A stretch of DNA of 60,095 nt, taken from contig JACRFJ010000010.1 of assembly GCA_016217935.1 (NCBI GenBank), forward strand, positions 1 through 60,095. The letters are read 5' to 3'. The translations under genes and the position numbers were made by a program. This stretch comes from Candidatus Kaiserbacteria bacterium (GTDB lineage: Bacteria; Patescibacteriota; Minisyncoccia; Phycocordibacterales; UBA2100). Shown piece by piece: positions 1 through 60,095 of the stretch. Below the pieces are notes generated by a model. It was given only the letters and a program-made list of their open reading frames with translations. It made no database searches and was not told the DNA's origin. Positions within the stretch are counted from its first letter, which is position 1. Every line of letters begins with the position of its first letter.

Positions 1-156
1 ATCTTTTTTTGTGTTGCATGGACACGATGGATCCCAGCCACCCATACACATCGCATTTTGCGCATGCGTGGTGCTCGGTAGCGAAAGCATCGCGACTACG
101 AAAATAAGTGTGAGGAGAAGTAGCTTTGTGCGAGATGCGCCGAATGCACTGCTCAT
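1..156 (-). CDS. hypothetical secreted protein, N-terminal fragment (gene runs off the left edge)
   Basis: An ATG at 156 on the minus strand opens a frame that stays open to position 1. The product starts MSSAFGASRTKLLLLTLIFVVAMLSLPSTTHAQ (signal-peptide-like), followed by a Cys-rich stretch. No SD was seen. Confidence 0.35.
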   Translation of the reverse strand, partial: MSSAFGASRTKLLLLTLIFVVAMLSLPSTTHAQNAMCMGGWDPSCPCNTKKD

Positions 157-170
157 GATAATAAATGGTA

Positions 171-800
171 TCACACCTGCGAGAGCATGAAGTATTCCAG
201 CGCGTATTCGAAATCGAATCCCGCGCGGCGGGATTCGTGAGGCAACTCCGCAAGCTCGGCGACGAGCTTTTTCGCGCGCTCGTCCTCCGGATTGCGCAAG
301 AGTGATTGCTTCGCGCCGTAAAAAAGCATGCCGTGAATCGCTTCGGGTGCTTTGCCCGCGGTAATTTCGCGCCGATATGTCACCCAGAGTTCCCTTTTCT
401 TGCCCTGCTGCAAATAATTGGCGAGCGCGAAGATATTTTCTTTCTTGGCTTCCTTTTTAAGATCATATCGCTCACTCTTTTCCGCATATTTCTCAAGTAG
501 CTTTCGTGTTGCTGCGTCGGGAGTGGCTTCGTACATGAAAACGATATCATCGGATTTTGAAATGTGCGGCAAGCGCTCATTTATAGTGATTTGAAGTTCT
601 TCATTTTCCATGACGTTGTCGAGCACGACGATTTTCGCTTCCGCAAACATGCCACCGCCGGAGAGCGCGGCCTGCAGATCCGCAACTGAATGCGCGTCGG
701 TAATGCGGATCATCCTCGCTTTTTTTACAGCCTTTGCGGTTGCGAAGCTGAGCTTCTCCCGAACGGTGTCGGAATCTGTTCCCGTGTATAAATACAACAT
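171..800 (-). CDS. holA: DNA polymerase III delta subunit (HolA)-like, short form
   Basis: The ORF is 171..854. The likely start is the ATG at 800 (MLYLYTGTDSD...). The C-terminal part, ENIFALANYLQQGKKRELWVTYRREITAGKAPEAIHGMLFYGAKQ, resembles the HolA domain III pattern. It lies directly downstream of polA on the same strand. Confidence 0.5.
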   Translation of the reverse strand: MLYLYTGTDSDTVREKLSFATAKAVKKARMIRITDAHSVADLQAALSGGGMFAEAKIVVLDNVMENEELQITINERLPHISKSDDIVFMYEATPDAATRKLLEKYAEKSERYDLKKEAKKENIFALANYLQQGKKRELWVTYRREITAGKAPEAIHGMLFYGAKQSLLRNPEDERAKKLVAELAELPHESRRAGFDFEYALEYFMLSQV

Positions 801-848
801 AGATATTCGCTGCCCGTACAACCATTGTACGCGAACTGTGCATGTCCT

Positions 849-890
849 CCACATACTATATCTACGCTATAGCGTAGATATAGTATGTGG
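849..890. repeat. 42-bp perfect palindrome CCACATACTATATCTACGCTA|TAGCGTAGATATAGTATGTGG (copy 1 of 2)
   Basis: Read directly from the sequence. It abuts the polA stop codon (891) and lies upstream of holA. A second copy sits at 31871-31904. Confidence 0.95.
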
Positions 891-3299
891 TCACTTCTCG
901 CGATTGATGCGTTCGACCGAGCCCCAATCAGGACCTATCGAGACTTCTGCGATTATCGGGACGCCGCTCAATTCTTTTGTATCGACGACCGATTCCATTA
1001 TTGTCCGCAATTCATCGGCAATTGTTTTCGCTTCTTTCGCAGCGACTTCGTAGACCAATTCATCGTGCACTTGCAAGAGAAGTCGTACATCTTTTCGCAG
1101 ATCCCTTTTTTCGATCATCCGATCCGCTTCCACCATGGCACGCTTGATGATGTCGGATTGGGTCCCCTGCATCGGTGCGTTGATAGCCATGCGTTCAGCC
1201 TGCGCACGCAGATTTGGCAGTGGTGATTTGAACCCGGGAAAGTATCGGCGGCGGCCGAACAGTGTCTCAGTGTATCCGAGTCGCGAAGCCTCTGCTTTTG
1301 TCTTCTCGATGTAACGCGCAAGACCAGAGAAATTTCTGAAATATTCTTCGAGATATTTCGCTGCTTCGTCGCGCGAGATTCCTTCGCCCAGATTGGCGCG
1401 CAGTGCGTTGACGCCCATGCCGTAGAGGATCCCGAAATTGATTACTTTTGCACGACGACGCATTTCACGGTCGACGTGCTCCGGTGGTACACCAAAAACT
1501 TCTGCAGCTGTCGCTGCATGCACGTCTTCGCCACTCTTGAAAATACGCACGAGCTTCTCATCGCCCGAGAGTCCCGCCGCAATTCTGAGTTCAATTTGTG
1601 AATAGTCGATCGCGACAATAACATTTCCCTTTTCGGCCAAGAACGCATTGCGAATGCGTTTCCCATGCTCCGTACGAATCGGAATGTTTTGCAGATTGGG
1701 ATTCTGACTCGCCATGCGGCCGGTCGCAGCGCCCGCCTGGAGAAATTCGGCGTGCAAACGACCGTCTTTTCCTACGAGCGCGGGAATTTTATCGATGTAC
1801 GTCGAGAGGAGCTTTTGCAGCTCGCGGTACATGAGCACATCGCCGATGATCGGATGGAGGTCCGTCATTTTTGAGAGCTCTTCTTCGCGCGTCGTGCGCG
1901 CGCCCGTCGCCGTCTTTTTTTGTTTTGCGGGTGTCAGCTTGAGCTCGTCGTAGAGCACATCGCCGAGCTGCTTGGGCGAATTGATGTTGAACTCATGCCC
2001 CGCATGCGAATAGATGCGCCCGGCGACCTCACCGAGCTCCTTGGTATATTGCTTCGAAAGCTGTTGCAGATATTTCGTATCGACGGCAATCCCGTCGTCA
2101 TGCATGCGCCGTACGATGGGGATGAGTGGTTGTTCGATGCGCTCCCATACGTCGACGAGTCTCCCCGTCTCACGAAGCATTGCAAAGATTTTCTTCCGCG
2201 CCAGCTCGAAATCCTCGGTATTGGCAAACGTGAGAATATCGGAGAGATCAGGCGTCGTGAGATCGCTGCGCAAAAGCCAGAGCGCGATCGATGTTTCCTC
2301 GAGCGCTTCCGGATCGATCTCTTTTCCCCCGATGGTCTGCTTCTCCTCGATTTCTGCGACCGACGAGAGTTTGCCCTTGAGGCGCTCTCGCAAAGAGCGG
2401 AATTCAAGTTCGTCGAGGAGTGGTGCGATCGTCGCTGCATGATCTTCGAGGTGATATTGCCGCTCGGGGAGTTTGAAACCGATCGGGACATTGTGGTGAA
2501 TCGTAGCGAGTTTTTTGGAGAACAGCGCCTGACTTTCATGGCCTGCAACACGACTCACGTACTGTGCCCGCACCCCTGTTTCTTTCGCGACCGCATCGAC
2601 GCCCTTGGCATGAAGCGCTTTGTATATTTTCGAAAGATCGCCGTACGTCATGATGAGTTTTTTTGCGCTCGTCTCCCCCACGCCGGGCACGCCGGGGATG
2701 TTGTCGGATGTATCACCCACGATTCCCTTGTAATCGGTCACATGCTCGGGGCCGAATCCGTATCTTTCCCGCACCGCGTCTTCGTCGTAGATGACCGTAT
2801 CCGAAATACCGGTGCGGAGCATAAAGACCCTCACCCGCGGGCGCACGAGCTGGAGTGTATCGCTATCCCCCGTCGCGATGATTGTCTCGAGGTCGCTTCG
2901 CGCGCTCGTCTTGTCGACAATCGTGCCGAGCATATCGTCGGCCTCGTAACCTTCTTGCGAATACACCGGAATGCCGAAAGCTTCAAATACTTTCGGTGCT
3001 TGCTTCAACTGTACGAGGAGTTCTTGATCGATTTCTGCGCGTTTCGCTTTGTATGCCTTGAATTCCTCATGTCGTATCGTCTTCCCTGGTAAATCGCGCG
3101 TTGCAATGATGTAGTTTGGTTTCAACGTCTCTGTGATTTTGAGGAGTGTGAGAAGGAGGCCATAGAGAGCCCCTGTTGGCTCCCCATTGGATTTTGAGAA
3201 ATCTGGAATCGCATGATACGCACGGTGCAAAATCGCATGTGAGTCGAGCAGCACTATGCGCTGCAGCTCTCCCGCCGATTTTTCCGGCGTCTCCCCCAT
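891..3299 (-). CDS. polA: DNA polymerase I (5'-3' exonuclease + polymerase domains)
   Basis: 833-aa ORF (891..3392). The N-terminus (IVLLDSHAILHRAYHA ... GYEADDMLGT) is 5'-nuclease-like. The C-terminus carries the pol A family motifs (DYSQIELRIAA, RRRAKVINFGILYGM, QVHDELV). The start is ambiguous: ATG 3299 avoids overlap with tsaE, and alternatives are ATG 3368, ATG 3389 and GTG 3392. Confidence 0.95.
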   Translation of the reverse strand: MGETPEKSAGELQRIVLLDSHAILHRAYHAIPDFSKSNGEPTGALYGLLLTLLKITETLKPNYIIATRDLPGKTIRHEEFKAYKAKRAEIDQELLVQLKQAPKVFEAFGIPVYSQEGYEADDMLGTIVDKTSARSDLETIIATGDSDTLQLVRPRVRVFMLRTGISDTVIYDEDAVRERYGFGPEHVTDYKGIVGDTSDNIPGVPGVGETSAKKLIMTYGDLSKIYKALHAKGVDAVAKETGVRAQYVSRVAGHESQALFSKKLATIHHNVPIGFKLPERQYHLEDHAATIAPLLDELEFRSLRERLKGKLSSVAEIEEKQTIGGKEIDPEALEETSIALWLLRSDLTTPDLSDILTFANTEDFELARKKIFAMLRETGRLVDVWERIEQPLIPIVRRMHDDGIAVDTKYLQQLSKQYTKELGEVAGRIYSHAGHEFNINSPKQLGDVLYDELKLTPAKQKKTATGARTTREEELSKMTDLHPIIGDVLMYRELQKLLSTYIDKIPALVGKDGRLHAEFLQAGAATGRMASQNPNLQNIPIRTEHGKRIRNAFLAEKGNVIVAIDYSQIELRIAAGLSGDEKLVRIFKSGEDVHAATAAEVFGVPPEHVDREMRRRAKVINFGILYGMGVNALRANLGEGISRDEAAKYLEEYFRNFSGLARYIEKTKAEASRLGYTETLFGRRRYFPGFKSPLPNLRAQAERMAINAPMQGTQSDIIKRAMVEADRMIEKRDLRKDVRLLLQVHDELVYEVAAKEAKTIADELRTIMESVVDTKELSGVPIIAEVSIGPDWGSVERINREK

Positions 3300-3339
3300 T
3301 TGGCCAACCACTTTTGAGCTCCTCTTTTTCTCTATCTTT

Positions 3340-3804
3340 CTAGCTGTTACTTTTTTCTTCGCTGCCATGTAGGGAGATGATACGCCCATCACCGTCGATG
3401 TCGAATCTCACCTGAATGGCATCTTCGGGTAGAAGATTGGCGACTTTTTCAGGCCATTCGATCAATATGAGGTTGCGTGGATCCCGCACGAGCTCGTGCC
3501 AGCCAAGCTTTTCGAGCTCTGCCGGTGACTCAAGACGGTATGCATCAATGTGCACGAGTCTCGAAAATGATGGATTTCGTAAATCCATCATCGGGAGCGG
3601 GTAGATTTTTTCAATAACAAATGTCGGGCTTGCGACGGTCTCGGTGACACCGAGCGCCTCGGCGACACCCTGCGCAAAATTTGTCTTCCCCGATCCGAGG
3701 TCGCCCGAGAGGGCGACCACCCGCGCCCGCACTCCTTGCGTAAGCGTACGCACAAAATCCGCCCCGATTTTTTTCAACTCATCGCATGTGGAGCTCCGCA
3801 TCAT
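3340..3804 (-). CDS. tsaE: tRNA t6A37 biosynthesis protein TsaE (P-loop ATPase)
   Basis: Carries GDLGSGKTNFAQG (P-loop), SPTFVI and HIDAYRL motifs, and the 154-aa size fits. Its ATG overlaps the upstream gene's stop (ATGA at 3801-3804). Confidence 0.85.
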   Translation of the reverse strand: MMRSSTCDELKKIGADFVRTLTQGVRARVVALSGDLGSGKTNFAQGVAEALGVTETVASPTFVIEKIYPLPMMDLRNPSFSRLVHIDAYRLESPAELEKLGWHELVRDPRNLILIEWPEKVANLLPEDAIQVRFDIDGDGRIISLHGSEEKSNS

Positions 3805-4943
3805 CGTGCGATTTTAGCAGTCGTCTTCGCGCTCGGCTTTGGGGTATCCGGGCCGGCACATGGTTCCTCTTTATCAAGTTGTTCATACGGGACAAAACGG
3901 ATGACTGCACCCAGCTTATTTAGATACGCGTTCCGTATCTGTTCGTACTCCAGATTAAATTTGAAGGTCTTATCAACACTATGTTTGATGAATGATTTCC
4001 TCATTGCCTCCGCGTCACTTTGCATTTGTTTGATTTGCGCATCGGCCGTTGCCACCCGTTGGGCATGAAGTCGTATATCCTCCAGCAGAGAGCGATTGGC
4101 AGCAGAGATCAGAAGTCGTGCGATATCGTCATTCGGAGCACGTTTGTGTCCTGCTAGTGAGAAAATAATTTGTTCGCGTTTGCCTGCTTCGTATACATGT
4201 GGTTGTTTTTCGCGAAATTCAGCAAGCTTCCTCAAACTTTCGTTGTCTAAGTGTTGAACGACAGCATCAATATTCGCCTGCGGTACATTCGATAATATAT
4301 TTTCAATGCGGCCCCGAAGCAGATTGAATTGCGCCACTGCGTCGTTCTGCTCCCGTAAAATCTTTAAATACTGGGGGGCTTCTTTGAGTTCCATCGGGCT
4401 CGCTGCGCGGTTGTACCACACACCTCTTGCATCGAACACTGCACTGAATACGCGTCCCGGCTTCACGCCATGCATTCGATAAATATGCTGATAGAAAAGC
4501 CACTCGCCAACATCAACATCTATGCGGCTTGGCGGCGCGTATCGCTTCTCTGGCTCTTTAAGACCAAATACATGGCCCACCGAATATTGTGGGTGCGTGT
4601 GTATGGAACAAAGTGAATCAATCGCTTTGTCTCCACGCCACTCAATAATGTCTCTGTCGTTAATATTGAATACCGTAGACACTTGATCCACCTGTCCTTT
4701 TTGTACAGGTAGCCATTGCGACGTGCCGTCCATATATCGAACAAACGTTGCGGAAACTTCATACGGATCCTGCTCGACACTCTGCTTGAGCTTGTGTGCC
4801 CCCTCTGTCCATGTCGCCCCCTGCGGGATTTCAGCGGCACGCGCAGGGCCGTGTTCGTACACCGGCGCAAATGTGGAGGCTGCAATAATGCCTGCTTTCA
4901 GCGTATTCGCGGCGGATTTTTTTAATCGCTCCATCCCTTTCAT
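3801..4943 (-). CDS. hypothetical secreted/anchored protein with JAB/MPN-like H-T-H-P...S-R-I-D motif and C-terminal coiled coil
   Basis: The ORF is 3801..5210, but its first ~90 codons are antisense to pilB. The plausible start is MKGMERLKKSAANTLKAGIIAASTF (ATG 4943, or 4934). Contains CSIHTHPQYSVGH...APPSRIDVD. The region is visibly more A/T-rich than its neighbours. Confidence 0.6.
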   Translation of the reverse strand: MKGMERLKKSAANTLKAGIIAASTFAPVYEHGPARAAEIPQGATWTEGAHKLKQSVEQDPYEVSATFVRYMDGTSQWLPVQKGQVDQVSTVFNINDRDIIEWRGDKAIDSLCSIHTHPQYSVGHVFGLKEPEKRYAPPSRIDVDVGEWLFYQHIYRMHGVKPGRVFSAVFDARGVWYNRAASPMELKEAPQYLKILREQNDAVAQFNLLRGRIENILSNVPQANIDAVVQHLDNESLRKLAEFREKQPHVYEAGKREQIIFSLAGHKRAPNDDIARLLISAANRSLLEDIRLHAQRVATADAQIKQMQSDAEAMRKSFIKHSVDKTFKFNLEYEQIRNAYLNKLGAVIRFVPYEQLDKEEPCAGPDTPKPSAKTTAKIAR

Positions 4944-4970
4944 ATAGAAAACGGTAACACGAAATTGCGG

Positions 4971-4976
4971 TAGAAT
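4971..4976 (+). promoter_or_regulatory. -10-like box TAGAAT, 7 nt upstream of the second in-frame ATG of pilB (4984)
   Basis: Reads gcggTAGAATgatcgagATG. The box overlaps the first ATG (4975), so a transcript from it would begin at about 4983-4984, making it leaderless. Confidence 0.3.
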
Positions 4977-6675
4977 GATCGAGATGACGACGTTCAATGA
5001 AAAGAAGCAAGATGAACGGCTGCACGAGCTGCGATTGCGCGAAGAGGAACAGCTCGCCGAGATGCTCTCAAAAAAATACAATGTCGAGTATGTCGACCTC
5101 ACCTCCAAATCGATCGAGACAGATGCGCTCGCGCTCGTCCCCGAAGGAGTCGCGAAGGCGACCGAAATTGCTCCGTTTCGTAAAATTAACAAGCAACTTT
5201 TCGTCGCCATGCGCTCACCTGAGCGACCCGACGCGCTGACCGTAATCCAAAATCTCGAACGCCTCGGCTATCAGGTGCGACGATTTATCGTCTCTTCTGC
5301 GTCGCTCGAGCATGCGTGGGATCGCTATCACGATATTTCCTTCGCGACTGAGACGGAGGCCGGCATCCTCACACTTTCCAACGAGACGATCCAGGAAATG
5401 TTGCAAAAGCTGAAGACGCTCAGCGACGTACGCGCCGAAATCCAGTCGCACGCGGGCTCAAAAGACACGCATCGCATCTCGCGCGTGCTTGAAATCATCA
5501 TGGCGGGATCGCTTTCCTTGGGAGCCTCCGATGTGCACCTCGAGCCAGAAGAAAATGGTGTGCGGATGCGGTACCGACTCGACGGCGTGCTTGTCGAGGT
5601 ACTCATGTTCGACGCACCAACCTATGCGCTCATTTCATCGCGCTTGAAACTACTCTCCGGATTGAAGCTCAACGTAAAAAACGCCGCACAGGACGGTCGC
5701 TTCTCAATCGTAGTCGGTGGCAAAGAAATCGAAATTCGTACTTCTGTGCTCCCCGGTGCGTATGCAGAGACGATTGTGATGCGTCTTCTCGATCCCACCA
5801 CGATTGCGCTTCCGATGGAAGCGCTCGGCTTCGATAAATACCTCATGGAAATTTTTCATCGCGAGATCGCGAAGCCCAACGGCATGATCCTCAATACGGG
5901 TCCAACGGGAAGCGGCAAGACGACGACGCTCTACGCGTTCCTTCGCCAAGTGCACAATCCGGGGATCAAGATCGTCACGATTGAAGACCCGATCGAATAC
6001 CACCTTCCCGGCGTCGTGCAGACGCAGGTATCGAAAGATTATTCATTTGCGCAGGGGCTGCGCTCCACGCTTCGCCAAGACCCGGACGTCATCATGGTCG
6101 GCGAGATCCGCGATGCGGAAGTGGCATCCACCGCTGTGCACGCGTCGCTCACGGGCCACCTCGTCTTTTCGACCTTGCATACCAATGATGCGGGCGGCAC
6201 GTTCCCGCGCCTCATCGACATGGGCGTGGCACCAGACATCCTCGGAGCAGCGGTGACAACCGCGATGGCGCAGCGCCTCGTGCGTCGTCTCTGTCCCGAA
6301 TGCCGTGTCGCCGCACCGATCGATGGTGAGAATAAGAAAACAATGGAAATGCTGCTCAAAAAGATCCCGCATGCCGATGAGATCCCAACCAACAGAGAGA
6401 CGATGTGGATCCCGAAAGGCTGCGAGAAATGTGGCGGACTCGGATACAAAGGCCGTATCGCTGTCGTTGAAGTAATTTTGATGGATAAAGAAATCGAGGA
6501 GTGCGTTCGACACACCTCATCAGAGCGCGATATTTGGCACGCAGCGAAACATCAGCAAATCCGGCGGATGGCGCAAGACGGCGCGGTGAAAGTATTACAA
6601 GGCGTCACCTCTCTCGAAGAACTCGGCCGCGTCGTCGATCTACACGATGAGGTGATGCTGGAAACTATTGCATAG
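4975..6675 (+). CDS. GspE/PilB-family type IV pilus / type II secretion assembly ATPase
   Basis: Carries Walker A GPTGSGKTTT, Asp box/Walker B DPDVIMVGEIRD, His box GHLVFSTLHTND and the tetracysteine CPEC...CEKC. No pilC, pilM or pilin gene is adjacent. The start may be the ATG at 4984. Confidence 0.9.
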   Translation: MIEMTTFNEKKQDERLHELRLREEEQLAEMLSKKYNVEYVDLTSKSIETDALALVPEGVAKATEIAPFRKINKQLFVAMRSPERPDALTVIQNLERLGYQVRRFIVSSASLEHAWDRYHDISFATETEAGILTLSNETIQEMLQKLKTLSDVRAEIQSHAGSKDTHRISRVLEIIMAGSLSLGASDVHLEPEENGVRMRYRLDGVLVEVLMFDAPTYALISSRLKLLSGLKLNVKNAAQDGRFSIVVGGKEIEIRTSVLPGAYAETIVMRLLDPTTIALPMEALGFDKYLMEIFHREIAKPNGMILNTGPTGSGKTTTLYAFLRQVHNPGIKIVTIEDPIEYHLPGVVQTQVSKDYSFAQGLRSTLRQDPDVIMVGEIRDAEVASTAVHASLTGHLVFSTLHTNDAGGTFPRLIDMGVAPDILGAAVTTAMAQRLVRRLCPECRVAAPIDGENKKTMEMLLKKIPHADEIPTNRETMWIPKGCEKCGGLGYKGRIAVVEVILMDKEIEECVRHTSSERDIWHAAKHQQIRRMAQDGAVKVLQGVTSLEELGRVVDLHDEVMLETIA

Positions 6676-6689
6676 TTACACCACACAGT

Positions 6690-6961
6690 TGCATTGCATG
6701 GCGACAATGCAGTGCTATGTTTGCCATAGATTCGGAGTCGCAACCGTTCGGCAATGCTCAGAGTGCGGAGCCGCACAATTTCGGGTGATGCTTTTGTAGG
6801 AAAAGTTGCAGTTGGAAATCTAAGGATAGCGGTAGTCGAAACCGCCGCGTCCTCGATAGAACCGCCATCACCCGAAGCTGTGCGCCTCTTGATGTGAGAT
6901 AATGAACGTAATCCGTTTTAGAAACGGACGGCCAAAGGAAAAAGCGGATTTCTCCGCCCTC
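6690..6961 (-). ncRNA. candidate structured non-coding RNA of unknown class
   Basis: The 366-nt gap between pilB and ruvB has no credible ORF. A near-consensus promoter points leftward (see 6967-6994). Structural elements on the minus strand:
- a 5' GNRA hairpin, GCGGA-GAAA-UCCGC
- an 11-bp long-range helix, UUCGGGUGAUG/CAUCACCCGAA (plus coordinates 6780-6790 with 6866-6876)
- a T-arm-like hairpin, GCGGU-UUCGACU-ACCGC
- a hairpin at 6691-6710
The 3' end is undefined. Confidence 0.3.
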
Positions 6962-6966
6962 GTCAC

Positions 6967-6994
6967 AGTATAGCATATTAGAAGGAATTGTCAA
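6967..6994 (-). promoter_or_regulatory. sigma70-type promoter TTGACA-N16-TGCTATACT (extended -10), reading toward lower coordinates
   Basis: The reverse complement of 6967-6994 reads TTGACAATTCCTTCTAATATGCTATACT. No protein gene lies downstream on that strand. Confidence 0.5.
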
Positions 6995-7041
6995 TATCGA
7001 GCCTTTTCTCGCCCCAACCGGCGCCAGATGAGCCTCATCGT

Positions 7042-8055
7042 ATGAATAAAACTGCACACGAAGTAGAAAAATCTCCCCGGTCGCTCGACCAGGCGCTTCG
7101 CCCCGCCAATTGGGAGGATTACGTGGGTCAAGCCGGGATCAAGGAAAATCTGCGGATCCTTCTCACCGCTGCAAAAGGTCGCAATCATCAGCCCGAGCAC
7201 GTGCTGCTCTACGGCCCACCTGGATTGGGCAAGACAACACTCGCACATTTGATGAGCAAAGAAATCGGCGCCAGCCTCCGCTCGACCTCTGGTCCAGCAA
7301 TCGAGCGCGTGGGTGACCTCGCATCGATACTCACGAATCTCGCGCCCGGTGATGTACTCTTCATCGACGAGATCCACCGACTCAATCGCACGATCGAGGA
7401 GGTGCTCTATCCAGCGATGGAAGCGGGTGTGCTCGATATCGTGATCGGCAAGGGTCCCGCGGCGCGCACGGTACAGCTCGAGCTCCCACCCTTTACGCTC
7501 ATCGCGGCAACCACGCGCATCTCGATGCTCTCCGCGCCACTTCGCTCACGATTTTCCGGCGGAACGTTTCGACTGCAGTACTACACTGATGATGAAATTG
7601 CCGAAATCCTGCGTCGCTCTTCAAAAATTCTCACGATCAGTGTGGATACAGATTCGCTCATCGAAATCTCGCGTCGTTCGCGCTCGACTCCGCGCACTGC
7701 CAACTACCTTTTGAAACGCGCCCGCGACTTTGCAGAGGTGAGCGATGTGAAGTTAGATTTAAAAACGGTAAAAAAGGCGCTCGCGATGCTTGAGATCGAT
7801 GAGGGCGGGCTCAACCAAACTGATCGTGACATACTCAACGTAATTATCGAAAAATTTAATGGCGGGCCTGTGGGGTTAAAAACAATCGCGGCCGCGCTCT
7901 CTGAGGAAGAAGCAACGATCGAAGAGGTCAACGAGCCATACCTCATGCAGACAGGATTGATCGAGCGTACGCCGCGCGGCCGCACGGTAACGAAGAAAGG
8001 CTACTCGCACCTTGGAGCTGACATCCCTCCTCACCAGCAGAAACTCGTCGCATAG
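7042..8055 (+). CDS. ruvB: Holliday junction branch migration ATPase RuvB
   Basis: Carries LLYGPPGLGKTTLA (Walker A) and VLFIDEIHRL (Walker B), plus the RuvB C-terminal winged helix (LMQTGLIERTPRGR). The ORF opens at TTG 6988. The ATG at 7042 (MNKTAHEV) is the likely start. Confidence 0.93.
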   Translation: MNKTAHEVEKSPRSLDQALRPANWEDYVGQAGIKENLRILLTAAKGRNHQPEHVLLYGPPGLGKTTLAHLMSKEIGASLRSTSGPAIERVGDLASILTNLAPGDVLFIDEIHRLNRTIEEVLYPAMEAGVLDIVIGKGPAARTVQLELPPFTLIAATTRISMLSAPLRSRFSGGTFRLQYYTDDEIAEILRRSSKILTISVDTDSLIEISRRSRSTPRTANYLLKRARDFAEVSDVKLDLKTVKKALAMLEIDEGGLNQTDRDILNVIIEKFNGGPVGLKTIAAALSEEEATIEEVNEPYLMQTGLIERTPRGRTVTKKGYSHLGADIPPHQQKLVA

Positions 8056-8142
8056 TTGTCAGAAAATGAATTGTGGTCGAGTGGGGATAAAAGAAAAAAA
8101 TCCCCGCGGAGCATATACAATGAGCGCACTGAAGCACGGTAT

Positions 8143-8174
8143 CCAAAGAGCCTCCTTTGCGGGAGGCTCTTTGG
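8143..8174 (+). terminator. 13-bp perfect hairpin CCAAAGAGCCTCC-TTTGCG-GGAGGCTCTTTGG followed by TTTCGG
   Basis: Read directly from the sequence, about 90 nt after the ruvB stop. The U-tract is weak, so it may terminate ruvB or belong to an unannotated RNA. Confidence 0.5.
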
Positions 8175-8504
8175 TTTCGGCGATTTCGGATCGCTACGAG
8201 ATTTCGGGTGACTTGATGTGATCTCATCCTCCGCTACCTCCTAGCCCCATGCTCTCGCCGACTATTCCCGCACTGTCCCGAAGCTTGCGCTCCGATATAT
8301 CCAGGGAACTGCTCTCTGAGATTCTTGACGTTTCCATCACCCTCGTGAGAGCGACCGACGCACGGTAACGCACATCGATGGAAGTAAATATATACTGCGG
8401 TTGTAAACGCCAGTTTTGTACGAAACTGACGAAATGGTGGAAAACAGGTGCATGAAGCGGTGGATAACCATGTGCACAACGCTGTGCACAAAATATTTCA
8501 AATT

Positions 8505-8532
8505 TTGACAGTAACCCGCCCGTTGGTATCGT
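8505..8532 (+). promoter_or_regulatory. possible yebC promoter TTGACA-N16-TATCGT
   Basis: The -35 is perfect and the -10 is weak. It lies about 80 nt upstream of the yebC start. Confidence 0.25.
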
Positions 8533-8612
8533 GAGCACCACGGTTCAACAGTTCGATGGAGGAAGCAATTACGTACCACGTTCCATTTTCTACGAACTAC
8601 TTTCTATTTCTT

Positions 8613-9143
8613 ATGGCAGGACATAGTAAATGGGCACAAATAAAGAGGCAGAAGGGAGTCAACGACGCCGCCAAAGGAAATCTGTGGGGCAAGTTTGGCA
8701 AACGAATCGCAGTTGAAAGTAAAAAGGCGAACGGCGACGTGAGTGCGCCGAATCTCAGATCAGTGATCGAGACAGCAAAGAAAGCAAACATGCCCAAAGA
8801 CAATATTGAGCGTGCCGTTGCCAAAGGTACTTCGGCCGATGCCGCATCACTCGAAAATGTTGTGTACGAAACATACGGCCCTGGCGGGGCCGCGATTTTA
8901 ATTGAGACTGTGACGGATAGCCGCAATCGCACCGCAGCAGAAATCAAACACTTGCTCTCGAAACTCGGTCTTACTCTCGCTGCACCTGGCTCTGCCGCAT
9001 GGGCATTTGAAAAAACTACGGAGGGTTACGCGCCGAAAGCCACAGTACCGCTTTCCGAAGCGGATGATAGAGCGCTCATGGAAATCCTCGAGACAATTGA
9101 CGCCCACGACGACGTCGAGGAGGTGTACACAAACGCCGTTTGA
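8613..9143 (+). CDS. yebC: YebC/PmpR-family transcriptional regulator (short)
   Basis: Has the canonical N-terminus MAGHSKWAQIKRQK at ATG 8613 (the ORF opens at 8556), plus NMPKDNIERAV and YETYGPGG...TDSRNRT. Confidence 0.88.
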   Translation: MAGHSKWAQIKRQKGVNDAAKGNLWGKFGKRIAVESKKANGDVSAPNLRSVIETAKKANMPKDNIERAVAKGTSADAASLENVVYETYGPGGAAILIETVTDSRNRTAAEIKHLLSKLGLTLAAPGSAAWAFEKTTEGYAPKATVPLSEADDRALMEILETIDAHDDVEEVYTNAV

Positions 9144-9213
9144 GTTCGCCGGAACACTGGTACGATATACACAGGAAGCGTCTGTGCCCCAGACGCACCC
9201 ATGGAGAACTGCC

Positions 9214-9414
9214 ATGAACGAAATCGCCGCTAAGTTGCGCACCTCCGCGCTGAAAGGCGCCGGTGCGTTCATCGAAGACGCGCGAGTGGGGTGGAACAAC
9301 CGACCTCGGTGGGCCGTCGTGCAGTGCTTTGCTGACGCCACTTTGGCGATCCTGGCTGCGGTGGGAATAATGTTTGCGCTGGTTCCCGCTGCGTACTTCT
9401 TTCCGTTCCCTTGA
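9214..9414 (+). CDS. small (66 aa) tail-anchored membrane protein, hypothetical
   Basis: A GGAG at 9203-9206 sits 7 nt before the ATG at 9214. The product is MNEIAAKLRTSALKG...ATLAILAAVGIMFALVPAAYFFPFP, with a C-terminal TM helix. A strong terminator follows at 9433-9465. Confidence 0.45.
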   Translation: MNEIAAKLRTSALKGAGAFIEDARVGWNNRPRWAVVQCFADATLAILAAVGIMFALVPAAYFFPFP

Positions 9415-9432
9415 GACCCCCGGAGAATTGAG

Positions 9433-9465
9433 CGGCGCCCCTCGTGGCGCCGACTCTTTTTGTGT
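9433..9465 (+). terminator. intrinsic terminator CGGCGCC-CCTCGT-GGCGCCG + ACTCTTTTTGTGT
   Basis: GC-rich 7-bp stem followed by a T-run, read directly from the sequence. Confidence 0.7.
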
Positions 9466-9481
9466 ACGATACACTTACTCT

Positions 9482-9973
9482 ATGCGCGTATTGGCGATTG
9501 ATCCCGGATATGGCCGATGTGGAATGGCCGTGCTGGAAAGAAATGGCACCAAAGACACCCTCCTCTACTCCACATGCGTCGAGACCCCAGCAAAATCAGA
9601 CTTTTCCGAGCGACTACGTACGGTCGTTGCTGCATGCGAGCGTCTCCTCCACGAATACCACCCCAATGTGCTCGCAATGGAAAAACTCTATTTTGCGAGC
9701 AATAAAACGACCGCCATGCGGGTTGCGGAAGTACGCGGTGCGGTTTTGCACGTCGCGGCCGCTGCGGGAGTTGCGGTCAGTGAATATACGCCCGGTGAAG
9801 TAAAGAGCGCCGCCGCCGGGTCGGGTAGTGCTGACAAAAAACAGATTGCCACAATGCTGCACGCTCTCGTGAAAATCGATAAACACATTCAACACGATGA
9901 CGAATACGACGCGATCGCGGTCGGTATCACGCATCTCGCGCATTGCTCTCATACTCGTACACAAGTAAAATAG
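9482..9973 (+). CDS. ruvC: crossover junction endodeoxyribonuclease RuvC
   Basis: Starts MRVLAIDPGYGRCGMAV at ATG 9482. Carries EKLYF and DEYDAIAVGITH catalytic-acid motifs. The ORF opens earlier, at 9374. Confidence 0.9.
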   Translation: MRVLAIDPGYGRCGMAVLERNGTKDTLLYSTCVETPAKSDFSERLRTVVAACERLLHEYHPNVLAMEKLYFASNKTTAMRVAEVRGAVLHVAAAAGVAVSEYTPGEVKSAAAGSGSADKKQIATMLHALVKIDKHIQHDDEYDAIAVGITHLAHCSHTRTQVK

Positions 9974-9993
9974 ATGCCCCGGCACGAAACACA

Positions 9994-12408
9994 ATGAAAA
10001 CGATTACGCACCTCTGGCGGCTGAGCGTCCGCCATTTCAATCGCCTACCCGAATGGATGCGGCTGAGCCTCGTCGGACTCGTCGCGCTCGCTTTTTTCAT
10101 ATTCGGTGGAGCAATTACTTGGGCAACGTTCATGCCGATCCCTGCGATCAATAATTTCGAGAGTCGGCAGGTGGCTGAGAGCACCAAAATCTATGATCGC
10201 ACTGGCAATATCGTCCTCTACGACGTCCACGGCTCGGTACGACGGACCTACGTACCGCTTGAAGCGATCAGCCCCAACATTCAAAAAGCGACGATCGCGA
10301 TCGAAGACGACGAATTTTATTCTCACCACGGTTTCCGGCCGATCTCTTTCATGCGCGCGGTACTCGCGGATCTTCTGACGGGCTCCTTCGAACAAGGAGG
10401 CTCAACGATCACCCAGCAAGTCGTAAAGAACGCACTCCTCACCAAGAAAAAAACGATCACGCGCAAATTACAAGAAATAATTTTGGCACTCCGGCTTGAG
10501 CGCGTGTACTCGAAGGACCAGATTTTGAACACGTACCTCAACGAAAATCCCTACGGTGGCACGATCTACGGCGTCGAGGAGGCTTCGCAGTACTTCTTCG
10601 GGACCGACGCCAAAAACGTCGACATCGCCGAGGCGGCATACCTCGCGGCACTCCCGCAAGCCCCCACATATTACTCCCCCTACGGCAACCATCGCGATGA
10701 GCTCGACAGGCGGAAAGATTTGGTGCTGAGCCTCATGCGTACATTCGACATGATCACCGAGGAAGAATACGAGACCGCAAAAGCCGAGCAGGTGCAATTC
10801 AAAGACGAAGCAGAAGCAGGCATCAAGGCTCCGCACTTCGTCTTTTTCGTGCGTGAATACCTCGAAGAAAAGTACGGGGTCGACGCAGTACAAAAAGAAG
10901 GTCTGAAGGTAACGACGACACTCGACTATGACTTACAGAAGAAAGCCGAAGAAACCGTAACAAAATTCGCGCCAGGCATGCAGGCAAATTTTGACGCGTC
11001 TAACGAAGGCATCGTCGCCGTGGAGCCAAGTACCGGGCAGATCCTCGCAATGGTAGGCTCACGCGGCTACTTCGACGATACGATCGACGGCAAAGTCAAC
11101 GTCACAACGTCGCATCGACAGCCGGGTTCATCATTCAAACCAATCGTGTACGCAACAGCGTTCGAAAAAGGATACACGCCCGATACCATCGTCTTCGATC
11201 TGAAAACGCAGTTCTCGACCGCGTGCGCACCGAGCAATTTCTCAGACGAACCTCCGTGCTACAGCCCCGAAAACTTCGATCTCAAATTTAAAGGGCCGGT
11301 GAAGCTCCGCGACGCGCTTGCACAGTCGATCAACATCCCCTCAATCAAGCTGCTCTACCTTACAGGAATCGAGGACTCAATCACGACAGCGCGCAATCTC
11401 GGAATCACAACGCTTGCTGACGCATCTCGCTACGGACTCACGCTGGTTCTCGGTGGTGGCGAGGTAACATTGCTCGAAATGACTGGGGCGTACAGCGTCT
11501 TTGGCAACGACGGCATGAAGAACGCCCCAACGGGGATTCTGCGCGTGGAAGATCGGCACGGTAATGTGCTCGAAGAATACACACCAAATCCGTCGCGCGT
11601 GCTCGAGCCGCAAATCGCACGACAGGTGAACGATGTGCTCTCCGACAACGAAGCGCGCGCACCAGAGTTCGGTGCCAATTCTCCACTCTACTTTCCTGGC
11701 TACAATGTCGCCGACAAAACTGGTACGACCAACGATTTCCACGACGTTTGGATCATCGGGTACACGCCCGCAATTGCGGTCGGTGCCTGGGCAGGCAACA
11801 ACGACAATTCTGCGATGCAGCGCAAGATCGCCGCATTTATCATTGCACCGATGTGGCACGACTTTATGGAATACGCACTCGAAAAATATCCCGCCGCCAC
11901 TTCGTTTGTTCCTCCTGCGCCTGAAGCCGATTACGATTCACTCCCACCGGTTCTGCGTGGCACGTGGAACACAGACGCGACGCGCGGCGTACACGAGATT
12001 CTCTACTGGGTTCGCAAAGACAATCCGCACGAGAGGCAAACGGGCAACCCCTATGCTGACTCACAGTTCCCCTACTGGGACTACGCTGTACAGCTCTGGG
12101 CTGGCCAACAGCCCGTGCCCGCAGCTCCGGGCGAAGGAGGCGAAGGAACCGGTCTGCGCATTCTCACTCCGCAGCATGGCGCGCTCGTATACTTCGGGCA
12201 AGCGATCAATATCAGCGCATACTACCCGTATCCGGAGCGAATCTCGCAGGTTTCGTATTTTCTCAATGGCGCATCAATTGGCTCTTCGTCACAGCCACCA
12301 TATGCGATCACTTTTGCGCCCAACGCGCGCGGCGTTGCAACGATCCAAGCTGCGGCACAAGGAAGCGCGGGCACCGAGACAAGCCAAATTACGGTCACGA
12401 TTCAATAA
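9994..12408 (+). CDS. class A penicillin-binding protein (GT51 glycosyltransferase + transpeptidase)
   Basis: Has an N-terminal TM helix. GT51 motifs are EDDEFYSHHGF, GGSTITQQ and RKLQE. Transpeptidase motifs are SSFKP (SxxK), SIN (SxN) and KTGTT. The ATG at 9994 (MKTITHLW) lies just after the ruvC stop. Confidence 0.93.
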   Translation: MKTITHLWRLSVRHFNRLPEWMRLSLVGLVALAFFIFGGAITWATFMPIPAINNFESRQVAESTKIYDRTGNIVLYDVHGSVRRTYVPLEAISPNIQKATIAIEDDEFYSHHGFRPISFMRAVLADLLTGSFEQGGSTITQQVVKNALLTKKKTITRKLQEIILALRLERVYSKDQILNTYLNENPYGGTIYGVEEASQYFFGTDAKNVDIAEAAYLAALPQAPTYYSPYGNHRDELDRRKDLVLSLMRTFDMITEEEYETAKAEQVQFKDEAEAGIKAPHFVFFVREYLEEKYGVDAVQKEGLKVTTTLDYDLQKKAEETVTKFAPGMQANFDASNEGIVAVEPSTGQILAMVGSRGYFDDTIDGKVNVTTSHRQPGSSFKPIVYATAFEKGYTPDTIVFDLKTQFSTACAPSNFSDEPPCYSPENFDLKFKGPVKLRDALAQSINIPSIKLLYLTGIEDSITTARNLGITTLADASRYGLTLVLGGGEVTLLEMTGAYSVFGNDGMKNAPTGILRVEDRHGNVLEEYTPNPSRVLEPQIARQVNDVLSDNEARAPEFGANSPLYFPGYNVADKTGTTNDFHDVWIIGYTPAIAVGAWAGNNDNSAMQRKIAAFIIAPMWHDFMEYALEKYPAATSFVPPAPEADYDSLPPVLRGTWNTDATRGVHEILYWVRKDNPHERQTGNPYADSQFPYWDYAVQLWAGQQPVPAAPGEGGEGTGLRILTPQHGALVYFGQAINISAYYPYPERISQVSYFLNGASIGSSSQPPYAITFAPNARGVATIQAAAQGSAGTETSQITVTIQ

Positions 12409-12482
12409 AGATCCCGCCCATTTTGCGTAGGCGGCATTGCTACGGCCGATACTCGTACGCGGCAATGAACGCTTGTTCGTTT

Positions 12483-13580
12483 TTACCGATTGAGTGGCAT
12501 CACGAGATACAGGAACGATTGGTCGGAGACGCCCCGGATCACCAGTGGTTTTCCAGGGCCCGCAAATGAAAGAACCACGCTATCACTCTCGATCGAAGAG
12601 AGACATTCTGCCAGGTACCCGATGTGGAAATTGATATCAAGATCATCACCAGAGAGCGCCGCATCGAGGGAGTCCGACATTTCGCCGACATCGTTGGATC
12701 GTGCGATCGCGGTGCAGATCTTTTTCTTGGGATAGATGTGGAATCCTACATGCTGATCATTGCCCGAAAAGACACGCGCCTTGCGGAGCATCTCGACGAG
12801 ATCGTTTTTGAGTACCGTTGCTTCGGTTGAGAATCTTTTTGGAACGATTTCTTTGTAGTTCGGAAACGTTGCGTCAACCACGCGCGACACATAGTGCAGT
12901 CCTTCTGAAGAAAGCACGAGCTGCGCTTCATCGGTCGAAAGGCCGACGCGTTCGTCCTCAACACGTTCGAGTAGGTGGGTAATCTCGTTGCCATGCCGGA
13001 GCGGCACGAGGATATCATGCCCCTCTTTCATTCCTGGTTCGAGTACGGTCTTCTCCGCGAGACGGAAAGAATCAGTCGCGACAAAAACGATCGAGCCATT
13101 TTTCATCGTAACGTAAATACTACCCAAATCAGGCCGGATCATTGACAGCGACGCAGCATACGAGACTCCCTGGATGCCACGCATGAGGCTCTCGCGTGGA
13201 AGTGAAATCACTTTTTTGGTACTCGATACAGGGATCGCAGGAAATTCGCTATGTGGAATCGCCTTGATGAGCGTTTTTGTGCCGCGTGATTCAACGAGAA
13301 GATTTTCTTCTTCGCTCGAGAGTGCCACGGTATCCCCCGTAATGGAGCGAATTGTTTGTGAAAGGATTGTTGCAGGCACTGCAATCACTCCCTTTTCTTT
13401 TACTTCTCCTGGGATATGTATTTCGATTCCTGCTTCAAGATTTGTTGCACGAAGCGAGATACCTTTCACTGCATCAATCAAAATACACGAAAGCACCGGG
13501 AGGGACTCCTTTTTTCCGGCAATGCGCTCGCAGAGCAACACAGCACGGAGAAGTTTTTCTTTTATGGTGTTGATCTTCAT
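12483..13580 (-). CDS. dnaN: DNA polymerase III beta sliding clamp
   Basis: 365 aa, immediately downstream of dnaA, with the typical three-domain length. The N-terminus MKINTIKEKLLRAVLLCERIAGKK is clamp-like. Confidence 0.92.
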   Translation of the reverse strand: MKINTIKEKLLRAVLLCERIAGKKESLPVLSCILIDAVKGISLRATNLEAGIEIHIPGEVKEKGVIAVPATILSQTIRSITGDTVALSSEEENLLVESRGTKTLIKAIPHSEFPAIPVSSTKKVISLPRESLMRGIQGVSYAASLSMIRPDLGSIYVTMKNGSIVFVATDSFRLAEKTVLEPGMKEGHDILVPLRHGNEITHLLERVEDERVGLSTDEAQLVLSSEGLHYVSRVVDATFPNYKEIVPKRFSTEATVLKNDLVEMLRKARVFSGNDQHVGFHIYPKKKICTAIARSNDVGEMSDSLDAALSGDDLDINFHIGYLAECLSSIESDSVVLSFAGPGKPLVIRGVSDQSFLYLVMPLNR

Positions 13581-13807
13581 AAGGATTCTTTATAAAAACT
13601 ATTACTACTATTAGTACTGTGGGCAGCGTGTATAAGTCAATGATTCCTTTGTGCAGAGCCACGATCTCTCAGGCTCGCGTCTGTTGAAAACTCGTGCGTG
13701 AAAGGTGTATGAAATGTGAAGAGGGGGCGGACGCGCGTATCCACAGTCTTCTTCATATGCTTTTCATCAGGTTGTTCTCTCTGAAATGCACACGTAATCC
13801 ACAGGCT
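13581..13807. other. candidate oriC segment (dnaA-dnaN spacer)
   Basis: Contains an AT-rich tract with an ACTATTA repeat at 13588-13617. DnaA-box-like 9-mers are GTATCCACA (13737-13745) and TAATCCACA (13795-13803), each 8/9 to TTATCCACA. Confidence 0.55.
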
Positions 13808-15157
13808 TTACGCATGAATGAGCGCGCGGATGTGATCGATCTCTTGCTCGAGCGCGTTATTCGATTTCATTTCCTCTTTTATTTTCTCGCACGAATGGAT
13901 TACAGTCGTGTGGTCGCGGCCACCGAGCTTTTCGCCGATCGATGGGTACGAGACAGCAAATTCTTCGCGAAGCATGTACATGATAATCTGGCGCGGCTTG
14001 ACGACCTCCTTCTTCCGCGTTTTTTCGTAGATGCTTTTTTCTGCGATCTCGTAGTATTGCGCGATCCGACGCACGACTTCCTCGACGGAGATTCCTTTGT
14101 TCGGCTTTACATTGTGCTTGATGAGCGCGCGAACATCTGCATGCGAGATCGCTTTGCCCTTGAGTTGCGACTTGCAGACGATCATGTTGAGAACGCCCTC
14201 GAGTTCTCGGATATTGCCGCGTACATTCTCCGCGATGTACTGGATGATATCGTCAGGGAGTGAGAACCCATGCTGTTCGAGTTTTGCTTTGATGATTGCG
14301 GTTCTGCTCTCGACATCGGGCTCGGGAATCTCCGCGATCATACCTCCGGAGAATCGACCTTTGAGGCGATCTTCAAAACCCGGTAAGAGCACGGGATGCT
14401 TGTCCGACGAGAAAACGATCTGTTTGTTGCTGTCACGCAATGCATTAAAGAGGTGGAAGAGCTCTTCTTGCGTCTTTTCGGTATTGGCGATGAACTGCAC
14501 GTCGTCCATGATCAAGACATCATACTGTCGGTACTGATCTTTGAAGTTGTTCGCATGTCCTGCACGGACCGCATTGATGTAATCAATCGCGAAACGCTCG
14601 GAAGTTACATAAAGTACTTTTTTATTCGCGTGTGATTTCTTGAAATAGTTGCCGACCGCTTGAATCAAGTGCGTTTTGCCATGCCCCGTTGATCCGTAAA
14701 TAAAGAGCGGGTTGTACGCAAGCCCCGGACGCTCGAGTACCGCCTTTGCAGCCGCATGAGCGAGTTGGTTGAAAGGCCCCACGACGAATGTCTCGAAGGT
14801 GTAGCGAGGGTTCAAGTTATCGCGTTTGTCGATGTAGAGCGATTGGAGGTCGAAAGAGGCGTTCTGTTGGGGTGTCTCGCGCGGCTGCTTACGGTCCGCA
14901 GAAGGTGCAGTGCGGTGCACCACGTACTCCACCGTGCGGATCGTGTTGTCGAGCGAGCGGAGTGCCTTGAGGATCAGCTTGTGATGCTTTTCAAGGAGCC
15001 ACTCTTTTACGATTTTCGACGGGACCGCGACATGGATCGTGCCGCCATCCCGATTTGATACGTCAGTATTGCGGAACCAGGTGCGGAATGAAGCTTCTGA
15101 GGTTCCGAGTTCGATTTGGACGAGCGCATTTTGCCACAGTTCTCGATTAGTAATCAT
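13808..15157 (-). CDS. dnaA: chromosomal replication initiator DnaA
   Basis: Carries GSTGHGKTHL (Walker A) and VLIMDDVQF (Walker B). The C-terminal DNA-binding signature is RQIIMYMLREEFAVSYPSIGEKLGGRDHTTVIHSCEKI. Confidence 0.97.
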   Translation of the reverse strand: MITNRELWQNALVQIELGTSEASFRTWFRNTDVSNRDGGTIHVAVPSKIVKEWLLEKHHKLILKALRSLDNTIRTVEYVVHRTAPSADRKQPRETPQQNASFDLQSLYIDKRDNLNPRYTFETFVVGPFNQLAHAAAKAVLERPGLAYNPLFIYGSTGHGKTHLIQAVGNYFKKSHANKKVLYVTSERFAIDYINAVRAGHANNFKDQYRQYDVLIMDDVQFIANTEKTQEELFHLFNALRDSNKQIVFSSDKHPVLLPGFEDRLKGRFSGGMIAEIPEPDVESRTAIIKAKLEQHGFSLPDDIIQYIAENVRGNIRELEGVLNMIVCKSQLKGKAISHADVRALIKHNVKPNKGISVEEVVRRIAQYYEIAEKSIYEKTRKKEVVKPRQIIMYMLREEFAVSYPSIGEKLGGRDHTTVIHSCEKIKEEMKSNNALEQEIDHIRALIHA

Positions 15158-15326
15158 AGTCTACTGTGTACTTTGTCATGCGCATCAAAGTTCGGTCATT
15201 ATACGCACGTCGTATGCCGGAGGGAATGTCCGGTTCGCATTCCACGATGTTTACAAGGTGTGGACAAGGTGGGGGTAATGGAGGAGAGAGCTGGAAAAAG
15301 CGAAAAAAACACGTATAGTGTTGCCA
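15158..15326. promoter_or_regulatory. dnaA/rpmH divergent control region with DnaA box and a -10 box next to rpmH
   Basis: TGTGGACAA at 15259-15267 is the reverse complement of TTGTCCACA (8/9). TATAGT at 15314-15319 lies 7 nt before the rpmH ATG. Confidence 0.45.
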
Positions 15327-15461
15327 ATGAGACGAACATATCAGCCCAAAAAGCGAAAGCGAGCAAAGACGCACGGTTTCCGGGTGCGCACAAAAACACT
15401 CGGAGGCCGTAAAGTGCTTGCGCGCCGTCGCCAGAAGGGTCGCAAACGCCTTTCAGCCTAA
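15327..15461 (+). CDS. rpmH: 50S ribosomal protein L34
   Basis: Manual translation gives [44 protein letters not shown] (44 aa). It is too short for the ORF track. Its stop overlaps the rnpA ATG by 1 nt. Confidence 0.93.
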
Positions 15462-15784
15462 TGCCCAAACGTTACAGCCTTTCGGGACCTGAAATTCGCT
15501 CGGTGAAACCGTCGCGTCGGATCAGCGGTATGCTTTTTTCGCTCGCAATTGCGAGAATTCCTGATCGCACAGTTCCCGGCGTCGCGTTTGTCGTGTCGAA
15601 AAAGGTTGCACTGCGCGCGAATGTACGCAATCTCATCAAGCGGCGTTTACGCAGTGCGGTGCGTACCCATGTTGGGAAGTTGCTCGCGGGCAGTGCGTAT
15701 ATTTTCACCGCGCGCAGGAATGCTTCGCATGCAGATTATGCAGATATCGCGAGCGATGTTCAAGACCTGATCGCAAAAATCTAG
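15461..15784 (+). CDS. rnpA: ribonuclease P protein component
   Basis: A 107-aa basic protein directly after rpmH, with FVVSKKVALRANVRNLIKRRLR (RNR-type motif). Confidence 0.88.
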   Translation: MPKRYSLSGPEIRSVKPSRRISGMLFSLAIARIPDRTVPGVAFVVSKKVALRANVRNLIKRRLRSAVRTHVGKLLAGSAYIFTARRNASHADYADIASDVQDLIAKI

Positions 15785-15824
15785 TCGATATACACCACTT
15801 CATATACACGATACAATCGAACCC

Positions 15825-16571
15825 ATGATTTCGACCCTGTTCCATGCAATCATCTACAACCCTATTTATAACGGGCTCGTTTTTTTTGTCGACCTCCTTC
15901 CCACGCACGATATTGGCATTGCGGTGGTGATCGTCACGGTTATCGTACGACTCATTCTTTTTCCACTCTCGCGCCGCGCGATCAAGGCACAAATGGGAAT
16001 GAAAGCGCTCGCGCCCGAAATCGAAGCGCTCAAGAAAAAGTACAAAGATAACCCACAAGAGCACAGTCGTGCGCTCTTCGCACTCTATCGGGAGCGCGAT
16101 GTACATCCGTTCGCCGGCTTTTTGGTACTCGTAGTCCAAATCCCCATCCTCCTTGGACTCTATTGGGTATTTGCGCGCGCAGGTTTTCCTACGGTACATG
16201 CCGATCTCCTCTACTCCTTTGTCCCGATGCCTCATGCGGTGAACATGGAATTTCTTGGTCTCGTGAATATGGGTGGCAAGAGCATCGTGCTCGCGATGCT
16301 CGCTGCGCTCACACAACTCATCTACACGCGATTGTCGATGGGGCCGAGAGGCTCACAGACTCCCGTTGAAGCAGTCGAGTCTTCTTTTTCTGCCGATATG
16401 GCGAAGAGCTTTGATTTGCAGGCGCGCTACGTGCTCCCTATCGTTGTTGGCGTGATTGCATACACAGTGGCTGCGGCCGCGCCACTCTATTGGGTGACAA
16501 GCAACATCTTTATGATCGCACAAGAGTATCTCTCAGGACGAAGGTTCAACGGAATCAAGAAAGACGCGTAA
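15825..16571 (+). CDS. yidC: membrane protein insertase YidC (short, Oxa1-like form)
   Basis: 248 aa with multiple TM helices. Sits in the rpmH-rnpA-yidC-jag synteny. Carries the IVTVIVRLILFPLSRRAIKAQ pattern. Confidence 0.88.
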   Translation: MISTLFHAIIYNPIYNGLVFFVDLLPTHDIGIAVVIVTVIVRLILFPLSRRAIKAQMGMKALAPEIEALKKKYKDNPQEHSRALFALYRERDVHPFAGFLVLVVQIPILLGLYWVFARAGFPTVHADLLYSFVPMPHAVNMEFLGLVNMGGKSIVLAMLAALTQLIYTRLSMGPRGSQTPVEAVESSFSADMAKSFDLQARYVLPIVVGVIAYTVAAAAPLYWVTSNIFMIAQEYLSGRRFNGIKKDA

Positions 16572-16610
16572 CGTTTGGTCTGTCGTGCGAAAAGGAGTAT
16601 AGTGCCCTCC

Positions 16611-17114
16611 ATGCACGATGCAGTTGAAGCGATACTAAAGGAACTTCTTGATACAATGGACGTTTCGTATACGACAATCGAGCGTTCAGAAATCGCGGGC
16701 CAAAATATCTTTTCGATTCGGACCGAGGAAGATCCGCGCTCGCTCATTGGTCCGCACGGAGATACGCTCTATGCGATCGATATACTTGTCAAGAAGATTC
16801 TCGAGAGACGGTCCGACACTGCTCACCGCGAGGCGCCGCCCGCAGGAGAGTCGCCTGTACTCAGCGACGTCGAGGTGCACTTTTTGATCGATGTAAACGA
16901 TTATCGGGTGAAGCAGATTAAGGACCTGCAAGCGAAGGCGCTCATCATGGCGGAGAGAGCGCGCAGCTTTCAATATGATGTCGAGCTCAACCCGATGAGT
17001 GCATATGAACGCCTCATCATCCACACGACCCTCCAAGATGCGCCGCACGTGAAGACCGAGTCTCAAGGAGAGGGTCGGAACAGACGAGTCGTAATCAAAT
17101 ACTCTAGCGAATAA
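16611..17114 (+). CDS. jag: Jag/KhpB-type RNA-binding protein (KH + R3H)
   Basis: Follows yidC. Has a KH-like LIGPHGDTLYAIDILV and a C-terminal R3H-like segment, LNPMSAYERLIIHTTLQDAPHVKTESQGEGRNRRVVI. The ORF opens at TTG 16575, and ATG 16611 is the likely start. Confidence 0.82.
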   Translation: MHDAVEAILKELLDTMDVSYTTIERSEIAGQNIFSIRTEEDPRSLIGPHGDTLYAIDILVKKILERRSDTAHREAPPAGESPVLSDVEVHFLIDVNDYRVKQIKDLQAKALIMAERARSFQYDVELNPMSAYERLIIHTTLQDAPHVKTESQGEGRNRRVVIKYSSE

Positions 17115-17131
17115 ATGTTTGATGTCCGGAA

Positions 17132-17821
17132 TCAGCGCGCGAGTTCGCACGAACTCACTCCCTGACTCTGCGCCAATCGAGTGCAATTTGATGCATTCGT
17201 CATGCATTGATAGCGTCCGGGTGTGGCCCCTCCTTGGAAACAATAGTAGCCGGGTATCGGGGTGGGATTGATCGTCTGTACAAAATCCGTCGGATTTTGC
17301 GTCGTGTCCTGTAAGTATTGATTAAGCAGTTGTTGATCAGCAGTTTGCGACGGAGCCTGCTTTGCGTTCCTGAGAATGTTTAGCTTTAGAATATCCGGAT
17401 TGATCTGGTTGAGGATGATCCAAATGCTCAAAAGCAAGAGAACGCCAAGGACCACATCACCAATGATTTCTTTTGCTTTGCTTTTATGACTCCACATATC
17501 GTTCCCCATATAGAGGTACCCCGCCCACGCGAGCCGCAATACCGCGAGTATCGCACCGACAGATATTGCCGTTTTGAAAGCGCTGTTGAAGAAGTTCGCG
17601 AGCGCGTTCGCATCGCTCGGCGTTGGCGGTGTACCGAATAGTTTACTGAAATTGGCGTCAGAGAGTGCGACGAACCCATCGAGTTGCTGGGACTGGATCT
17701 GTTGTGGCGTGAGACTCTCGTCGCCGCTGAGACCTTGCCCATTCGCGACGAATGGCACGAGCATGAAAGATACAAGTGCACAAAGTATAGAGAGAGTGAC
17801 CAGTTGGGGAATACGCACCAT
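17132..17821 (-). CDS. VirB2/TrbC-like pilin-type membrane protein with extra Cys-rich C-terminal domain
   Basis: Has a signal peptide (MVRIPQLVTLSILCALVSFMLVPFVANG) and two TM helices (AISVGAILAVLRLAWAGYLY ... VVLGVLLLLSIWIILNQI), the hairpin layout of T4SS pilins. A roughly 90-aa tail with 4 Cys follows. It is the last gene of the operon. Confidence 0.6.
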   Translation of the reverse strand: MVRIPQLVTLSILCALVSFMLVPFVANGQGLSGDESLTPQQIQSQQLDGFVALSDANFSKLFGTPPTPSDANALANFFNSAFKTAISVGAILAVLRLAWAGYLYMGNDMWSHKSKAKEIIGDVVLGVLLLLSIWIILNQINPDILKLNILRNAKQAPSQTADQQLLNQYLQDTTQNPTDFVQTINPTPIPGYYCFQGGATPGRYQCMTNASNCTRLAQSQGVSSCELAR

Positions 17822-17823
17822 AG

Positions 17824-19047
17824 TTATTGTGATGCAATCCGGAGCATCCAGAGCGATTGGTCCGCCGCATTTTCAAATGCGATGTACGAGCTACTCGCAT
17901 CAATCGCAAGATTCTCAATATCGAGCGCGAGCGTTGTATCGGTCACAAAGAATTTCTCGGCCGTCCCTTTCGTCGCATCAATACGCCACAGCGCATCCGT
18001 CGTATGCAATCGCCCCTCATACCGCGCCTTCAAATATTCTCGGCCGAAGAGTACTTGTGGTACCGCGCAGTACGCGATGAGTTCCTTGCCACGAGACCAC
18101 ACACACTTATCCGCCGCTGTTTTTATGTCGAGATATTTCGGTGTGCTATCTGTTTTCGCTCGCGCGAACAGTGCGACCGCATCCCCACTTGAACTTCCAT
18201 AGAGGACCGCAGGCGCTCCACTCTTGGGAAGTACGGTAAGTCCAGGCACATCACTCACGAGCTCCCGTAGTACTCCCTGTGTGTCGAGAGTGTATGCAAA
18301 CCCAGCTACTCCGTCGGTTGCACCTTGCGCGACAACAAACCTCCCATCTTCGAGAGCGAACGCTCGCCAGGAGCGGAGTGGAGACGAAAAGATTTTCCTT
18401 TGTTTCTCGCCGCGCCAATTTGCTGTGGCACCTACGACACCTCCTCCTGGATCTTTGACAAGAAAGAAGAGGGTATTTCCGTGCGACGAGATCGAGACAA
18501 TGTTTTGTGGAAGATATGAGCCTTTGAGGAGCGATGCGCTTGAGGTTGCAGTGGGTGATTTGGAAGGGAATTCACTCGCGAGCGTGGTTATCGTTTCTCC
18601 TTCGAGAGAGCGTAGCACCACACCGCCCTCCCCTACCAACGCGTCATAGATCTTCGGGAAGAGCGTGTTCGTACGACGATCGACCGCGCTCGTGTCAGGG
18701 CTTGCATCGAGCATATTTCCAGTCGATCGCTCAATAAATATGATCCGCGACGAGGTCGCAGCAAAACCAAAACCTGCGACGGGAGCTTTGCTCACGTGCC
18801 AGAGTCGCGGTGCACGCTTCCCACTCGACGTCGCGGTGTCAGGATTGGTGAGCTCGGTAACAATATGTTGGTACGTGCTCCCCGTCGAGTTGCCAAAAGT
18901 GGCACTCTCACTTCCGCGCGCAGCATCCTGCGCTTGTGTTTGAGCACCCTCTTGTTTGAGGAAAAAATACCACCCCGCGAGACCGCCGATGATGACGACA
19001 ATGAGCGCCGCGAGAGCAAACTGCAGTACGTGCGTGAGTGGTCGCAT
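17824..19047 (-). CDS. membrane-anchored extracytoplasmic protein, function unknown (beta-rich, possibly propeller-like)
   Basis: Has an N-terminal TM helix (LQFALAALIVVIIGGLAGWYFF) and then about 370 aa of beta-strand-like sequence. It is separated by 2-3 nt from both neighbouring genes. Confidence 0.7.
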   Translation of the reverse strand: MRPLTHVLQFALAALIVVIIGGLAGWYFFLKQEGAQTQAQDAARGSESATFGNSTGSTYQHIVTELTNPDTATSSGKRAPRLWHVSKAPVAGFGFAATSSRIIFIERSTGNMLDASPDTSAVDRRTNTLFPKIYDALVGEGGVVLRSLEGETITTLASEFPSKSPTATSSASLLKGSYLPQNIVSISSHGNTLFFLVKDPGGGVVGATANWRGEKQRKIFSSPLRSWRAFALEDGRFVVAQGATDGVAGFAYTLDTQGVLRELVSDVPGLTVLPKSGAPAVLYGSSSGDAVALFARAKTDSTPKYLDIKTAADKCVWSRGKELIAYCAVPQVLFGREYLKARYEGRLHTTDALWRIDATKGTAEKFFVTDTTLALDIENLAIDASSSYIAFENAADQSLWMLRIASQ

Positions 19048-19050
19048 GGT

Positions 19051-20064
19051 TTAAAGAGTATTCGTGAATGGGCTTGTGCCCCCGCTCCCATTCAATCCGA
19101 AGATCATATTCCAGATGCCGGACGCCTCGAAGAACACATTGCGAGTGTGCGTCACGGTAAGTGAGACGCTTGCGAGTCCTGTGGATTTTTCCGCGTTGAT
19201 GGTGAGTACGTTCGGCCGACGCTTTTCAGCTGATACCGGGGTGCGGTTTACTTCCCATTCGTATGAAAGCTCTTGCGCAGTCGCACTGTGCGCTGGTGCA
19301 AAGTACGGTAGCGCGACGAATGTGGCCTCCGTGTTTTGGATGAGGTTGGATGTGGTGAGTGCTCGGTGGTACAAGATTCCAAAGAGCGGGCTCTCCTCGT
19401 AGAGAAATAATTCCGGCGTTCGCGCATCGATTCGTACACTGCCCTCTCCCGTCACAGCTGTATCTGCTGTCGCTACCTGTACCGAAACGACGCTCACGTC
19501 CGAGAAAAAGGACGAATCGATCGTCGCGCTTGATTTACCCCGACCCGATTGGAATGCGAGCGTCGTGCCGTTGTGTTTCCATGTATACGTCAGTTGTGTT
19601 GGATCAATCTCGGAACCACTTTTGTATAGGTGCGGTACCGCTTCGATCCGTATCTGTGCCCCCGCACTTGGAAGTGCGCGCCCACGGTAAAAGGGCGGCG
19701 TGTATGTGTCCCCCTCCCAGAGCATGTCGACTCTCGATGGAACGATAAGTGCTTCCGCATGCACGTCGCCAGAATCGCTCTCTGCTGTTATTTCTATTTT
19801 TTCTCCGAGGGCGCCACCGACTATTTCGAGCCGGGTCGCGCCGACTCCTTCGGTGAGGAGTGTCCCGTTTTTTCGCCACGTGATCGTGCTGTTTCCAAGA
19901 TCATGGGAGATGCTCGTGAGCGTGAGTTCGATGCGCTCGTTCGGTTTTGGATATGCAGGCGAGACTCGTATGGAATCTGTGCCACCGAGGCCGGGAATAT
20001 CAAATTGCGCAGATACGGTGATTGGTACGAGGAAAAGCACCAGTGCGGACACGAGGTACTTCAT
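19051..20064 (-). CDS. secreted protein with three Ig/PKD-like repeats, function unknown
   Basis: Has a signal peptide (MKYLVSALVLFLVPITVSA). Three roughly 90-aa repeats each contain a (T/S)(I/Y)xW..N motif: TITWRKNGT, TYTWKHNGT and SYEWEVNRT. Its start overlaps the VirB4 stop by 4 nt. Confidence 0.7.
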   Translation of the reverse strand: MKYLVSALVLFLVPITVSAQFDIPGLGGTDSIRVSPAYPKPNERIELTLTSISHDLGNSTITWRKNGTLLTEGVGATRLEIVGGALGEKIEITAESDSGDVHAEALIVPSRVDMLWEGDTYTPPFYRGRALPSAGAQIRIEAVPHLYKSGSEIDPTQLTYTWKHNGTTLAFQSGRGKSSATIDSSFFSDVSVVSVQVATADTAVTGEGSVRIDARTPELFLYEESPLFGILYHRALTTSNLIQNTEATFVALPYFAPAHSATAQELSYEWEVNRTPVSAEKRRPNVLTINAEKSTGLASVSLTVTHTRNVFFEASGIWNMIFGLNGSGGTSPFTNTL

Positions 20065-22100
20065 ACAACTCCCGGAGTTGCGCGCGGCTGAGCTGCGACA
20101 GTTGGAGCGGCCGACGTGCTCGGAGTCGCGGCAACTGTGAGCGCAGTTGCGAGAGGAGCAGATGGTAGAGGGGCAGCGGCGGGTGCCGTTAGTGAGGGTG
20201 CGGCCGAGGGAGTCGGAAGAGTTCGTTCCGCTGGTTTCGGGGAGGGTGGGTGCAGCGTCTCGCGCCTATCCGCTGCTTCCGGTTCGGTATTCGCGAGTTC
20301 CTGCTTTGCTTTTTTGATTGCGAGAATCTGGGATGGATCAGACGTAATGATTTGATCCTCGGTATATGAGGCAATCACCTTGATCGCAACGTGCTTGAGA
20401 CCGGCGAAGAAGATTCCTTCGCCCACATCGCTCTCGAGGAGCAGGTACTTCTCTTCGTCGGAGAGTTTGAATGTCTGCTGCACGAGGTCAACCGACGTTG
20501 GGGATTGTCGGAGCAGCAGTTGTATCGATGAGTTTGTGATCATCGGGATGCCGTAGGGAGAATTGAGAAAGTCGGAGACGTCCTGTGTGATAGTCGAGAT
20601 CCCGAGATAGTATTTACGGCCGCGTTTTGCGATGCCGAAGAGGAAAGACGCAGTATCTTCAGATCGCATCATCCACCACGCTTCGTCGATAACAAGCAGC
20701 CGCTTGCGCAACTCCTTGCGCACCATATTCCAAATGTGGTGCGTGATGATGTACATCGCCACCGGCTTCAAGTCGTCCTCCATATCGCGCACCGAGAACA
20801 CAACGAGCTTTTTGTTCATGTCCACGTTCGTCGGACGATTCATAAAACCGGACCACGTGCCCTTCGTATACTTCGAAAGGCGCTGCACGAGACTCTCCGA
20901 TCCTTCCATGCCGGAGAGGACCAGTTCGAAATCGGAGAGGAGTGGAGGCTCGACTGCAGCAAAGTTGGCGTCTGGGGTAATATCCTTCAGCGCGTAGGTT
21001 TCTGTGATTGCTTTGTCGATAATGGCATCTTCTTCTGGAGTCAGTCCGCCGAGCATGATACGGAAGAGCCCTACGAGGGTGATGATATTGCTGCGGAGTA
21101 CGTCTGATGGGTTCTCGTCTTCGCGTGGAATCGGGAGGTCGAATGGGTTGATGTGGTGCTCGGAAGAGAGCGAAATGTTGAAATATCGACCGCCGACCGT
21201 TTCTGCCAAGTATTCATACTCTCGCTCCGGGTCGATCACAATCACTTCCGTGTCGAACATGAGCGAGCGCAAAATTTCCAATTTCGTTGTGTACGATTTG
21301 CCGGCACCGGATTTTGCAAAAGTCACTGAGTTGTAGTTTTCGAGTGAGAATCGGTCGAAGAGGATGAGCGACGAATTGTGGCGATTGATGCCGTAGAGAA
21401 TGCCTCTGTCCGAGGTAAGATCAAACGAGATGAACGGGAAAATCGATGAGAGAGGAGCGGAATTCAGTTTCGTGTGCACGTCGAGCTCATCGGTTGCAAG
21501 CGGGAGCACGGATCTGAATCCCTGCTCTTGCTGGAAGAGTGCGGGTCGAATGTAGACAAGGCGTGACTCAAGAATGGAACGCACCTCACTCTCCACCTTG
21601 TCGATTTCTTCGCGGGATGAGCCGTAGAGGGTAAGGTAGAGTCCGACGTCAAAAATCCGCTCTTGCGCTTGTTGGAGAGAGTCGCGTAGCTGTTCGAGGT
21701 CGGAGTAGGCGGTATCGAGCATCGGATCGCGAACCATACCCTTCTCTTCGCGCGTTGAAATTTGACTCTGAACCTCGGCGACTTTCTTCTGAAACTTGCG
21801 GAGCATTTCGTTGGTGTCCATTGGATGGATGAAGATCGAAATGTCGAGTACTTTGTCCATGTTAATGATTGGTGCGAACCACCCCGTCGTAAGGAAGCGG
21901 GGGTATGAAATCACGAAGAATGTGCGCGCGATTTTTTCACCCAGGTCGAGCTCGTGCGAGCTGATTTTGAGGGCGTGCGGCGCAATGACATCCTGCAAGT
22001 TGAGCACACCAGTCTGGTAAATCTCTTCAGGCAGGACCGGCAACACCTGCGGTGCAAGATCTTTTTTCTTGCCAAACGGGAGAAAATCAGCGAGTGCCAT
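20061..22100 (-). CDS. VirB4/TrbE/PrgJ-family type IV secretion ATPase
   Basis: Carries Walker A FAKSGAGKSYTT and Walker B KRLLVIDEAWWMM, plus ISTITQDVSDF. The N-terminal domain matches the ISYPRFLTTGWF pattern. The last ~90 aa form a Pro/Ala-rich tail. Confidence 0.85.
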   Translation of the reverse strand: MALADFLPFGKKKDLAPQVLPVLPEEIYQTGVLNLQDVIAPHALKISSHELDLGEKIARTFFVISYPRFLTTGWFAPIINMDKVLDISIFIHPMDTNEMLRKFQKKVAEVQSQISTREEKGMVRDPMLDTAYSDLEQLRDSLQQAQERIFDVGLYLTLYGSSREEIDKVESEVRSILESRLVYIRPALFQQEQGFRSVLPLATDELDVHTKLNSAPLSSIFPFISFDLTSDRGILYGINRHNSSLILFDRFSLENYNSVTFAKSGAGKSYTTKLEILRSLMFDTEVIVIDPEREYEYLAETVGGRYFNISLSSEHHINPFDLPIPREDENPSDVLRSNIITLVGLFRIMLGGLTPEEDAIIDKAITETYALKDITPDANFAAVEPPLLSDFELVLSGMEGSESLVQRLSKYTKGTWSGFMNRPTNVDMNKKLVVFSVRDMEDDLKPVAMYIITHHIWNMVRKELRKRLLVIDEAWWMMRSEDTASFLFGIAKRGRKYYLGISTITQDVSDFLNSPYGIPMITNSSIQLLLRQSPTSVDLVQQTFKLSDEEKYLLLESDVGEGIFFAGLKHVAIKVIASYTEDQIITSDPSQILAIKKAKQELANTEPEAADRRETLHPPSPKPAERTLPTPSAAPSLTAPAAAPLPSAPLATALTVAATPSTSAAPTVAAQPRATPGVV

Positions 22101-22103
22101 AGA

Positions 22104-22772
22104 TTATTTTTCTGCTGCGCCCGCGAGCGGCATCGGCTTTCCTTCTTCGCCAGGGTTGAACATTTTGTAGAGAAGCTCGATTGCCTCTTCAGTGCCCAAC
22201 TGCACCGTGCGTACACCGGTGCGCACCAAACCTTGCTGCACGATTGCGATTCGCTGCTCGAGCTGCGTTACCTGCTCCTCGAACGTCCGATTTTGTTCTT
22301 CGGCGTTTACTTTTTTCTTGCCAAAGGGGAGGAGGGCACTCGCCCCGCCCTTGGTCGAAAGCGTCGCGGGTGAATACGGCACGACGACAAAGAAATTTTT
22401 CGTCATGATGTTTGCCGCCTCGGTAAAGCTTTTGATAAATTCGATGTACTCTCGAATTTGGATACGCATCAGGTCATCGAGCTGCTCTTTGTATGCGGCT
22501 TCGAGAGTCGCCACGTACGGTCGGATATCGAGCATGCGCGACTGTACGAAAATTTGGACTGAGAAATCGAGCGAGTTGAGAAAATTTTGAAACTGGATGA
22601 TGAAGGCAGTCTGTTCGTCTTCAGATTTGAGCGCAAAGTTGAGTGACGACGCGAGGAGCACGGCGCGGAGCCCTCCGTCTTTCAGCCGCACCACGCCATC
22701 GCGCACTTCAGAAATCGGTACGAACTCCTGCGTCGATCGAGTGTTGGAACGCGTAGTTTCAGTGCCGGGCAT
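22104..22772 (-). CDS. stand-alone VirB4 N-terminal-domain-like protein
   Basis: TQEFVPISEVRDGVVRLKDGGLRAVLLASSLNFALKSEDEQ resembles the N-terminus of Gram-positive VirB4/TraC proteins. It has no P-loop. It shares an LPFGKKK motif, and 20/21 nt at the DNA level, with the N-terminus of the adjacent ATPase. Confidence 0.6.
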   Translation of the reverse strand: MPGTETTRSNTRSTQEFVPISEVRDGVVRLKDGGLRAVLLASSLNFALKSEDEQTAFIIQFQNFLNSLDFSVQIFVQSRMLDIRPYVATLEAAYKEQLDDLMRIQIREYIEFIKSFTEAANIMTKNFFVVVPYSPATLSTKGGASALLPFGKKKVNAEEQNRTFEEQVTQLEQRIAIVQQGLVRTGVRTVQLGTEEAIELLYKMFNPGEEGKPMPLAGAAEK

Positions 22773-22775
22773 AGC

Positions 22776-23273
22776 CTATATACGAGCTTCTTCTGCGGTG
22801 TGAATTGTGACCAGATCTTCGGCAGTGCGCTTCACGTGTCGCTCGTCGTCGTTGGCCACACCCGCGGCGATACGCTCTTTGATGTCGAGCGACCACGCGA
22901 GTTCGTGTAATTTTGAATCCGAGAGTCGCGGGATGTACACCTCCCCTTCCTCTGCAGGTAGGGCTGCTTTCCTGGTCTCTACCGTCGCTTTTTTATATGC
23001 GTTATTCCATAAGTAGAGCTTGGAGCGCACTCCATAGTAGAACGCGTGCTCTATCGCGACGATAAATGGTCTGCCGTTGTACTGTGCGAACGCGAGCGCG
23101 ACCGCCAAGGCGCCGACGAGCGCGATGAAAGGTCCTGCGAGAAGGAGCGGCAAGAGACGCCACAACATGTAAGCAATGCCCGCGCCGCCGCCGAGAAACA
23201 CGAACTGTTTGAACGTCAGCGGTCCGAAGATTTTGTCCTCAACCTCAATGAACTGTGGTACCTGAAATTGCAT
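22776..23273 (-). CDS. PrgI/VirB3-like small membrane protein
   Basis: Has the PrgI-family-type start MQFQVPQFIEVEDKIFGPLTFKQFVFL followed by two TM helices. It sits directly upstream of the VirB4-like genes. Confidence 0.7.
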   Translation of the reverse strand: MQFQVPQFIEVEDKIFGPLTFKQFVFLGGGAGIAYMLWRLLPLLLAGPFIALVGALAVALAFAQYNGRPFIVAIEHAFYYGVRSKLYLWNNAYKKATVETRKAALPAEEGEVYIPRLSDSKLHELAWSLDIKERIAAGVANDDERHVKRTAEDLVTIHTAEEARI

Positions 23274-23280
23274 AGAGAAA

Positions 23281-23985
23281 TTATAACAGTGTTGTGAGAC
23301 TCCCAGGTATCGTTATGCCGCTTTTGTTGAAGTCTAAAAGGATTTTCATAAGCGCATCAGCGGAATGGAGCGAAGAGATGTCCGCTGGGAGCGATCCTTT
23401 TGAGAGGATGCGCGATTCTGGACGTTCTGCACCTGCGTAGTCGAGTAAACTTGAGTATTTGTATGAAGAAAGAAAGCGAGACGCATTATCAATGTTTTCT
23501 ATCCCAACCTGCTCCCAATCCGTGAATTGGAGAGCAAGCGGGTTCAGATGTATGTAGGCCCACAGCCATCGAAAATAGTCGTCGTTCTCTACATGTTGTG
23601 AGCGAAATGGTCGTGTAAATAGAGGCCCGCTGCGTTCGTATTTTGTATTGAAGAACATAGAGTATGCAGTCATGAGCTTTAACATAAATCTTGAGGTTCC
23701 CCCGGCTGCCTTTTCGCGCACTACTAAGTGAAAGTGATTCGGCATAAGTGCAAAAACGAGCAAATCAACGAGCGACTCACCGTCACTTACCCTGAGCAAG
23801 GGTTCCCCTTGCTCAGATTTACGGAGAAGATTGTCGATCCTGACGGGCTTTTTCCTGTTGCACGCTAAAAGAAGCAGCAGAAAGCGCTTATTGTCAGCTT
23901 CAGACATAAAGATCTGCCGCTTCTCTACCCCGCGTGCGTAGAGATGATAATAGTTCGTTTCCACGAATGGCACCTTGCGCTCCAT
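23281..23985 (-). CDS. Y1 HUH transposase (IS200/IS605 TnpA-like / REP-associated RAYT-like)
   Basis: Carries the HUH motif LMPNHFHLVV and the catalytic Tyr motif WAYIHLNPL. The likely start is MERKVPFVETNYYHLYARG (ATG 23985), although the ORF opens at 24063. The gene is visibly lower in GC than the flanking operon. Confidence 0.85.
   Translation of the reverse strand: MERKVPFVETNYYHLYARGVEKRQIFMSEADNKRFLLLLLACNRKKPVRIDNLLRKSEQGEPLLRVSDGESLVDLLVFALMPNHFHLVVREKAAGGTSRFMLKLMTAYSMFFNTKYERSGPLFTRPFRSQHVENDDYFRWLWAYIHLNPLALQFTDWEQVGIENIDNASRFLSSYKYSSLLDYAGAERPESRILSKGSLPADISSLHSADALMKILLDFNKSGITIPGSLTTLL
23792..23816. repeat. 25-bp hairpin repeat CTGAGCAAGGG-TTC-CCCTTGCTCAG (copy B, inside the transposase ORF)
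   Basis: Exact reverse complement of the core of copy A. It is translated as SEQGEPLLR within the Y1 transposase. Confidence 0.95.
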
Positions 23986-24000
23986 CTTCAGAGAATAGCA

Positions 24001-24033
24001 AACTCTGAGCAAGGGGAACCCTTGCTCAGAGTT
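24001..24033. repeat. 33-bp hairpin repeat AACTCTGAGCAAGGG-GAA-CCCTTGCTCAGAGTT (copy A, 5' of the transposase start)
   Basis: Perfect 15-bp stem, read directly from the sequence. Confidence 0.95.
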
Positions 24034-24056
24034 AGGGTGTTGATAAGGATTTCTCA

Positions 24057-24082
24057 ATTGCAAACTAGAATTGCAAACTAGA
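24057..24082. repeat. tandem 13-bp duplication ATTGCAAACTAGA x2 spanning the stop codon of the 24078 gene
   Basis: Read directly from the sequence. A related AATTGCA..TAGA string occurs at the other side of the transposase gene (23265-23277), overlapping the PrgI-like start codon. Confidence 0.85.
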
Positions 24083-24638
24083 CGAGCTGTTCTCTATACG
24101 GATCACCGTCGATCGTTTTTCGCGCGTGACTTGCGACATTCTCATACCCTTCGACTGGTACGCGGATCGCTTTTCCTTCTGGTTTTGGCTGAGGTGGAGT
24201 TGCAGGGATAATCGCCGAAGCCTTGGGCACGTCCGAAGATGAAGATTGAGCGAGAATCTGTGTACGGGCGCTTTCAACCGAGGTCTGTGCTGTCGCTTGC
24301 GCTTCTGGATGATCGAGTTCGCGCTCCAGTTCCGCGCGAACTGGCTCGAATACGACTTTCGATATATCACCTGCGAGTGCCTGCGCGATCTCGGCCGTAA
24401 TTCCGACCTCGCTCGCGATGTTTTTTGCAAGATCTTCCGCACGCTGAAAACCCAAGAGCGCGAGCATCACTTCATTTTCAAGAGCGCCCCACTGATCGAG
24501 GTGCAGCTTGTGGGTCTCAGCGAGTTCGCGGAGTCGTTTTTCGACATCGGCGGATGTGATCGCGTTCTGTACGACGAGCGGGAGCTGTTTAAACCGGTCG
24601 TCGAGCTTTTCTTGAAGTTTTATCGTGTCTGGATCCAT
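24078..24638 (-). CDS. acidic cytoplasmic hypothetical protein
   Basis: 186 aa with no TM helix. The N-terminal half is helical and the tail is Pro-rich, ending in DGDPYREQLV. It is tightly packed inside the operon. Confidence 0.7.
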   Translation of the reverse strand: MDPDTIKLQEKLDDRFKQLPLVVQNAITSADVEKRLRELAETHKLHLDQWGALENEVMLALLGFQRAEDLAKNIASEVGITAEIAQALAGDISKVVFEPVRAELERELDHPEAQATAQTSVESARTQILAQSSSSDVPKASAIIPATPPQPKPEGKAIRVPVEGYENVASHARKTIDGDPYREQLV

Positions 24639-24644
24639 ATAAAT

Positions 24645-27167
24645 TTAGTGCACCGTACCGCCGCTTCCACCCGTGGTTGACGATGCAGTCGATGTTGAAG
24701 ATGGTGTGGACGTCTGCACAGGAGCGCTTCCGGATTCTTTATTTATTTCTTGCCAAGCTTTTTTCATCTGCGAGATCGCGCCCTTGTCGTCCTTCATTTT
24801 CTTTCGAGTGGCTTCTGCAACATCTTTGTTGATACCGAGTGTACGTCCGAAGATGCCCGCTTCATGTGCGGCAACGATATCAGCAACTGCGCCGGCACTT
24901 TCATTGACTGCCTTTACTGCGTCAGTTTTCATTTGCTCCAACTTCTGCTGCGTCTCTGTCTTGTATGCAGTAAGATTTTGTTTCGCATCTTCGTGCTGCA
25001 TCCTCGATTCTGCAGCAGAGAGTTCGAGTGCCGTGCCATCTGCTTTGCGGATTGTGTATTGCTTCGTGTCGAGTGAAGCGAGCTTACCTTTGGCGTCGGC
25101 GAGCTTTTCCTGCGCTTCGCGAATGCGATTCTCCTGTTCGTCGAGTCCACGCTGGTGCTGGATTTCAGCCTCACGCCTACGCGCGGGGTCTGCACTCGCC
25201 ATCTCAGCTTTGTACTGATTTTCAATTACAACTTTCCTGCTGTCAGCGTCTCTCAGTGTCGCCTCGTGACGCTTGGTTTCCGTTTCAAGCGGCTTGGTCT
25301 CCACCTCACTGGCGCTTCTCACTAATTTGATATTTTCCTCTGCCGACTTTTGAAGCGTTTCGCGCGTGAGACGTCCTTCTTCGCGTTGCGCCTGCACTAC
25401 CCTTTCGGCTGTCTCGCGCGCCTCCCTGATCTGCTCCCTCGACGGTTGTCCTGCTTTTCCGGCGATTTCCGCCGCGTGTTTGGCGAGATCTTTGACTTGG
25501 TCTGCATAGCCCTTTGTTTCTTTTCCGGACTTGCCGATGTCGAGGCCAAGCTGTTTGCCGATCACTTGAACTGCTGCGACATCCCCGAGATTGTATTTGC
25601 TGTTGGCAAATTTACCTGCTTTCGCGGCCTGGAGCGATTTTTCTCCGGAAAGTTTTTCGAGACGTTCAGCCTGGCGAGATTTCTCAGCGGCAAGCGCTTC
25701 CTCGCCCCTGAAAGTGTGACCGAGCGCTTCAAGCCGTGCTTGCCCTGCCTTGCCACGGATTTTTTCCGACTCTTTCTCCAAACCTCTCTGTTGGCCATAG
25801 AAGAGCTTCCCAGCAGTTTGGCGCAAAACTGGCGCTGCGATTCCTGCACCGAGCCGGAGCGGGAGCGATGTGAGGAAATTGAATCCGCCAATTGTCGAGG
25901 AGAGACTGCTCGCGACTTTCAGCGATGCAAAGAGGAGGCCGATCACAATCACGTACGAGAACATTGCGTTCCAATTCGATACATTCTTGGCATCCCCGAT
26001 GAGTCCCCCGAGCGTGCCACCTTGCGCGTGCGGCATCGCATTTGCAAGCGTAAGCGTCGCCCACAGGAGCATCATAAGGAGTGGGGCGAAGACCGTTGTT
26101 TTTATGAGCGCAGTCCACCAGGCATTCCATCCAAATTTTTGTCCCGCTCCTTCAGTCGATAGCTGGGGCACGAGAAATGTCGCAAACGCGAGCGATGATG
26201 TGATCATCAAAAATACGAGGTAGATTGCACGGCTCACCAGGAGCAAGCAGCCGTACAAAATGACACCCGCTGCTACAAAGAGGAGCGTTCCCGCGAAGAG
26301 GCCGTGCATGAGTGCGACCCATCCGCCACCGTCGGGGTTGTTTCCGATGCCCTCCAGCTTTTTCCGCACGTCGAGAACGCTCGTGACGCCGAGCGCTTTT
26401 ACGAATGCACCGGCGATTCCGTCTTGCGGGAGCGCGAATGAAGCATCCGCCGCCACTTGGTTTGAGGCGAGCTTTGGTCCCGCGGGGTCGACGATCTGCT
26501 GTCCGAGGCTCGCTCTATAGAATTGAAACGCGAGGAAGTTCGATCCGTCGATGATCACTTTCGTAAAGAGTAGACTAAAGTTGATAAGTACAGCAACAAT
26601 GAGAACGCGAGCTATCAATTTCTTCTGACCGAATTTCTCGAGGCCGAGAATGATAGAAATCGCGATAAACGCGAAGAATCCGATAATCAGAATATTCGAA
26701 ATGTCACGGAAAACGGTCCACACGGTATTAATCCCTGTCTGCACACTCGTCGTCAGAAACCCATTTGCGCTATCCCCAAACGCGACAATGGTGTAATACG
26801 TGAGCCAGTTAAAGAGAAGTGTCACAAGCTCCAAGAGGTATGCAGTGAGTGCAACAAGCATCGTGCCAATCGTGACGCTGATGACGCGTCCCCAACAACG
26901 CGTGTCGAAGAAGTCGACGATCCGATCGCACTGCGTATTGCCGAGGCCGTTCAGCGCATTGCTCTTCTCCAGCTCTACTTTGGTGAGACATCGACCCTCA
27001 CCGCTCGGCTCAACCCGATAGGTGCTTCCATCTGTGCAGTCGGCTTGACTGGTAGGAGGCTCCGCCGCGTGCACGGGCGACGGTGTTGCTGTCACGAATG
27101 CGAAGCAGAGTGCGATAACAGCAGAGCCGAGGAGCATCTTCTTCGTTACATCTGTACAGTACTGCAT
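24645..27167 (-). CDS. VirB6/TrbL-like polytopic membrane protein with ~370-aa C-terminal coiled coil
   Basis: Has a signal/anchor plus a Cys-containing ectodomain, then about 7-8 TM helices (for example ILIIGFFAFIAISIILGL and LLFVAAGVILYGCLLLV), then a long Lys/Glu/Ala-rich helical region. A possible alternative start is M11 (27137). Confidence 0.65.
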   Translation of the reverse strand: MQYCTDVTKKMLLGSAVIALCFAFVTATPSPVHAAEPPTSQADCTDGSTYRVEPSGEGRCLTKVELEKSNALNGLGNTQCDRIVDFFDTRCWGRVISVTIGTMLVALTAYLLELVTLLFNWLTYYTIVAFGDSANGFLTTSVQTGINTVWTVFRDISNILIIGFFAFIAISIILGLEKFGQKKLIARVLIVAVLINFSLLFTKVIIDGSNFLAFQFYRASLGQQIVDPAGPKLASNQVAADASFALPQDGIAGAFVKALGVTSVLDVRKKLEGIGNNPDGGGWVALMHGLFAGTLLFVAAGVILYGCLLLVSRAIYLVFLMITSSLAFATFLVPQLSTEGAGQKFGWNAWWTALIKTTVFAPLLMMLLWATLTLANAMPHAQGGTLGGLIGDAKNVSNWNAMFSYVIVIGLLFASLKVASSLSSTIGGFNFLTSLPLRLGAGIAAPVLRQTAGKLFYGQQRGLEKESEKIRGKAGQARLEALGHTFRGEEALAAEKSRQAERLEKLSGEKSLQAAKAGKFANSKYNLGDVAAVQVIGKQLGLDIGKSGKETKGYADQVKDLAKHAAEIAGKAGQPSREQIREARETAERVVQAQREEGRLTRETLQKSAEENIKLVRSASEVETKPLETETKRHEATLRDADSRKVVIENQYKAEMASADPARRREAEIQHQRGLDEQENRIREAQEKLADAKGKLASLDTKQYTIRKADGTALELSAAESRMQHEDAKQNLTAYKTETQQKLEQMKTDAVKAVNESAGAVADIVAAHEAGIFGRTLGINKDVAEATRKKMKDDKGAISQMKKAWQEINKESGSAPVQTSTPSSTSTASSTTGGSGGTVH

Positions 27168-27171
27168 ATCG

Positions 27172-28770
27172 TTATCGCCACGCCCGATCCCATCGATCGA
27201 TGACGGCTGCGTTGTTCACATTGCACCATCCCTTGGTCGCGTCTGTCGAATCTCCCCAGAGCTTCACCGTATCCGACACGAGCGTATCCATCGACTGCTT
27301 CACCGCAGATTGTGACTGCTGGGCTTGCTGCACATCGGCCGAATTGTGCAGGCGCCTTTGAGAAATCAGCATATCGATCTGCTGAAGCGCGAGTCGTTGC
27401 GCGGTGATCGATGCGGTGTTGGTGACACCTGCGATGAGTTGGCCTATAAGTGTGAGCGCATTTTGTGAGACCGTGATGTTGTTTGCGGTCGTTTCAGCGA
27501 GTGGACGGATCTGGTCGTCAACGATCGGTTGCGAGAATTGTGTCGACGTTGCGATTTTGAGTTGGTTGCCACTCTTTCCGGAACATTTGCCGCCGGTCGG
27601 AGTTGAGGCACAGACATTTTGAATGATGAGATCCCAACATTTGCTCTCGGCGCCACGAAGTGACGAAATTGCGCCTGCAAGTGTCGCAGCGATCGCATTC
27701 ATTGCAGATCCGTACACTCTCTCGATCTCTTGTGCGCCAAGGAGCGTCTGTAGTGCTGCGTTTGCCGCCGCGTTGCGAAGTCCCGTGGAAGATTCTTGCG
27801 CCAATCGATCGAGGTACGAGAGCTGTCCCGACGAAGCTTGCGTCAAGCCGAGGAGGCCTTGCGTGTCGGCAACCGCCTGGTTGGCGATCCCCGCATAGAG
27901 GGCACCCACCATCTGTCCGATGTCGTTGGCATTGCGCAGCTGGGTGTACCCAGACTGCAGCGAAAGAATTTCATTCTGGAGGATGATGGACCCCGGCGTA
28001 TTGACCACCGGATTTCCGTACGCATCCAAGGTTTCCCGCGCGTATGTTCCTTGGTACCAGCCGAGTTTCAAGAGCATCTCATCAACTCTGTTCTGTCCGA
28101 TGTCTCCGATTACTTGTCTTCCTGATTCGTATGCGTAGAGCGGATCGCACGCTGGATTTTGTACCGCCTCAAGCGCGTCAATAATCGATCCCTTCGGACG
28201 GCCACTGTAGAGACCCGCAAGATCAGTATACGCACATGAGAGTACGGTGTTTCCGCGTCGCGTGTTTGTTACGTATCCTTTCGCGACAGCTCGTTCGACC
28301 GTACCGCGAATTGTCGGGTTGACTGTCGCGAGCACGCCGCTCTGGAGCCCGTTCAATACACCGGCATCTCTCGCTTCGAGTTGTTCTTTTCCACTTTGGT
28401 AAAAGAGTGGTTTGCCATCGCGACCCGTCGTGAAAAGCAACTGCATTTGCCGATCATATGCAGAGGCAGCGGCTTCTTTCTGGCGATTGAGCACCTCGCG
28501 CAAAATACACTCTTTGTATACGAGGATGCCGGTGTTCAGCGTCACCGCTGCATCGGAAACGGGTACATAGACTCCCTGGATTGCGACTTGCGAGCCGACA
28601 CTTTGCGAATACGAATTATTGCGGTTGCACCCGAAGATACCATCGCGCTGGAACGAGTAGTTCACCGTCTGAACGCCTGCCTGTGGCGCCTGAGTTGTTT
28701 GTGCGCCCGCAAGCAGCGGCGCGATGAATGCGATGGCGAACGATGCAAAGATGGCTCGAGGTGCACTCAT
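27172..28770 (-). CDS. secreted Cys-containing protein (532 aa), function unknown
   Basis: Has a signal peptide (MSAPRAIFASFAIAFIAPLLAGAQ), about 10 Cys and no other TM helix. It has an ATGA overlap with the upstream gene. Confidence 0.7.
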   Translation of the reverse strand: MSAPRAIFASFAIAFIAPLLAGAQTTQAPQAGVQTVNYSFQRDGIFGCNRNNSYSQSVGSQVAIQGVYVPVSDAAVTLNTGILVYKECILREVLNRQKEAAASAYDRQMQLLFTTGRDGKPLFYQSGKEQLEARDAGVLNGLQSGVLATVNPTIRGTVERAVAKGYVTNTRRGNTVLSCAYTDLAGLYSGRPKGSIIDALEAVQNPACDPLYAYESGRQVIGDIGQNRVDEMLLKLGWYQGTYARETLDAYGNPVVNTPGSIILQNEILSLQSGYTQLRNANDIGQMVGALYAGIANQAVADTQGLLGLTQASSGQLSYLDRLAQESSTGLRNAAANAALQTLLGAQEIERVYGSAMNAIAATLAGAISSLRGAESKCWDLIIQNVCASTPTGGKCSGKSGNQLKIATSTQFSQPIVDDQIRPLAETTANNITVSQNALTLIGQLIAGVTNTASITAQRLALQQIDMLISQRRLHNSADVQQAQQSQSAVKQSMDTLVSDTVKLWGDSTDATKGWCNVNNAAVIDRWDRAWR

Positions 28771-29588
28771 GGTCTTTTTTGCCCGTAGTACGATGCGAGC
28801 CCATCGTACGAGGTGTACATATCGGCTTCTGCTTTATTGTATGAACGCAGGAGTGCTGCGATGGCAAACGGATCATCCGGATGCGTCGCTATCGCGTCGA
28901 GCGTTGCCCCAAATTCCTGCGTCGCGTTGAGGATCGCCACATGGTAATTCACTGCATCTTTAGGCACTGTCATGAGCGCGAGATTTTCAACTGCCTTGTG
29001 ATAGTGCACGGATGCGTGTTGGAGTCGCGCGAGGTTGTCGGTGTCGCTTGTTTCGATGTAGCGTGCGTAGATGTCGAGTTCGTTTTCGGTGTTTTCAAGT
29101 AGCGGTGCGAGCGCTTCTCGTAAATCAGCGCGATAGGTGAGCATGCGATCAAAGGAAGTGTCGTTGTCAGTTTTGATATCGATTACTCCATACGTTTTGT
29201 AATTCAGAATCGCCTTCACGTTCGGCGCGATTGACTCCGCAGCTTTTGCGAACGCTTCTGACGAATACGTACCACTCCCTGCGAGTCCGGCAAAGGTGCC
29301 GATCAACTGTCCGATCACTGACGGGCCGATGAGTGCGATCGGGTCGCCGGCGGAGGCTGCGTTGGGATCACTCGTCGTCGCGAGGCCAAGCAGTGTCATC
29401 TCCTGCTGCCAGTTAGCACCCGGTGTTGGAGAAGTTCTTTCTGATACTGAGGCGTGTGCAGTTACGGTGCGTGCCTGCGTGAGTGAGACGATGCGCCAGG
29501 CGCTCATTCCGAGGAGCGTGAGAAAAGCACAGAGAGCCGTCATGCCAATAGGAGAAGACTTGCGTATGAGAGAGCGCAGTTTTTCCAC
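28767..29588 (-). CDS. membrane-anchored helical protein, function unknown
   Basis: Has an N-terminal TM helix (MTALCAFLTLLGMSAW). Its C-terminal helical domain is distantly similar to that of the next gene upstream. The ORF opens with GTG 29588, and ATG 29543 is an alternative. Confidence 0.65.
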   Translation of the reverse strand: MEKLRSLIRKSSPIGMTALCAFLTLLGMSAWRIVSLTQARTVTAHASVSERTSPTPGANWQQEMTLLGLATTSDPNAASAGDPIALIGPSVIGQLIGTFAGLAGSGTYSSEAFAKAAESIAPNVKAILNYKTYGVIDIKTDNDTSFDRMLTYRADLREALAPLLENTENELDIYARYIETSDTDNLARLQHASVHYHKAVENLALMTVPKDAVNYHVAILNATQEFGATLDAIATHPDDPFAIAALLRSYNKAEADMYTSYDGLASYYGQKRP

Positions 29589-29653
29589 AATAGAAGTATA
29601 ACCTGCGAAAGTGCTCGCAGGCCGAAATATCCAGTTTTTCTGCGGATCCGAGT

Positions 29654-30535
29654 CTAAAAACTTCCCTGCGTGAATGTAAACACACTACCAGAGTCCTCGG
29701 AGCTGAACCGGATACCACGCGTCGAGAAAAGCAGTGCGAGTGCGACATATTTTTTGGTAAGCATCTCTGCGGCGGAGTTGTATGCGGTTATCGCGGCGAT
29801 GAACGCCTGGTCACCTTCCGTGTCCGGGATCTTGGTGAGTGCCGCTCCCGCGTCTCTGTACCCTTTGGCAAGTGCCGTGTGCGCACTCTGAACTCCTGCA
29901 GGCACGGGCTCGAGGCCTTGCATACTCTCACCAATGCTTGAAAGCGAGCGTCCCAGGTGTCGAACGGCATCGCCTTTCGCTTTGTCTTCTCGGTCTTCAA
30001 CCTGCCCTTTCAAGACCTGGATCATGGAAGTATTTTGCGAGTCGAACGCTTGGATGAACGTGCCGACATTATTGCCGTAGTCGAAGAGCTCCTGCTCACT
30101 CTCGCTTCTGGTGCGTACTGAAGAGGCGCTGAGGAGCCCCGTTGGAATGAGTGAGTACGGATCGAGGGTTGTAACGCCGTTTCCGCTTACGCGCGAGTTC
30201 TCCACACTCTTCTTCGAGGTACCGGAGAGTTGGGCAAGAAAATCTGAGAAGTTGAATCCTTGATTGCCACTCGTCGCAATCGTAATACTGGATGTCCCCG
30301 GCTGCGTATACGGCCCGGCTGTGCTCGTGTTTGATCTATCGGGTTGCGGGATTTCGGTTGTATTTCTTGGGATGTATGCAGATGGATCAAAGAGCGTCGT
30401 CCCTCCCCCCCACGCGCTCGATTGCGATGCCGGAGTTGCGAGCGATCGTCGCTGGATCATAATCGTTCCGATCAAGATCAAGATGAGTGCGCCAATCACT
30501 GCAGCAATGTATGGATGCGCCTTGATTCTCCCCAT
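29654..30535 (-). CDS. membrane-anchored helical protein, function unknown (first gene of operon)
   Basis: Has an N-terminal TM helix (YIAAVIGALILILIGTIMI), a Ser/Thr/Pro-rich linker and a helical C-terminal domain. Confidence 0.7.
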   Translation of the reverse strand: MGRIKAHPYIAAVIGALILILIGTIMIQRRSLATPASQSSAWGGGTTLFDPSAYIPRNTTEIPQPDRSNTSTAGPYTQPGTSSITIATSGNQGFNFSDFLAQLSGTSKKSVENSRVSGNGVTTLDPYSLIPTGLLSASSVRTRSESEQELFDYGNNVGTFIQAFDSQNTSMIQVLKGQVEDREDKAKGDAVRHLGRSLSSIGESMQGLEPVPAGVQSAHTALAKGYRDAGAALTKIPDTEGDQAFIAAITAYNSAAEMLTKKYVALALLFSTRGIRFSSEDSGSVFTFTQGSF

Positions 30536-30541
30536 GTATAA

Positions 30542-30556
30542 ATCATAGCGTATAAT
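30542..30556. promoter_or_regulatory. back-to-back -10 boxes in a 27-bp divergent spacer
   Basis: On the plus strand, TATAAT (30551-30556) lies 6 nt before ATG 30563. On the minus strand, TATGAT (30542-30547) lies 6 nt before ATG 30535. No recognisable -35 or SD is present on either side. Confidence 0.4.
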
Positions 30557-30562
30557 TTATGC

Positions 30563-30874
30563 ATGCGTGTCGCGACTCTCACTGTGATTGCATCTCTTCT
30601 CTTTCCCGTAGCCGTATTCGCGTTTCCGTTCGGTGGTCAGGTGGGTCAAGTGGTCAACTGTTACAACCAAGCGATCTGGGCTCGCGTGGGGCCACCGATT
30701 GGCGGCGACTACGTCTGGACCCCATCGACACAAACGTACCGTTTTGGTGCACCCTCGCATCCGGGACAGTGGCTCCTCGGTCTCGCGTCGGTCCCCTATT
30801 ACTGCTTGGTTTCCGTTATACCGATCATCATCTATCCGGGCATCACGATTCAAATGATGGGCAGTTCTCAATAG
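30563..30874 (+). CDS. small secreted/anchored protein (103 aa), function unknown
   Basis: Has a signal peptide (MRVATLTVIASLLFPVAVFA), then FPFGGQVGQVVNCYN...GQWLLGL...YYC and a hydrophobic C-terminus. It is divergent from the operon and followed by a strong terminator. Confidence 0.6.
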   Translation: MRVATLTVIASLLFPVAVFAFPFGGQVGQVVNCYNQAIWARVGPPIGGDYVWTPSTQTYRFGAPSHPGQWLLGLASVPYYCLVSVIPIIIYPGITIQMMGSSQ

Positions 30875-30899
30875 AAAACGATGCCTGCGCATCGTTTTC
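30874..30899 (+). terminator. intrinsic terminator GAAAACGATGC-CTGC-GCATCGTTTTC + TTCTTG
   Basis: 11-bp perfect stem starting at the stop codon of the 30563 gene. Confidence 0.7.
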
Positions 30900-31041
30900 T
30901 TCTTGTGAACTGAACCGGAGCGATGTGCGGCAAGCGTGCCGCACTGCGAGGTGGGGCCGCGACCGAGCCGCGTGACGACGCGGCGAGAGTTGTGGCCGAG
31001 CCAGCAGCAAAGCGGCGAGCAAAATATTTGTGACCAAGCAG

Positions 31042-31803
31042 TCACTGCGCGAGCTTTTTCCATTGTTCGAGCGAGACGTCTTCTGCGCGAGCTTTTTCAG
31101 CAATGCCTGCAGCCTCAAGATGCTGCTGAACGGTCGCCCTGTCGAATAGAGCAGAAAGATTGTTGGCGACAAATTTCCGTCTCGATGCAAACCCCGCTCG
31201 TACAACAGCGAAGAAACGCTCTTCGGAAATTTCTCTAAAGAAACTCTTCGCGATATCGGCTATCAGCAGAATTGCCGAATCCACTTTTGGTGGTGGAGAA
31301 AAGTGCGTGCGCGAAACCTTCTCGACAATCTTTGGTATCCCGTACGCTTTCACCGAAATCGAGAGGATGCTTTCTTTTTTGCTCACAATCCGCTGAGCCA
31401 CTTCTTTCTGTACGAGGAGCGCCATTGCACGCGGCTGTGCATCGGTCGAAAGAAACTGACGAATGATCTCGCCGGTAATGTAGTACGGAATATTGGCTGC
31501 AACTACATACGATCCTGCGTGAAGTCCGAGCTGCTCCGGAGTGATATCTCTGATATCCGCGGAGATGATCTGTAATCTTCCTGAATCGAGTTCAGTGGCG
31601 AAGGTTTCGCGCAGCTTCGCTACGAGCGTCTCGTCTTTTTCGATTGCGATCACGGAGCTAAGCGCGAGGAGTTCGCGCGTGAGGACGCCTTTACCCGGAC
31701 CGATCTCGACGATTGTCTCTCCTGCTCGAGGTGCCGCCGCATGCGCGAGTTTGCGCGCCGCCCACGTGTGCTTCAAAAAATGTTGACCAAGGCGGGAACC
31801 CAT
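31042..31803 (-). CDS. rsmA: 16S rRNA (adenine1518/1519-N6)-dimethyltransferase RsmA/KsgA
   Basis: Carries LGQHFL, VEIGPGKGVLT (SAM site) and ANIPYYIT. The start is ATG 31803 (MGSRLGQHFL), although the ORF opens at TTG 31818. Confidence 0.9.
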   Translation of the reverse strand: MGSRLGQHFLKHTWAARKLAHAAAPRAGETIVEIGPGKGVLTRELLALSSVIAIEKDETLVAKLRETFATELDSGRLQIISADIRDITPEQLGLHAGSYVVAANIPYYITGEIIRQFLSTDAQPRAMALLVQKEVAQRIVSKKESILSISVKAYGIPKIVEKVSRTHFSPPPKVDSAILLIADIAKSFFREISEERFFAVVRAGFASRRKFVANNLSALFDRATVQQHLEAAGIAEKARAEDVSLEQWKKLAQ

Positions 31804-31870
31804 CGGGGCAAGTATCAAGGATCAGGTACCAAGTAGCAAGGAATCGGTGCGAACGTAATTCAATGGCCAG

Positions 31871-31904
31871 ATACTATTTCTACGCTATAGCGTAGAAATA
31901 GTAT
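31871..31904. repeat. 34-bp perfect palindrome ATACTATTTCTACGCTA|TAGCGTAGAAATAGTAT (copy 2 of 2)
   Basis: Has the same core as 849-890, with a compensatory A/T swap that keeps the palindrome perfect. It lies 10 nt after the uvrD stop and upstream of rsmA. Confidence 0.95.
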
Positions 31905-31914
31905 GACAGGACCT

Positions 31915-33816
31915 TTATTCAATGACTCCCTCACCGACGCCGGTCGCCCCGGGACGGATGCGCGAAACGAGTCGCTCATCGATATCGTCGAGAAATTCGG
32001 AGGGCAACGTGCGCTCGCGCGAGCCGTACCGCATTCTGTCTCCCGACCAACTGAGAAAGAGTCGCTTCCGGGCACGTGTGAGCGCTACATAAAAGAGACG
32101 TCGCTCCTCTTCTGGATCGCGTCCGCCAGCTGGCGGATTGTCTTCCCGAATCGATGGAAAGAGCCCCTGCTCGAGCCCAGTCACAAACACGGCGTCGAAT
32201 TCAAGGCCTTTGGACGCATGAATCGTCATGAGTGAGACTGCATCCCGCTTCTCGTCGAGCTCATCCTGGTCGCTCTGGAGTGCGGCCTCCTCGAGAAGTT
32301 TCTCGATGCCGACCGATGGCGCCTCAAAATCGTACCGAGTTGCAAAATTGACGAACTCGCGAATGTTGTCAAGGCGTTCGCGTCCCTCATCAGTACCATG
32401 GTAGTGCTTCTGCATGCCAGAGGCTTCAAGTACGTAGGCGACGGCTTCGGATGGTGGAAGAGTTTCTATTCCTTTTTTGATATGTAAGAGCGCGTTACGG
32501 AACGCGGCGACTTTTGCGGCCGCCGCTTTCGGCAATTCGATTTCTTTTCCATCGAGCATTTTCTCCAGCGTCACTTTGCCGATTCCGCGTGGAGGGACTC
32601 CTGCGATGCGAAGCAAATCGACGCGACTTTTTGGATTGAGTGCAGCGCGCAGGTACGAGAGTGTATCCTTCACCTCTTTGCGTTCGAAGAAGCGCACGCC
32701 GAGGACTTGGTAGGGCACATCGTGACTGAGCATTGCTTCTTCGAGGACACGTGATTGAAAGTTTTCACGGTACAGCAGCGCGATCTCGCCTGCGCGCGTG
32801 CCACCCTCGATCATTTCACGCGCGACTTGCGCGACAAACCACGCTTCGTCGATTTCGTTGATTGCCGCGTAGAGTCCGATTGATTCTCCCGTCCCGTTTT
32901 CTGTGAACAGTATTTTCGGTTTACGGCGCTTGTTTTTCTCGATCACCGTGTTCGCCGCAGTCAAAATGGTGCGTGTCGAACGGTAATTTTGTTCGAGGAG
33001 GACAACCTTGGTCCCGGAGAACGCATCTTCAAATCCCATCAGATGTGCGATATCAGCTCCACGCCAACTGTAGATGTTCTGATCGATATCACCGACTACA
33101 CAGATATTACGTGTTTCCCCCGCGAGGATCCGTGCGATCTCATACTGCGCGCGATTGGTGTCTTGGTATTCATCGATCGTAATGTAGCGCCACCGATTCT
33201 GTAGGCGTGCACGCACTTCGTGTGAACTCGTGAGTACCTGCAGAGTACGAAAAAGCAAATCGTCGAAATCGAGCGCGTCTTCTTCGCGCAAAGCTTTCTC
33301 ATACATATCCCACGCTTGTGAGACCGCACGTTCGCGGAAGGTGCGCGCACGCTCCGCGTATTCGTGGCGCGAAACACCGTCTCCTTTTTCGCGCGAGATC
33401 GTTGCCAAGATGTTCCTCGGTGGCCACTCCTTGATGTCCAGTTTTTCGAGTGCCGCCTTAATCGATCGGACGCTGTCATCGCGATCCCAAATCGTAAACG
33501 ATCGAGGTAACTGGGCTTCCCTGTGGAATTCGCGCAAAATTCGTACGCCGAGCGCGTGGAAGGTGGCGACAAGGGGCATTCCTTTGCCGCCTGCGACAAG
33601 AGTTCGGATTCGATCGTGCATTTCACCGGCAGCTTTGTTGGTAAACGTGACCGCGAGAATCTCGTGTGGTGCGATGCCACGCTCTATCAAATGCGCAATG
33701 CGATGCGTAATGGTCTTGGTTTTTCCTGCCCCTGCCCCGGCGATGATAAGGAGTGGTCCTTCGGTATGCAGCACGGCTTCTTTTTGCCGATCATTGAGAC
33801 CCTCAAGATATTTCAC
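31915..33816 (-). CDS. UvrD/PcrA-family ATP-dependent DNA helicase
   Basis: Carries IIAGAGAGKTKT (motif I), ITIDEYQDTN (motif II) and SF1 motifs through TIHASKGLEFDAVF and YVALTRAR. It starts with GTG (33816). Confidence 0.93.
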   Translation of the reverse strand: MKYLEGLNDRQKEAVLHTEGPLLIIAGAGAGKTKTITHRIAHLIERGIAPHEILAVTFTNKAAGEMHDRIRTLVAGGKGMPLVATFHALGVRILREFHREAQLPRSFTIWDRDDSVRSIKAALEKLDIKEWPPRNILATISREKGDGVSRHEYAERARTFRERAVSQAWDMYEKALREEDALDFDDLLFRTLQVLTSSHEVRARLQNRWRYITIDEYQDTNRAQYEIARILAGETRNICVVGDIDQNIYSWRGADIAHLMGFEDAFSGTKVVLLEQNYRSTRTILTAANTVIEKNKRRKPKILFTENGTGESIGLYAAINEIDEAWFVAQVAREMIEGGTRAGEIALLYRENFQSRVLEEAMLSHDVPYQVLGVRFFERKEVKDTLSYLRAALNPKSRVDLLRIAGVPPRGIGKVTLEKMLDGKEIELPKAAAAKVAAFRNALLHIKKGIETLPPSEAVAYVLEASGMQKHYHGTDEGRERLDNIREFVNFATRYDFEAPSVGIEKLLEEAALQSDQDELDEKRDAVSLMTIHASKGLEFDAVFVTGLEQGLFPSIREDNPPAGGRDPEEERRLFYVALTRARKRLFLSWSGDRMRYGSRERTLPSEFLDDIDERLVSRIRPGATGVGEGVIE

Positions 33817-33822
33817 CGAGGA

Positions 33823-33831
33823 ACTATAGCA
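33823..33831 (-). promoter_or_regulatory. extended -10 TGCTATAGT, 6 nt upstream of the uvrD GTG
   Basis: The reverse complement of 33816-33831 reads TGCTATAGTTCCTCGG (extended -10 TGCTATAGT, 6-nt spacer TCCTCG, then the G of the GTG start at 33816-33814). There is no room for an SD. Confidence 0.45.
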
Positions 33832-34204
33832 TTTTTCCGAAGATGAATTTTGGGGTTGACAGGGGTTGGATACGCTGCAGGTTGACAGGCCAGTTATCCA
33901 CTCGCCTAACCGATTATGAATTGACTATGAATGCCTCGTTCGGTAGGGTGAATGGGCCGGTAGCATATACAGTCCTCTCTGCGGCACCTCAAAAAACCGA
34001 GGTTTTAAGCCGAAATCTGAAACTTCCCTTCTTGTTACCGCTAAAAACTGGCTTCAAGTCTCACTATAGTCGGGGTAGGCGCGAAAACGCCCTCTCTTGC
34101 CGTGGTACGACGGAAAAAGTCGGTTGACGTGGCCTATTTTGTCTACAAAAAAAGAATCCCGGCACTCGCAAGGAGCTCTTGGGAATACATATAGGAGATG
34201 GGGC

Positions 34205-35221
34205 GTGAGACGTATAACGGTTTCGCTCATATCTTTGCTTTTGGTCGTCGGGTCGGTGATTCCCGCGATCGCTCATGCGTCGGTGCTCAGTTTTCTGCGA
34301 GCCTCTATCAGAGGAAATACTGCTGAGGCAGAAACTGTCTCTGGCTCGGGTAATGTACAGACAATGTCGCTTTTAAAACCTGCAACCAACTTGGATCCAT
34401 CTCCGAATCGTGGCGGGGGTGACATTACGATTGTCGATGATACGGCGCTCTTGCCGGAAGATGGCCCCGCAGGTACGATCGCTGACATTGAAAAGCCGAA
34501 AAATTCGACGATCAGTGTGTACGTAGTTCGTGAGGGCGATACACTCTCTGAGATCGCAGGTCTCTTCGATGTCTCGCCGAACACTATTTTGTGGGCGAAT
34601 GATCTCCCACGCGGCTCATCACTGAAGGTTGGACAGAAACTCACCATTTTGCCAGTAACCGGTGTACGCTACACGATCAAAAAAGGTGATACGCTCGCAT
34701 CGGTTGCGAAAAAGCATGGAGCAGATGCGGCAGAAATCGCGAGCTACAACGGGCTCGATGAATCAGGCCTTACCGTCGGCGCAGTACTCATTATCCCCAA
34801 CGGCGAGATTGCAGCAGCGCCGACACCGAAGCCAATCCTCAGCAGAGTGGTTACCGTGAGCACCTCGGTGCGAAGCGGATACTACATGGCACCGCTCGCG
34901 CGCTACGTGAAAACGCAGGGCATTCACGGCTACAACGGCATCGATCTTGCAGCCCCAGTCGGTACGCCAATCATGGTCTCTGCCGCGGGGGATGTCATCG
35001 TGGCAAAGGAGACCGGGTACAATGGGGGCTACGGGAGGTACGTTGTCATTCAACACGACAATGGTTCACAAACGCTCTATGCCCACCAATCGAATGTGAT
35101 CGTAAATGCGGGGCAACACGTGGTGCAAGGACAAGTGATCGGATACGTCGGCAATTCTGGCCGTTCGACCGGCGCGCACCTGCACTTCGAGATCCGTAAT
35201 GGTATACGCAATCCATTCTAA
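34205..35221 (+). CDS. LysM (x2) + M23 family peptidoglycan endopeptidase
   Basis: A GGAG at 34194-34197 sits 7 nt before GTG 34205 (MRRITVSLISLLLVVGSVIPAIAHA signal). The LysM repeats are YVVREGDTLSEIAGLF... and YTIKKGDTLASVAKKH.... M23 motifs are HGYNGIDLAAPVGTPI and GNSGRSTGAHLHFEI. Confidence 0.9.
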   Translation: MRRITVSLISLLLVVGSVIPAIAHASVLSFLRASIRGNTAEAETVSGSGNVQTMSLLKPATNLDPSPNRGGGDITIVDDTALLPEDGPAGTIADIEKPKNSTISVYVVREGDTLSEIAGLFDVSPNTILWANDLPRGSSLKVGQKLTILPVTGVRYTIKKGDTLASVAKKHGADAAEIASYNGLDESGLTVGAVLIIPNGEIAAAPTPKPILSRVVTVSTSVRSGYYMAPLARYVKTQGIHGYNGIDLAAPVGTPIMVSAAGDVIVAKETGYNGGYGRYVVIQHDNGSQTLYAHQSNVIVNAGQHVVQGQVIGYVGNSGRSTGAHLHFEIRNGIRNPF

Positions 35222-35325
35222 TCGTTTATGCTGAACGACATACTTCGTATCGCAACGATACTCGTACAGATCCTTCTCTAAACCCGGTTTTCCTCCGCGT
35301 GTGATCATGCTACGATAGGGCAGCC

Positions 35326-36330
35326 ATGATTGTTGCCGACGTGATCGTCGATCTGCAATACGGAGATTGCGGTAAGGGAAAAGTCGCCCACTACTTGAGC
35401 AACAAAAACTCCTACACTCATGTGCTCCGCTACAACGGCGGCTGCAACGCGGGGCACACCATTTTCCATAAAGGTCAAAAATTCATTACGCACCATATTC
35501 CCGCGGGAGTTTTTTTCGGTATACGCAGTGTGATCGGTGCCGGCTGCGTGCTCGATCCGGATCAATTCGTACGCGAAATCAAGATGCTTGAGGATGGAGG
35601 CGTGCGAACAAAGGGCAAAATCTTTATCGCGCGCAATGCGCACGTCATTACTGATGCGCACAAAGCAGAAGATAAAAAAAGGGGAGGTAAAATCGGCACG
35701 ACCGGACGAGGCAACGGCCCTGCATACCGCGACAAGTACGGGCGTACCGGCGTACGTGCAGAACAAATCGCGCGACTCAAACCTTACCTCGTTGATCTCT
35801 ATCGGGAATGGTATTCGGGCAAGCCAGTAAAAATTCTTGCCGAAGGTGCGCAAGGATTCGGACTCGACATCGATTGGGGTGATTACCCATTTGTGACCTC
35901 GTCGCACTGCACGATTGCGGGGGCGCTTCTCAATGGGTTGCCCGCCAATGCAGTACGTCATGTCTGGGGCGTTGCGAAAATTTATGAGACGTACGTCGGT
36001 AGCAAAAAATTCCAGCCGAAAGGTACGGTGTTCAATAGAATCGGAGACATCGGTGAAGAATTTGGTTCAACGACTGGACGCCGCCGTCAGTGCAACTGGA
36101 TGGATATGCAAACGCTCGAACGTGCAATCCATATCAATGGAGTCACGCATCTTGTCTTCAATAAAGTCGACGTCTTACGGGAAGTGGGAGAGTGGGCCCT
36201 CATTGACCGAAAGAAGGTGGTACGTTTCAAAAGCGAAAGGGAGATGAAAGATTTTGTCATAAAGCGTCTTGCGTCACTTGGTCTCAAGCGCAACCGTATC
36301 TATTTTTCCGAGAGCAAGGAGAGAATCTAA
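35326..36330 (+). CDS. purA: adenylosuccinate synthetase (short, ~335-aa form)
   Basis: Carries QYGDCGKGKV (P-loop), GGCNAGHT and IGTTGRGNGPAY. Confidence 0.88.
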   Translation: MIVADVIVDLQYGDCGKGKVAHYLSNKNSYTHVLRYNGGCNAGHTIFHKGQKFITHHIPAGVFFGIRSVIGAGCVLDPDQFVREIKMLEDGGVRTKGKIFIARNAHVITDAHKAEDKKRGGKIGTTGRGNGPAYRDKYGRTGVRAEQIARLKPYLVDLYREWYSGKPVKILAEGAQGFGLDIDWGDYPFVTSSHCTIAGALLNGLPANAVRHVWGVAKIYETYVGSKKFQPKGTVFNRIGDIGEEFGSTTGRRRQCNWMDMQTLERAIHINGVTHLVFNKVDVLREVGEWALIDRKKVVRFKSEREMKDFVIKRLASLGLKRNRIYFSESKERI

Positions 36331-36357
36331 CCGTATACACAGGGGGGTCTTGCAAAT

Positions 36358-36723
36358 TTGGCGAAACGTGAGATAAAGCAAGTAATGACTGAGGACACCA
36401 CACGCCGCGATGAACTTGCTCGTGAGCGCACCGTGCTCGCCAACGAACGCACCCTCCTCTCGTACATTCGCACTGCGCTCGGCCTTGTTGCGCTCTCAGT
36501 TTTCGCGTTTAAGTTTGCGGACCAGGAAAGTGCGATCGTAATCGCACTCGTCGCTCTTCTTGGTGCCTTACTCGTGTTTTGCATTGGCCTGTATAGCTTC
36601 AGACAATCCTCTGCTCGTATCGATGGCACAATTCACGAACACGCGCACTCAGTGTGGAGCACGTTGGCTGCCTTTGCGTTTATAAAACAGAAAGACACCT
36701 CTCCTCATCACGAGCACGAGTAA
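36358..36723 (+). CDS. DUF202/YidH-family membrane protein
   Basis: Carries the LANERTLLSYIRTAL signature plus two TM helices. The ORF opens with TTG 36358, and ATG 36385 is an alternative. Confidence 0.7.
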   Translation: MAKREIKQVMTEDTTRRDELARERTVLANERTLLSYIRTALGLVALSVFAFKFADQESAIVIALVALLGALLVFCIGLYSFRQSSARIDGTIHEHAHSVWSTLAAFAFIKQKDTSPHHEHE

Positions 36724-36729
36724 GGCACA

Positions 36730-37095
36730 TCAGAGAGGCCTCGTATTTTGACCCTCAGTGATTGGGTAGACAATGTGTGATCTGAAGTAAAAGACGATCG
36801 CGGAAAAGAGAGTGGTGCCAGCGGCGAAGGCAGGCGAAAAATAATCATGCCAGTCTTTTGCTTGGAGCGGGAACATCATCAGTTCATCCACAATGAGCCC
36901 CCATCCGATTGCATATGCAGGGAGGGATCGGCGTGCAAGCCCAATCACGATCAGCAAGAATCCGTACATGTAGTGATGCAGCGGGAATTCGCCGATCACG
37001 GGACTGTGTAAACGGAATAGAAACAAAAACATTCTCGTCACCAGAATTGTGCAGAGAAAGATAAGAAAAAATCGGTCTGGGTTCTTATATTTCAT
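36730..37095 (-). CDS. hypothetical integral membrane protein (121 aa)
   Basis: Has four hydrophobic segments. It lies 2 nt downstream of comM on the same strand. Confidence 0.6.
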   Translation of the reverse strand: MKYKNPDRFFLIFLCTILVTRMFLFLFRLHSPVIGEFPLHHYMYGFLLIVIGLARRSLPAYAIGWGLIVDELMMFPLQAKDWHDYFSPAFAAGTTLFSAIVFYFRSHIVYPITEGQNTRPL

Positions 37096-37097
37096 AC

Positions 37098-38711
37098 TTA
37101 GAGTTCTCGCTGTCGGTACTGGAGGGCCTCGAGCATGTGCGAGGGCTCGATCGTATCCGACGCCACGAGATCAGCAATAGTGCGTGCAAGCTTGATCGTG
37201 CGGTGATAGCCGCGAGCGGAGAGCTTCATCGAGCGAGCGGCGCCCTGCAGAGTTTCTTCCGCCTTCGGTGTAAGCTGCGCGAGCGATTCGATCTCTTTTG
37301 GACCCATGTCTGCATTCGTCGTTACCTGCTTCAATCCCTCAAAACGACTCTGCTGCCTCTCTCGCGCTTTCGTAATACGTTCGCGCATCTCGCGCGTTTG
37401 GTTGTCCCGTTCGCGCTTCCTCATCGCCAGTGTCTCCGGCGGCATCTCTCCGACGTGAACCCATAGGTCGATACGGTCAGCCACGGGACCGGAAATCTTC
37501 CGTTTGTATTTATCGATCGCGTGCGGCATACATCGACATTCGCGCGTTCCGTATTTTCCACACGGACACGGGTTAAGCGCCGCCACGAGCATGAAATTTG
37601 CGGGGAAGGTGGCAGATCCGCGCGCCCGGGCAACGGAGACCTGTGCATCTTCAAGCGGTTCTCTGAGCGCATTGACCACATCACGATGGAACTCGGGGAA
37701 TTCATCGAGGAACAGCAACCCCCGATGCGCGAGTGTCACTTCGCCGGGCCGCGGTACACTTCCTCCCCCGATGAGCGACGCGTACGACGATGTGTGATGC
37801 GGCGCGCGAAATGGCGGTCGGATCACGGCCCGATCGGCGACTCCCGCGTACGAATGAATTGCCGTAACTTCAATAATCTCACTCTCGCTCAAATCCGGGA
37901 GTAGCGCGGCTGCAGCTCGAGCGAGCATTGTTTTACCGGTGCCTGGCGGACCAAAAAGCGCAATATTGTGTCGCCCGGCTGCTGCAATTTCGAGACCGCG
38001 CTTTGCAGTCTCTTGTCCGCGGATGTCGGAGAGGGAAACACCCTCTTCGTAGGTATGTGTTTCGCGGCGCGACGTGCGATAGGCCGCGATCGCGAAATCA
38101 CTCTCCTCATCGAGGTGTGCGAGCGTTTCTCCGAGGGACTGCACGGGATAGATTTCAATACCGGATACGAGCGATGCCTCCTCGGCATTCTCTTGCGGGA
38201 GATAGAGCTCGGTATATCCTCCATCTCGAGCCCTAAGAGCGATCGACAGTGCACCACGAATTGGGCGCACGGTGCCATCGAGCGCAAGCTCACCGGCAAA
38301 GAGCTTCTCTTTTGGGTCGAATAGTATTTGCTCTGACGCGAGGAGGAATGAAAGCGCAAGCGGAAGGTCAAATACGGCACCTTCTTTTTTTAACTCCGCG
38401 GGCGCGAGCGAGAAGACGATCTTTTTGTTGCTGCGCTTCGGAGACTCAAAATCTCCTGCTTGTCCTGAGCTTGTCGAAGGGGTGTTTTTGATCGCAGCCG
38501 CGATGCGATCTTTTGCTTCTTCGACTGCTTTGTCGGGGAGACCCACGATCGTGAAGGCATGCAACCCACGTACAATGTCGCATTCAATCGAAACAAGATG
38601 CGCGTGGGGGAGCCCCGGCTGCGCGGCACTCACACGCGCGAAGCCCGATTCTATTTCGTTCATCCCGTTAGAGGCAGGAAGCAATGCTTCCTGCACTGAA
38701 TTTATCGCCAT
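37098..38711 (-). CDS. comM: YifB/ComM-family Mg-chelatase-like AAA+ ATPase
   Basis: Has a Lon-like N-terminal domain. Carries Walker A ALFGPPGTGKTMLA, Walker B LLFLDEFPEF, and a C-terminal RGYHRTIKLARTIADL. Confidence 0.9.
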   Translation of the reverse strand: MAINSVQEALLPASNGMNEIESGFARVSAAQPGLPHAHLVSIECDIVRGLHAFTIVGLPDKAVEEAKDRIAAAIKNTPSTSSGQAGDFESPKRSNKKIVFSLAPAELKKEGAVFDLPLALSFLLASEQILFDPKEKLFAGELALDGTVRPIRGALSIALRARDGGYTELYLPQENAEEASLVSGIEIYPVQSLGETLAHLDEESDFAIAAYRTSRRETHTYEEGVSLSDIRGQETAKRGLEIAAAGRHNIALFGPPGTGKTMLARAAAALLPDLSESEIIEVTAIHSYAGVADRAVIRPPFRAPHHTSSYASLIGGGSVPRPGEVTLAHRGLLFLDEFPEFHRDVVNALREPLEDAQVSVARARGSATFPANFMLVAALNPCPCGKYGTRECRCMPHAIDKYKRKISGPVADRIDLWVHVGEMPPETLAMRKRERDNQTREMRERITKARERQQSRFEGLKQVTTNADMGPKEIESLAQLTPKAEETLQGAARSMKLSARGYHRTIKLARTIADLVASDTIEPSHMLEALQYRQREL

Positions 38712-38851
38712 TAATTTCCCGCACGGGTTTACCGCGTGTACATTCGAAGAGATCGACTTCCCTTCTGCCTCTCACGGGATTCATGAAGCAAGTGTAGTTG
38801 CTCCCTCTTCCTCTTGCCAGCGGTGTCCGTGCACAAGTGACGAGCTGGAGC

Positions 38852-39223
38852 TTATGCGTCTGCGTGTTCGATCGTTGTGCGCGCCGCAGGATTTGCCTTG
38901 AGACGTTCAAGCGGAATCGGTTCATTGCTTACCTCGCATATGCCATAGGTACCCTCGTCCATTTTTTCGAGCGCATCGGAAACATCGCGATGTCGCTCTT
39001 CGAGCTCTTCGACGAGTGGCACATTGGTCGCGAGTTCTTCGATTTGATCTGCGACATCATTGGGATCAGACCCTTCTCCTTCAAAGCCAATCGAAGCTCC
39101 CTGCCAATCCCCTGTTTCATTTTGAATACGCCCGTGCGAGGCGAGTTCCTCCTCGAGATCTTCTTTTTCTACTTCGAGCGCGCGACGCAGTTCTTCCAAT
39201 TCTGCTTGCGGGATTTTTCTCAT
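38852..39223 (-). CDS. DksA/TraR-family protein with degenerate zinc finger
   Basis: Has an acidic coiled coil and then GTYGICEVSNEPIPLERLKANPAARTTIEH. Only one of the four canonical Cys residues is present. Confidence 0.65.
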   Translation of the reverse strand: MRKIPQAELEELRRALEVEKEDLEEELASHGRIQNETGDWQGASIGFEGEGSDPNDVADQIEELATNVPLVEELEERHRDVSDALEKMDEGTYGICEVSNEPIPLERLKANPAARTTIEHADA

Positions 39224-39259
39224 GCAGCGAGTATACCAAATGCCTTTTTCCTCGCCAGG

Positions 39260-40489
39260 TTAGAGTCGCCGCGCAGCTTGCAGTCGGTTGAGGATTTCTG
39301 TAAATGTGTACGGGCTCTCTGCAATCACAAGAATAGTGCGTGTTGGGAACGCGTAATAGAGCTGGATCGTGCCGCTGTCATCGGAAAGTGCTCGCACGTC
39401 GTAATTACGAAAGATCCGATCACTGAAAAAGCGTTCAGTCGGAATGCCGTTCTCTCCCTCGGTGAGCCTGGGTACGTTCGCAAAAATAGGTGCCAAATCC
39501 GCATTCATTGTTTTTTCCCATTCGAGCATACCTGCGAACGCATGATCGTACGAAGTCACCGTCGCGACGACGAATGGCGCGTTCTCATCGACTGTGTGGA
39601 AACCAAAAAAGAATGTATCTCCCAAGGCGCGCAAGAGACTCTCGGGTGGTTGCGCACCAATCGCGTCTGCGAATTCCGCAAAGGTCGCTGGCCTCGTGCT
39701 CTCGCCGAGGCCCACGGTCGGAATGACTCGAATCATTGAGCCGAGCGCGCCACTTGCATTGCGTCCTGCCGCGAGATCGTTTTTCACTGTTTGCGGTGAT
39801 TGCGAAGAGATGGAATACCGCGCGGTCTGCTCTGCGAACACGAGTGCGTCATTCGTGATCTCAACTGGGGTGGTGCCAACTTTTTGTTTTGCAATGAAAT
39901 ACACACCGCTCAGCGCTAAGATGCCGAGTAGTACAAGAAGCGCGACGGTGAAGGCTACTCCGACAAATCGCTGCCGGCGTGGCCTCGATTGCACCTGTGC
40001 ATCTGCGGCAAGCCCACGAGTTTTTTCCTGCTCAAGTGCGACTGCGCGAACAACCGAAATTTTCTGATCGCGGACTACATGTTGAAGATCTTGCTTCAGC
40101 GTATGCACGGGGACAACGGACTCGTGTGCTTCAGCACTCACGTTTTCTTGGATGTGAGGTATGGCTACCGGCCCGGGCTCTCCTGTTTTTGCCGACGCGC
40201 CGAGAATTGTATCGTATTGCTGAGGCGCCTCTTGCGGGGGGAATGCCACGCCGAGATCCCGTCGTTCGGGAAGTTTTACCTCGCTGAGGATCTGAGCGAT
40301 GTCAGATTGCAGGCCTTTTCCTTCATTTTTTGCCGGAGATGACGTTTGTGCTTTGCCTAAAGCACGTTGCTCTTCGAGATGTCCGCCCGACACACTATTT
40401 TTGTGCGGCGCGTCGAGGGGCGCATTCTGAGGAGCTTCCGGGGGTTGCGGTTTGTTATCTGCGCTCGCGTCTGTCTTCTCGTCGGTCAT
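39260..40489 (-). CDS. hypothetical single-pass membrane protein
   Basis: Has a disordered N-terminus, a TM helix (FVGVAFTVALLVLLGILALSGVYFI) and an extracytoplasmic domain of about 210 aa. A GGGAG sits 5 nt before ATG 40489. The gene overlaps the pnp 3' end. Confidence 0.65.
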   Translation of the reverse strand: MTDEKTDASADNKPQPPEAPQNAPLDAPHKNSVSGGHLEEQRALGKAQTSSPAKNEGKGLQSDIAQILSEVKLPERRDLGVAFPPQEAPQQYDTILGASAKTGEPGPVAIPHIQENVSAEAHESVVPVHTLKQDLQHVVRDQKISVVRAVALEQEKTRGLAADAQVQSRPRRQRFVGVAFTVALLVLLGILALSGVYFIAKQKVGTTPVEITNDALVFAEQTARYSISSQSPQTVKNDLAAGRNASGALGSMIRVIPTVGLGESTRPATFAEFADAIGAQPPESLLRALGDTFFFGFHTVDENAPFVVATVTSYDHAFAGMLEWEKTMNADLAPIFANVPRLTEGENGIPTERFFSDRIFRNYDVRALSDDSGTIQLYYAFPTRTILVIAESPYTFTEILNRLQAARRL

Positions 40490-42674
40490 TGCGTCTCCCA
40501 TCGCTTTCCGACGGCGTGAGACCCTTGCGGGCCGCCCACTCCGGATCGGCAGCTTTGATAGAGAGATTATACCTCCCCTTCTCGTCGATTTCTTTAATCA
40601 CGACAGGAACCACATCGCCGATCTGTACGGCATCCGAGATTTTTCCTATGCGGAATGGTGCGACTTCAGATACATGCACGAGACCGTCGAGATTCGGTGA
40701 GATTTTCACAAATGCGCCGAAATCCATCATGCGAACGACCTGACCCTCGAATCTGTCGCCGACCATGTACTCGCGCGTGAGATCTTCGACTTCTTTCAGC
40801 GCAGCTTCTGCGGAACCTTGTTTGCCCGTGATAAAAACGGTGCCGTCCTCCTCAATCGTGATGTCGTCGCATTTCGTGCGATCCTTGATGCCGTTGATTG
40901 TTTTGCCGCCGGGGCCAATCACGAGGCCGATTTGGTCGACCTTGACCCTCGTCGTGAGAATTTTCGGTGCGCGCGGACTGATGTCGCTTCGCGGTGTAGG
41001 AATTGCTTTCAGAATCACGTCGAGAATCTGGAGGCGCGCTTTTTTTGCTTGCGCGAATGCTTCGATGAGCACAGGAACCGGGACACCTTCGACCTTCACG
41101 TCCATCTGTACGCCGGTCACCCCATCTGCCGTGCCCGCGACCTTGAAGTCCATATCACCGTGGTGATCCTCGGGGCCCTGAATGTCGGTGAGGATTTTGT
41201 ACACATTCGTTTTCGCGTCCGACATTCCGCCGGAGGCGGATCCGCCTTTGGCGGACATGAGAAGCCCCATCGCGATGCCTGCGACCGGTTTTTTAATCGG
41301 CACACCGGCATCCATGAGTGCCAACGTGCTCGCACAGACTGTTGCCATCGAAGTCGAGCCATTTGAAGCGAGACATTCGGAGACGATGCGTATCGTATAC
41401 GGAAAGGATTCTTTTTCCGGCAGCACCGATCGAAGTGATTTTTCTGCAAGCGCTCCGTGACCAATCATACGTCGATTCATGCCGCCAACGCGTCCCGTTT
41501 CGCCGACGCTAAACGGCGGGAAGTTGTAGTGAAGCATGAACGTCTTCTTCGTGTCCTGAAATTCGATCGTATCGATGAGCTGTGCGTCGCCCGGACCGCC
41601 CAATGTGAGCGCGGCAAGTACATGTGTCTGGCCACGGTAGAAAAGACCCGCGCCGTGAATGATCGGAGAAATACCGCCTGCTTGCGCAAAGAGCGGTCGG
41701 ATTTCTTCGAATCCTCTGCCGTCGACACGTTTCCCCTCTTTGATCGCGAGATCGTGCACATATTCGTCCATGCGATGCTCGAAGTAGCTATCGAGCGCTT
41801 GGGGTTTTGTCTCCAGGAATTTTAATGCCGCTTCTTTCATCCATATGCTCTTGAGTTCATTGATTTCAGTTTTGCCGATCTTTCCGCCGTATGAAGCGAG
41901 TTTCGGGTCGACGATTTCTGCGAATGCGGGAGCGAATTCCGGGGTGTCCGTCGGAGCGACGAATGACTGCTTCGTGACATTGCGCTCTGCCACAATCTGT
42001 TTTTGCCACGTCTGGATTTTCTCGATCTCCTCGCTTGCACGCGCGAGTGTCGTTGCGAGAATTTCTTCTCTGACTTCGCGCGCGTTAACCTCGATCATGT
42101 TGATAAGACTATCTTTACCGCAGACCGTGAGATCGAGGAGTGCTTTCGGCGGCAGCTCGTCGCTGCGCTGTCCGTACGTCGGATTCACGATCACCTCTGC
42201 ACTGTCCTCTTTCACACCAAGACGAACTGCAGAGACAGGACCGCTCCACGGAATGTCTGAAGTAGCGATTGCAAGCGATGCGGCATTCACCGCGAGGATG
42301 TCGGTATCGTAATCTTCAATCGAGAGGACCGTAATGATCACTTGCACGTCGCGCTTCAAGCCTTTCGGGAAAAGCGGACGGATCGTACGGTCCACAATCC
42401 GACCGGAGAGTACCGCTTCGTCAGAGGGTCTCCCCTCGCGACGCACGAATCGCGAGCCCAGGATCGCACCCGCTGCATAGAATTTTTCTTCGTACTCGAC
42501 TGAAAGCGGGAAGTAATCGAGGTTCGATTCGCGATTCGACATTACGACGGTGGCCAAGACTGCACTGTTGCCGTACCTGAGAAGCACCGAACCATTTGCC
42601 TGATCCGCCCAATCATTGAATTCGGCGGTCATCGTCTTGCCCCCAATGTCGAGGGAGTATTCTTTTTTTTGCAT
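40455..42674 (-). CDS. pnp: polyribonucleotide nucleotidyltransferase (PNPase)
   Basis: Has two RNase PH domains (GPEDHHGDMDFKVAGT), a KH domain (IGLVIGPGGKTINGI) and an S1 domain (GDRFEGQVVRMMDFGAFVKI). Confidence 0.96.
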   Translation of the reverse strand: MQKKEYSLDIGGKTMTAEFNDWADQANGSVLLRYGNSAVLATVVMSNRESNLDYFPLSVEYEEKFYAAGAILGSRFVRREGRPSDEAVLSGRIVDRTIRPLFPKGLKRDVQVIITVLSIEDYDTDILAVNAASLAIATSDIPWSGPVSAVRLGVKEDSAEVIVNPTYGQRSDELPPKALLDLTVCGKDSLINMIEVNAREVREEILATTLARASEEIEKIQTWQKQIVAERNVTKQSFVAPTDTPEFAPAFAEIVDPKLASYGGKIGKTEINELKSIWMKEAALKFLETKPQALDSYFEHRMDEYVHDLAIKEGKRVDGRGFEEIRPLFAQAGGISPIIHGAGLFYRGQTHVLAALTLGGPGDAQLIDTIEFQDTKKTFMLHYNFPPFSVGETGRVGGMNRRMIGHGALAEKSLRSVLPEKESFPYTIRIVSECLASNGSTSMATVCASTLALMDAGVPIKKPVAGIAMGLLMSAKGGSASGGMSDAKTNVYKILTDIQGPEDHHGDMDFKVAGTADGVTGVQMDVKVEGVPVPVLIEAFAQAKKARLQILDVILKAIPTPRSDISPRAPKILTTRVKVDQIGLVIGPGGKTINGIKDRTKCDDITIEEDGTVFITGKQGSAEAALKEVEDLTREYMVGDRFEGQVVRMMDFGAFVKISPNLDGLVHVSEVAPFRIGKISDAVQIGDVVPVVIKEIDEKGRYNLSIKAADPEWAARKGLTPSESDGRRNDRREDRRERR
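41226..41255. repeat. 30-bp double-hairpin element (copy in pnp, in frame)
   Basis: Reads TCCGCCGGAGGCGGA TCCGCCTTTGGCGGA. Its reverse complement matches the rarA copy at 29/30 positions. It is translated as SAKGGSASGG. Confidence 0.95.
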
Positions 42675-42792
42675 ATCGTCTCTATGTGACGACCGGATTT
42701 CAGCATCACCCTTACGGGAAATTCTGCCTATCCGAGCGTCACGGCTATATTAATGAAGGCACTGTAGCAGGTATCTGTGAGGATTCCAAGAA

Positions 42793-42818
42793 GGAAAGCG
42801 GCCTTCTGGCCGCTTTCC
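42793..42818 (-). terminator. hairpin GGAAAGCGGCC-TTCT-GGCCGCTTTCC just after the NYN gene stop
   Basis: 11-bp perfect stem. The minus strand continues TTCTTGG. Confidence 0.6.
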
Positions 42819-42820
42819 TG

Positions 42821-43432
42821 CTACTCGACTCCGGTGATTTTTGAAATCTCAGAGAGCTCTTTCTCGACGTCTTTTTCAGATACCTCAGCTTCGGAAGGTC
42901 GCGATGAGCGTCGTGCTCCGCCACGATAGTTCATGAGGTAGCGGCGCGGGTCTTCGTCGAGGTCGAGGAAATGGTCCGCGACTTCTTTAAGGCGCCCCGA
43001 TGTTGAGCGACCGAAGGAGACGACCTCCACCTGGCACCCGCCGTGGACCTTGAGGTATTCGACAAGGGGTATGAAGTCGCCATCTCCGGTAAAGAGGATC
43101 ACGGTATCGAGCTTTTGCGCCATGGTGATCGCATCGACCGCCATGCCGACGTCCCAATCGGCCTTTTTTGCACCGCCGAAGAAGATCTGCAAATCTTTTG
43201 TGCGTGTCTCAATGCCGATTTTGGCGAGCGCTTCGAAAAAGCCTTTTTCTTCTCCGCTCTCCGTCGTCACCACATAGGCACGAGCGCGAATAAGGCGTCG
43301 GCCGGCGACGCTATCTTTCAGTACATTGCCGAAATTCACCCGTGCGTGATAGATGTTTTTCGCGCTGTGGTAGAGGTTTTGCGTGTCGATGAATACACCG
43401 ACGCGCTGTTCTGGATGTTTAATGATTGCCAT
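42821..43432 (-). CDS. NYN/LabA-like (DUF88) domain protein
   Basis: Carries VGVFIDTQNLY and LFTGDGDFIPL (PIN-like acidic residues). It sits between rpsO and pnp. Confidence 0.8.
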   Translation of the reverse strand: MAIIKHPEQRVGVFIDTQNLYHSAKNIYHARVNFGNVLKDSVAGRRLIRARAYVVTTESGEEKGFFEALAKIGIETRTKDLQIFFGGAKKADWDVGMAVDAITMAQKLDTVILFTGDGDFIPLVEYLKVHGGCQVEVVSFGRSTSGRLKEVADHFLDLDEDPRRYLMNYRGGARRSSRPSEAEVSEKDVEKELSEISKITGVE

Positions 43433-43531
43433 ATAAATATTGCATTAGTTCGTGTAAAAACGAAGAAAACGCATAAAAAGACTCTACGAAGTGTACCTCC
43501 AAATACGGAGTTCGACCAACCGCGTATGCGG

Positions 43532-43798
43532 TTACTTCTTGAGGCCCAATTTCTTCACGAGCGCACCGTACATGCGCTTGTTGTTTTCTTCGAGGTATTT
43601 CAAATGCTTCCGGCGATCAGCAACGAGGCCCAAGAGACCACGGCGCGAATGTTTATCTTTATTATTTTTCGAAAGATGCGCAGAAAGCTCCTCGATACGT
43701 CGCGTCAGAAGAGCGACTTGGACCTCGGGAGAGCCCGTATCCGTATCGTGGCGCTGACCTTTTTTGACCTCGTTGAGCTTCTTTCGCTTTGTAAGCAT
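43532..43798 (-). CDS. rpsO: 30S ribosomal protein S15
   Basis: Carries GSPEVQVALLTRRIEELSAHLSKNNKDKHSRRGLLGLVADRRKHLKYL. The start is ATG 43798 (MLTKRKK). Confidence 0.93.
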   Translation of the reverse strand: MLTKRKKLNEVKKGQRHDTDTGSPEVQVALLTRRIEELSAHLSKNNKDKHSRRGLLGLVADRRKHLKYLEENNKRMYGALVKKLGLKK

Positions 43799-43883
43799 TG
43801 GCCAAATGATAGCATAATACCGAGCTTTTTGCAAGGGTCATCTTTTTTGGACCGAATTCTCCCGGAGGCAGTGTTCGCGATGC

Positions 43884-44369
43884 TTACTGGGTCGAAGTCG
43901 ACGTCGCGGAGACTACCTTGAGCAGTTTTACGTTAAAAATGAGCGTGGAGTTCCCTGGAATAATCACATTCCCATTCTGATCTTTATAATCCGCGCTTCC
44001 GTACCCGAGTCCGGGTGGTATCGCCATCACACGCTCCCCGCCTTCTTTCATACCGTTTACACCGATTTGAAATCCGGGGATCATGCCGGGTGCGCCAAGC
44101 ACAAAGGTAAGCGGCTTGTTGCCGTGCGCTTCGGAGCTATCGAATACGGTGCCATTTTCAAACTGTCCTTTATAGAGTACGGACACCGTATCTCCTGGAC
44201 TTGCTTGTGCTCCAGTTCCCGGGGCGATGTCTTGCGCTTGGACCTGATCGGCTGGAGGGTTTTGATTCGTCTGCGGATCGGAAGTCATCGTAGATTTGTA
44301 TGCGAAATACCCACCGACTGCAAGCACGATAATAACAATGATGCCGATACCGATATTTTTTGTGTTCAT
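43884..44369 (-). CDS. membrane-anchored FKBP-type peptidyl-prolyl cis-trans isomerase
   Basis: Has a TM helix (IGIGIIVIIVLAVGGYFAY) and an FKBP core (VLYKGQFENGTVFDSS...GMIPGFQIGVNGMKEGGERVMAIPPGLGYG). The start is ATG 44369. Confidence 0.88.
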   Translation of the reverse strand: MNTKNIGIGIIVIIVLAVGGYFAYKSTMTSDPQTNQNPPADQVQAQDIAPGTGAQASPGDTVSVLYKGQFENGTVFDSSEAHGNKPLTFVLGAPGMIPGFQIGVNGMKEGGERVMAIPPGLGYGSADYKDQNGNVIIPGNSTLIFNVKLLKVVSATSTSTQ

Positions 44370-44451
44370 CGGATTATTATAGCAGTAGAGTATCTTTCTT
44401 GCAGTTGTCTGCACAACATGATTGCATGCGGGTCGGAAGCGGGAGCTGGCA

Positions 44452-45165
44452 ATGATTATCCTCGCAATGAACCTTCAGCAAGATTTGGTATCTGATCTCA
44501 GGAAGCAAGACTGTCGGGTTCTCGAATTACCATCGATCGATGCCATCGCTTCAAACGGCACCATGGCCTCCTTGAATGGAGAAGAGCACGGGCTCGTGGT
44601 CGATGTCGACCGAGCAGGCAGCGCACGGATACCGAGAGAAATCCGGAAACTGAAATTTGCCGGCCCGATTGTGGGCGTGTCTCGACAGGAGCGCGACTCG
44701 CAAGCTCCGGCGGATGTTGAAGCCGAGGTTGCGTTCATGCACGCAGGCGGCGATCGACTGCTCCGGAGTCCCCTGAGCGGGCGAATCGTCAAAGAGGTCG
44801 TGCGGACGATCTATCGCCGCATCGAATCGACGATCAAGAGATCTGAATCCGCAGCCGCGGAATCTACTCGAGAATTCTATAACCGAAGGTTTCGGATGCA
44901 TCTCGAGCGCAGAGCGGCGACACTTGATGGCATGGAAATTAAATTCACGGTAGGTGAATTCGATATCTTATGGGAACTTGCCGAGCGCCCAGGTACGGTA
45001 TTCAGCCGCGAGCAACTGTGCAAGATACTCGAGATCGGGTTCGAGACCGGCGAGCGCCAGGTCGATTCGCACGTGAAGCGCATCCGTCGCAAGGTTCAGC
45101 GGGTGAAGGCTGACGAGGATATTCTCGATACGATCTATGGTCTTGGGTACAAGGTTAAGATCTGA
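44452..45165 (+). CDS. OmpR/PhoB-type winged-helix regulator with degenerate receiver domain (orphan)
   Basis: The C-terminus carries FTVGEFDILWELAERPGTVFSREQL...VDSHVKRIRRKV...GLGYKV. The N-terminal receiver-like fold lacks the DD pair (MIILAMN) and the conserved Lys (LLRSPL). A GGGAG sits 6 nt before ATG 44452. No kinase gene is nearby. Confidence 0.75.
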   Translation: MIILAMNLQQDLVSDLRKQDCRVLELPSIDAIASNGTMASLNGEEHGLVVDVDRAGSARIPREIRKLKFAGPIVGVSRQERDSQAPADVEAEVAFMHAGGDRLLRSPLSGRIVKEVVRTIYRRIESTIKRSESAAAESTREFYNRRFRMHLERRAATLDGMEIKFTVGEFDILWELAERPGTVFSREQLCKILEIGFETGERQVDSHVKRIRRKVQRVKADEDILDTIYGLGYKVKI

Positions 45166-45186
45166 ATGCTCAGTTTGGAGGAACGC

Positions 45187-45210
45187 AGCCGCGGTTTTCT
45201 TGCCGCGGCT
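45187..45210 (+). terminator. hairpin AGCCGCGG-TTTTCTTG-CCGCGGCT followed by TTCTCTGTATT
   Basis: Read directly from the sequence, about 20 nt after the regulator's stop. Confidence 0.55.
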
Positions 45211-45241
45211 TTCTCTGTATTGAATTTGTTAGAGTGACTGT

Positions 45242-46426
45242 ATGGAGCCGCTTGCATCGAAGATACGTCCGACAACGCTCGACGAATTCGTCGGCCAAGA
45301 ACATCTGACAGGCCCGGGCAAACCCGTGCGTGTCGCGACCGAAAAGAAAGAACTCTTTTCATTTATATTGTGGGGCCCGCCTGGCTCGGGCAAAACGACA
45401 CTCGCGCGGATTTATGCCAACGCACTCGATGCAGAATTTCACGAGGTCTCTGCAGTCGAGGCGGGCAAAGATGACATCAAAAAAATCATTCCGAAACGAG
45501 GGACGCTCGCGATTTTGAAACCAGTGATTCTCTTCGTCGATGAAATCCATCGATTCAATAAAGCACAGCAGGATTTTCTACTTCCCTTTGTCGAGCGTGG
45601 CGATCTTACGCTGATCGGTGCAACCACCGAGAACCCTTCGTTTGAAGTGATCGCTCCACTTCTCTCTCGCTGTCGCGTGTTTGTGCTCAATGAGCATAGC
45701 GAGAAAGAAATGGAGAAAATAATTGCGTACGCTGCGAAAAAAATCTCCGCCAAAGGCGGATCCGCCTCGGGCGGAAAAATCCCGAAAGATGCACGCGATT
45801 GGCTTATCGCGATGGCACAAGGTGATGCCCGCCAAGCAATCACGGTGCTTGAAACCGCAAAAAAATTGTATGGCGAGATTTCGATTGAATCGCTCAAAGA
45901 TGCGATCCAATCGAAACACCTTCGCTACGACAAAAAAGGGGAAGAACACTACAACATCATCTCCGCATTCATCAAATCAATGCGCGCATCGCAGCCGGAC
46001 GCTGCGCTCTACTACCTCGCACGCATGGTGAAAGCGGGTGAGGATCCCAAATTCATCGCGCGACGCATGGTGGTTTTCGCATCGGAAGACATCGGGCTTG
46101 GTACACCGACCGCGCTCGTAGTCGCCAATGCGGTATTTCGCGCGTGTGAAACGATTGGCTACCCCGAATGTGCGATCAATCTCGCGCACGGAGTCGCGTA
46201 TTTGGCGAACGCCGAGAAAAGTCGCGCATCATACGATGCGTATCAGGAAGCGGTCTCCGATGTGGAGGAGCATGGCAATCTCCCGATTCCCATGAAAGTG
46301 CGCAATGCACCGACGAAATTGATGAAAGAGCTCGGATACCACAAAGGCTACACACTGTATGACAAAGATTCATATCTGCCGGACAAAATAAAGAAAAACA
46401 AGTATTTGAAAGGAGAAAAAAACTGA
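45242..46426 (+). CDS. rarA: replication-associated recombination protein A (RarA/MgsA)
   Basis: Carries ILWGPPGSGKTTLA and ILFVDEIHRFNKAQQD, plus the C-terminal MgsA domain (HYNIISAFIKSMRASQPDAALYYLARM). Confidence 0.93.
   Translation: MEPLASKIRPTTLDEFVGQEHLTGPGKPVRVATEKKELFSFILWGPPGSGKTTLARIYANALDAEFHEVSAVEAGKDDIKKIIPKRGTLAILKPVILFVDEIHRFNKAQQDFLLPFVERGDLTLIGATTENPSFEVIAPLLSRCRVFVLNEHSEKEMEKIIAYAAKKISAKGGSASGGKIPKDARDWLIAMAQGDARQAITVLETAKKLYGEISIESLKDAIQSKHLRYDKKGEEHYNIISAFIKSMRASQPDAALYYLARMVKAGEDPKFIARRMVVFASEDIGLGTPTALVVANAVFRACETIGYPECAINLAHGVAYLANAEKSRASYDAYQEAVSDVEEHGNLPIPMKVRNAPTKLMKELGYHKGYTLYDKDSYLPDKIKKNKYLKGEKN
45746..45775. repeat. 30-bp double-hairpin element (copy in rarA, in frame)
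   Basis: Reads TCCGCCAAAGGCGGA TCCGCCTCGGGCGGA. It is translated as SAKGGSASGG and flanked by AAAATC on both sides (45740-45745 and 45776-45781). Confidence 0.95.
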
Positions 46427-46443
46427 GGGAGGTTCGACCTCCC
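46427..46443. terminator. bidirectional hairpin GGGAGGT-TCG-ACCTCCC between convergent rarA and the 46455 ORF
   Basis: The stem starts right after the rarA TGA. The plus strand continues TTTC, and the minus strand continues TCAGTTTTTTTC. Confidence 0.65.
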
Positions 46444-46454
46444 TTTCAACTTTC

Positions 46455-46754
46455 TCAGACGAGTTTGCTGCAGATGACACTCGTGCGGTGACACCCGCTG
46501 TAAAATCTGAGCGTGAGTGCCATCGCAGTCATGTTCGGTGTGAACTTTATCGCCCGGCGGTCCAGACTCGCCCTCGTCGGCAGACCAGCTCGGCTGAGGA
46601 ACATACACAGAGCAATCCAGCCCCGCTCGATCGCGATGAAGTGAATCGAGGCGGCGCCTATGTCGGCGATCATGACCTCGATGCGGCGATCTTCGAGCGC
46701 ACTTTCCTGAACGTCGATGACAGCATCGTAGGAGAGTCCGGCTGTGGGACGCAT
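46455..46754 (-). CDS. hypothetical protein (99 aa)
   Basis: A GGAGG sits 5 nt before ATG 46754, and the terminator hairpin lies just after the stop. No recognisable motif was found. Overlapping ORFs in other frames look non-coding. Confidence 0.4.
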   Translation of the reverse strand: MRPTAGLSYDAVIDVQESALEDRRIEVMIADIGAASIHFIAIERGWIALCMFLSRAGLPTRASLDRRAIKFTPNMTAMALTLRFYSGCHRTSVICSKLV

Positions 46755-46915
46755 CGCGCCCTCCTCTGAAACCTGTATGTATTGTATCGAAGATCACTCT
46801 GTACAAGTGTCAGCGTGTGGAGAGTGGTAAAATATTGTGCGACACCTCTACGCCGAGGCATCGAGGTGCACACATGGCTACAGATCTACATTCGCCGCTC
46901 AAGAATCAATTCCTC

Positions 46916-46945
46916 CCGGCCCGAGGCCGGTCCGCCTCGGGCGGA
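46916..46945. repeat. 30-bp double-hairpin element (intergenic variant, supplies the xerC SD)
   Basis: Reads CCGGCCCGAGGCCGG TCCGCCTCGGGCGGA. The second hairpin is identical to the rarA copy. The GGAG at 46943-46946 lies 7 nt before the xerC ATG. Confidence 0.9.
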
Positions 46946-46953
46946 GAATACCT

Positions 46954-47883
46954 ATGAAGGATGTAACGCATCTGAAGACTGATTTTTTGGAGTATTTGGA
47001 AATCGAAAAAGGTCGCAGCGTGAAAACGGTCGAGAATTACGACCGGTACCTCAGGCGATTTTTCTCGTTTGCAAAAGTAAAATCACCTGGCCAGATAACA
47101 GAGAAATCTGTTCGCGAATTCCGCATCTCGCTCAATCGATCCGCGGGTGTGAGTGGTACGATGAAAAAGAATACGCAGAATTATCACCTGATCGCACTCC
47201 GCGCATTTCTCAAATTTCTGCGCAAGCGGGACGTGGAGTCGCTGAATCCAGAGCGGATTGAACTCGCGAAGACCGGTGGACGTGATCTCGATCTCATCAC
47301 CGCCGACGAGCTCAATCGTCTGATCCGCGGCCCGCAGGGTGATTCGCTCCAAGCGCTTCGTGATCGCGCGATGCTCGAGCTTCTCTTCTCGACCGGCCTT
47401 CGTGTTTCCGAACTCTGCTCACTGAATCAAGATCTCGATCTTTCGCGCGACGAATTTTCGGTGCGCGGCAAGGGCGACAAGGTACGCGTCGTCTTCCTTT
47501 CGGCATCAGCCAAAAAAGCGGTGGCGGATTATTTGAAGAAGCGGGGCGATTTTGGAGAAGCGCTTTTTGTGGGGTATAGCTCGATCAAGAAAGGCCCCTC
47601 GACTCCGCTCGGGACAAGCAAAGATCTCTCCCGCCTCACGCCGCGGTCAGTGGAACGCATCGTAAAGCGCTACGCGACAAAAGCAGGCATCACGCGCAAG
47701 GTCACGCCGCACGTGATTCGGCACTCATTTGCGACAGATTTGTTGGAAAACGGAGCAGATCTTCGTTCGGTACAAGCACTTCTCGGACATGCCAACATCG
47801 CGACCACGCAGGTGTATACTCACGTGACCGACAAACACCTCCGCGAGGTGCATAAGGCTTTTCACGGTAAACGAAGGCACTAG
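46954..47883 (+). CDS. XerC/XerD-type tyrosine site-specific recombinase
   Basis: Has an N-terminal SAM-like domain (FLEYLEIEKGRSVKTVENYDRYL). Catalytic residues lie in TGLRVSEL, HVIRHSFAT and LLGHANIATTQVYTHV. The ORF opens at 46837. Confidence 0.9.
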   Translation: MKDVTHLKTDFLEYLEIEKGRSVKTVENYDRYLRRFFSFAKVKSPGQITEKSVREFRISLNRSAGVSGTMKKNTQNYHLIALRAFLKFLRKRDVESLNPERIELAKTGGRDLDLITADELNRLIRGPQGDSLQALRDRAMLELLFSTGLRVSELCSLNQDLDLSRDEFSVRGKGDKVRVVFLSASAKKAVADYLKKRGDFGEALFVGYSSIKKGPSTPLGTSKDLSRLTPRSVERIVKRYATKAGITRKVTPHVIRHSFATDLLENGADLRSVQALLGHANIATTQVYTHVTDKHLREVHKAFHGKRRH

Positions 47884-48240
47884 TATCTTCCCCTTCCCCG
47901 ACTGCGCCAATACGCAAACGGGGAAAAGTGCAATTTTAGTGCGCCGGCCTCCATGATTGGGTATGGTACCTGCGAATCGGCACGATATTGGGGTAATGCG
48001 GCTTAGGCTTGATTGGAGTAGCCACGCGGAAAACTCCCGGCCGATCCTCGCGGACCACATTGAATGTGTCCCATTCCGCCCGTCCCTTCTCATGCACTCT
48101 CGCAAACAAAGAAAGCTGGTAGGTCATATGCGCACGCGACGGCCGACTTTATGCAAGCGCGTCTCGTAAAGGGTAAGACGTGGTGCCGAGCCTCGCACTT
48201 ACCGTTTATATCTCTCAGAGGATGACGCGTATGTGAAGTT

Positions 48241-48273
48241 TAAAAGAGATGGCCGCACGCGAGAGCGTGCGGC
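48241..48273 (-). terminator. hairpin GCCGCACGC-GAGA-GCGTGCGGC; minus strand continues CATCTCTTTTA
   Basis: 9-bp GC-rich stem located 40 nt after the stop of the 48313 ORF. Confidence 0.5.
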
Positions 48274-48312
48274 TGTAGAGCGAAAGAGCGGGAAGGCCGC
48301 ATGATGCGGCCG

Positions 48313-48588
48313 TTACGAGGGTTTGGCCTCGATGCCGTCGGCCTTGAGGAAACGCTGGATCGGTTCGTGTTGGTCGATATCGTGGAGGACCTTCCACGGG
48401 TCGTGCTCGCTACCGTTTTGCGCATGAGTAAGCGCGCGATGAGCTTCGGCAACGAGCTCGGGGTCGATCGGCGTTTTCGCGGGCTCAATCCCGAGCGCGA
48501 TTTTGTGAGCTTTTATCGCTGCAACCATGAGCGCTGCTTGTCGCTCGACCACGTGTCGTGGAAGGGGTCCGTCGCTTCGATTCGGCAT
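48313..48588 (-). CDS. hypothetical protein (91 aa)
   Basis: A GGAG sits 6 nt before ATG 48588, and a terminator lies downstream. The sequence is helical-looking. The competing plus-strand frame is only an N-terminal extension of xth with no homology logic. Confidence 0.45.
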   Translation of the reverse strand: MPNRSDGPLPRHVVERQAALMVAAIKAHKIALGIEPAKTPIDPELVAEAHRALTHAQNGSEHDPWKVLHDIDQHEPIQRFLKADGIEAKPS

Positions 48589-48684
48589 TGCGTGCTCCGA
48601 GGTACCTCCCCTACGAGTCGCGACGGAGTCGATTCACACAAGCTTACAGGCCTCATGTTATGGTATTCATGTAACGCTCACGCT

Positions 48685-49488
48685 ATGAAACTTGTCTCGT
48701 GGAACGTAAATGGCATTCGGAGCATTCACAAGCGCGGACAACTCACGCCATTTATAGAGAAATTCCGTCCAGACATGCTCTGTTTCCAAGAAACCAAAGC
48801 CGAGGAGCATCAATCCGAGGTCGATTTGCCGGAATACGAAGAATACTGGAATTCATCTGAGGGCAAGAAAGGCTATGCTGGTACGGCGATCTTCACCAAG
48901 GTGAAACCCGAAACCGTCACTTTGGGCTTTCCTGAAGACATTCTCAAAAAGTACCAATTGGCAGACAAATACGGTGACCCCAATGCCGAAGGCCGCGTCA
49001 TCGCAGCGGAATTCGAGCATTTTTACCTCGTCAACTGCTACACTCCCAATGCAAAACCAGATTTAGGTCGCCTTCCACTGCGCCACAAGGGCTGGGACCC
49101 TGCTTTTCTCGCCTACCTCGAGCACTTGGAAAAGGAGAAGCCGGTCATTGCATGCGGAGATCTCAATGTGGCCCACACTGAGGACGATCTAGCGAATCCA
49201 AAGCAAAATGAAGGCGAGAAAGGTTTCACCAAAGAGGAACGTGAAGGTATCGACAAGCTCATTCAGGCAGGATTTGTAGATACCTTCCGTCTCTTCACCG
49301 AGGGCAAGGGTTTTTATACCTGGTGGAGTCACTTTTCGAATGCGCGCGAGAGAAACGTCGGCTGGAGAATCGACTATTTTTTCGTGAGCAAGGATTTGGC
49401 ACCACTCGTGACTCGTGCTCGAATCCATCCGGAAGTCTATGGGTCCGATCATTGTCCGGTGTCTCTTGATATCGATATAAGCTCGTGA
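48685..49488 (+). CDS. xth: exodeoxyribonuclease III (Xth/APE1 family)
   Basis: Carries MKLVSWNVNGIRS, CFQETK and CGDLNVAH, and ends with GSDHCPV. The start is ATG 48685. Confidence 0.92.
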   Translation: MKLVSWNVNGIRSIHKRGQLTPFIEKFRPDMLCFQETKAEEHQSEVDLPEYEEYWNSSEGKKGYAGTAIFTKVKPETVTLGFPEDILKKYQLADKYGDPNAEGRVIAAEFEHFYLVNCYTPNAKPDLGRLPLRHKGWDPAFLAYLEHLEKEKPVIACGDLNVAHTEDDLANPKQNEGEKGFTKEEREGIDKLIQAGFVDTFRLFTEGKGFYTWWSHFSNARERNVGWRIDYFFVSKDLAPLVTRARIHPEVYGSDHCPVSLDIDISS

Positions 49489-49497
49489 CGAAGGCAT

Positions 49498-49521
49498 CTG
49501 AGCAAGGGTTCCCCTTGCTCA
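49498..49521. repeat. hairpin repeat CTGAGCAAGGG-TTC-CCCTTGCTCA (copy C)
   Basis: Matches copy B at 24/25 positions. It lies 10 nt after the xth stop. Confidence 0.9.
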
Positions 49522-49556
49522 AACTCGAGGATGTCCGTTATCCACAGGTCTTGTCC

Positions 49557-49585
49557 TTTACGATTGTCCTATATATCTATATACT
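49557..49585 (+). promoter_or_regulatory. possible promoter TTTACG-N17-TATACT
   Basis: Read directly from the sequence. No ORF follows. The downstream ~260 nt end in a compound hairpin plus T-run (49752-49852). Confidence 0.3.
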
Positions 49586-49751
49586 GCTGCTTGGTAAAGA
49601 TCTTTACGTATCTTCTCGTCTTTCGAACATCAACGAGATGCATAGGTACAAATAATCGCACACTTGTTAAACGACACCTCTGTGTCGACTGTATGTAGAG
49701 GTATTTGTCCAGCTTCTCGCGATCTTTTTTTGAAAAACGAAGAAGAACCCG

Positions 49752-50023
49752 AAAGTCGCCTGACGCAGGCGGCCCCTTAGAGGAAATCTTATAGAGAGAG
49801 AAAGATTACCTCCTATTGCAGGCCACCCCGTCAGGCGATTTTTCTTTTTCTGTTCATATCCCGAGCGAAGCTCGGGCCGTTCTGAACAGAAAAAGAAAAA
49901 TGACCGGAGCCGGGACCCATGCCCGATTCAAGGGCATGGGCGGCGAGGTGGGGGCTGCAGGCGCTGAACGAAGTGAAGCGAACTGTGGCCTTTTCTTTTT
50001 CCCACTCAGTGGGAAAAAGAAAA
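49752..50023. repeat. hairpin-dense non-coding island
   Basis: Four hairpins were read directly from the sequence:
- a compound stem-loop at 49752-49842 (14-bp outer stem)
- an 18-bp perfect stem, TTTTTCTTTTTCTGTTCA/TGAACAGAAAAAGAAAAA, at 49839-49900 enclosing CCCGAGC-GAA-GCTCGGG
- a 9-bp stem at 49916-49940
- a 15-bp perfect stem, TTTTCTTTTTCCCAC/GTGGGAAAAAGAAAA, at 49991-50023. Confidence 0.9.
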
Positions 50024-50028
50024 TGAGT

Positions 50029-50055
50029 GCAGATTGCAGCCAGACTGCAATCTGC
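50029..50055. terminator. bidirectional terminator GCAGATTGCAG-CCAGA-CTGCAATCTGC
   Basis: 11-bp perfect stem. The plus strand continues CGATTTTTC and the minus strand continues ACTCATTTTCTTTTTC. It lies 15 nt after the cca stop. Confidence 0.7.
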
Positions 50056-50069
50056 CGATTTTTCAGTGC

Positions 50070-51542
50070 CTATTCAACATGATGTTTTTCCCGCAATTTC
50101 TTGATCTCGGCTTCGTCTACCTCTTCCTTTCGGTCTTTTCCTTGCTCACCGAGCGCTCTCAGCTCTTTATCAGTGAGTTTCGCAAGCTCTTGCGCGCGCG
50201 ACCGCATATACTCTTCGGTATTTTTCTCCGGGTCGTCGAGCACTTCCTCGAGAAGCGCATGCAGAATCCAGCCGATTCGCGGCCCCGGCTTCTCTGCCGT
50301 CATTTGCATGAGGCCATCACCGTCGATTTTGAGCATGCCGACGGAAATCGGATCACGAAGTGCCTCGTCGATCATCGACATATACTTACGCAGTCGAAAC
50401 GGGTGTTCCTTGGGTCGACCGGTGCCAATCCTGTCACACACACGGAGATTCAGTAGATCATTGATATGCTCGCGCCCGACACGCGCGATCGTTCTGCGCA
50501 CTGCGGCGAGTGTCACGACATCGGGGTCTGAGAAAAACATATGCCAACGAATGAGTGCAACGACTTTCTCGATCAAATCTTTTGGATACTTCAGATCGTG
50601 CAAGATCTTCTTTGCCATTTTCGCGGAGACCACATCGTGCCCATAGAAGGTCCAATCCTTTTTTTCGTCCGACCATGCGCGTGTCGCGGGTTTTCCGATA
50701 TCGTGGAGGAGTGAGGCAAGCCGAATCTCGAGCGGCCAGTTTTTATCTGCGGCATGCTGCAGCGAGCGCAGCAAATGCTCGAATACGTCAAACGAGTGCG
50801 CCTGATTTTGCGCGCAGCCGATTCCGCTTTCAAGTTCGGGGACCATGTATCGTAAGATACCAAGCTTTTGGGCCAAAAAACACGCTTGCATCGGCCGTTC
50901 GCTGAGTAGAATTCGCGAGAATTCATCGCGCACGCGCTCGCGGGAGATCTTCTCAAGTTGTGTCGCGTTTTTTGCAATACCCTCAATAACGCTGCTATCC
51001 AACGCAAAATCGAGTTCAGCTGCGATGCGGATCGCGCGGAGCATGCGAAGCGCATCCTCTTCGAATCGTTCGTGCGGATTGCCGACGGCAACGACGACGC
51101 GACGCTTGAGATCCGCTTGCCCTCCGTGTTCGTCGATCACTTCTCCTACACGGATATCATATGCGATCGCATTGATCGTAAAGTCGCGGCGCTTGAGATC
51201 GTCGGAAAGATTGTCGCTGAAGTGAATGGTGTCGGGATGTCGAGCGTTGGAATATTTGCCTTCCAAACGAAACGGAGTGATCTCGATTACTTTGAGTCGC
51301 GGATTTTCGGATTGTGTGACGACGCCGACGGTACCGTACTCGTTCTCATAGAACGTCTCGTCGAAAAGTTTCTGGATCTCCTCCGGCTTCGCATTCGTGG
51401 TGATGTCCCAATCCTTTGGCTCGCGCCCGATCAGAAGATCGCGCACGCACCCGCCCACGAGATACGATTGGTAGCCAGCCCCTATCAGCTTTTCGCTGCA
51501 CGCGCGTACCTCGTCTGGCACGTTCAACTCTTTGACGTTCAT
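50070..51542 (-). CDS. cca: CCA-adding tRNA nucleotidyltransferase with HD domain
   Basis: Carries GGCVRDLL..DWDITT (polymerase beta-type head) and an HD motif, LLHDIGK. The start is ATG 51542 (MNVKELNVPDEV). The longer ORF would overlap tRNA-Arg. Confidence 0.9.
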   Translation of the reverse strand: MNVKELNVPDEVRACSEKLIGAGYQSYLVGGCVRDLLIGREPKDWDITTNAKPEEIQKLFDETFYENEYGTVGVVTQSENPRLKVIEITPFRLEGKYSNARHPDTIHFSDNLSDDLKRRDFTINAIAYDIRVGEVIDEHGGQADLKRRVVVAVGNPHERFEEDALRMLRAIRIAAELDFALDSSVIEGIAKNATQLEKISRERVRDEFSRILLSERPMQACFLAQKLGILRYMVPELESGIGCAQNQAHSFDVFEHLLRSLQHAADKNWPLEIRLASLLHDIGKPATRAWSDEKKDWTFYGHDVVSAKMAKKILHDLKYPKDLIEKVVALIRWHMFFSDPDVVTLAAVRRTIARVGREHINDLLNLRVCDRIGTGRPKEHPFRLRKYMSMIDEALRDPISVGMLKIDGDGLMQMTAEKPGPRIGWILHALLEEVLDDPEKNTEEYMRSRAQELAKLTDKELRALGEQGKDRKEEVDEAEIKKLREKHHVE

Positions 51543-51563
51543 ACGGGTATTGTAGCCTCTCTG

Positions 51564-51635
51564 TGCTCCCGGAGGGATTCGAACCCCCAAGAGCAGTTCC
51601 GAAGACTGCCGTGATATCCGTTTCACCACGGGAGC
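51564..51635 (-). tRNA. tRNA-Arg (anticodon UCG)
   Basis: Hand-folded as GCUCCCG/CGGGAGC acceptor, anticodon arm GCAGU-CUUCGGA-ACUGC, and T-loop UUCGAAU. 72 nt, no encoded CCA. Confidence 0.85.
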
Positions 51636-51801
51636 GTTGGTGCATGATACATCTTTTTTCGTTCGATGCGATTTTTTGTGCGCGCGTCAAAGTACGTCGA
51701 CATACGAAGTAAGCAGATTCTCTCCTCTGCGAGCGTTTTTCTGCAGATAAGTGTTAAGAAAACGTAACATTTCGACATTGCAAAATCTGTATCCATGCGC
51801 A

Positions 51802-52203
51802 CTATGCGTGGAACCAAAGAATATTTTCTATGGATGCACTCTCTCTTGCACCCGGGAAAAACCGCACGAGCGGCCACTCCCCTGCGCCTTCGTACTGCTG
51901 CACCAGCATCGGCAAGATGGTCGCGAGATCTCGCTCGCGCGAATTGATGTCGTCGCGCTGTTTGAGGAGAAGGCGTTTCAAAATCTCGGGTGATTCCGGC
52001 GCGAAGACTGCTTTCTTGTCTGCTTCATGCGTGCTGATCAGGCCCCTTTTCATAAGCGATTCGAGCTGCACATAGGTGGTGGAACGATTCACCTTGGCGT
52101 GTTTGGCGAGCTTTTCAGCCGTGGTTTGCCCCAGTTCGAGTGAGGCGAGGTATACGCGTGCCTCTTTCTCGGAGAGCCCAATGTCCTGCAACTCTTTCAA
52201 CAT
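51802..52203 (-). CDS. TrmB-family HTH transcriptional regulator, N-terminal domain only (possibly truncated)
   Basis: Carries LSEKEARVYLASLELGQTTAEKLAKHAKVNRSTTYVQLESLMKRGLI. The product is 133 aa and is followed by about 165 nt of non-coding sequence. Confidence 0.7.
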   Translation of the reverse strand: MLKELQDIGLSEKEARVYLASLELGQTTAEKLAKHAKVNRSTTYVQLESLMKRGLISTHEADKKAVFAPESPEILKRLLLKQRDDINSRERDLATILPMLVQQYEGAGEWPLVRFFPGARESASIENILWFHA

Positions 52204-52308
52204 CCCGGCATTCTAACACGCAGCACTCTCGGCGCGATTGCGCTTGCTCAAAAGAATACGCGTTTAAATTTTTTTCGACCAAAGAGGTGAAGCTGTGGTC
52301 GATATCGT

Positions 52309-52336
52309 TTGATATACGCTCGCATGTCTGTATAAT
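52309..52336 (+). promoter_or_regulatory. promoter TTGATA-N16-TATAAT for tRNA-Gly(GCC)
   Basis: Both boxes are near-consensus. The tRNA 5' end (52347) lies 10 nt (52337-52346) after the -10. Confidence 0.6.
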
Positions 52337-52346
52337 CCTCGAGAAC

Positions 52347-52417
52347 GCGGGCATGGTTTAATGGTAGAACGCTACCTTGCCAAGGTAGAGATCGGAGTTC
52401 GATTCTCCGTACCCGCA
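52347..52417 (+). tRNA. tRNA-Gly (anticodon GCC)
   Basis: Hand-folded with acceptor GCGGGCA/UACCCGC (one mismatch), anticodon arm CUACC-UUGCCAA-GGUAG and T-arm CGGAG-UUCGAUU-CUCCG. 71 nt, no CCA. Confidence 0.85.
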
Positions 52418-52469
52418 CTAGGAACGAGTGAAAAGCGAAAATAAATTTTCGCGAGTGCTGAAGTATACG

Positions 52470-53414
52470 CTACTTCTTCGCAGGAGGAAGTTGGATCACG
52501 CTCGCAACGGCGGGGCTGTTGCGCAGTGCTGCGTAGAGACCCGCGGCAGCGATCACGACCAGCATGACCGGGATCCAGAAGGTACCGCGGCAGCTCGGGA
52601 GCAAGAACCAGAATCCGAGGAGAAGGACGAATGGGGTGAGGATTGCGGCGATTGGGATTGCAATGTGTCTGTCGCTGAGCGGTGGTTCTGCAAGTGCTAC
52701 AAACGCTGCGATAATAACGAAGATCGCAAGCAAGATAAACCACAGACGATACGCACCCTGGAGTGCGCACACCCCGCGGAGCGTGTCCTTTACGCCGCCG
52801 ACTACCGGGCTCGAGCTCGGACTACCCGAGTTCGACTTCCCTCCTCCCAAAGAGCCAGCACCTGTATTTCCCTTGCTCGGAGATGGCGTTGGAGCTGAAT
52901 TGGAACCGCCACCCGAAGAGGCACTACCTCCTGTCGGCACTCCACCTGAAGTGCCCGGTGTCGCACCGGATCCAGAAGGCATACCTGCGCCGGTCGCTCC
53001 GAAAGTGACGACCACGAGGCATGTCTTTTGCTGTACAGCCGAGAGAAGGGTTAGTGTCGCGGTACTCCCGCGCGCAACTGATTCCGTATCAACATGAATG
53101 CGAAGACCGCCGTTTGGGTCGACACGGCGCACCATATGGTTAAACGGGATTGAGGTATTACCAGCAGTACCGAGAACGGCCACATATGAGGGGTCGACGA
53201 TGGTGACATCGAAGGAATCCATCGTACCGTTGTACACGTATGCGGTCACCTCGCGAACCTGGAGCTCTGTGCACGTGCTCTGGCCTGGCGGTAGGATCTG
53301 ACGAGCCTGGACGTTGAACGATTCTGAGGCAAACGTAGGTGCAGGTGTGGCGATTACGGAAAAAGAGAAGAGGCCCACGAGAGCGAAACCTGCAAAATAT
53401 ACGGCGGGCTTCAT
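52470..53414 (-). CDS. hypothetical envelope protein: secreted beta domain + Gly/Ser-rich linker + C-terminal multi-TM anchor
   Basis: Has a signal peptide (MKPAVYFAGFALVGLFSFSVIA), a roughly 70-aa G/S/P/T linker and 3-4 C-terminal TM helices. Confidence 0.7.
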   Translation of the reverse strand: MKPAVYFAGFALVGLFSFSVIATPAPTFASESFNVQARQILPPGQSTCTELQVREVTAYVYNGTMDSFDVTIVDPSYVAVLGTAGNTSIPFNHMVRRVDPNGGLRIHVDTESVARGSTATLTLLSAVQQKTCLVVVTFGATGAGMPSGSGATPGTSGGVPTGGSASSGGGSNSAPTPSPSKGNTGAGSLGGGKSNSGSPSSSPVVGGVKDTLRGVCALQGAYRLWFILLAIFVIIAAFVALAEPPLSDRHIAIPIAAILTPFVLLLGFWFLLPSCRGTFWIPVMLVVIAAAGLYAALRNSPAVASVIQLPPAKK

Positions 53415-53800
53415 ATAATCCTTACGATGCCGACACCGTAGTACCTGAAAACGCTTGCGTCAAGCAAATATGCATGTTGTAACATAGATCCGATGAGCTT
53501 GCGGCAGCAAGTTGCGTTTCAAGGACATTTCTTTCTGCACATTTCGAATTGCGAAAGATAAACGGACGAAACGAGATTTCAAAAGTCGAAAATATGACGA
53601 AACTGGGGAAAACTATGGGGATATGTGGATAACGGACACGCATATCACTGTCTAATAGAGGTCCATGAATACACGAATTATCCTTATTGTGAGCCGTATT
53701 ATTTGAAAGACGTAAAGGACAATCCGAGGGGCGGATTATGAAGATTCTGAATGTTTCTTAAGTAACACATTGGCGTGCATTTCACGTGAAAGGCTTCATA

Positions 53801-54211
53801 ATGTTCCTTATGGAGAAATTTTCGAAGAGACGACGCCTCGGAAATGTCGGGGAGGAAATTGCGTGTGAATTTCTGATACGGAAGGGTTTTAAGCTGCTTG
53901 AGCGAAACTATCTGCGTCCGTGGGGTGAGATCGATATTATCGCCTTTGGAGTCGGGATAGTGAGGTTTATAGAGGTCAAATCGGTTTCCGGCCATCTGAG
54001 CAAGGACTTTTCACGTGAAAAGTCCTACTTGCCTGAAGAGATGGTACACGTGAAAAAGCTCAAAAAGCTTGCTCGAACCGCGACCCTATATATGGAAGAA
54101 AAGAAAGACCCACGTCCGTACCAAATTGACGTGATTGGGGTTATCATAGACGCTGAAAAGAGGGCAGCCAGATGTCGTTTTTTCGAGCAGGTACTCGACG
54201 ACATCATATAA
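53801..54211 (+). CDS. YraN-family (UPF0102) endonuclease-like protein
   Basis: Carries GEEIACEFLIRKGFKLLERNYLRPWGEIDIIA and FIEVKS. The start is uncertain: GTG 53786, ATG 53801 or ATG 53810. Confidence 0.8.
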   Translation: MFLMEKFSKRRRLGNVGEEIACEFLIRKGFKLLERNYLRPWGEIDIIAFGVGIVRFIEVKSVSGHLSKDFSREKSYLPEEMVHVKKLKKLARTATLYMEEKKDPRPYQIDVIGVIIDAEKRAARCRFFEQVLDDII

Positions 54212-54278
54212 AGGACAGGCTATGTCCTATAAAATGTCCTTTAGAATCTATGTTAGTATACCCCGTTAGTAGATCATC

Positions 54279-54349
54279 CGGGCTGTCGTATACCGGTAGT
54301 ACGCGTGCTTTGGGAGCACGTAGACTGGGTTCAATTCCCAGCAGCCCGA
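54279..54349 (+). tRNA. tRNA-Pro (anticodon UGG)
   Basis: Hand-folded with acceptor CGGGCUG/CAGCCCG, anticodon arm CGUGC-UUUGGGA-GCACG and T-arm CUGGG-UUCAAUU-CCCAG. 71 nt, no CCA. Confidence 0.85.
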
Positions 54350-54353
54350 AAAA

Positions 54354-55517
54354 TTAGTGGATTATCTGTTTAAGAAGCACTCCTATGAGGTAAGGAGCTT
54401 GATCTTTTGTGAAATCAAAGGTCTGCGCGCTCGGGTCACCCCGCAGCGTCAGGTCGAGATCAAAACCACTCTGTGCGAGCAGGTCTGCACTTATATAACT
54501 GAGTGTGATCGCACGAAGATCGCGTTCAGCGGTGGTCGCTCCCAGACTGGTGGTCGTGATGATGCCAATGAGCCTGTCCCACGCGTTTACGACGCCGCCT
54601 CCTGATGAGCCGCTTTGTGCTCCGATAACGCCGCCCACCGAAATGAGATCGACGGTCGGGCCAGTTATGGTGAGAAGCTGCTTTATAGAAGTCACTGACG
54701 TAGCCGAATACAGATTGTCGTATGTTGCGTACCCGCCGAGGAATTCTGCAGGGTAGCTTGCGACGAGAACATCATCGCCCACGAAACCGATAGTCTCTCT
54801 CGCATCTGGCTGCAGATACGGAAATGAAGAGGGCAATGGCGTGCCATCAAGACTGCTCGCAATGTGAATGAGGGCGTAATCGTGCTCGCCTGTACCGAGT
54901 GGATGCGACGCCAGGATGTCTTTCGCATGTGCTTCAACCCAAGCCTTGGGGAGATACATGACTCGGGGTGCGTAGCGCGCTTTGGCAGGGGAACCCACGC
55001 GTAACTCGCAGCGGAGATCTACCTGCGCTGCTTCGGAGAGGAGTACATACTGAGCCACGTGCGCATTGGTAAGCACGACACCTCTCGGGTCGATGATCAC
55101 GCCGCTCGCAGAAATTGGATGCAAGGAGCCGCCGGTGCGAGGAACGCAGAGGATGTTGACGAGGGCGGCACGCGCATGGTCATTAATCGTCGTGAAAGGA
55201 AGTGGGGGAGTTGTGTATGGTTTTTCGACTCGCCTCACTTCGGTAGAAGTCGCGGACTCAGGTTTCATGGCTTTTTTAGTGGATTTTTGAGGACTCTTTG
55301 TCTCACCTGCGATGGCGTCGGTTGTAGTCGTCACAACAACCTCAGTCGACGACGTGGCGGTATCTGTACTTGCCCCTGATGCGACTTGTGATGTGGATAC
55401 GCCGATCAACGTCGAATGGGGCTCAATATTGGCAAGCCTCGTAAATGCAATAAATGCGCCGATCAGAAAAATGAGGAGTCCAATCTGGATTATGAGGAAG
55501 CGCTTTTTTGGAACCAT
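54354..55517 (-). CDS. membrane-anchored trypsin-like (S1) serine protease
   Basis: Has a TM helix (FLIIQIGLLIFLIGAFIAF) and the catalytic triad contexts TNAHV, DYALIHI and GSSGGGV. The ATG at 55517 lies 2 nt after the tRNA-Gly(UCC) 3' end. Confidence 0.85.
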   Translation of the reverse strand: MVPKKRFLIIQIGLLIFLIGAFIAFTRLANIEPHSTLIGVSTSQVASGASTDTATSSTEVVVTTTTDAIAGETKSPQKSTKKAMKPESATSTEVRRVEKPYTTPPLPFTTINDHARAALVNILCVPRTGGSLHPISASGVIIDPRGVVLTNAHVAQYVLLSEAAQVDLRCELRVGSPAKARYAPRVMYLPKAWVEAHAKDILASHPLGTGEHDYALIHIASSLDGTPLPSSFPYLQPDARETIGFVGDDVLVASYPAEFLGGYATYDNLYSATSVTSIKQLLTITGPTVDLISVGGVIGAQSGSSGGGVVNAWDRLIGIITTTSLGATTAERDLRAITLSYISADLLAQSGFDLDLTLRGDPSAQTFDFTKDQAPYLIGVLLKQIIH

Positions 55518-55518
55518 G

Positions 55519-55589
55519 TGCGGGATGGGAGAATCGAACTCCCGACCCAAGTTTGGAAAACTCGTGTTTTACCACTAAACTAATCCCGC
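55519..55589 (-). tRNA. tRNA-Gly (anticodon UCC)
   Basis: Hand-folded with acceptor GCGGGAU/AUCCCGC, anticodon arm CGAGU-UUUCCAA-ACUUG and T-arm GGGAG-UUCGAUU-CUCCC. 71 nt, no CCA. Confidence 0.88.
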
Positions 55590-55674
55590 CTTCGCGCGCT
55601 TCGCGAGCTACGGCGGGCAGGCCCGCATCTCGCGACACGAATACTTGTGTACATTACATGGAAATCTCTTCCAA

Positions 55675-55708
55675 CACAAAAACCCCTGAGCTCAGGGGTT
55701 TTTGTGTT
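55675..55708. terminator. 34-bp perfect palindrome ACACAAAAACCCCTGAG|CTCAGGGGTTTTTGTGT (bidirectional terminator after hup)
   Basis: GC core stem with A/T runs on both sides. It lies 17 nt after the HU stop. Confidence 0.75.
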
Positions 55709-55724
55709 CTCGAGAAACAGAAAA

Positions 55725-56000
55725 CTATTTGACTGCGTCTTTCAAAGTTTTCGACGCGCGGAATTTCGGTACCCGCATCGCTTTGATCTGTATCGTCTGG
55801 CCCGTGCGCGGGTTTCTACCCGTGCGTCCAGCACGCATCTTCGCCTCGAAAATACCGAGACCCGCAATCGACACCTCGTCGCCCTTTTTCAGGTGCTCAG
55901 TAATCCCAGAGATAATCGATTCGACGGCGCGCTCCGCGTCCGCCTTGGTGCAACCGATCGTGTTGTGTACGCGATCGATCAAATCTGTTTTATTTGCCAT
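55725..56000 (-). CDS. hup: HU-family DNA-binding protein
   Basis: Carries MANKTDLIDRV...ISGITEHLKKGDEVSIAGLGIFE...RTGRNPRTGQTIQIKA. Confidence 0.92.
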   Translation of the reverse strand: MANKTDLIDRVHNTIGCTKADAERAVESIISGITEHLKKGDEVSIAGLGIFEAKMRAGRTGRNPRTGQTIQIKAMRVPKFRASKTLKDAVK

Positions 56001-56176
56001 GCGCAATTCTTAGAGTGATTAAAATGGGCTAAACCCTTGCTGAATTCGACCCGTCCAACCATTTTGAGCCGTATTTTCGGCCTGTCAATCTAGTAGGAAA
56101 CGATGCTATCCACAGGCGCAAAAGCAGATGGAGGACGCACCCGTCCTCCATCGTTAATTTCTCGCGTGCCTTTCGT

Positions 56177-56704
56177 TCAATGCAGCGCGATCAGCACTGG
56201 ATCAAAGCAATCAAAGCGCATCGTCGTCCACGCACCTACCGCGTGGCTTCCGAGTATCGCTGTATCTTCGGATGTCTGACACGTTTCAATGAGCGGCAAC
56301 CCAATCTTGGAGAACGCCTTGGATAGCGCTTCCGCGCATTCAAGCGGACAGGTATCCCGGCCAATGCCCGCGGAGAGGACACCTTCTGAGCATGTAGCTA
56401 CGACGAAAAACGAAGGGAACATCAGCGCGTTTCTCGCATCGCACCGTACCGTGATATTGCCCCACAATCCCGCAATACCAATGAGGGCTCTCGCATTCAT
56501 CCGCCCGATGTCGGCGCTCACTCGTACCTGATGGAAAAGAGGCTCGATGCCCTCGACCTCTTCGATCATCGCACCATCACTCATAGTAATTTTCGGCTCA
56601 CACCGGGATCCGAAAGCAGTCTTGCACCGCACTATGCGCTGAGACATAACCTCGAACACGGCGGTATTGAGCGTCCGCAGGGCGATGTGGAACTCTTCGC
56701 TCAT
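56177..56704 (-). CDS. hypothetical cytoplasmic Cys-rich protein (175 aa)
   Basis: A GAGG sits 7 nt before ATG 56704. No TM helix and no motif I can name. Confidence 0.55.
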   Translation of the reverse strand: MSEEFHIALRTLNTAVFEVMSQRIVRCKTAFGSRCEPKITMSDGAMIEEVEGIEPLFHQVRVSADIGRMNARALIGIAGLWGNITVRCDARNALMFPSFFVVATCSEGVLSAGIGRDTCPLECAEALSKAFSKIGLPLIETCQTSEDTAILGSHAVGAWTTMRFDCFDPVLIALH

Positions 56705-56814
56705 GGCGTTTCCTCTCTTAGCTAGTACTTAGCGTATGCGGAACCATACACTTGTCAATTTTATCTGAGTACACCCCGTTAGACAGCTGCGCTTCTCGCG
56801 CGACAAACGATCGA

Positions 56815-58344
56815 TCATTTCGCGTACTCGATGACACGGGTTTCGCGGATCACCGAGACTTTGATTTCGCCAGGGTACTGCAATTCTTTTTCGATTTGAT
56901 CGGCGATGGTGCGTGCGAGTTTGCGCGCGGTCAGATCATCAATATCTTCCGGCTTCACGATGACACGGATCTCGCGACCCGCTGCGATCGCGTAGCTCTT
57001 CTCGACACCGGGTTGATTGTTGGCAATCGCTTCGAGCTCTTCGAGACGCTTGATGTAATTTTCTACTGAATCGCGGCGCGCGCCCGGGCGACCGCCTGAA
57101 ATGGCGTCGGCCACCTGCACGATCATGCTCTCCGGAGTTTCGTACGGGTACTCTTCGTGATGCGCCTGCATCGCTTTGACGACGGCTTCGTCGACACCGA
57201 ATTTTTGCAAAATTCTGCGACCGATTTCGACATGCGTACCAGGGACCTCGTGATCGACTGCTTTGCCAATGTCGTGGAAGAGCGCACCGGCGCGCGCGAC
57301 GGCTGCGTCGGCCCCCAATTCTTCGGCGAGCATGCCGGCAAGGTGGGCGACTTCGACTGAATGGTCGAGGACGTTTTGGCCATAGCTGGTGCGGAAGTAG
57401 AGGCGTCCCAAAATCATGATGAGTTTCGGATCGAGGTTCGGCACCTTTGCTTCGTACGCCGCTTCGGCACCCTTTTTCTTGATGATATTGGTGATTTCAG
57501 CTTCCGCTTTTTGCACTGCCTCCTCAATTTTTGCCGGTTGGATGCGACCATCGAGGATCAAATTCTCGAGCGCGATGCGTGCGATCTGGCGGCGGATCGG
57601 ATCGTACGAAGAAAGTGTGAGTGTACCCGGCGTGTCGTCGATGATCACATCGACGCCGGTTGCGCGCTCGAATGAGCGGATGTTGCGACCTTCTTTACCG
57701 ATGATTTTGCCTTTGATTTCGTCGTTGGGGAGTGTGATCGTGGTCGCGAGCACGTCGGAGACGACCGAATTGCCGAGCCGGTGCACCGCTGTTGTGAGGA
57801 TTTCGCGCGCGCGCTGCTCAAGTTTCTGATCACTCGCGATTTCGAGCTTGCGCATGCGGCCTTCGAGGTCGGTCTCGTACTGTTTCTCAACCGATTTCAT
57901 TAATTCGTTCTTTGCTTCTTCTGCGGTGAGGTTCGCAATCTTCTCTAGCTTCTCCTGTTGTGCACGCGCGGCTGATTCGAGTTCTTCGCGCGTCTTCTGA
58001 ATCTCTTCATTTTTCCTGTTGATCGACTCTTGCTCGTGATCGAGGTTGGTCTGACGCGTGTCGAGGTGCTCTTCTTTGCGCACCAATCGCTCTTCGGTCC
58101 CTTTCAAATCGCGTTCACGTTCCTTATACTCGCTCGAGAGTTCTCGCACTTTTTCTTCGGCACGCTTTTCGCCTTCGGCGATGATCCCTTTCGCCTTTTC
58201 TTCCGCGTCGAGCATCATCTGGCGGATCTCGAGCTCCATCGAGCCGCGCTTGCCCAAGCTGATGATGAGACGGAGAAAATAGCCGACTGCAATGCCGATG
58301 AGGCCCGAGAGGGCCAGGAGCATAAGTATGAGTTTTAATGACAT
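56815..58344 (-). CDS. rny: ribonuclease Y
   Basis: Has an N-terminal TM helix, a coiled coil, a KH domain (GKIIGKEGRNIRSFE) and an HD domain (ALFHDIGKAV). A GGAAG sits 6 nt before ATG 58344. Confidence 0.93.
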   Translation of the reverse strand: MSLKLILMLLALSGLIGIAVGYFLRLIISLGKRGSMELEIRQMMLDAEEKAKGIIAEGEKRAEEKVRELSSEYKERERDLKGTEERLVRKEEHLDTRQTNLDHEQESINRKNEEIQKTREELESAARAQQEKLEKIANLTAEEAKNELMKSVEKQYETDLEGRMRKLEIASDQKLEQRAREILTTAVHRLGNSVVSDVLATTITLPNDEIKGKIIGKEGRNIRSFERATGVDVIIDDTPGTLTLSSYDPIRRQIARIALENLILDGRIQPAKIEEAVQKAEAEITNIIKKKGAEAAYEAKVPNLDPKLIMILGRLYFRTSYGQNVLDHSVEVAHLAGMLAEELGADAAVARAGALFHDIGKAVDHEVPGTHVEIGRRILQKFGVDEAVVKAMQAHHEEYPYETPESMIVQVADAISGGRPGARRDSVENYIKRLEELEAIANNQPGVEKSYAIAAGREIRVIVKPEDIDDLTARKLARTIADQIEKELQYPGEIKVSVIRETRVIEYAK

Positions 58345-58563
58345 ACGCGTCTTCCAGACGCGCACCGCTATGAGAGGTACTGGCTAGAAAATGGCTTAAA
58401 TTCTACATTTCTTACAAGTTCCGGACGCATAGATTGATGCGCGTTGTTTGTTGAAATCATAAATACTAAGGTGTACTGGCAATATATCACGAACTAGAAA
58501 ATAGTGAATAGTTAGTAGAAAGTAGTCAAAAGCACGGGATGCGACCTCGCGGTTCACTACTAA

Positions 58564-59157
58564 CTAGCTCAATACTTTGTCAATAATGCCGTATTCGACA
58601 GATTCTGCCGCATCCATGAAGAAGTCGCGGTCCACATCGCGTTCGATTTTGTCGAGTTTCTGTCCGGTATTTTTTGCAAGAATCTTGTTGAGCCTGCCGC
58701 GGAGTTTCAAAATCTGTTTTGCGGTGATCTCGATGTCCGCTGCCATGCCTTCTGCGCCGCCGGATGGCTGGTGGATCATCACTTCCGCATTGGGGAGCGC
58801 GAATCGTTTGCCTTTTTCTCCGGCGGAGAGCAGCACGGCTCCCATCGATGCCGCCATGCCGACGCAGACAGTTGAAACTGCTGGTTGGATATGATTCATC
58901 GTGTCGAGAATCGCAAGGCCGGCCGAGACCATGCCGCCGGGGGAGTTGATGTAGAAGGAAATATCTTTTTTCGGATCCTCCGACGCGAGGAAAAGCAGCT
59001 GCGCGACCACGAGATTGGCGACGTCGTTGTCGATCGGACCGCCCAGGAAGACGATACGTTCTTTCAAGAGGCGCGAGTAGATGTCGTAGGCGCGTTCGCC
59101 CATCGAGGTTTTTTCGATCACCATCGGCACCAGCATCTGCGATTTAGTAGTTTGCAT
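58564..59157 (-). CDS. clpP: ATP-dependent Clp protease proteolytic subunit
   Basis: Carries [11 protein letters not shown], catalytic [15 protein letters not shown] and DRDFFM. The start is ambiguous: TTG 59163, ATG 59157 or ATG 59136. Confidence 0.93.
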
Positions 59158-59219
59158 ATACAAGAGAGTCTACAGAAAGAGAGGATCTCACGCAAATTCT
59201 CCGCAGCCGGCGAAGAAAA

Positions 59220-60095
59220 TTAGTGATCGTGAGTTGCTTGTTCTGAGTCGCTCGAATGGGTGTCGCCCTCGAGGAATCGGAGCGTGGCTTCGTTGCGCAT
59301 GGCGTGCAGGATATGGGCGCGAAGCGCACCTTCGTCGGCGGAAGGGTAGTGCTCCTTGGCATGCGAAATCTCATGTTCAAGTGCTTTTGCATCGGGCTCG
59401 ATTTTTTCTTGCCGCGCGATTTCGCTGAGGATGAGGCGCACTTTTGCGCGCTTGTCGGCAGCATCTTTCCACGTCGCGCGCAATTCTTCTTTCGATTTTT
59501 TGATCTGCGCAAGGTAGCCTTCCATCGTCGCGCCTGAGCGCGCGAGGTCGTCTGTCATTCGCGCCTCCATATCGTTCAGTTCATACTCACGCATCATTGC
59601 GGGATATTTGATCGAACTTTCTTTCACGAGATCGTCGAGGATTTCTGAACGGCGCTTTTCACGCGCACGGATTTCTTTTTCGTTTTTAATGTTGCTCCTC
59701 AGTGCGTCGGAAAATTTCTCCGCATTCTCATAGCCGAGCGACTGGACGAATGCATCGTCGAGCGCAGGGAGATCCTTTTCTTCCATCGCGCGGGCTTCTT
59801 CGGAAGCCTTTTGTGCCTCCGTACCAGCTTCGATCTTGTCGATGCGAGAGCGCTCGCGGCGCAAGTGTGCCATCGCCTCGGAGTGCTCTTTGTCTGACAC
59901 ATTGGTGTCCTCGGAAAGCGGGTGCTCTGCGGCGATTTTCTTGTAGTCGGGAAGTTTTACTTCAGGAGCAAGCGAGGCGCGAGCCACGATAGAGAGCGGT
60001 TTACCACTTTCGGGTGCGCCAGTCGTGACGCGGGGGGATTCGATAATGAGAAGCTTTTCTGCGGCGAGAAGCTCAGGCAATTCTGCTTGAATCGC
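59220..60095 (-). CDS. tig: trigger factor, C-terminal two-thirds (5' end outside the window), apparently lacking the PPIase domain
   Basis: The frame is open to the window edge. It has the end of the N-domain (KLPDYKKIAAEH), then only about 40 aa of Glu/Ala-rich linker, and then the C-domain start LPALDDAFVQSLGYENAEKF. Confidence 0.8.
   Translation of the reverse strand, partial: AIQAELPELLAAEKLLIIESPRVTTGAPESGKPLSIVARASLAPEVKLPDYKKIAAEHPLSEDTNVSDKEHSEAMAHLRRERSRIDKIEAGTEAQKASEEARAMEEKDLPALDDAFVQSLGYENAEKFSDALRSNIKNEKEIRAREKRRSEILDDLVKESSIKYPAMMREYELNDMEARMTDDLARSGATMEGYLAQIKKSKEELRATWKDAADKRAKVRLILSEIARQEKIEPDAKALEHEISHAKEHYPSADEGALRAHILHAMRNEATLRFLEGDTHSSDSEQATHDH

Follow-up and report, generated by a model that had tools for sequence, protein, structure and literature searches.

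The gene cluster described here is the known, origin-adjacent chromosomal type IV secretion system (T4SS)/pilus locus of the Paceibacteria (CPR/Patescibacteria), as found in a 60,095-nucleotide stretch of DNA from Candidatus Kaiserbacteria (contig JACRFJ010000010.1), which is referred to here as the window. It is very probably the Paceibacteria version of the Patescibacteria-clade T4SS, that is, a vertical descendant of the monoderm (MPF-FATA) conjugation systems, but one in which the DNA-processing module has been lost and a VirB2-like pilin is present. The finding is a rediscovery, given that papers published between 2023 and 2025 already describe this locus, and nearly the whole picture is in print, including MPF-FATA ancestry, the TrsD, PrgI, VirB6, and VirB2-type pilin genes, the missing relaxase, and the dnaA/rnpA/ksgA neighborhood (PMC12102498; PMC10633639; PMC12857230). 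The phylum-wide survey of Quinonero-Coronel et al. (2025, Microb Genom; PMC12102498) matches the window in both its parts list and its neighborhood, although in its Figure 6, the genes near virB4 that have no Pfam, NCBIfam, or TIGRFAM homology are left unannotated, in gray. The T4SS of Southlakia epibionticum (SEML1_0006-0019), which has pilins and no coupling protein or relaxase, is essential for its growth as an epibiont (Wang et al. 2023, Cell; PMC10633639), and a FEMS review from 2025 also covers the Patescibacteria T4SS. The present analysis makes a number of small additions. For the proteins, these are a conserved accessory core, a secreted protein (S532) with no known fold match, and a family-specific DPYRE motif. 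For the locus, they are a VirB4 more conserved than DnaA (a difference somewhat inflated by the choice of loci), a conserved head-on orientation, and the recognition of a "transposase" as a sporadic RAYT-like insert.

The cluster is real, and its co-directional array of minus-strand genes extends over positions 30535-17132 (Table 1). An earlier note on this DNA gave the same span, but counted 13 minus-strand genes, where there are 12, the thirteenth being the divergent gene on the plus strand. Nine of the 11 junctions are of -4 to +7 nt, rather than the 10 of 12 reported in that note as gaps of 2-13 nt or 4-nt overlaps, and no additional ORF of at least 20 aa fits into the gaps. The tight packing and the 4-nt overlaps (28767-28770 and 20061-20064) do stand, as do the two larger spacings, one of 65 nt between the first two genes and the other a hairpin-bearing spacer of 92 nt. 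All the motifs quoted in the earlier note (MQFQVPQFIEVEDKIFGPLTFKQ, GAGKS, and LLVIDEAWWMM) are found in the sequence, and its topology labels (secreted, anchored, polytopic, acidic cytoplasmic) are upheld by the Kyte-Doolittle scan used here to locate the hydrophobic segments.

Table 1. Coordinates of the features of the T4SS locus in the window.
Feature	Coordinates	Strand	Basis
d103, small divergent protein, 103 aa	30563..30874	+	ORF, topology
H293, bitopic protein	29654..30535	-	ORF, Kyte-Doolittle, hhalign to H273 family
H273, bitopic helical protein, H293 paralog	28767..29588	-	ORF, topology, hhalign
S532, secreted 532-aa protein	27172..28770	-	Signal-like N-terminal hydrophobic segment
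Extended VirB6-like polytopic membrane protein	24645..27167	-	Ortholog Pfam matches, AlphaFold/Foldseek
AC186, acidic cytoplasmic protein	24078..24638	-	No hydrophobic segment; composition
92-nt spacer with perfect palindrome	23986..24077		Hairpin search
RAYT/IS200-like Y1 (HUH) transposase-family gene	23281..23985	-	Pfam Y1_Tnp
PrgI/VirB3-like membrane protein	22776..23273	-	Pfam PrgI
TrsD-like protein, equivalent of a detached VirB4 N-terminal part	22104..22772	-	NCBIfam
VirB4 ATPase, MPF-FATA (CD1110) type	20061..22100	-	NCBIfam conju_CD1110, Pfam P-loop_TraG
IG337, secreted, three Ig-like repeats	19051..20064	-	Signal-like segment, repeats
B407, N-terminally anchored beta-rich extracytoplasmic protein	17824..19047	-	TM, PDB profile
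VirB2/TrbC-like T4SS pilin	17132..17821	-	Pfam T4SS_pilin, PF18895 in orthologs

Five of the products (PrgI, TrsD, VirB4, VirB6, and the pilin) are homologous to known T4SS parts. The four anchor proteins proposed previously (VirB3/PrgI, a split VirB4, an extended VirB6, and a VirB2-like pilin) are borne out by the profile searches and the VirB6 model, with PrgI and VirB4 scoring above their cut-offs, and VirB6 and the pilin being recognized through their orthologs. The PrgI/VirB3-like protein, which has a hydrophobic hairpin at residues 33-67, reaches 42.2 bits with Pfam PrgI (cut-off 27), and its gene is present in 76 of the 80 comparison loci (median identity 49%). The VirB4 ATPase scores 362 bits against the NCBIfam conju_CD1110 model (cut-off 325), with residues 33-572 aligned to positions 185-733 of 752 and the first ~180 model positions missing. 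It also matches Pfam P-loop_TraG (E 5.6e-24), and ends in a Pro/Ala-rich tail of ~75 aa; among the matches listed, identity is 84-97%, and those that carry a name come from CPR MAGs. The TrsD-like protein, whose gene is present in 78/80 loci (median identity 63%), covers positions 2-118 of the CD1110-type VirB4 model, and matches VirB4_plasma at positions 98-233 (E 4e-9) and the TrsD model at E 7e-5 (all NCBIfam). Jointly, the two genes span CD1110 positions 2-118 and 185-733, and these alignments indicate that the split of VirB4 is genuine, with a TrsD-like gene for the N-terminal part and a second gene for the ATPase.

The VirB6-like protein of the window has no VirB6 match of its own in Pfam, although TrbL/VirB6, the sole recurring family, is matched by 6/45 orthologs (best E 6e-5). 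Its several hydrophobic segments form a TM domain (residues about 1-430), and beyond it (about 440-840) lies a coiled coil whose tail is rich in Ser/Thr; this C-terminal half matches coiled-coil proteins only. In the AlphaFold model of residues 1-480 (pLDDT 81, pTM 0.71), the top Foldseek matches in the PDB are the R388 TrwI/VirB6 chains 8rt9_F and 8rtd_L (probability 1.00, target-normalised TM 0.49-0.51) and 7o3v_F (probability 0.97), at E values of 0.025-0.07, which are not below 0.001. The pilin carries a signal peptide and two TM helices, and its C-terminus is extended by a variable stretch that contains Cys. The window copy falls under the Pfam T4SS_pilin cut-off (E 7e-4), while PF18895 is matched by 26 of 28 orthologs (best E 2.4e-10) and TrbC by three; the gene stands at the end of the operon in 62 of 66 covered loci.

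Together, the accessory genes make up a conserved core. Family profile searches of 56 or 66 covered loci bear out the synteny near VirB4 that the earlier note had proposed to check for its "unassignable" proteins, which are present, in a fixed order, in 54-55/56 and 62-65/66 loci (H293, 38/56), and the order H273, S532, VirB6, AC186 is kept in 54/54. H293 has a single hydrophobic segment (residues 4-32), which provides an N-terminal TM helix, followed by a low-complexity linker and an all-helical C-terminal domain. Its ~130 C-terminal residues align with the H273 family (hhalign probability 96%, E 1.6e-9), which indicates that the two are paralogs; H293 has no match in Pfam or NCBIfam, and H273 none in these or among PDB sequences. 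When present, H293 is always upstream and on the same strand, while H273 is found in 54/56 loci.

S532, present in 55/56 loci, contains eight Cys in the window protein, six of which are invariant across 78 aligned homologs. All 271 homologs are labeled "hypothetical", and the sole Pfam domain among the 120 listed is fn3, which is an addition in a few that are longer. Its AlphaFold model (mean pLDDT 79) is a long helical bundle, with helices of up to 68 residues, and Foldseek found no significant match in the PDB (best E 0.27) or BFVD. AC186 (55/56 loci) has 31 D+E versus 21 K+R, and no family or PDB match (Pfam, NCBIfam, PDB). Its N-terminal domain (~110 aa) is conserved, and is followed by a linker rich in Pro and, at the C-terminus, by a nearly invariant DPYRE motif. 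This motif occurs once in the window and 66 times as a C-terminal tail in the loci, in 65 AC186 orthologs and one contig-edge ORF (L044, 1-315), which is probably a truncated ortholog; the tail is specific to the AC186 family.

IG337, whose gene starts within the last 4 nt of the VirB4 gene, is present in 65/66 loci, and has invariant tryptophans (W63, W162, W270) spaced by ~100 aa. Its profile matches the Ig domains of phage T4 Hoc in the PDB (E 1e-4), and Pfam Ig_3 at E 2e-4, under the cut-off. B407 (64/66 loci) has one TM segment (residues 1-32) and an invariant Cys pair (C315 and C327). The top PDB matches of its profile, weak at E 0.011, are all TolB beta-propellers, and it is probably a TolB-like propeller. 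The divergent d103, 27 bp from the operon as previously noted, has a signal-like N-terminal hydrophobic segment, a second hydrophobic stretch at residues ~70-100, and two Cys, with no family match in Pfam/NCBIfam. It was recovered by tblastn between ksgA and H293 in 20/80 loci, once in reversed orientation, and is a lineage-restricted neighbor of the operon.

The RAYT-like gene, located between AC186 and PrgI with its ATG at 23985, is a sporadic insert. It scores 25.4 bits with Pfam Y1_Tnp (cut-off 23), and matches the NCBIfam REP-associated tyrosine transposase at E 5e-8, under the cut-off. It is found at the same position in two of the 80 related loci, intact in one (L012) and broken in the other (L017), that is, in 3/81 with the window counted, and its GC content is 0.47 against 0.53 for the cluster. 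It is not a component of the T4SS. The adjacent spacer contains a perfect hairpin (24001-24033; 15-bp stem, 3-nt loop), whose 23-nt palindrome core is repeated at 23793-23815 and 49499-49521 (chance expectation 0). The palindrome is a REP-like element of the inserted gene, and not of the T4SS.

The locus is flanked by ksgA and by rpmH-rnpA-yidC-jag and dnaA (13808-15157). The order ksgA - T4SS - jag-yidC-rnpA-rpmH - dnaA-dnaN is identical in each of the 60 related species-level genomes in which this region is covered, with ksgA upstream of the T4SS in 52/52 loci. The locus is thus not absent from sister genomes, and the lost synteny envisaged in the earlier note was not found. The fixed gene order and the conserved accessory genes therefore indicate a vertically inherited chromosomal machine, and not an ICE. 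VirB4 identity follows DnaA identity (Spearman 0.55, p 6e-6), with medians of 79% and 56%, respectively, and VirB4 higher in 58/60 genomes, a comparison in which VirB4 identity is somewhat inflated because the 80 loci are the best VirB4 matches. Together with the retention of the accessory genes, this identity points to strong selection on the T4SS genes. The gene order and GC skew are consistent with a T4SS head-on to replication from an origin near dnaA, as had been suggested, and the arrangement that gives this orientation is conserved among the related genomes.

Besides this fixed position and the co-conservation of the accessory genes, transfer genes are absent from the 60 kb. When 30 other ORFs in the window were searched against Pfam and NCBIfam, these yielded housekeeping genes only, and no relaxase, VirD4/FtsK-type coupling ATPase, or ICE-type integrase. 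The sole integrase is XerC/D-like (46837-47883), tRNAs occur only at 51.5-55.6 kb, and no integrase, tRNA, or repeat lies at the cluster borders. The GC content of the cluster (0.534) equals that of its flanks (0.526 and 0.530). The earlier claims of a chromosomally fixed, unconventional module with no ICE-type borders, and no DNA-transfer genes in the 60 kb, thus hold. An ordinary ICE or its remnant, with the relaxase, coupling protein, and attachment sites beyond the window, is extremely improbable, even though VirB4 exceeds the cut-off of a conjugation-ATPase model, the PrgI and TrsD families were defined on conjugative plasmids, and a transposase-family gene (the RAYT-type insert) lies inside the cluster. 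In the published survey, only 109 relaxases were found in 3,035 genomes, 15 of them near virB4, and VirD4-like genes occur elsewhere in most Patescibacteria genomes (PMC12102498).

By homology with the R388- and pCF10-type systems, the two-piece VirB4 would assemble at the membrane on PrgI/VirB3, and the extended VirB6-like protein would serve as the channel in the membrane and as the base of the stalk, with its long coiled-coil tail probably facing the cytoplasm, judging from the positive-inside rule. The two-TM pilin would be pulled from the membrane by VirB4 and fed into a pilus or conduit. Because no VirB8-like or VirB1-like protein was recognized in the operon, this model borrows from systems that bear them. 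As guesses from topology and position, S532, H273/H293, IG337, and B407 may fill the structural places taken elsewhere by VirB5, VirB8, and the wall-crossing parts, and AC186 may act on the cytoplasmic side.

Most likely, the machine mediates exchange, on contact, between this ultrasmall bacterium and the host cell on which it lives, and not plasmid or ICE conjugation. As a matter of judgment, the export of proteins or effectors, or a pilus acting as a conduit to the host, has a little less than an even chance, the import of host macromolecules, including DNA, is somewhat unlikely, and DNA export with an unrecognized relaxase is very doubtful. It is distinctly unlikely that the T4SS core is solely a pilus-biogenesis motor for host attachment, through which no substrate passes. 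The conserved terminal pilin gene and the resemblance of the Ig-repeat and beta-propeller proteins to surface or adhesion modules would suit this role, and T4SS pilins are among the top-expressed unknown genes in Paceibacterales enrichments and co-cultures, where they were interpreted as adhesion-related (PMC10936435). However, these genomes can also attach by type IV pili, for which the window has a PilB-type ATPase at 4975-6675, and the extreme conservation of VirB4, and of the VirB6 channel protein with its large coiled coil, seemingly exceeds what a pilus motor needs.

The Helicobacter ComB and archaeal Ced systems likewise combine a T4SS core with no relaxase or coupling protein, and the VirB2-, VirB3-, VirB4-, and VirB6-like parts fit them better than conjugation. 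An import machine of this type, drawing in host or environmental DNA to feed an organism with no nucleotide synthesis, has been put forward (PMC11665869), and is unlikely here. VirB4 of the Patescibacteria forms a clade inside the MPF-FATA class, to which the archaeal VirB4 homologs also belong (PMC12102498), and the window VirB4 matches the CedB model (E 2.8e-8), but this match is weak and local, being confined to ~70 residues in the shared core of the ATPases. No counterparts of ComB7-10 or CedA1/A2 were recognized, no operon product binds or processes DNA, and in Southlakia, the one genetically tested Patescibacterium, competence (ComEC) is dispensable and the T4SS essential, with no link found between the two (PMC12857230).

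The locus resembles the MPF-FATA systems of Gram-positive bacteria (pCF10 Prg/Pcf, pGO1 Trs, CTn2 CD1110-type) in its CD1110-type VirB4, PrgI-like VirB3, VirB6-like channel protein, and lack of an outer-membrane core complex, and pGO1, in particular, in its TrsD-like protein. It differs in having, within the 60 kb, no relaxase, T4CP (PcfC/VirD4), oriT, PrgB-type adhesin, or recognizable VirB8-like (PrgL/TraM) or VirB1-like (PrgK) protein, in its VirB2-like pilin, which the Gram-positive systems do not have, and in being fixed in the chromosome rather than on a mobile element.

With the MPF-T systems (R388 Trw and Agrobacterium VirB), it shares the TrwI-like fold of the VirB6 TM domain, a two-TM VirB2-type pilin, and the VirB3-VirB4 pairing. 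In the Agrobacterium virB operon, virB5 lies directly upstream of virB6, as does the gene for the secreted, helical S532 here, although neither the sequence nor the fold of S532 shows any detectable similarity to VirB5/TrwJ. VirB7, VirB9, VirB10, VirB11, and VirB1 are absent here, and VirB6 is extended by its coiled coil of about 400 aa.

The closest likeness is with the Patescibacteria-clade T4SS, including that of Southlakia, in which an MPF-FATA-type VirB4 likewise stands beside TrsD, PrgI/VirB3, VirB6, and VirB2-like pilin genes, in a monoderm-style system with no VirB7, VirB9, or VirB10 and no relaxase or coupling protein nearby, adjoining dnaA, dnaN, rnpA, rpmH, and ksgA. In contrast with these systems, virB4 is not directly followed by a peptidase or lysozyme gene, an M23/LysM peptidase being 3.5 kb away on the other strand, and there is one pilin gene, rather than the six-gene array of Southlakia. 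The window genome also differs from the published systems in the RAYT-like gene inserted between AC186 and PrgI, and in its Paceibacteria-specific accessory set of S532, H273/H293, IG337, B407, and AC186.

[quoted passage not shown] The earlier note had counted 13 genes and 12 junctions; the minus-strand array stands, and the count does not, the thirteenth gene being the plus-strand ORF at 30563-30874. The spacer of about 92 nt does carry the hairpin that had been described, a perfect one with a 15-bp stem at 24001-24033, and the topologies proposed for the operon products agree with a hydropathy scan.

Genes of the operon and of its surroundings, with their occurrence in related loci
Gene	Position	Strand	Length or remark	Related loci
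H293	29654-30535	-	293 aa	38/56
H273	28767-29588	-	273 aa	54/56
S532	27172-28770	-	532 aa	55/56
VirB6-like	24645-27167	-	840 aa	55/56
AC186	24078-24638	-	186 aa	55/56
Y1 transposase-like	23281-23985	-	234 aa counted from ATG	
PrgI-like	22776-23273	-	165 aa	
TrsD-like	22104-22772	-	222 aa	
VirB4	20061-22100	-	679 aa	
IG337	19051-20064	-	337 aa	65/66
B407	17824-19047	-	407 aa	64/66
Pilin-like	17132-17821	-	229 aa	62/66
d103	30563-30874	+	divergent, 27 bp from operon	
dnaN + dnaA	12483-15157	-	dnaA = 13808-15157	
rpmH, rnpA, yidC, jag	~15.3-17.1 kb	+		
ksgA	31042-31818	-	upstream of operon	
UvrD/PcrA helicase		-	upstream of operon	

The divergent 103-aa neighbour, d103, is a small, lineage-restricted protein with an N-terminal hydrophobic, signal-like segment, and a homologue lies in the opposite orientation in one related locus (L011, 1423-1734). 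The 27 bp at 30536-30562 represent the whole distance between d103 and the first gene of the operon. The promoter of the operon must therefore either overlap with d103 or be located beyond it, where ksgA and uvrD are co-directional with the operon. A search of 13-32 kb for promoters and terminators returned counts equal to the shuffled expectation, and was uninformative. Housekeeping functions account for the other ORFs of the window, which encode PolA, TsaE, a PilB-type ATPase, RuvABC-related proteins, PBP1, PurA, ComM, PNPase, a XerC/D-like recombinase, the CCA-adding enzyme, RNase Y, ClpP and trigger factor. A LysM and M23 peptidoglycan endopeptidase is encoded on the other strand, 3.5 kb upstream of the operon (34097-35221, +), and M23/LysM proteins are discussed in the literature as possible VirB1 substitutes in Patescibacteria. 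The presence of a PilB/GspE-type type IV pilus ATPase (4975-6675, +) and a ComM-like protein (37098-38711, -) implies that, apart from the T4SS, the genome also has functions related to type IV pili and to competence.

Profile searches of the four anchor proteins, which the earlier note had proposed as a check, upheld their assignment to VirB3, VirB4, VirB6 and VirB2. The PrgI/VirB3-like product scores 42.2 bits against Pfam PF12666 (cut-off 27), and VirB4 scores 362 bits against the NCBIfam conjugation ATPase model conju_CD1110 (cut-off 325), with residues 33-572 aligned to positions 185-733 of the 752 in the model. A gene that ends 3 nt before virB4 encodes the 222-aa TrsD-like product, which covers positions 2-118 of this model. 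In three VirB4 models it matches the N-terminal part, and it also matches TrsD (E 4e-9 to 7e-5); the scores all stay under the cut-offs for full-length proteins, as would be expected of a fragment. Given this model coverage, the two adjacent genes jointly span most of a full-length VirB4, which bears out the split VirB4 that had been proposed, and the N-terminal piece is what published work describes as the TrsD homologue.

Thousands of VirB4 homologues are found in the database, the best 120 of which are 84-97% identical to the query, those that are named being from Kaiserbacteria, Paceibacterota or Parcubacteria MAGs. By its CD1110 score VirB4 is of the MPF-FATA (Gram-positive) type, and by these nearest neighbours its closest relatives appear to be the Patescibacteria VirB4s; the resemblance to the DNA-import T4SS (ComB/Ced) is limited to a short match to the CedB model (E 2.8e-8) in the shared ATPase core. 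Residues ~605-679 (20061-20290) form a Pro/Ala/Thr-rich, low-complexity C-terminal tail of ~75 aa. This tail must be variable or absent in the relatives, since most homologues align over only ~89-90% of the query and the tblastn match stops near residue 600-610 in most loci.

The polytopic protein near virB4 has no Pfam match of its own, and TrbL/VirB6 is the only family to recur among its 45 positional orthologues (6/45, best E 6e-5). When residues 1-480 are modelled by AlphaFold (pLDDT 81, pTM 0.71), the best PDB matches of the model in Foldseek are chains of TrwI, the VirB6 of R388 (probability 0.97-1.00, target-normalised TM ~0.5, E 0.025-0.07), and in a search of PDB sequences with the family profile, coiled-coil matches dominate and TrwI appears at E 0.71. 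On this basis, the protein is probably VirB6-like, as had been suggested, an assignment held with moderate confidence. The C-terminal ~400 residues are a coiled coil, which would make it an “extended VirB6”. The pilin-like product, with the two transmembrane segments noted earlier, matches PF18895 below the cut-off (E 7e-4), and this family is recovered in 26 of 28 positional orthologues (best E 2.4e-10), TrbC/VirB2 being recovered in three of the 28.

The locus was compared with 80 related loci, selected as the best VirB4 matches in a scan that took one genome from each species, with gene presence scored by tblastn and family HMMs; upstream genes were counted in the 56 loci whose upstream sequence reaches at least 9 kb, and downstream genes in the 66 with at least 5 kb downstream. 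The unassigned genes keep a fixed order next to VirB4 and, except for H293 (38/56), are near-universal in the covered loci, which answers the question of synteny raised by the earlier note. The conserved order runs uvrD-ksgA-[d103]-H293-H273-S532-VirB6-AC186-PrgI-TrsD-VirB4-IG337-B407-pilin, and continues from the pilin with jag-yidC-rnpA and then dnaA-dnaN. The gene ksgA is upstream and on the same strand in 52/52 loci, and the order H273 < S532 < VirB6 < AC186 is kept in 54/54. In the Paceibacteria locus, the six to seven genes that lack annotation form a core that is conserved together. Many of the MAG records with this Kaiserbacteria/Paceibacteria-type locus (L001, L003, L004, L010 and others) are titled “uncultured Candidatus Saccharibacteria bacterium”, which seems to be either a generic title or a taxonomic error.

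The median identity to the window is 79% for VirB4 versus 56% for DnaA, with VirB4 the higher in 58 of 60 genomes, a contrast that is somewhat inflated by the selection of the loci for VirB4 similarity. DnaN, YidC, KsgA and Jag of the window and its relatives are 40-48% identical. The identity of VirB4 correlates with that of DnaA (Spearman 0.55, p 6e-6), and the GC content of the cluster (0.534) equals that of its flanks. The fixed synteny, the VirB4/DnaA correlation and the flank-like GC thus show the vertical inheritance of a chromosomal locus, and not an integrative and conjugative element (ICE).

The ICE reading was rejected because synteny, GC and the genes present all contradict it, which agrees with the earlier view that this is not a conventional conjugation module. 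Pfam and NCBIfam domain scans found no relaxase domain in the 30 other ORFs of the window, no relaxase or oriT within the 60 kb, and no domain of a coupling protein (VirD4/TcpA/FtsK-like) in the same window. Nor are there ICE-type borders: no ICE-integrase domain occurs among the remaining window ORFs, the sole tyrosine recombinase is the XerC/D-like one, 16 kb from the operon, the operon edges have no tRNA (those of the window are confined to 51.5-55.6 kb), and every covered relative has the operon at the same place, with no patchiness. As first described, there is also no VirB8-like (PrgL/TraM) protein or VirB1-like hydrolase among the operon products by Pfam, NCBIfam or PDB-sequence searches, with S532 and the VirB6-like protein also modelled. 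The bitopic candidates do not look NTF2-like, H273 and H293 being predicted as all-helical and B407 as TolB-like.

The transposase-like gene within the operon encodes a Y1/HUH protein (Pfam Y1_Tnp, 25.4 bits versus a cut-off of 23) that seems nearest to the REP-associated tyrosine transposases (RAYT/IS200-like), scoring 32.9 bits against the NCBIfam RAYT model, below its cut-off of 80. A perfect 23-nt palindrome core, TGAGCAAGGGnnnCCCTTGCTCA, occurs in three copies in the 60 kb versus none expected: one just upstream of this gene (24006-24028), one inside its coding sequence, in frame and encoding EQGEPLL (23793-23815), and one after an unrelated gene (49499-49521). The gene has a GC content of 0.47 and was found in only two of the 80 related loci, at the AC186|PrgI junction in both, intact in L012 and broken in L017. 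It is an insert, and not a part of the T4SS.

Pfam and NCBIfam searches of every operon product leave six without a family. Two of these, H273 and H293, are the paralogous anchored helical proteins recognized earlier (hhalign probability 96%, E 1.6e-9), each with a single transmembrane helix and, towards the C-terminus, a conserved domain that looks all-helical by sequence; Pfam, NCBIfam and PDB sequences yielded no match for either. Their candidacy as VirB8 analogues was rejected, given that the conserved domain looks all-helical, and not NTF2-like. All 271 homologues of the secreted S532 are “hypothetical”, and in the 120 of them that were listed Pfam recognizes just an fn3 domain, added in a few longer ones. 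Its cysteines, already remarked upon, include six that are invariant across 78 aligned homologues. In the AlphaFold model (pLDDT 79), very long helices are packed into a bundle, for which Foldseek returned nothing below E 0.06 in PDB and BFVD, with TM-scores all ~0.1, and the family profiles of S532, H273 and AC186 found nothing credible in PDB sequences. The S532 gene lies directly upstream of virB6, the position occupied by virB5 in the virB operon of Agrobacterium. No similarity to VirB5 was detected, and S532 as a recognizable VirB5 homologue was dropped because Foldseek gave no credible match in PDB or BFVD; the position and the helical nature remain.

The reading of IG337 as a secreted protein with three Ig-like repeats is corroborated by its ~100-aa repeats with invariant W63, W162 and W270, and by a profile match to the Ig domains of phage T4 Hoc (E 1e-4). 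The beta-rich B407 is membrane-anchored by hydropathy, with an invariant Cys pair, and TolB beta-propellers are its only coherent PDB matches (weak, E 0.011), in line with the original description. The acidic AC186, cytoplasmic by hydropathy as proposed, comprises a conserved N-terminal domain, a variable Pro-rich linker and a near-invariant C-terminal DPYRE(P), with the DPYRE at 24090-24104. This motif is C-terminal in 66 proteins of the loci (65 AC186 orthologues and one probable truncated copy at a contig edge) and is essentially absent outside the family, in the window or the loci. A secretion signal common to other proteins was rejected, given this confinement to AC186 orthologues; the tail could be a docking peptide.

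The cumulative GC skew has its minimum at ~11-13 kb, and a scan for DnaA boxes found a few similar 9-mers (1 mismatch) around dnaA, which do not fix the exact origin. Together, these make a replication origin at dnaA plausible. The 13.4-kb operon converges with jag-yidC-rnpA-rpmH, the stop codons at 17114 and 17132 being ~17-18 nt apart. Given such an origin, it is plausible that the operon is transcribed head-on to the rightward fork, and the earlier suggestion of transcription towards the origin is consistent with gene order and GC skew. The VirB4(+)/yidC(-)/dnaA(+) arrangement occurs in 60/60 related loci, so that the convergent, origin-facing orientation is invariant among them; a term search of the survey by Quinonero-Coronel et al. 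(PMC12102498) found no mention of head-on or strand orientation.

The putative function of the T4SS is contact-dependent exchange with the host, which is favoured over conjugation. A more elaborate scheme, which we regard as rather doubtful, is that S532, H273/H293, IG337, B407 and AC186 might form a conserved, Paceibacteria-specific envelope and adaptor module that replaces VirB5, VirB8 and VirB1, and would convert what was once a conjugation motor into a conduit with a pilus tip, for uptake from the host or protein injection into it, under stronger purifying selection than DnaA, and placed head-on near oriC for a regulatory reason. The incremental contributions here are the co-conserved unannotated core, S532 with no fold match, the DPYRE tail of AC186, the VirB4 split resolved by CD1110 coverage, the conservation of VirB4 above that of DnaA, and the invariant origin-facing orientation. 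The 11 co-conserved genes, six of them without annotation, make a defined set to take into AlphaFold-Multimer, cryo-ET and genetics, using the few Paceibacteria that can be cultivated.

The cluster is real and was interpreted correctly as a secretion or pilus-type machine, and not a conjugation module, in a system that is already known; observation and interpretation are essentially published, given PMC10633639 and PMC12102498. Few envelope machines have been shown to be essential to the epibiotic way of life of these ultrasmall bacteria, and the T4SS of the Patescibacteria is one of them. It is presented as an open problem in a 2025 FEMS review (PMC12857230) and a PNAS perspective (PMC11665869), and in Paceibacterales enrichments T4SS pilins belong to the unknown genes with the highest expression (PMC10936435). 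The Southlakia T4SS (SEML1_0006-0019) is essential, includes pilins and resembles the conjugative systems of Gram-positive bacteria, with no recognizable coupling protein or relaxase (Wang et al. 2023, PMC10633639). The window operon is like it in having a pilin and, within 60 kb, no recognizable coupling protein or relaxase. In 3,035 Patescibacteria genomes, VirB4 is a monophyletic clade nested in MPF-FATA, the most abundant partner of virB4 is TrsD, PrgI/VirB3, VirB6 and VirB2-like pilins are found nearby, relaxases are almost absent, and coupling protein homologues are usually far from virB4; dnaA, dnaN, rnpA, ksgA and rpmH adjoin it in Paceibacteria and other classes, and the non-homologous neighbours were left unannotated (Quinonero-Coronel et al. 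2025, PMC12102498). The window operon has the composition of this clade, with VirB4, a TrsD-like protein, PrgI/VirB3, a VirB6-like protein and a VirB2-like pilin, no relaxase in the window, and dnaA, rpmH, rnpA, yidC, jag and ksgA flanking. It adds no new kind of system, and provides a clean, complete Paceibacteria example, which shares with the surveyed loci TrsD, PrgI/VirB3, VirB6 and the pilin, as well as the dnaA/rnpA/ksgA neighbourhood.

Follow-up and report, generated by a model that had tools for sequence, protein, structure and literature searches.

Why does one 30-bp palindromic sequence lie inside two unrelated genes of a Candidatus Kaiserbacteria contig and again in front of a third? 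The window, that is, the whole stretch of 60,095 nt that was analysed, holds three copies of this sequence, here called E. A preliminary description had read it as a tiny mobile palindromic element, with a nearby Y1 transposase as candidate mobiliser. The copies and the two host genes are as follows.

41226..41255, minus strand: E copy 1, canonical double hairpin in pnp; forward strand TCCGCCGGAGGCGGATCCGCCTTTGGCGGA
40455..42674, minus strand: pnp (polynucleotide phosphorylase), host ORF of copy 1
45746..45775, plus strand: E copy 2, canonical, loops AAA/TCG, in rarA/mgsA; sequence TCCGCCAAAGGCGGATCCGCCTCGGGCGGA
45242..46426, plus strand: rarA/mgsA (AAA+ ATPase), host ORF of copy 2
46916..46945, plus strand: E copy 3, variant, in a uORF 5′ of xerC; sequence CCGGCCCGAGGCCGG+TCCGCCTCGGGCGGA

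The double hairpin described in pnp and rarA was confirmed: TCCGCC-N3-GGCGGA occurs twice at both sites, and 41226-41255 and 45746-45775 are reverse complements at 29/30 identity. Copy 1 reads TCCGCC-AAA-GGCGGA TCCGCC-TCC-GGCGGA on the gene strand, and copy 3 has the architecture CCGGCC-CGA-GGCCGG TCCGCC-TCG-GGCGGA. The window contains no exact 6-3-6/6-3-6 double hairpin besides these three copies. For the 15-mer TCCGCCNNNGGCGGA there are five exact occurrences in the window and 10 matches with up to two mismatches, against 3.8 ± 2 in shuffled sequences (0/100 shuffles reached 10). E is built of two abutting inverted 15-nt units, each a 6-bp G+C stem closed by a purine-rich NRA triloop; the units are mutually inverted, with the NRA loop in the 5′ half of each strand. 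It consists of nothing beyond these two 15-bp inverted repeats, which form its termini. The two-hairpin fold had an MFE of −12.5 kcal/mol (as DNA), and a single long hairpin was nearly isoenergetic. In an Rfam scan of the window, only four tRNAs reached gathering scores and E matched no family at threshold.

Aligned empty and filled sites showed that exactly the 30 bp of E are inserted and that the target is not duplicated. In pnp, the empty site CTC ATG/AGT (locus L205) corresponds to CTC ATG-E-AGT in L122, and in rpoC, AAG AGC/AAG ATT (L290) corresponds to AAA TCC-E-AAA TTA (L292); the difference was exactly 30 bp in both pairs, with no duplication. An abutting direct repeat was absent at 112/124 copies among the matches listed. 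The flanking repeats reported earlier are present as letters in the window, but their reading as target duplications failed on these counts and on the clean pairs. The rarA insertion is shared by L123 and L128, where the supposed duplication AAAATC/AAAATC is replaced by AAAATA/AAAGTG and CAAATG/AAAGTC, respectively. The window pnp differs from its closest empty orthologue (L121) by 36 extra nt, namely CTC ATG plus the 30-mer, and not by 30. The closest empty/filled pair had approximately 85% identical DNA (pnp), and a recent insertion event was not caught.

The insertion sites share a weak preference. T was found at position −2 in 106/124 copies and A at +2 in 96/124 (among the matches listed). 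The non-genic copies showed the same bias (T 19/20, A 17/20), as did the metagenome sample (T 104/123, A 103/123, among the matches listed). This indicates that the bias acts at the DNA level. On both strands, T-rich sequence precedes E and A-rich sequence follows it.

The 30-mer was found in at least 120 loci of 185,579 species-representative genomes and in at least 120 metagenome loci, whereas 0.002 matches are expected by chance. With the empty/filled pairs, the occurrence at many unrelated sites in many genomes supports the proposed discrete palindromic insertion element. The genome matches listed were all MAGs, mostly Patescibacteria; other host groups were Omnitrophota, PVC, Planctomycetes, Ignavibacteria, Chloroflexota and others. 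The host genes include pnp, rarA, rpoB, rpoC, dnaE (DNA polymerase III), pheT, an S41 peptidase gene and hsdR, and 66/124 copies among the matches listed lay within ORFs of at least 150 aa. The window holds 3 copies per 60 kb, and E-positive loci hold additional degenerate copies, while control loci of relatives gave 3 copies in 1.28 Mb (~2 per Mb). The density of E is specific to some genomes, and its copy number, as judged from loci, looks low, at tens per genome at most. Phages were considered as vectors and set aside, with only two IMG/VR matches. The literature search returned no paper with the 12-mer in a relevant context, nor with the 15-mers or peptides.

The restriction of the listed matches to MAGs or metagenome contigs and the GGATCC at the centre of canonical E are what an adapter, a linker or palindromic mis-assembly or binning would leave. 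We regard the probability of such an artefact as practically negligible. E is inserted at orthologous codons across independent projects and assemblers, on contigs up to 1.6 Mb (MFD project), its loops differ among copies by point substitutions, 120/135 genic copies are in frame, and variants with covarying stems lack GGATCC.

The reading frame of the genic copies was strongly biased. The three frames were occupied 55:3:2 and 65:8:2 in two samples (p ~1e-21 each), frame 0 (SAxGGSAxGG) accounting for 55/60 and 65/75 copies. One orientation predominated, with 23 copies of SAKGGSASGG and 2 of SAGGGSAFGG. These counts support the earlier suggestion that E survives inside ORFs through its 10-codon length and its Gly/Ser/Ala reading. 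Insertions in ORFs would keep the frame because E is 10 codons long without an obligatory stop. Selection would then retain almost only the SAxGGSAxGG reading, a flexible loop, and mostly the Lys/Ser orientation.

Among orthologous copies, which were picked by protein motif, synonymous third positions differed at 0/78 sites in the stems and at 49/90 in flanking codons. E is conserved at the nucleotide and not the protein level, and a protein-level motif was ruled out by the identical codon choice. Variants found by sequence similarity carried 19 compensated pair changes and 5 broken pairs; 8 of the 12 stem pairs varied on both sides, which 0/500 shuffles matched. These results showed that hairpin complementarity is maintained.

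The decapeptide SAKGGSASGG was confirmed in both genic copies of the window, at residues 474-483 of PNPase and 169-178 of RarA. It was absent from 116/120 of the closest PNPase orthologues (76–83% identity). In the AlphaFold model, which was moderate (mean pLDDT 65.6) and served for local loop assignment only, the insert forms a loop with pLDDT <50 (residues 474-490) between strands 465-473 and 492-495, and solved PNPases have a gap at this position. The loop placement described for PNPase was thus borne out, and the loop is of a surface type. In the PNPase tree, the four E-bearing genes were not one another's nearest relatives, which rejects a single origin of the pnp insertion with simple vertical descent; the tree is compatible with either repeated gain or repeated loss. 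The identical nucleotide site is occupied in four non-sister lineages in pnp and in at least three in rpoC. Precise loss, recombinational spread or unrecognised targeting is needed to account for this, and the weak T/A preference cannot explain it.

In rarA, the peptide was absent from 80/83 aligned sequences, and in the alignment with E. coli MgsA the insert falls on a loop that varies naturally. The same insertion was found in two further Kaiserbacteria (L123 and L128). The rarA of L123 is a mosaic, window-like around E and L121-like elsewhere, and this pattern suggests recombinational spread of E alleles. L128 holds one E copy that is decaying. An empty counterpart of the window rarA site was not found in metagenomes. 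E in pnp and rarA probably does nothing for the cell.

All three window copies occupy orthologous sites in other Kaiserbacteria. This sharing, the L123 mosaic, the decaying L128 copy and the loops that vary by point substitutions around intact stems would fit a relic that no longer moves. A small number of old insertions would then simply be inherited and shuffled by homologous recombination between related lineages, and self-templated (quasipalindrome) correction, not selection or new transposition, would keep the stems perfect. We give this explanation a small chance. More than 240 sampled copies with the same stems in many genes and phyla imply many independent insertions at some time. The additional copies in E-positive loci and the sub-families shared among genomes also speak against it; one sub-family, with CCAGCC-N3-GGCTGG as second hairpin, recurs in L079, L104 and L259.

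The Y1 transposase named as a candidate mobiliser does exist in the window, together with palindromes of its own.

23281..23985, minus strand: Y1 (HUH) transposase, RAYT-like, PF01797; judged not part of the E system
24004..24030, no strand assigned: 27-bp Y1 palindrome TCTGAGCAAGGG-GAA-CCCTTGCTCAGA, just 5′ of the Y1 ATG
23791-23817 (in frame inside the Y1 gene) and 49497-49523: further copies of the Y1 palindrome

If the window genome had a REP/RAYT system in which this gene mobilises the 30-mer, a doublet of hairpins would be the architecture expected of a RAYT dimer substrate. However, the palindrome TCTGAGCAAGGG-N3-CCCTTGCTCAGA that flanks and interrupts the Y1 gene is a family separate from E. 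At 80 homologous Y1 loci, genome-specific palindromes lay at fixed offsets from the HUH motif (about −280, −70 and +430 to +450 nt); none was of the TCCGCC type, and a single E-like double hairpin was found in 769 kb around the homologues. An HMM of the window Y1 family matched one E-positive locus only, L036. With a different cognate palindrome and, apart from L036, no co-occurrence with E, this gene is very improbable as the mobiliser.

Searches for a mobiliser covered the window and the E-positive loci. A tblastn search of the window with IS608 TnpA and E. coli RayT queries gave no match, and the E-positive loci (1.6 Mb) yielded no IS with E-type ends. In L066, E has an IS200-like gene 700 bp away; the hairpins near this gene are unlike E. 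The idea that single E hairpins mark the ends of a larger autonomous element was also rejected; the "isolated" TCCGCC hairpins were mostly halves of degenerate doublets. In L005, E lies inside a 185-nt repeat, and no coding partner was identified.

E was compared with known families of short repeats. Like REPINs and REPs (PMC3116915; Di Nocera et al. 2013, PMC3733652), it is a non-autonomous inverted doublet of G+C-rich hairpins that can adopt both folds, its stems are strongly conserved and covary, and it leaves no target duplication, as expected from HUH chemistry. The alternative folds (long hairpin versus two hairpins) and RAYT dimers are discussed in PMC3116915. REPs and REPINs are overwhelmingly extragenic, longer, tagged by GTAG/CGTC, genome-specific and located beside their own RAYT; in P. 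fluorescens SBW25, the most abundant REP 16-mers occur 1,067 times, and only 14 of these occurrences overlap genes (Bertels & Rainey 2011, PMC3116915). In contrast, E is 30 bp long with zero spacer, approximately half of its classifiable copies are inside ORFs, the same stems recur across phyla, and no RAYT of the window Y1 family is adjacent or co-occurring. It has no tag; it ends in TCCGCC/GGCGGA, with only T(−2)/A(+2) outside.

Rickettsia palindromic elements (Ogata et al. 2000, as summarised in PMC10969869) are ~100–150 bp long and form about ten families in Rickettsia and related genera. Compared by description, they resemble E as in-frame palindromes in many unrelated, often essential genes, with a fold-compatible added peptide and, as far as that summary goes, no known mobiliser; E differs in its length of 30 bp (10 codons) and in its hosts, which are uncultivated bacteria of many phyla, free-living or episymbiotic. 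Classical MITEs depend on a DDE transposase, make target-site duplications and usually exceed 50–100 bp (PMC10969869). E shares with them the two terminal inverted repeats and the non-autonomous state but not the target duplication. DNA uptake sequences (DUS/USS) occur about once per kb, arise by substitution and are family-specific, whereas E is inserted, sparse and common to several phyla.

In IS608 "peel-and-paste" transposition, cleavage sites and guide tetranucleotides must lie beyond the hairpins, and the target is a specific stretch of 4–5 nt on one side only, 5′ of the left end. E resembles the IS200/IS605-derived palindrome-associated elements (PATEs), which PMC3116915 mentions, in its two hairpins per strand (TnpA-dimer style), duplication-free insertion and seamless empty sites. 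It differs in hairpins that are flush with both ends, in the symmetric T(−2)/A(+2) preference (both ~80–85%) and in having no linked TnpA. Seamless excision of the IS608 type would explain the clean empty sites. Very small, mobile-looking dispersed repeats of 21–27 nt, with an unknown mechanism and no obvious footprint and sometimes inserted within other sequences, were reportedly described in cyanobacteria by Elhai et al. in 2008; they differ from E in sequence, are confined to Nostocales, are mostly embedded in other repeats and do not typically lie in frame within housekeeping genes. Yeast mitochondrial GC clusters and "byps" are short G+C-rich mobile palindromes inside coding genes with A+T-rich flanks. 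These are organellar, and the byps are skipped by ribosomes, whereas the 10 codons of E are open and no bypass is required.

The best explanation as a whole, and one we consider reasonably probable, is that E is a non-autonomous REPIN-like or RPE-like palindromic mini-element that behaves as selfish DNA on a very small scale. It would move as single-stranded DNA folded into two hairpins (the "clover" form), cut and joined without duplication by a trans-acting enzyme that recognises hairpins. By analogy with IS200/IS605 or RAYT, an HUH/Y1-type dimer would be the best architectural fit, and the enzyme would be other than the window Y1 gene. Genic alleles may then be inherited vertically or exchanged by homologous recombination, and in this way spread or persist in related lineages.

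Ordinary vertical co-evolution of REPINs with RAYTs is difficult to square with stems that are the same in different phyla. We also give a small chance to a new kind of minimal selfish DNA, namely a 30-nt self-folding unit that moves between sites and between phyla by means of a new hairpin-specific enzyme or without a dedicated one. By the first route, a widely distributed hairpin-specific enzyme would move E. By the second, E would be a piece of environmental or degraded DNA that its two GNA-type mini-hairpins could protect from nucleases; in bacteria that are naturally competent and poor in repair, such as CPR, it could be ligated in where A+T-rich sites are broken or gapped. Both routes would account for stems that do not differ between phyla, the missing footprint and the lack of a linked transposase, and under both the loops of essential genes would be the main refuge of E.

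If the REPIN-like mini-element is the correct reading, E is among the smallest insertion elements described and lowers the size limit of mobile DNA. One conserved sequence would then occupy core genes (rpoB, rpoC, dnaE, pheT, pnp and rarA) in much of the uncultivated bacterial tree. E accounts for SAxGGSAxGG indels that recur when CPR marker proteins are aligned and that can disturb phylogenomic alignments and orthologue clustering, and it may serve as a marker of gene flow among Patescibacteria. It is also a natural experiment on protein loops that tolerate a 10-residue Gly/Ser/Ala insert, and it poses a testable question: what carries a 30-mer across phyla without a footprint?

The third window copy differs from the other two in its context.

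46874..46957, plus strand: uORF of 27 codons, MATDLHSPLKNQFL-PARGRSASGG-EYL*, carrying copy 3
46954..47883, plus strand: xerC-like tyrosine recombinase; main ORF start MKDVTHLKTDFLEYLEIEKGRS

This copy had been described as an intergenic variant with compensated stems. The stem covariation was upheld, but the copy is not simply intergenic; it lies in frame 0 (PARGRSASGG) within the uORF, which duplicates the XerC N-terminus in diverged form. The XerC N-terminus of relatives (L121, L123) reads MAxDLK..LK.QF. The uORF stop overlaps the xerC ATG (ATGA). In the orthologous copy of L134 (13126), two compensatory pairs differ and no uncompensated change was found.

Two genomes conserve the leader copy together with its uORF, and its GGAG lies 8 nt before the ATG. 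Such conservation, the frozen synonymous sites in the stems and the covariation that maintains the hairpins would suit a module selected by the host, either as a flexible Gly/Ser linker or as a DNA or RNA structure (protein-binding, RNA-processing or pausing, uptake signal). For E in general we consider this improbable. A protein motif explains neither the identical codons nor the non-genic copies, most orthologues of every host gene lack E, the sites are unrelated loops of unrelated proteins, and E reached the gathering threshold of no Rfam family. An intrinsic terminator, in which a T run follows a G+C hairpin, is a poor match, as the T-rich 5′ and A-rich 3′ flanks are its reverse and most copies are in ORFs. 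E is better read as a REPIN-like mini-element, which in the xerC leader may have been put to use as a uORF, a hairpin and a Shine-Dalgarno sequence.

Three exact 6-3-6/6-3-6 double hairpins of 30 bp were present in the window, and no fourth was found in its 60 kb.

Copies of the 30-bp element and the xerC leader in the window
41226-41255: copy 1, exact 6-3-6/6-3-6 double hairpin in pnp, read as SAKGGSASGG
45746-45775: copy 2, exact 6-3-6/6-3-6 double hairpin in rarA/mgsA, read as SAKGGSASGG
46916-46945: copy 3, exact 6-3-6/6-3-6 double hairpin in the uORF before xerC
46874-46957: uORF before xerC
46954-47883: xerC

Copies 1 and 2 are reverse complements at 29/30 identity and add the same decapeptide to a PNPase (RNase PH x2, KH, S1) and to RarA/MgsA, which confirms the preliminary description. 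Copy 3 keeps the second hairpin unchanged, and its first hairpin is different yet perfect. By its protein homologues the contig belongs to Kaiserbacteria (Patescibacteria). Among the 120 closest PNPases, at 76-83% identity, 116 lack the decapeptide, as do 80/83 aligned rarA sequences. The PNPase insert lies in a turn joining two beta-strands, with a gap at the same place in solved structures; in the AlphaFold model, residues 474-490, between strands 465-473 and 492-495, have pLDDT below 50. At the place of the RarA insert, E. coli MgsA has a naturally long loop. An unrelated insert of ~21 residues (QKNARPVRDKNAKRSGDAS) lies at this position in rarA of another Kaiserbacteria locus, L134 (10499-10650), and the loop looks like a hotspot for indels generally.

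Pairs of orthologous sites without and with the element showed a discrete insertion that leaves no footprint. The empty pnp allele of locus L205 reads CTC ATG/AGT GAC (slash, insertion point), and the filled allele of L122, at 93% protein identity, reads CTC ATG-[30 nt]-AGT GAG. The rpoC pair reads CAA AAG AGC/AAG ATT CAG (L290) and CAA AAA TCC-[30 nt]-AAA TTA CAA (L292). Flanking duplications had been proposed earlier; neither pair contains one, and an abutting direct repeat is missing at 112/124 copies. The Kaiserbacteria loci L123 and L128 share the rarA insertion but not its AAAATC/AAAATC repeat, and a K-[LI]-x-x-K-[IM] periodicity is found there even in relatives without the element. Because no target duplication is made, a DDE-type MITE is excluded. 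The window pnp (41220-41264) is anomalous: against the syntenic empty relative L121 it is longer by 36 nt, made up of CTC ATG and the element, and these are identical to the matching 36 nt of L122. This hints at a fragment transferred from a filled pnp allele. The orthologous site lies 3 nt downstream of the window insertion.

The search pattern TCCGCCNNNGGCGGATCCGCCNNNGGCGGA has 24 fixed bases and a chance expectation of about 0.002 matches in 596 Gb. Additional copies of the proposed mobile element were indeed found, at no fewer than 120 loci in species-representative genomes and at least 120 in metagenomes; IMG/VR gave only 2 matches. Among the genome matches listed, all were MAGs and the majority were Patescibacteria of many classes. 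Other hosts, by submitter labels, include Omnitrophota, Kiritimatiellae/Lentisphaerae/Verrucomicrobiota, Planctomycetes, Ignavibacteria/Bacteroidota, Chloroflexota, Margulisiibacteriota, Firestonebacteria, Auribacterota, and Desulfotomaculaceae. An artefact is ruled out because independent assemblers recovered the element (including MFD project contigs up to 1.6 Mb) and orthologous copies differ by point substitutions. Sub-families with another second hairpin (CCAGCC-N3-GGCTGG or TCAGCC-N3-GGCTGA) recur between genomes, sometimes beside the canonical first hairpin (L079 2306; L104 42 and 116; L259 10243; L189 12019). The 30-mer also lies within a repeated unit of about 185 nt in a Kiritimatiellae MAG (L005, 4569-4752 and 6390-6572) and in a palindromic CCCCCTTT..GACAAGGGGGCG context in an Uhrbacteria MAG (L120, 6186 and 7179), so it can ride inside or insert into other repeats.

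The 5' loop is NRA, with A at loop position 3 in 238/252 (both strands pooled), and the 3' loop is therefore TYN. The element thus consists of two inverted 15-nt units with zero spacer, alike on both strands. Two folds are predicted for it as single-stranded DNA: a pair of hairpins (-12.5 kcal/mol) and, at almost the same energy, a single long hairpin. The flanks showed T at -2 (106/124) and A at +2 (96/124), with -1 and +1 free. Copies outside genes keep this bias (19/20 and 17/20), as does the metagenome replicate (104/123 and 103/123), which makes it a DNA-level feature. Loop pairs are not independent and fall into recurrent classes, e.g. AAA/TCC and AGA/TTC, which suggests that sub-families propagate.

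A protein motif or alignment was used to find the orthologous copies in pnp, rarA, and rpoC, leaving codon choice unconstrained. Synonymous third-position differences numbered 0/78 in the stems, compared with 49/90 for the codons on either side; variation is seen in the loops. Third codon positions in the stems pair with first positions, so peptide and hairpin together would freeze the sequence. Among variants found by sequence similarity, compensated stem-pair changes outnumbered broken pairs (19 vs 5). In an alignment of 16 distinct copies, 8/12 stem pairs change on both sides, a covariation reached by 0/500 shuffles, and slid registers collapse. The xerC-leader copy and its L134 orthologue have the same flanks and differ by two compensatory pairs, with zero uncompensated changes. 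The hairpins may be maintained by selection, a propagation requirement, or self-templated quasi-palindrome correction.

ORFs of at least 150 aa contain 66/124 copies of the genome set. The host genes include rpoB, rpoC, dnaE, and hsdR, and some carry several copies: pheT (two), an S41 peptidase (two), and a large YD-repeat-like protein (three). All three reading frames are open, and yet 55/60 and 65/75 of the copies in genes use frame 0 (SAxGGSAxGG), with p about 1e-21 for either set. Frame-0 orientation was Lys/Ser in 23 and Gly/Phe (reverse complement) in 2. Such a skew would be expected if insertions were frame-blind and then filtered at the protein level. One variable RpoC loop, at residues about 150-180 of proteins P0121-P0181, is occupied by the 30-mer in some lineages; in others decayed versions (FSAKGGLPTGKSGK) are found. 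Unrelated short inserts there (e.g. ...AKASADK.../...AKASAGK... and ...PPGARLAKGG...) may represent further small palindromic elements. The 30-mer has another RpoC site at about residue 590 in P0157 and P0203.

Occupied sites among Kaiserbacteria loci
pnp: window, L122, L123, L124
rarA: window, L123, L128 (one stem mismatch)
xerC leader: window, L134

The element is absent at all these sites in equally close relatives such as L121. The four PNPases bearing it are not mutual nearest relatives, and neither are the rpoC sequences bearing it. Identical insertion sites are more than the weak target preference can explain, which leaves precise loss, homologous recombination spreading filled alleles, or unrecognised targeting. 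The L123 rarA is window-like around the element and L121-like elsewhere, which suggests spread by recombination.

Copy 3 had been called intergenic. It does lie outside the main xerC ORF, but in frame 0 (PARGRSASGG) within a 27-codon uORF, MATDLHSPLKNQFL-[element]-EYL*, whose stop overlaps the xerC start (ATGA). The same architecture occurs in L134 (13087-13167). On either side of the element, the uORF repeats the XerC N-terminus as a tandem duplicate that has diverged. XerC of relatives begins with the uORF version, which indicates entry into the N-terminal coding region between FL and EYL. Judged from sequence, the tandem duplication would now provide the intact N-terminus. The arrangement looks like either a duplication rescuing a disrupted N-terminus or a translationally coupled leader. 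GGAG, a putative Shine-Dalgarno, lies 8 nt before the xerC ATG.

In its working the element comes closest to a REPIN. Like that pair of inverted REP units, it is an inverted doublet that can take a clover or a hairpin form, as put forward for a Y1 dimer (PMC3116915). Unlike a REPIN, it has no cognate RAYT found, is not extragenic, and has no tag. In habitat it resembles the Rickettsia palindromic elements, which lie in frame in unrelated genes (PMC10969869), but it measures 30 bp instead of about 150 bp and is spread across phyla. It lacks defining membership features of both. Neither its sequence nor its peptide was matched in the literature searched. We file it with palindromic non-autonomous mini-elements, whose mechanism here we can only infer.

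The nearby Y1 transposase, suggested earlier as mobiliser, exists and has its own 27-bp palindrome, TCTGAGCAAGGG-N3-CCCTTGCTCAGA, different from the element.

Y1 gene and copies of its palindrome in the window
23281-23985: Y1 transposase (PF01797, E-value 1.7e-5; HUH motif PNHFHLVV, YIHLNP)
Just upstream of the Y1 ATG: palindrome copy
Inside the Y1 gene, in frame: palindrome copy
49497-49523: palindrome copy

The in-gene copy adds 9 codons (27 bp), SEQGEPLLR, in the window and in L208. This RAYT-like Y1 family is widespread in Patescibacteria, with at least 565 loci. In most of the 80 loci sampled (L208-L289), palindromes specific to the genome stand on both sides of the gene, at about -280, -70, and +430 to +450 nt relative to the HUH motif, which is the REP/RAYT architecture. 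No element-like palindrome brackets the Y1 genes in these 80 loci, and 769 kb of Y1 loci contain one element-like doublet. The family is absent from element-positive loci, L036 excepted. Given the different palindrome and the lack of co-occurrence, the mobiliser link is not supported.

Another palindrome, of 28 bp, CTAT(A/T)TCTACGC-TATA-GCGTAGA(T/A)ATAG, occurs at 856-883 and 31874-31901 in short intergenic gaps, before polA and between ksgA and uvrD. The two copies may represent one more REP-like family, or else bidirectional terminators. Adjoining the Y1 gene is a type IV secretion/pilus-like cluster (T4SS pilin, TraG-like ATPase, PrgI; 17132-23273). The position of dnaN and dnaA (12483-15157) indicates that the replication origin is probably near 15.2-15.7 kb. 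Four tRNA genes are also present (51564-55589).
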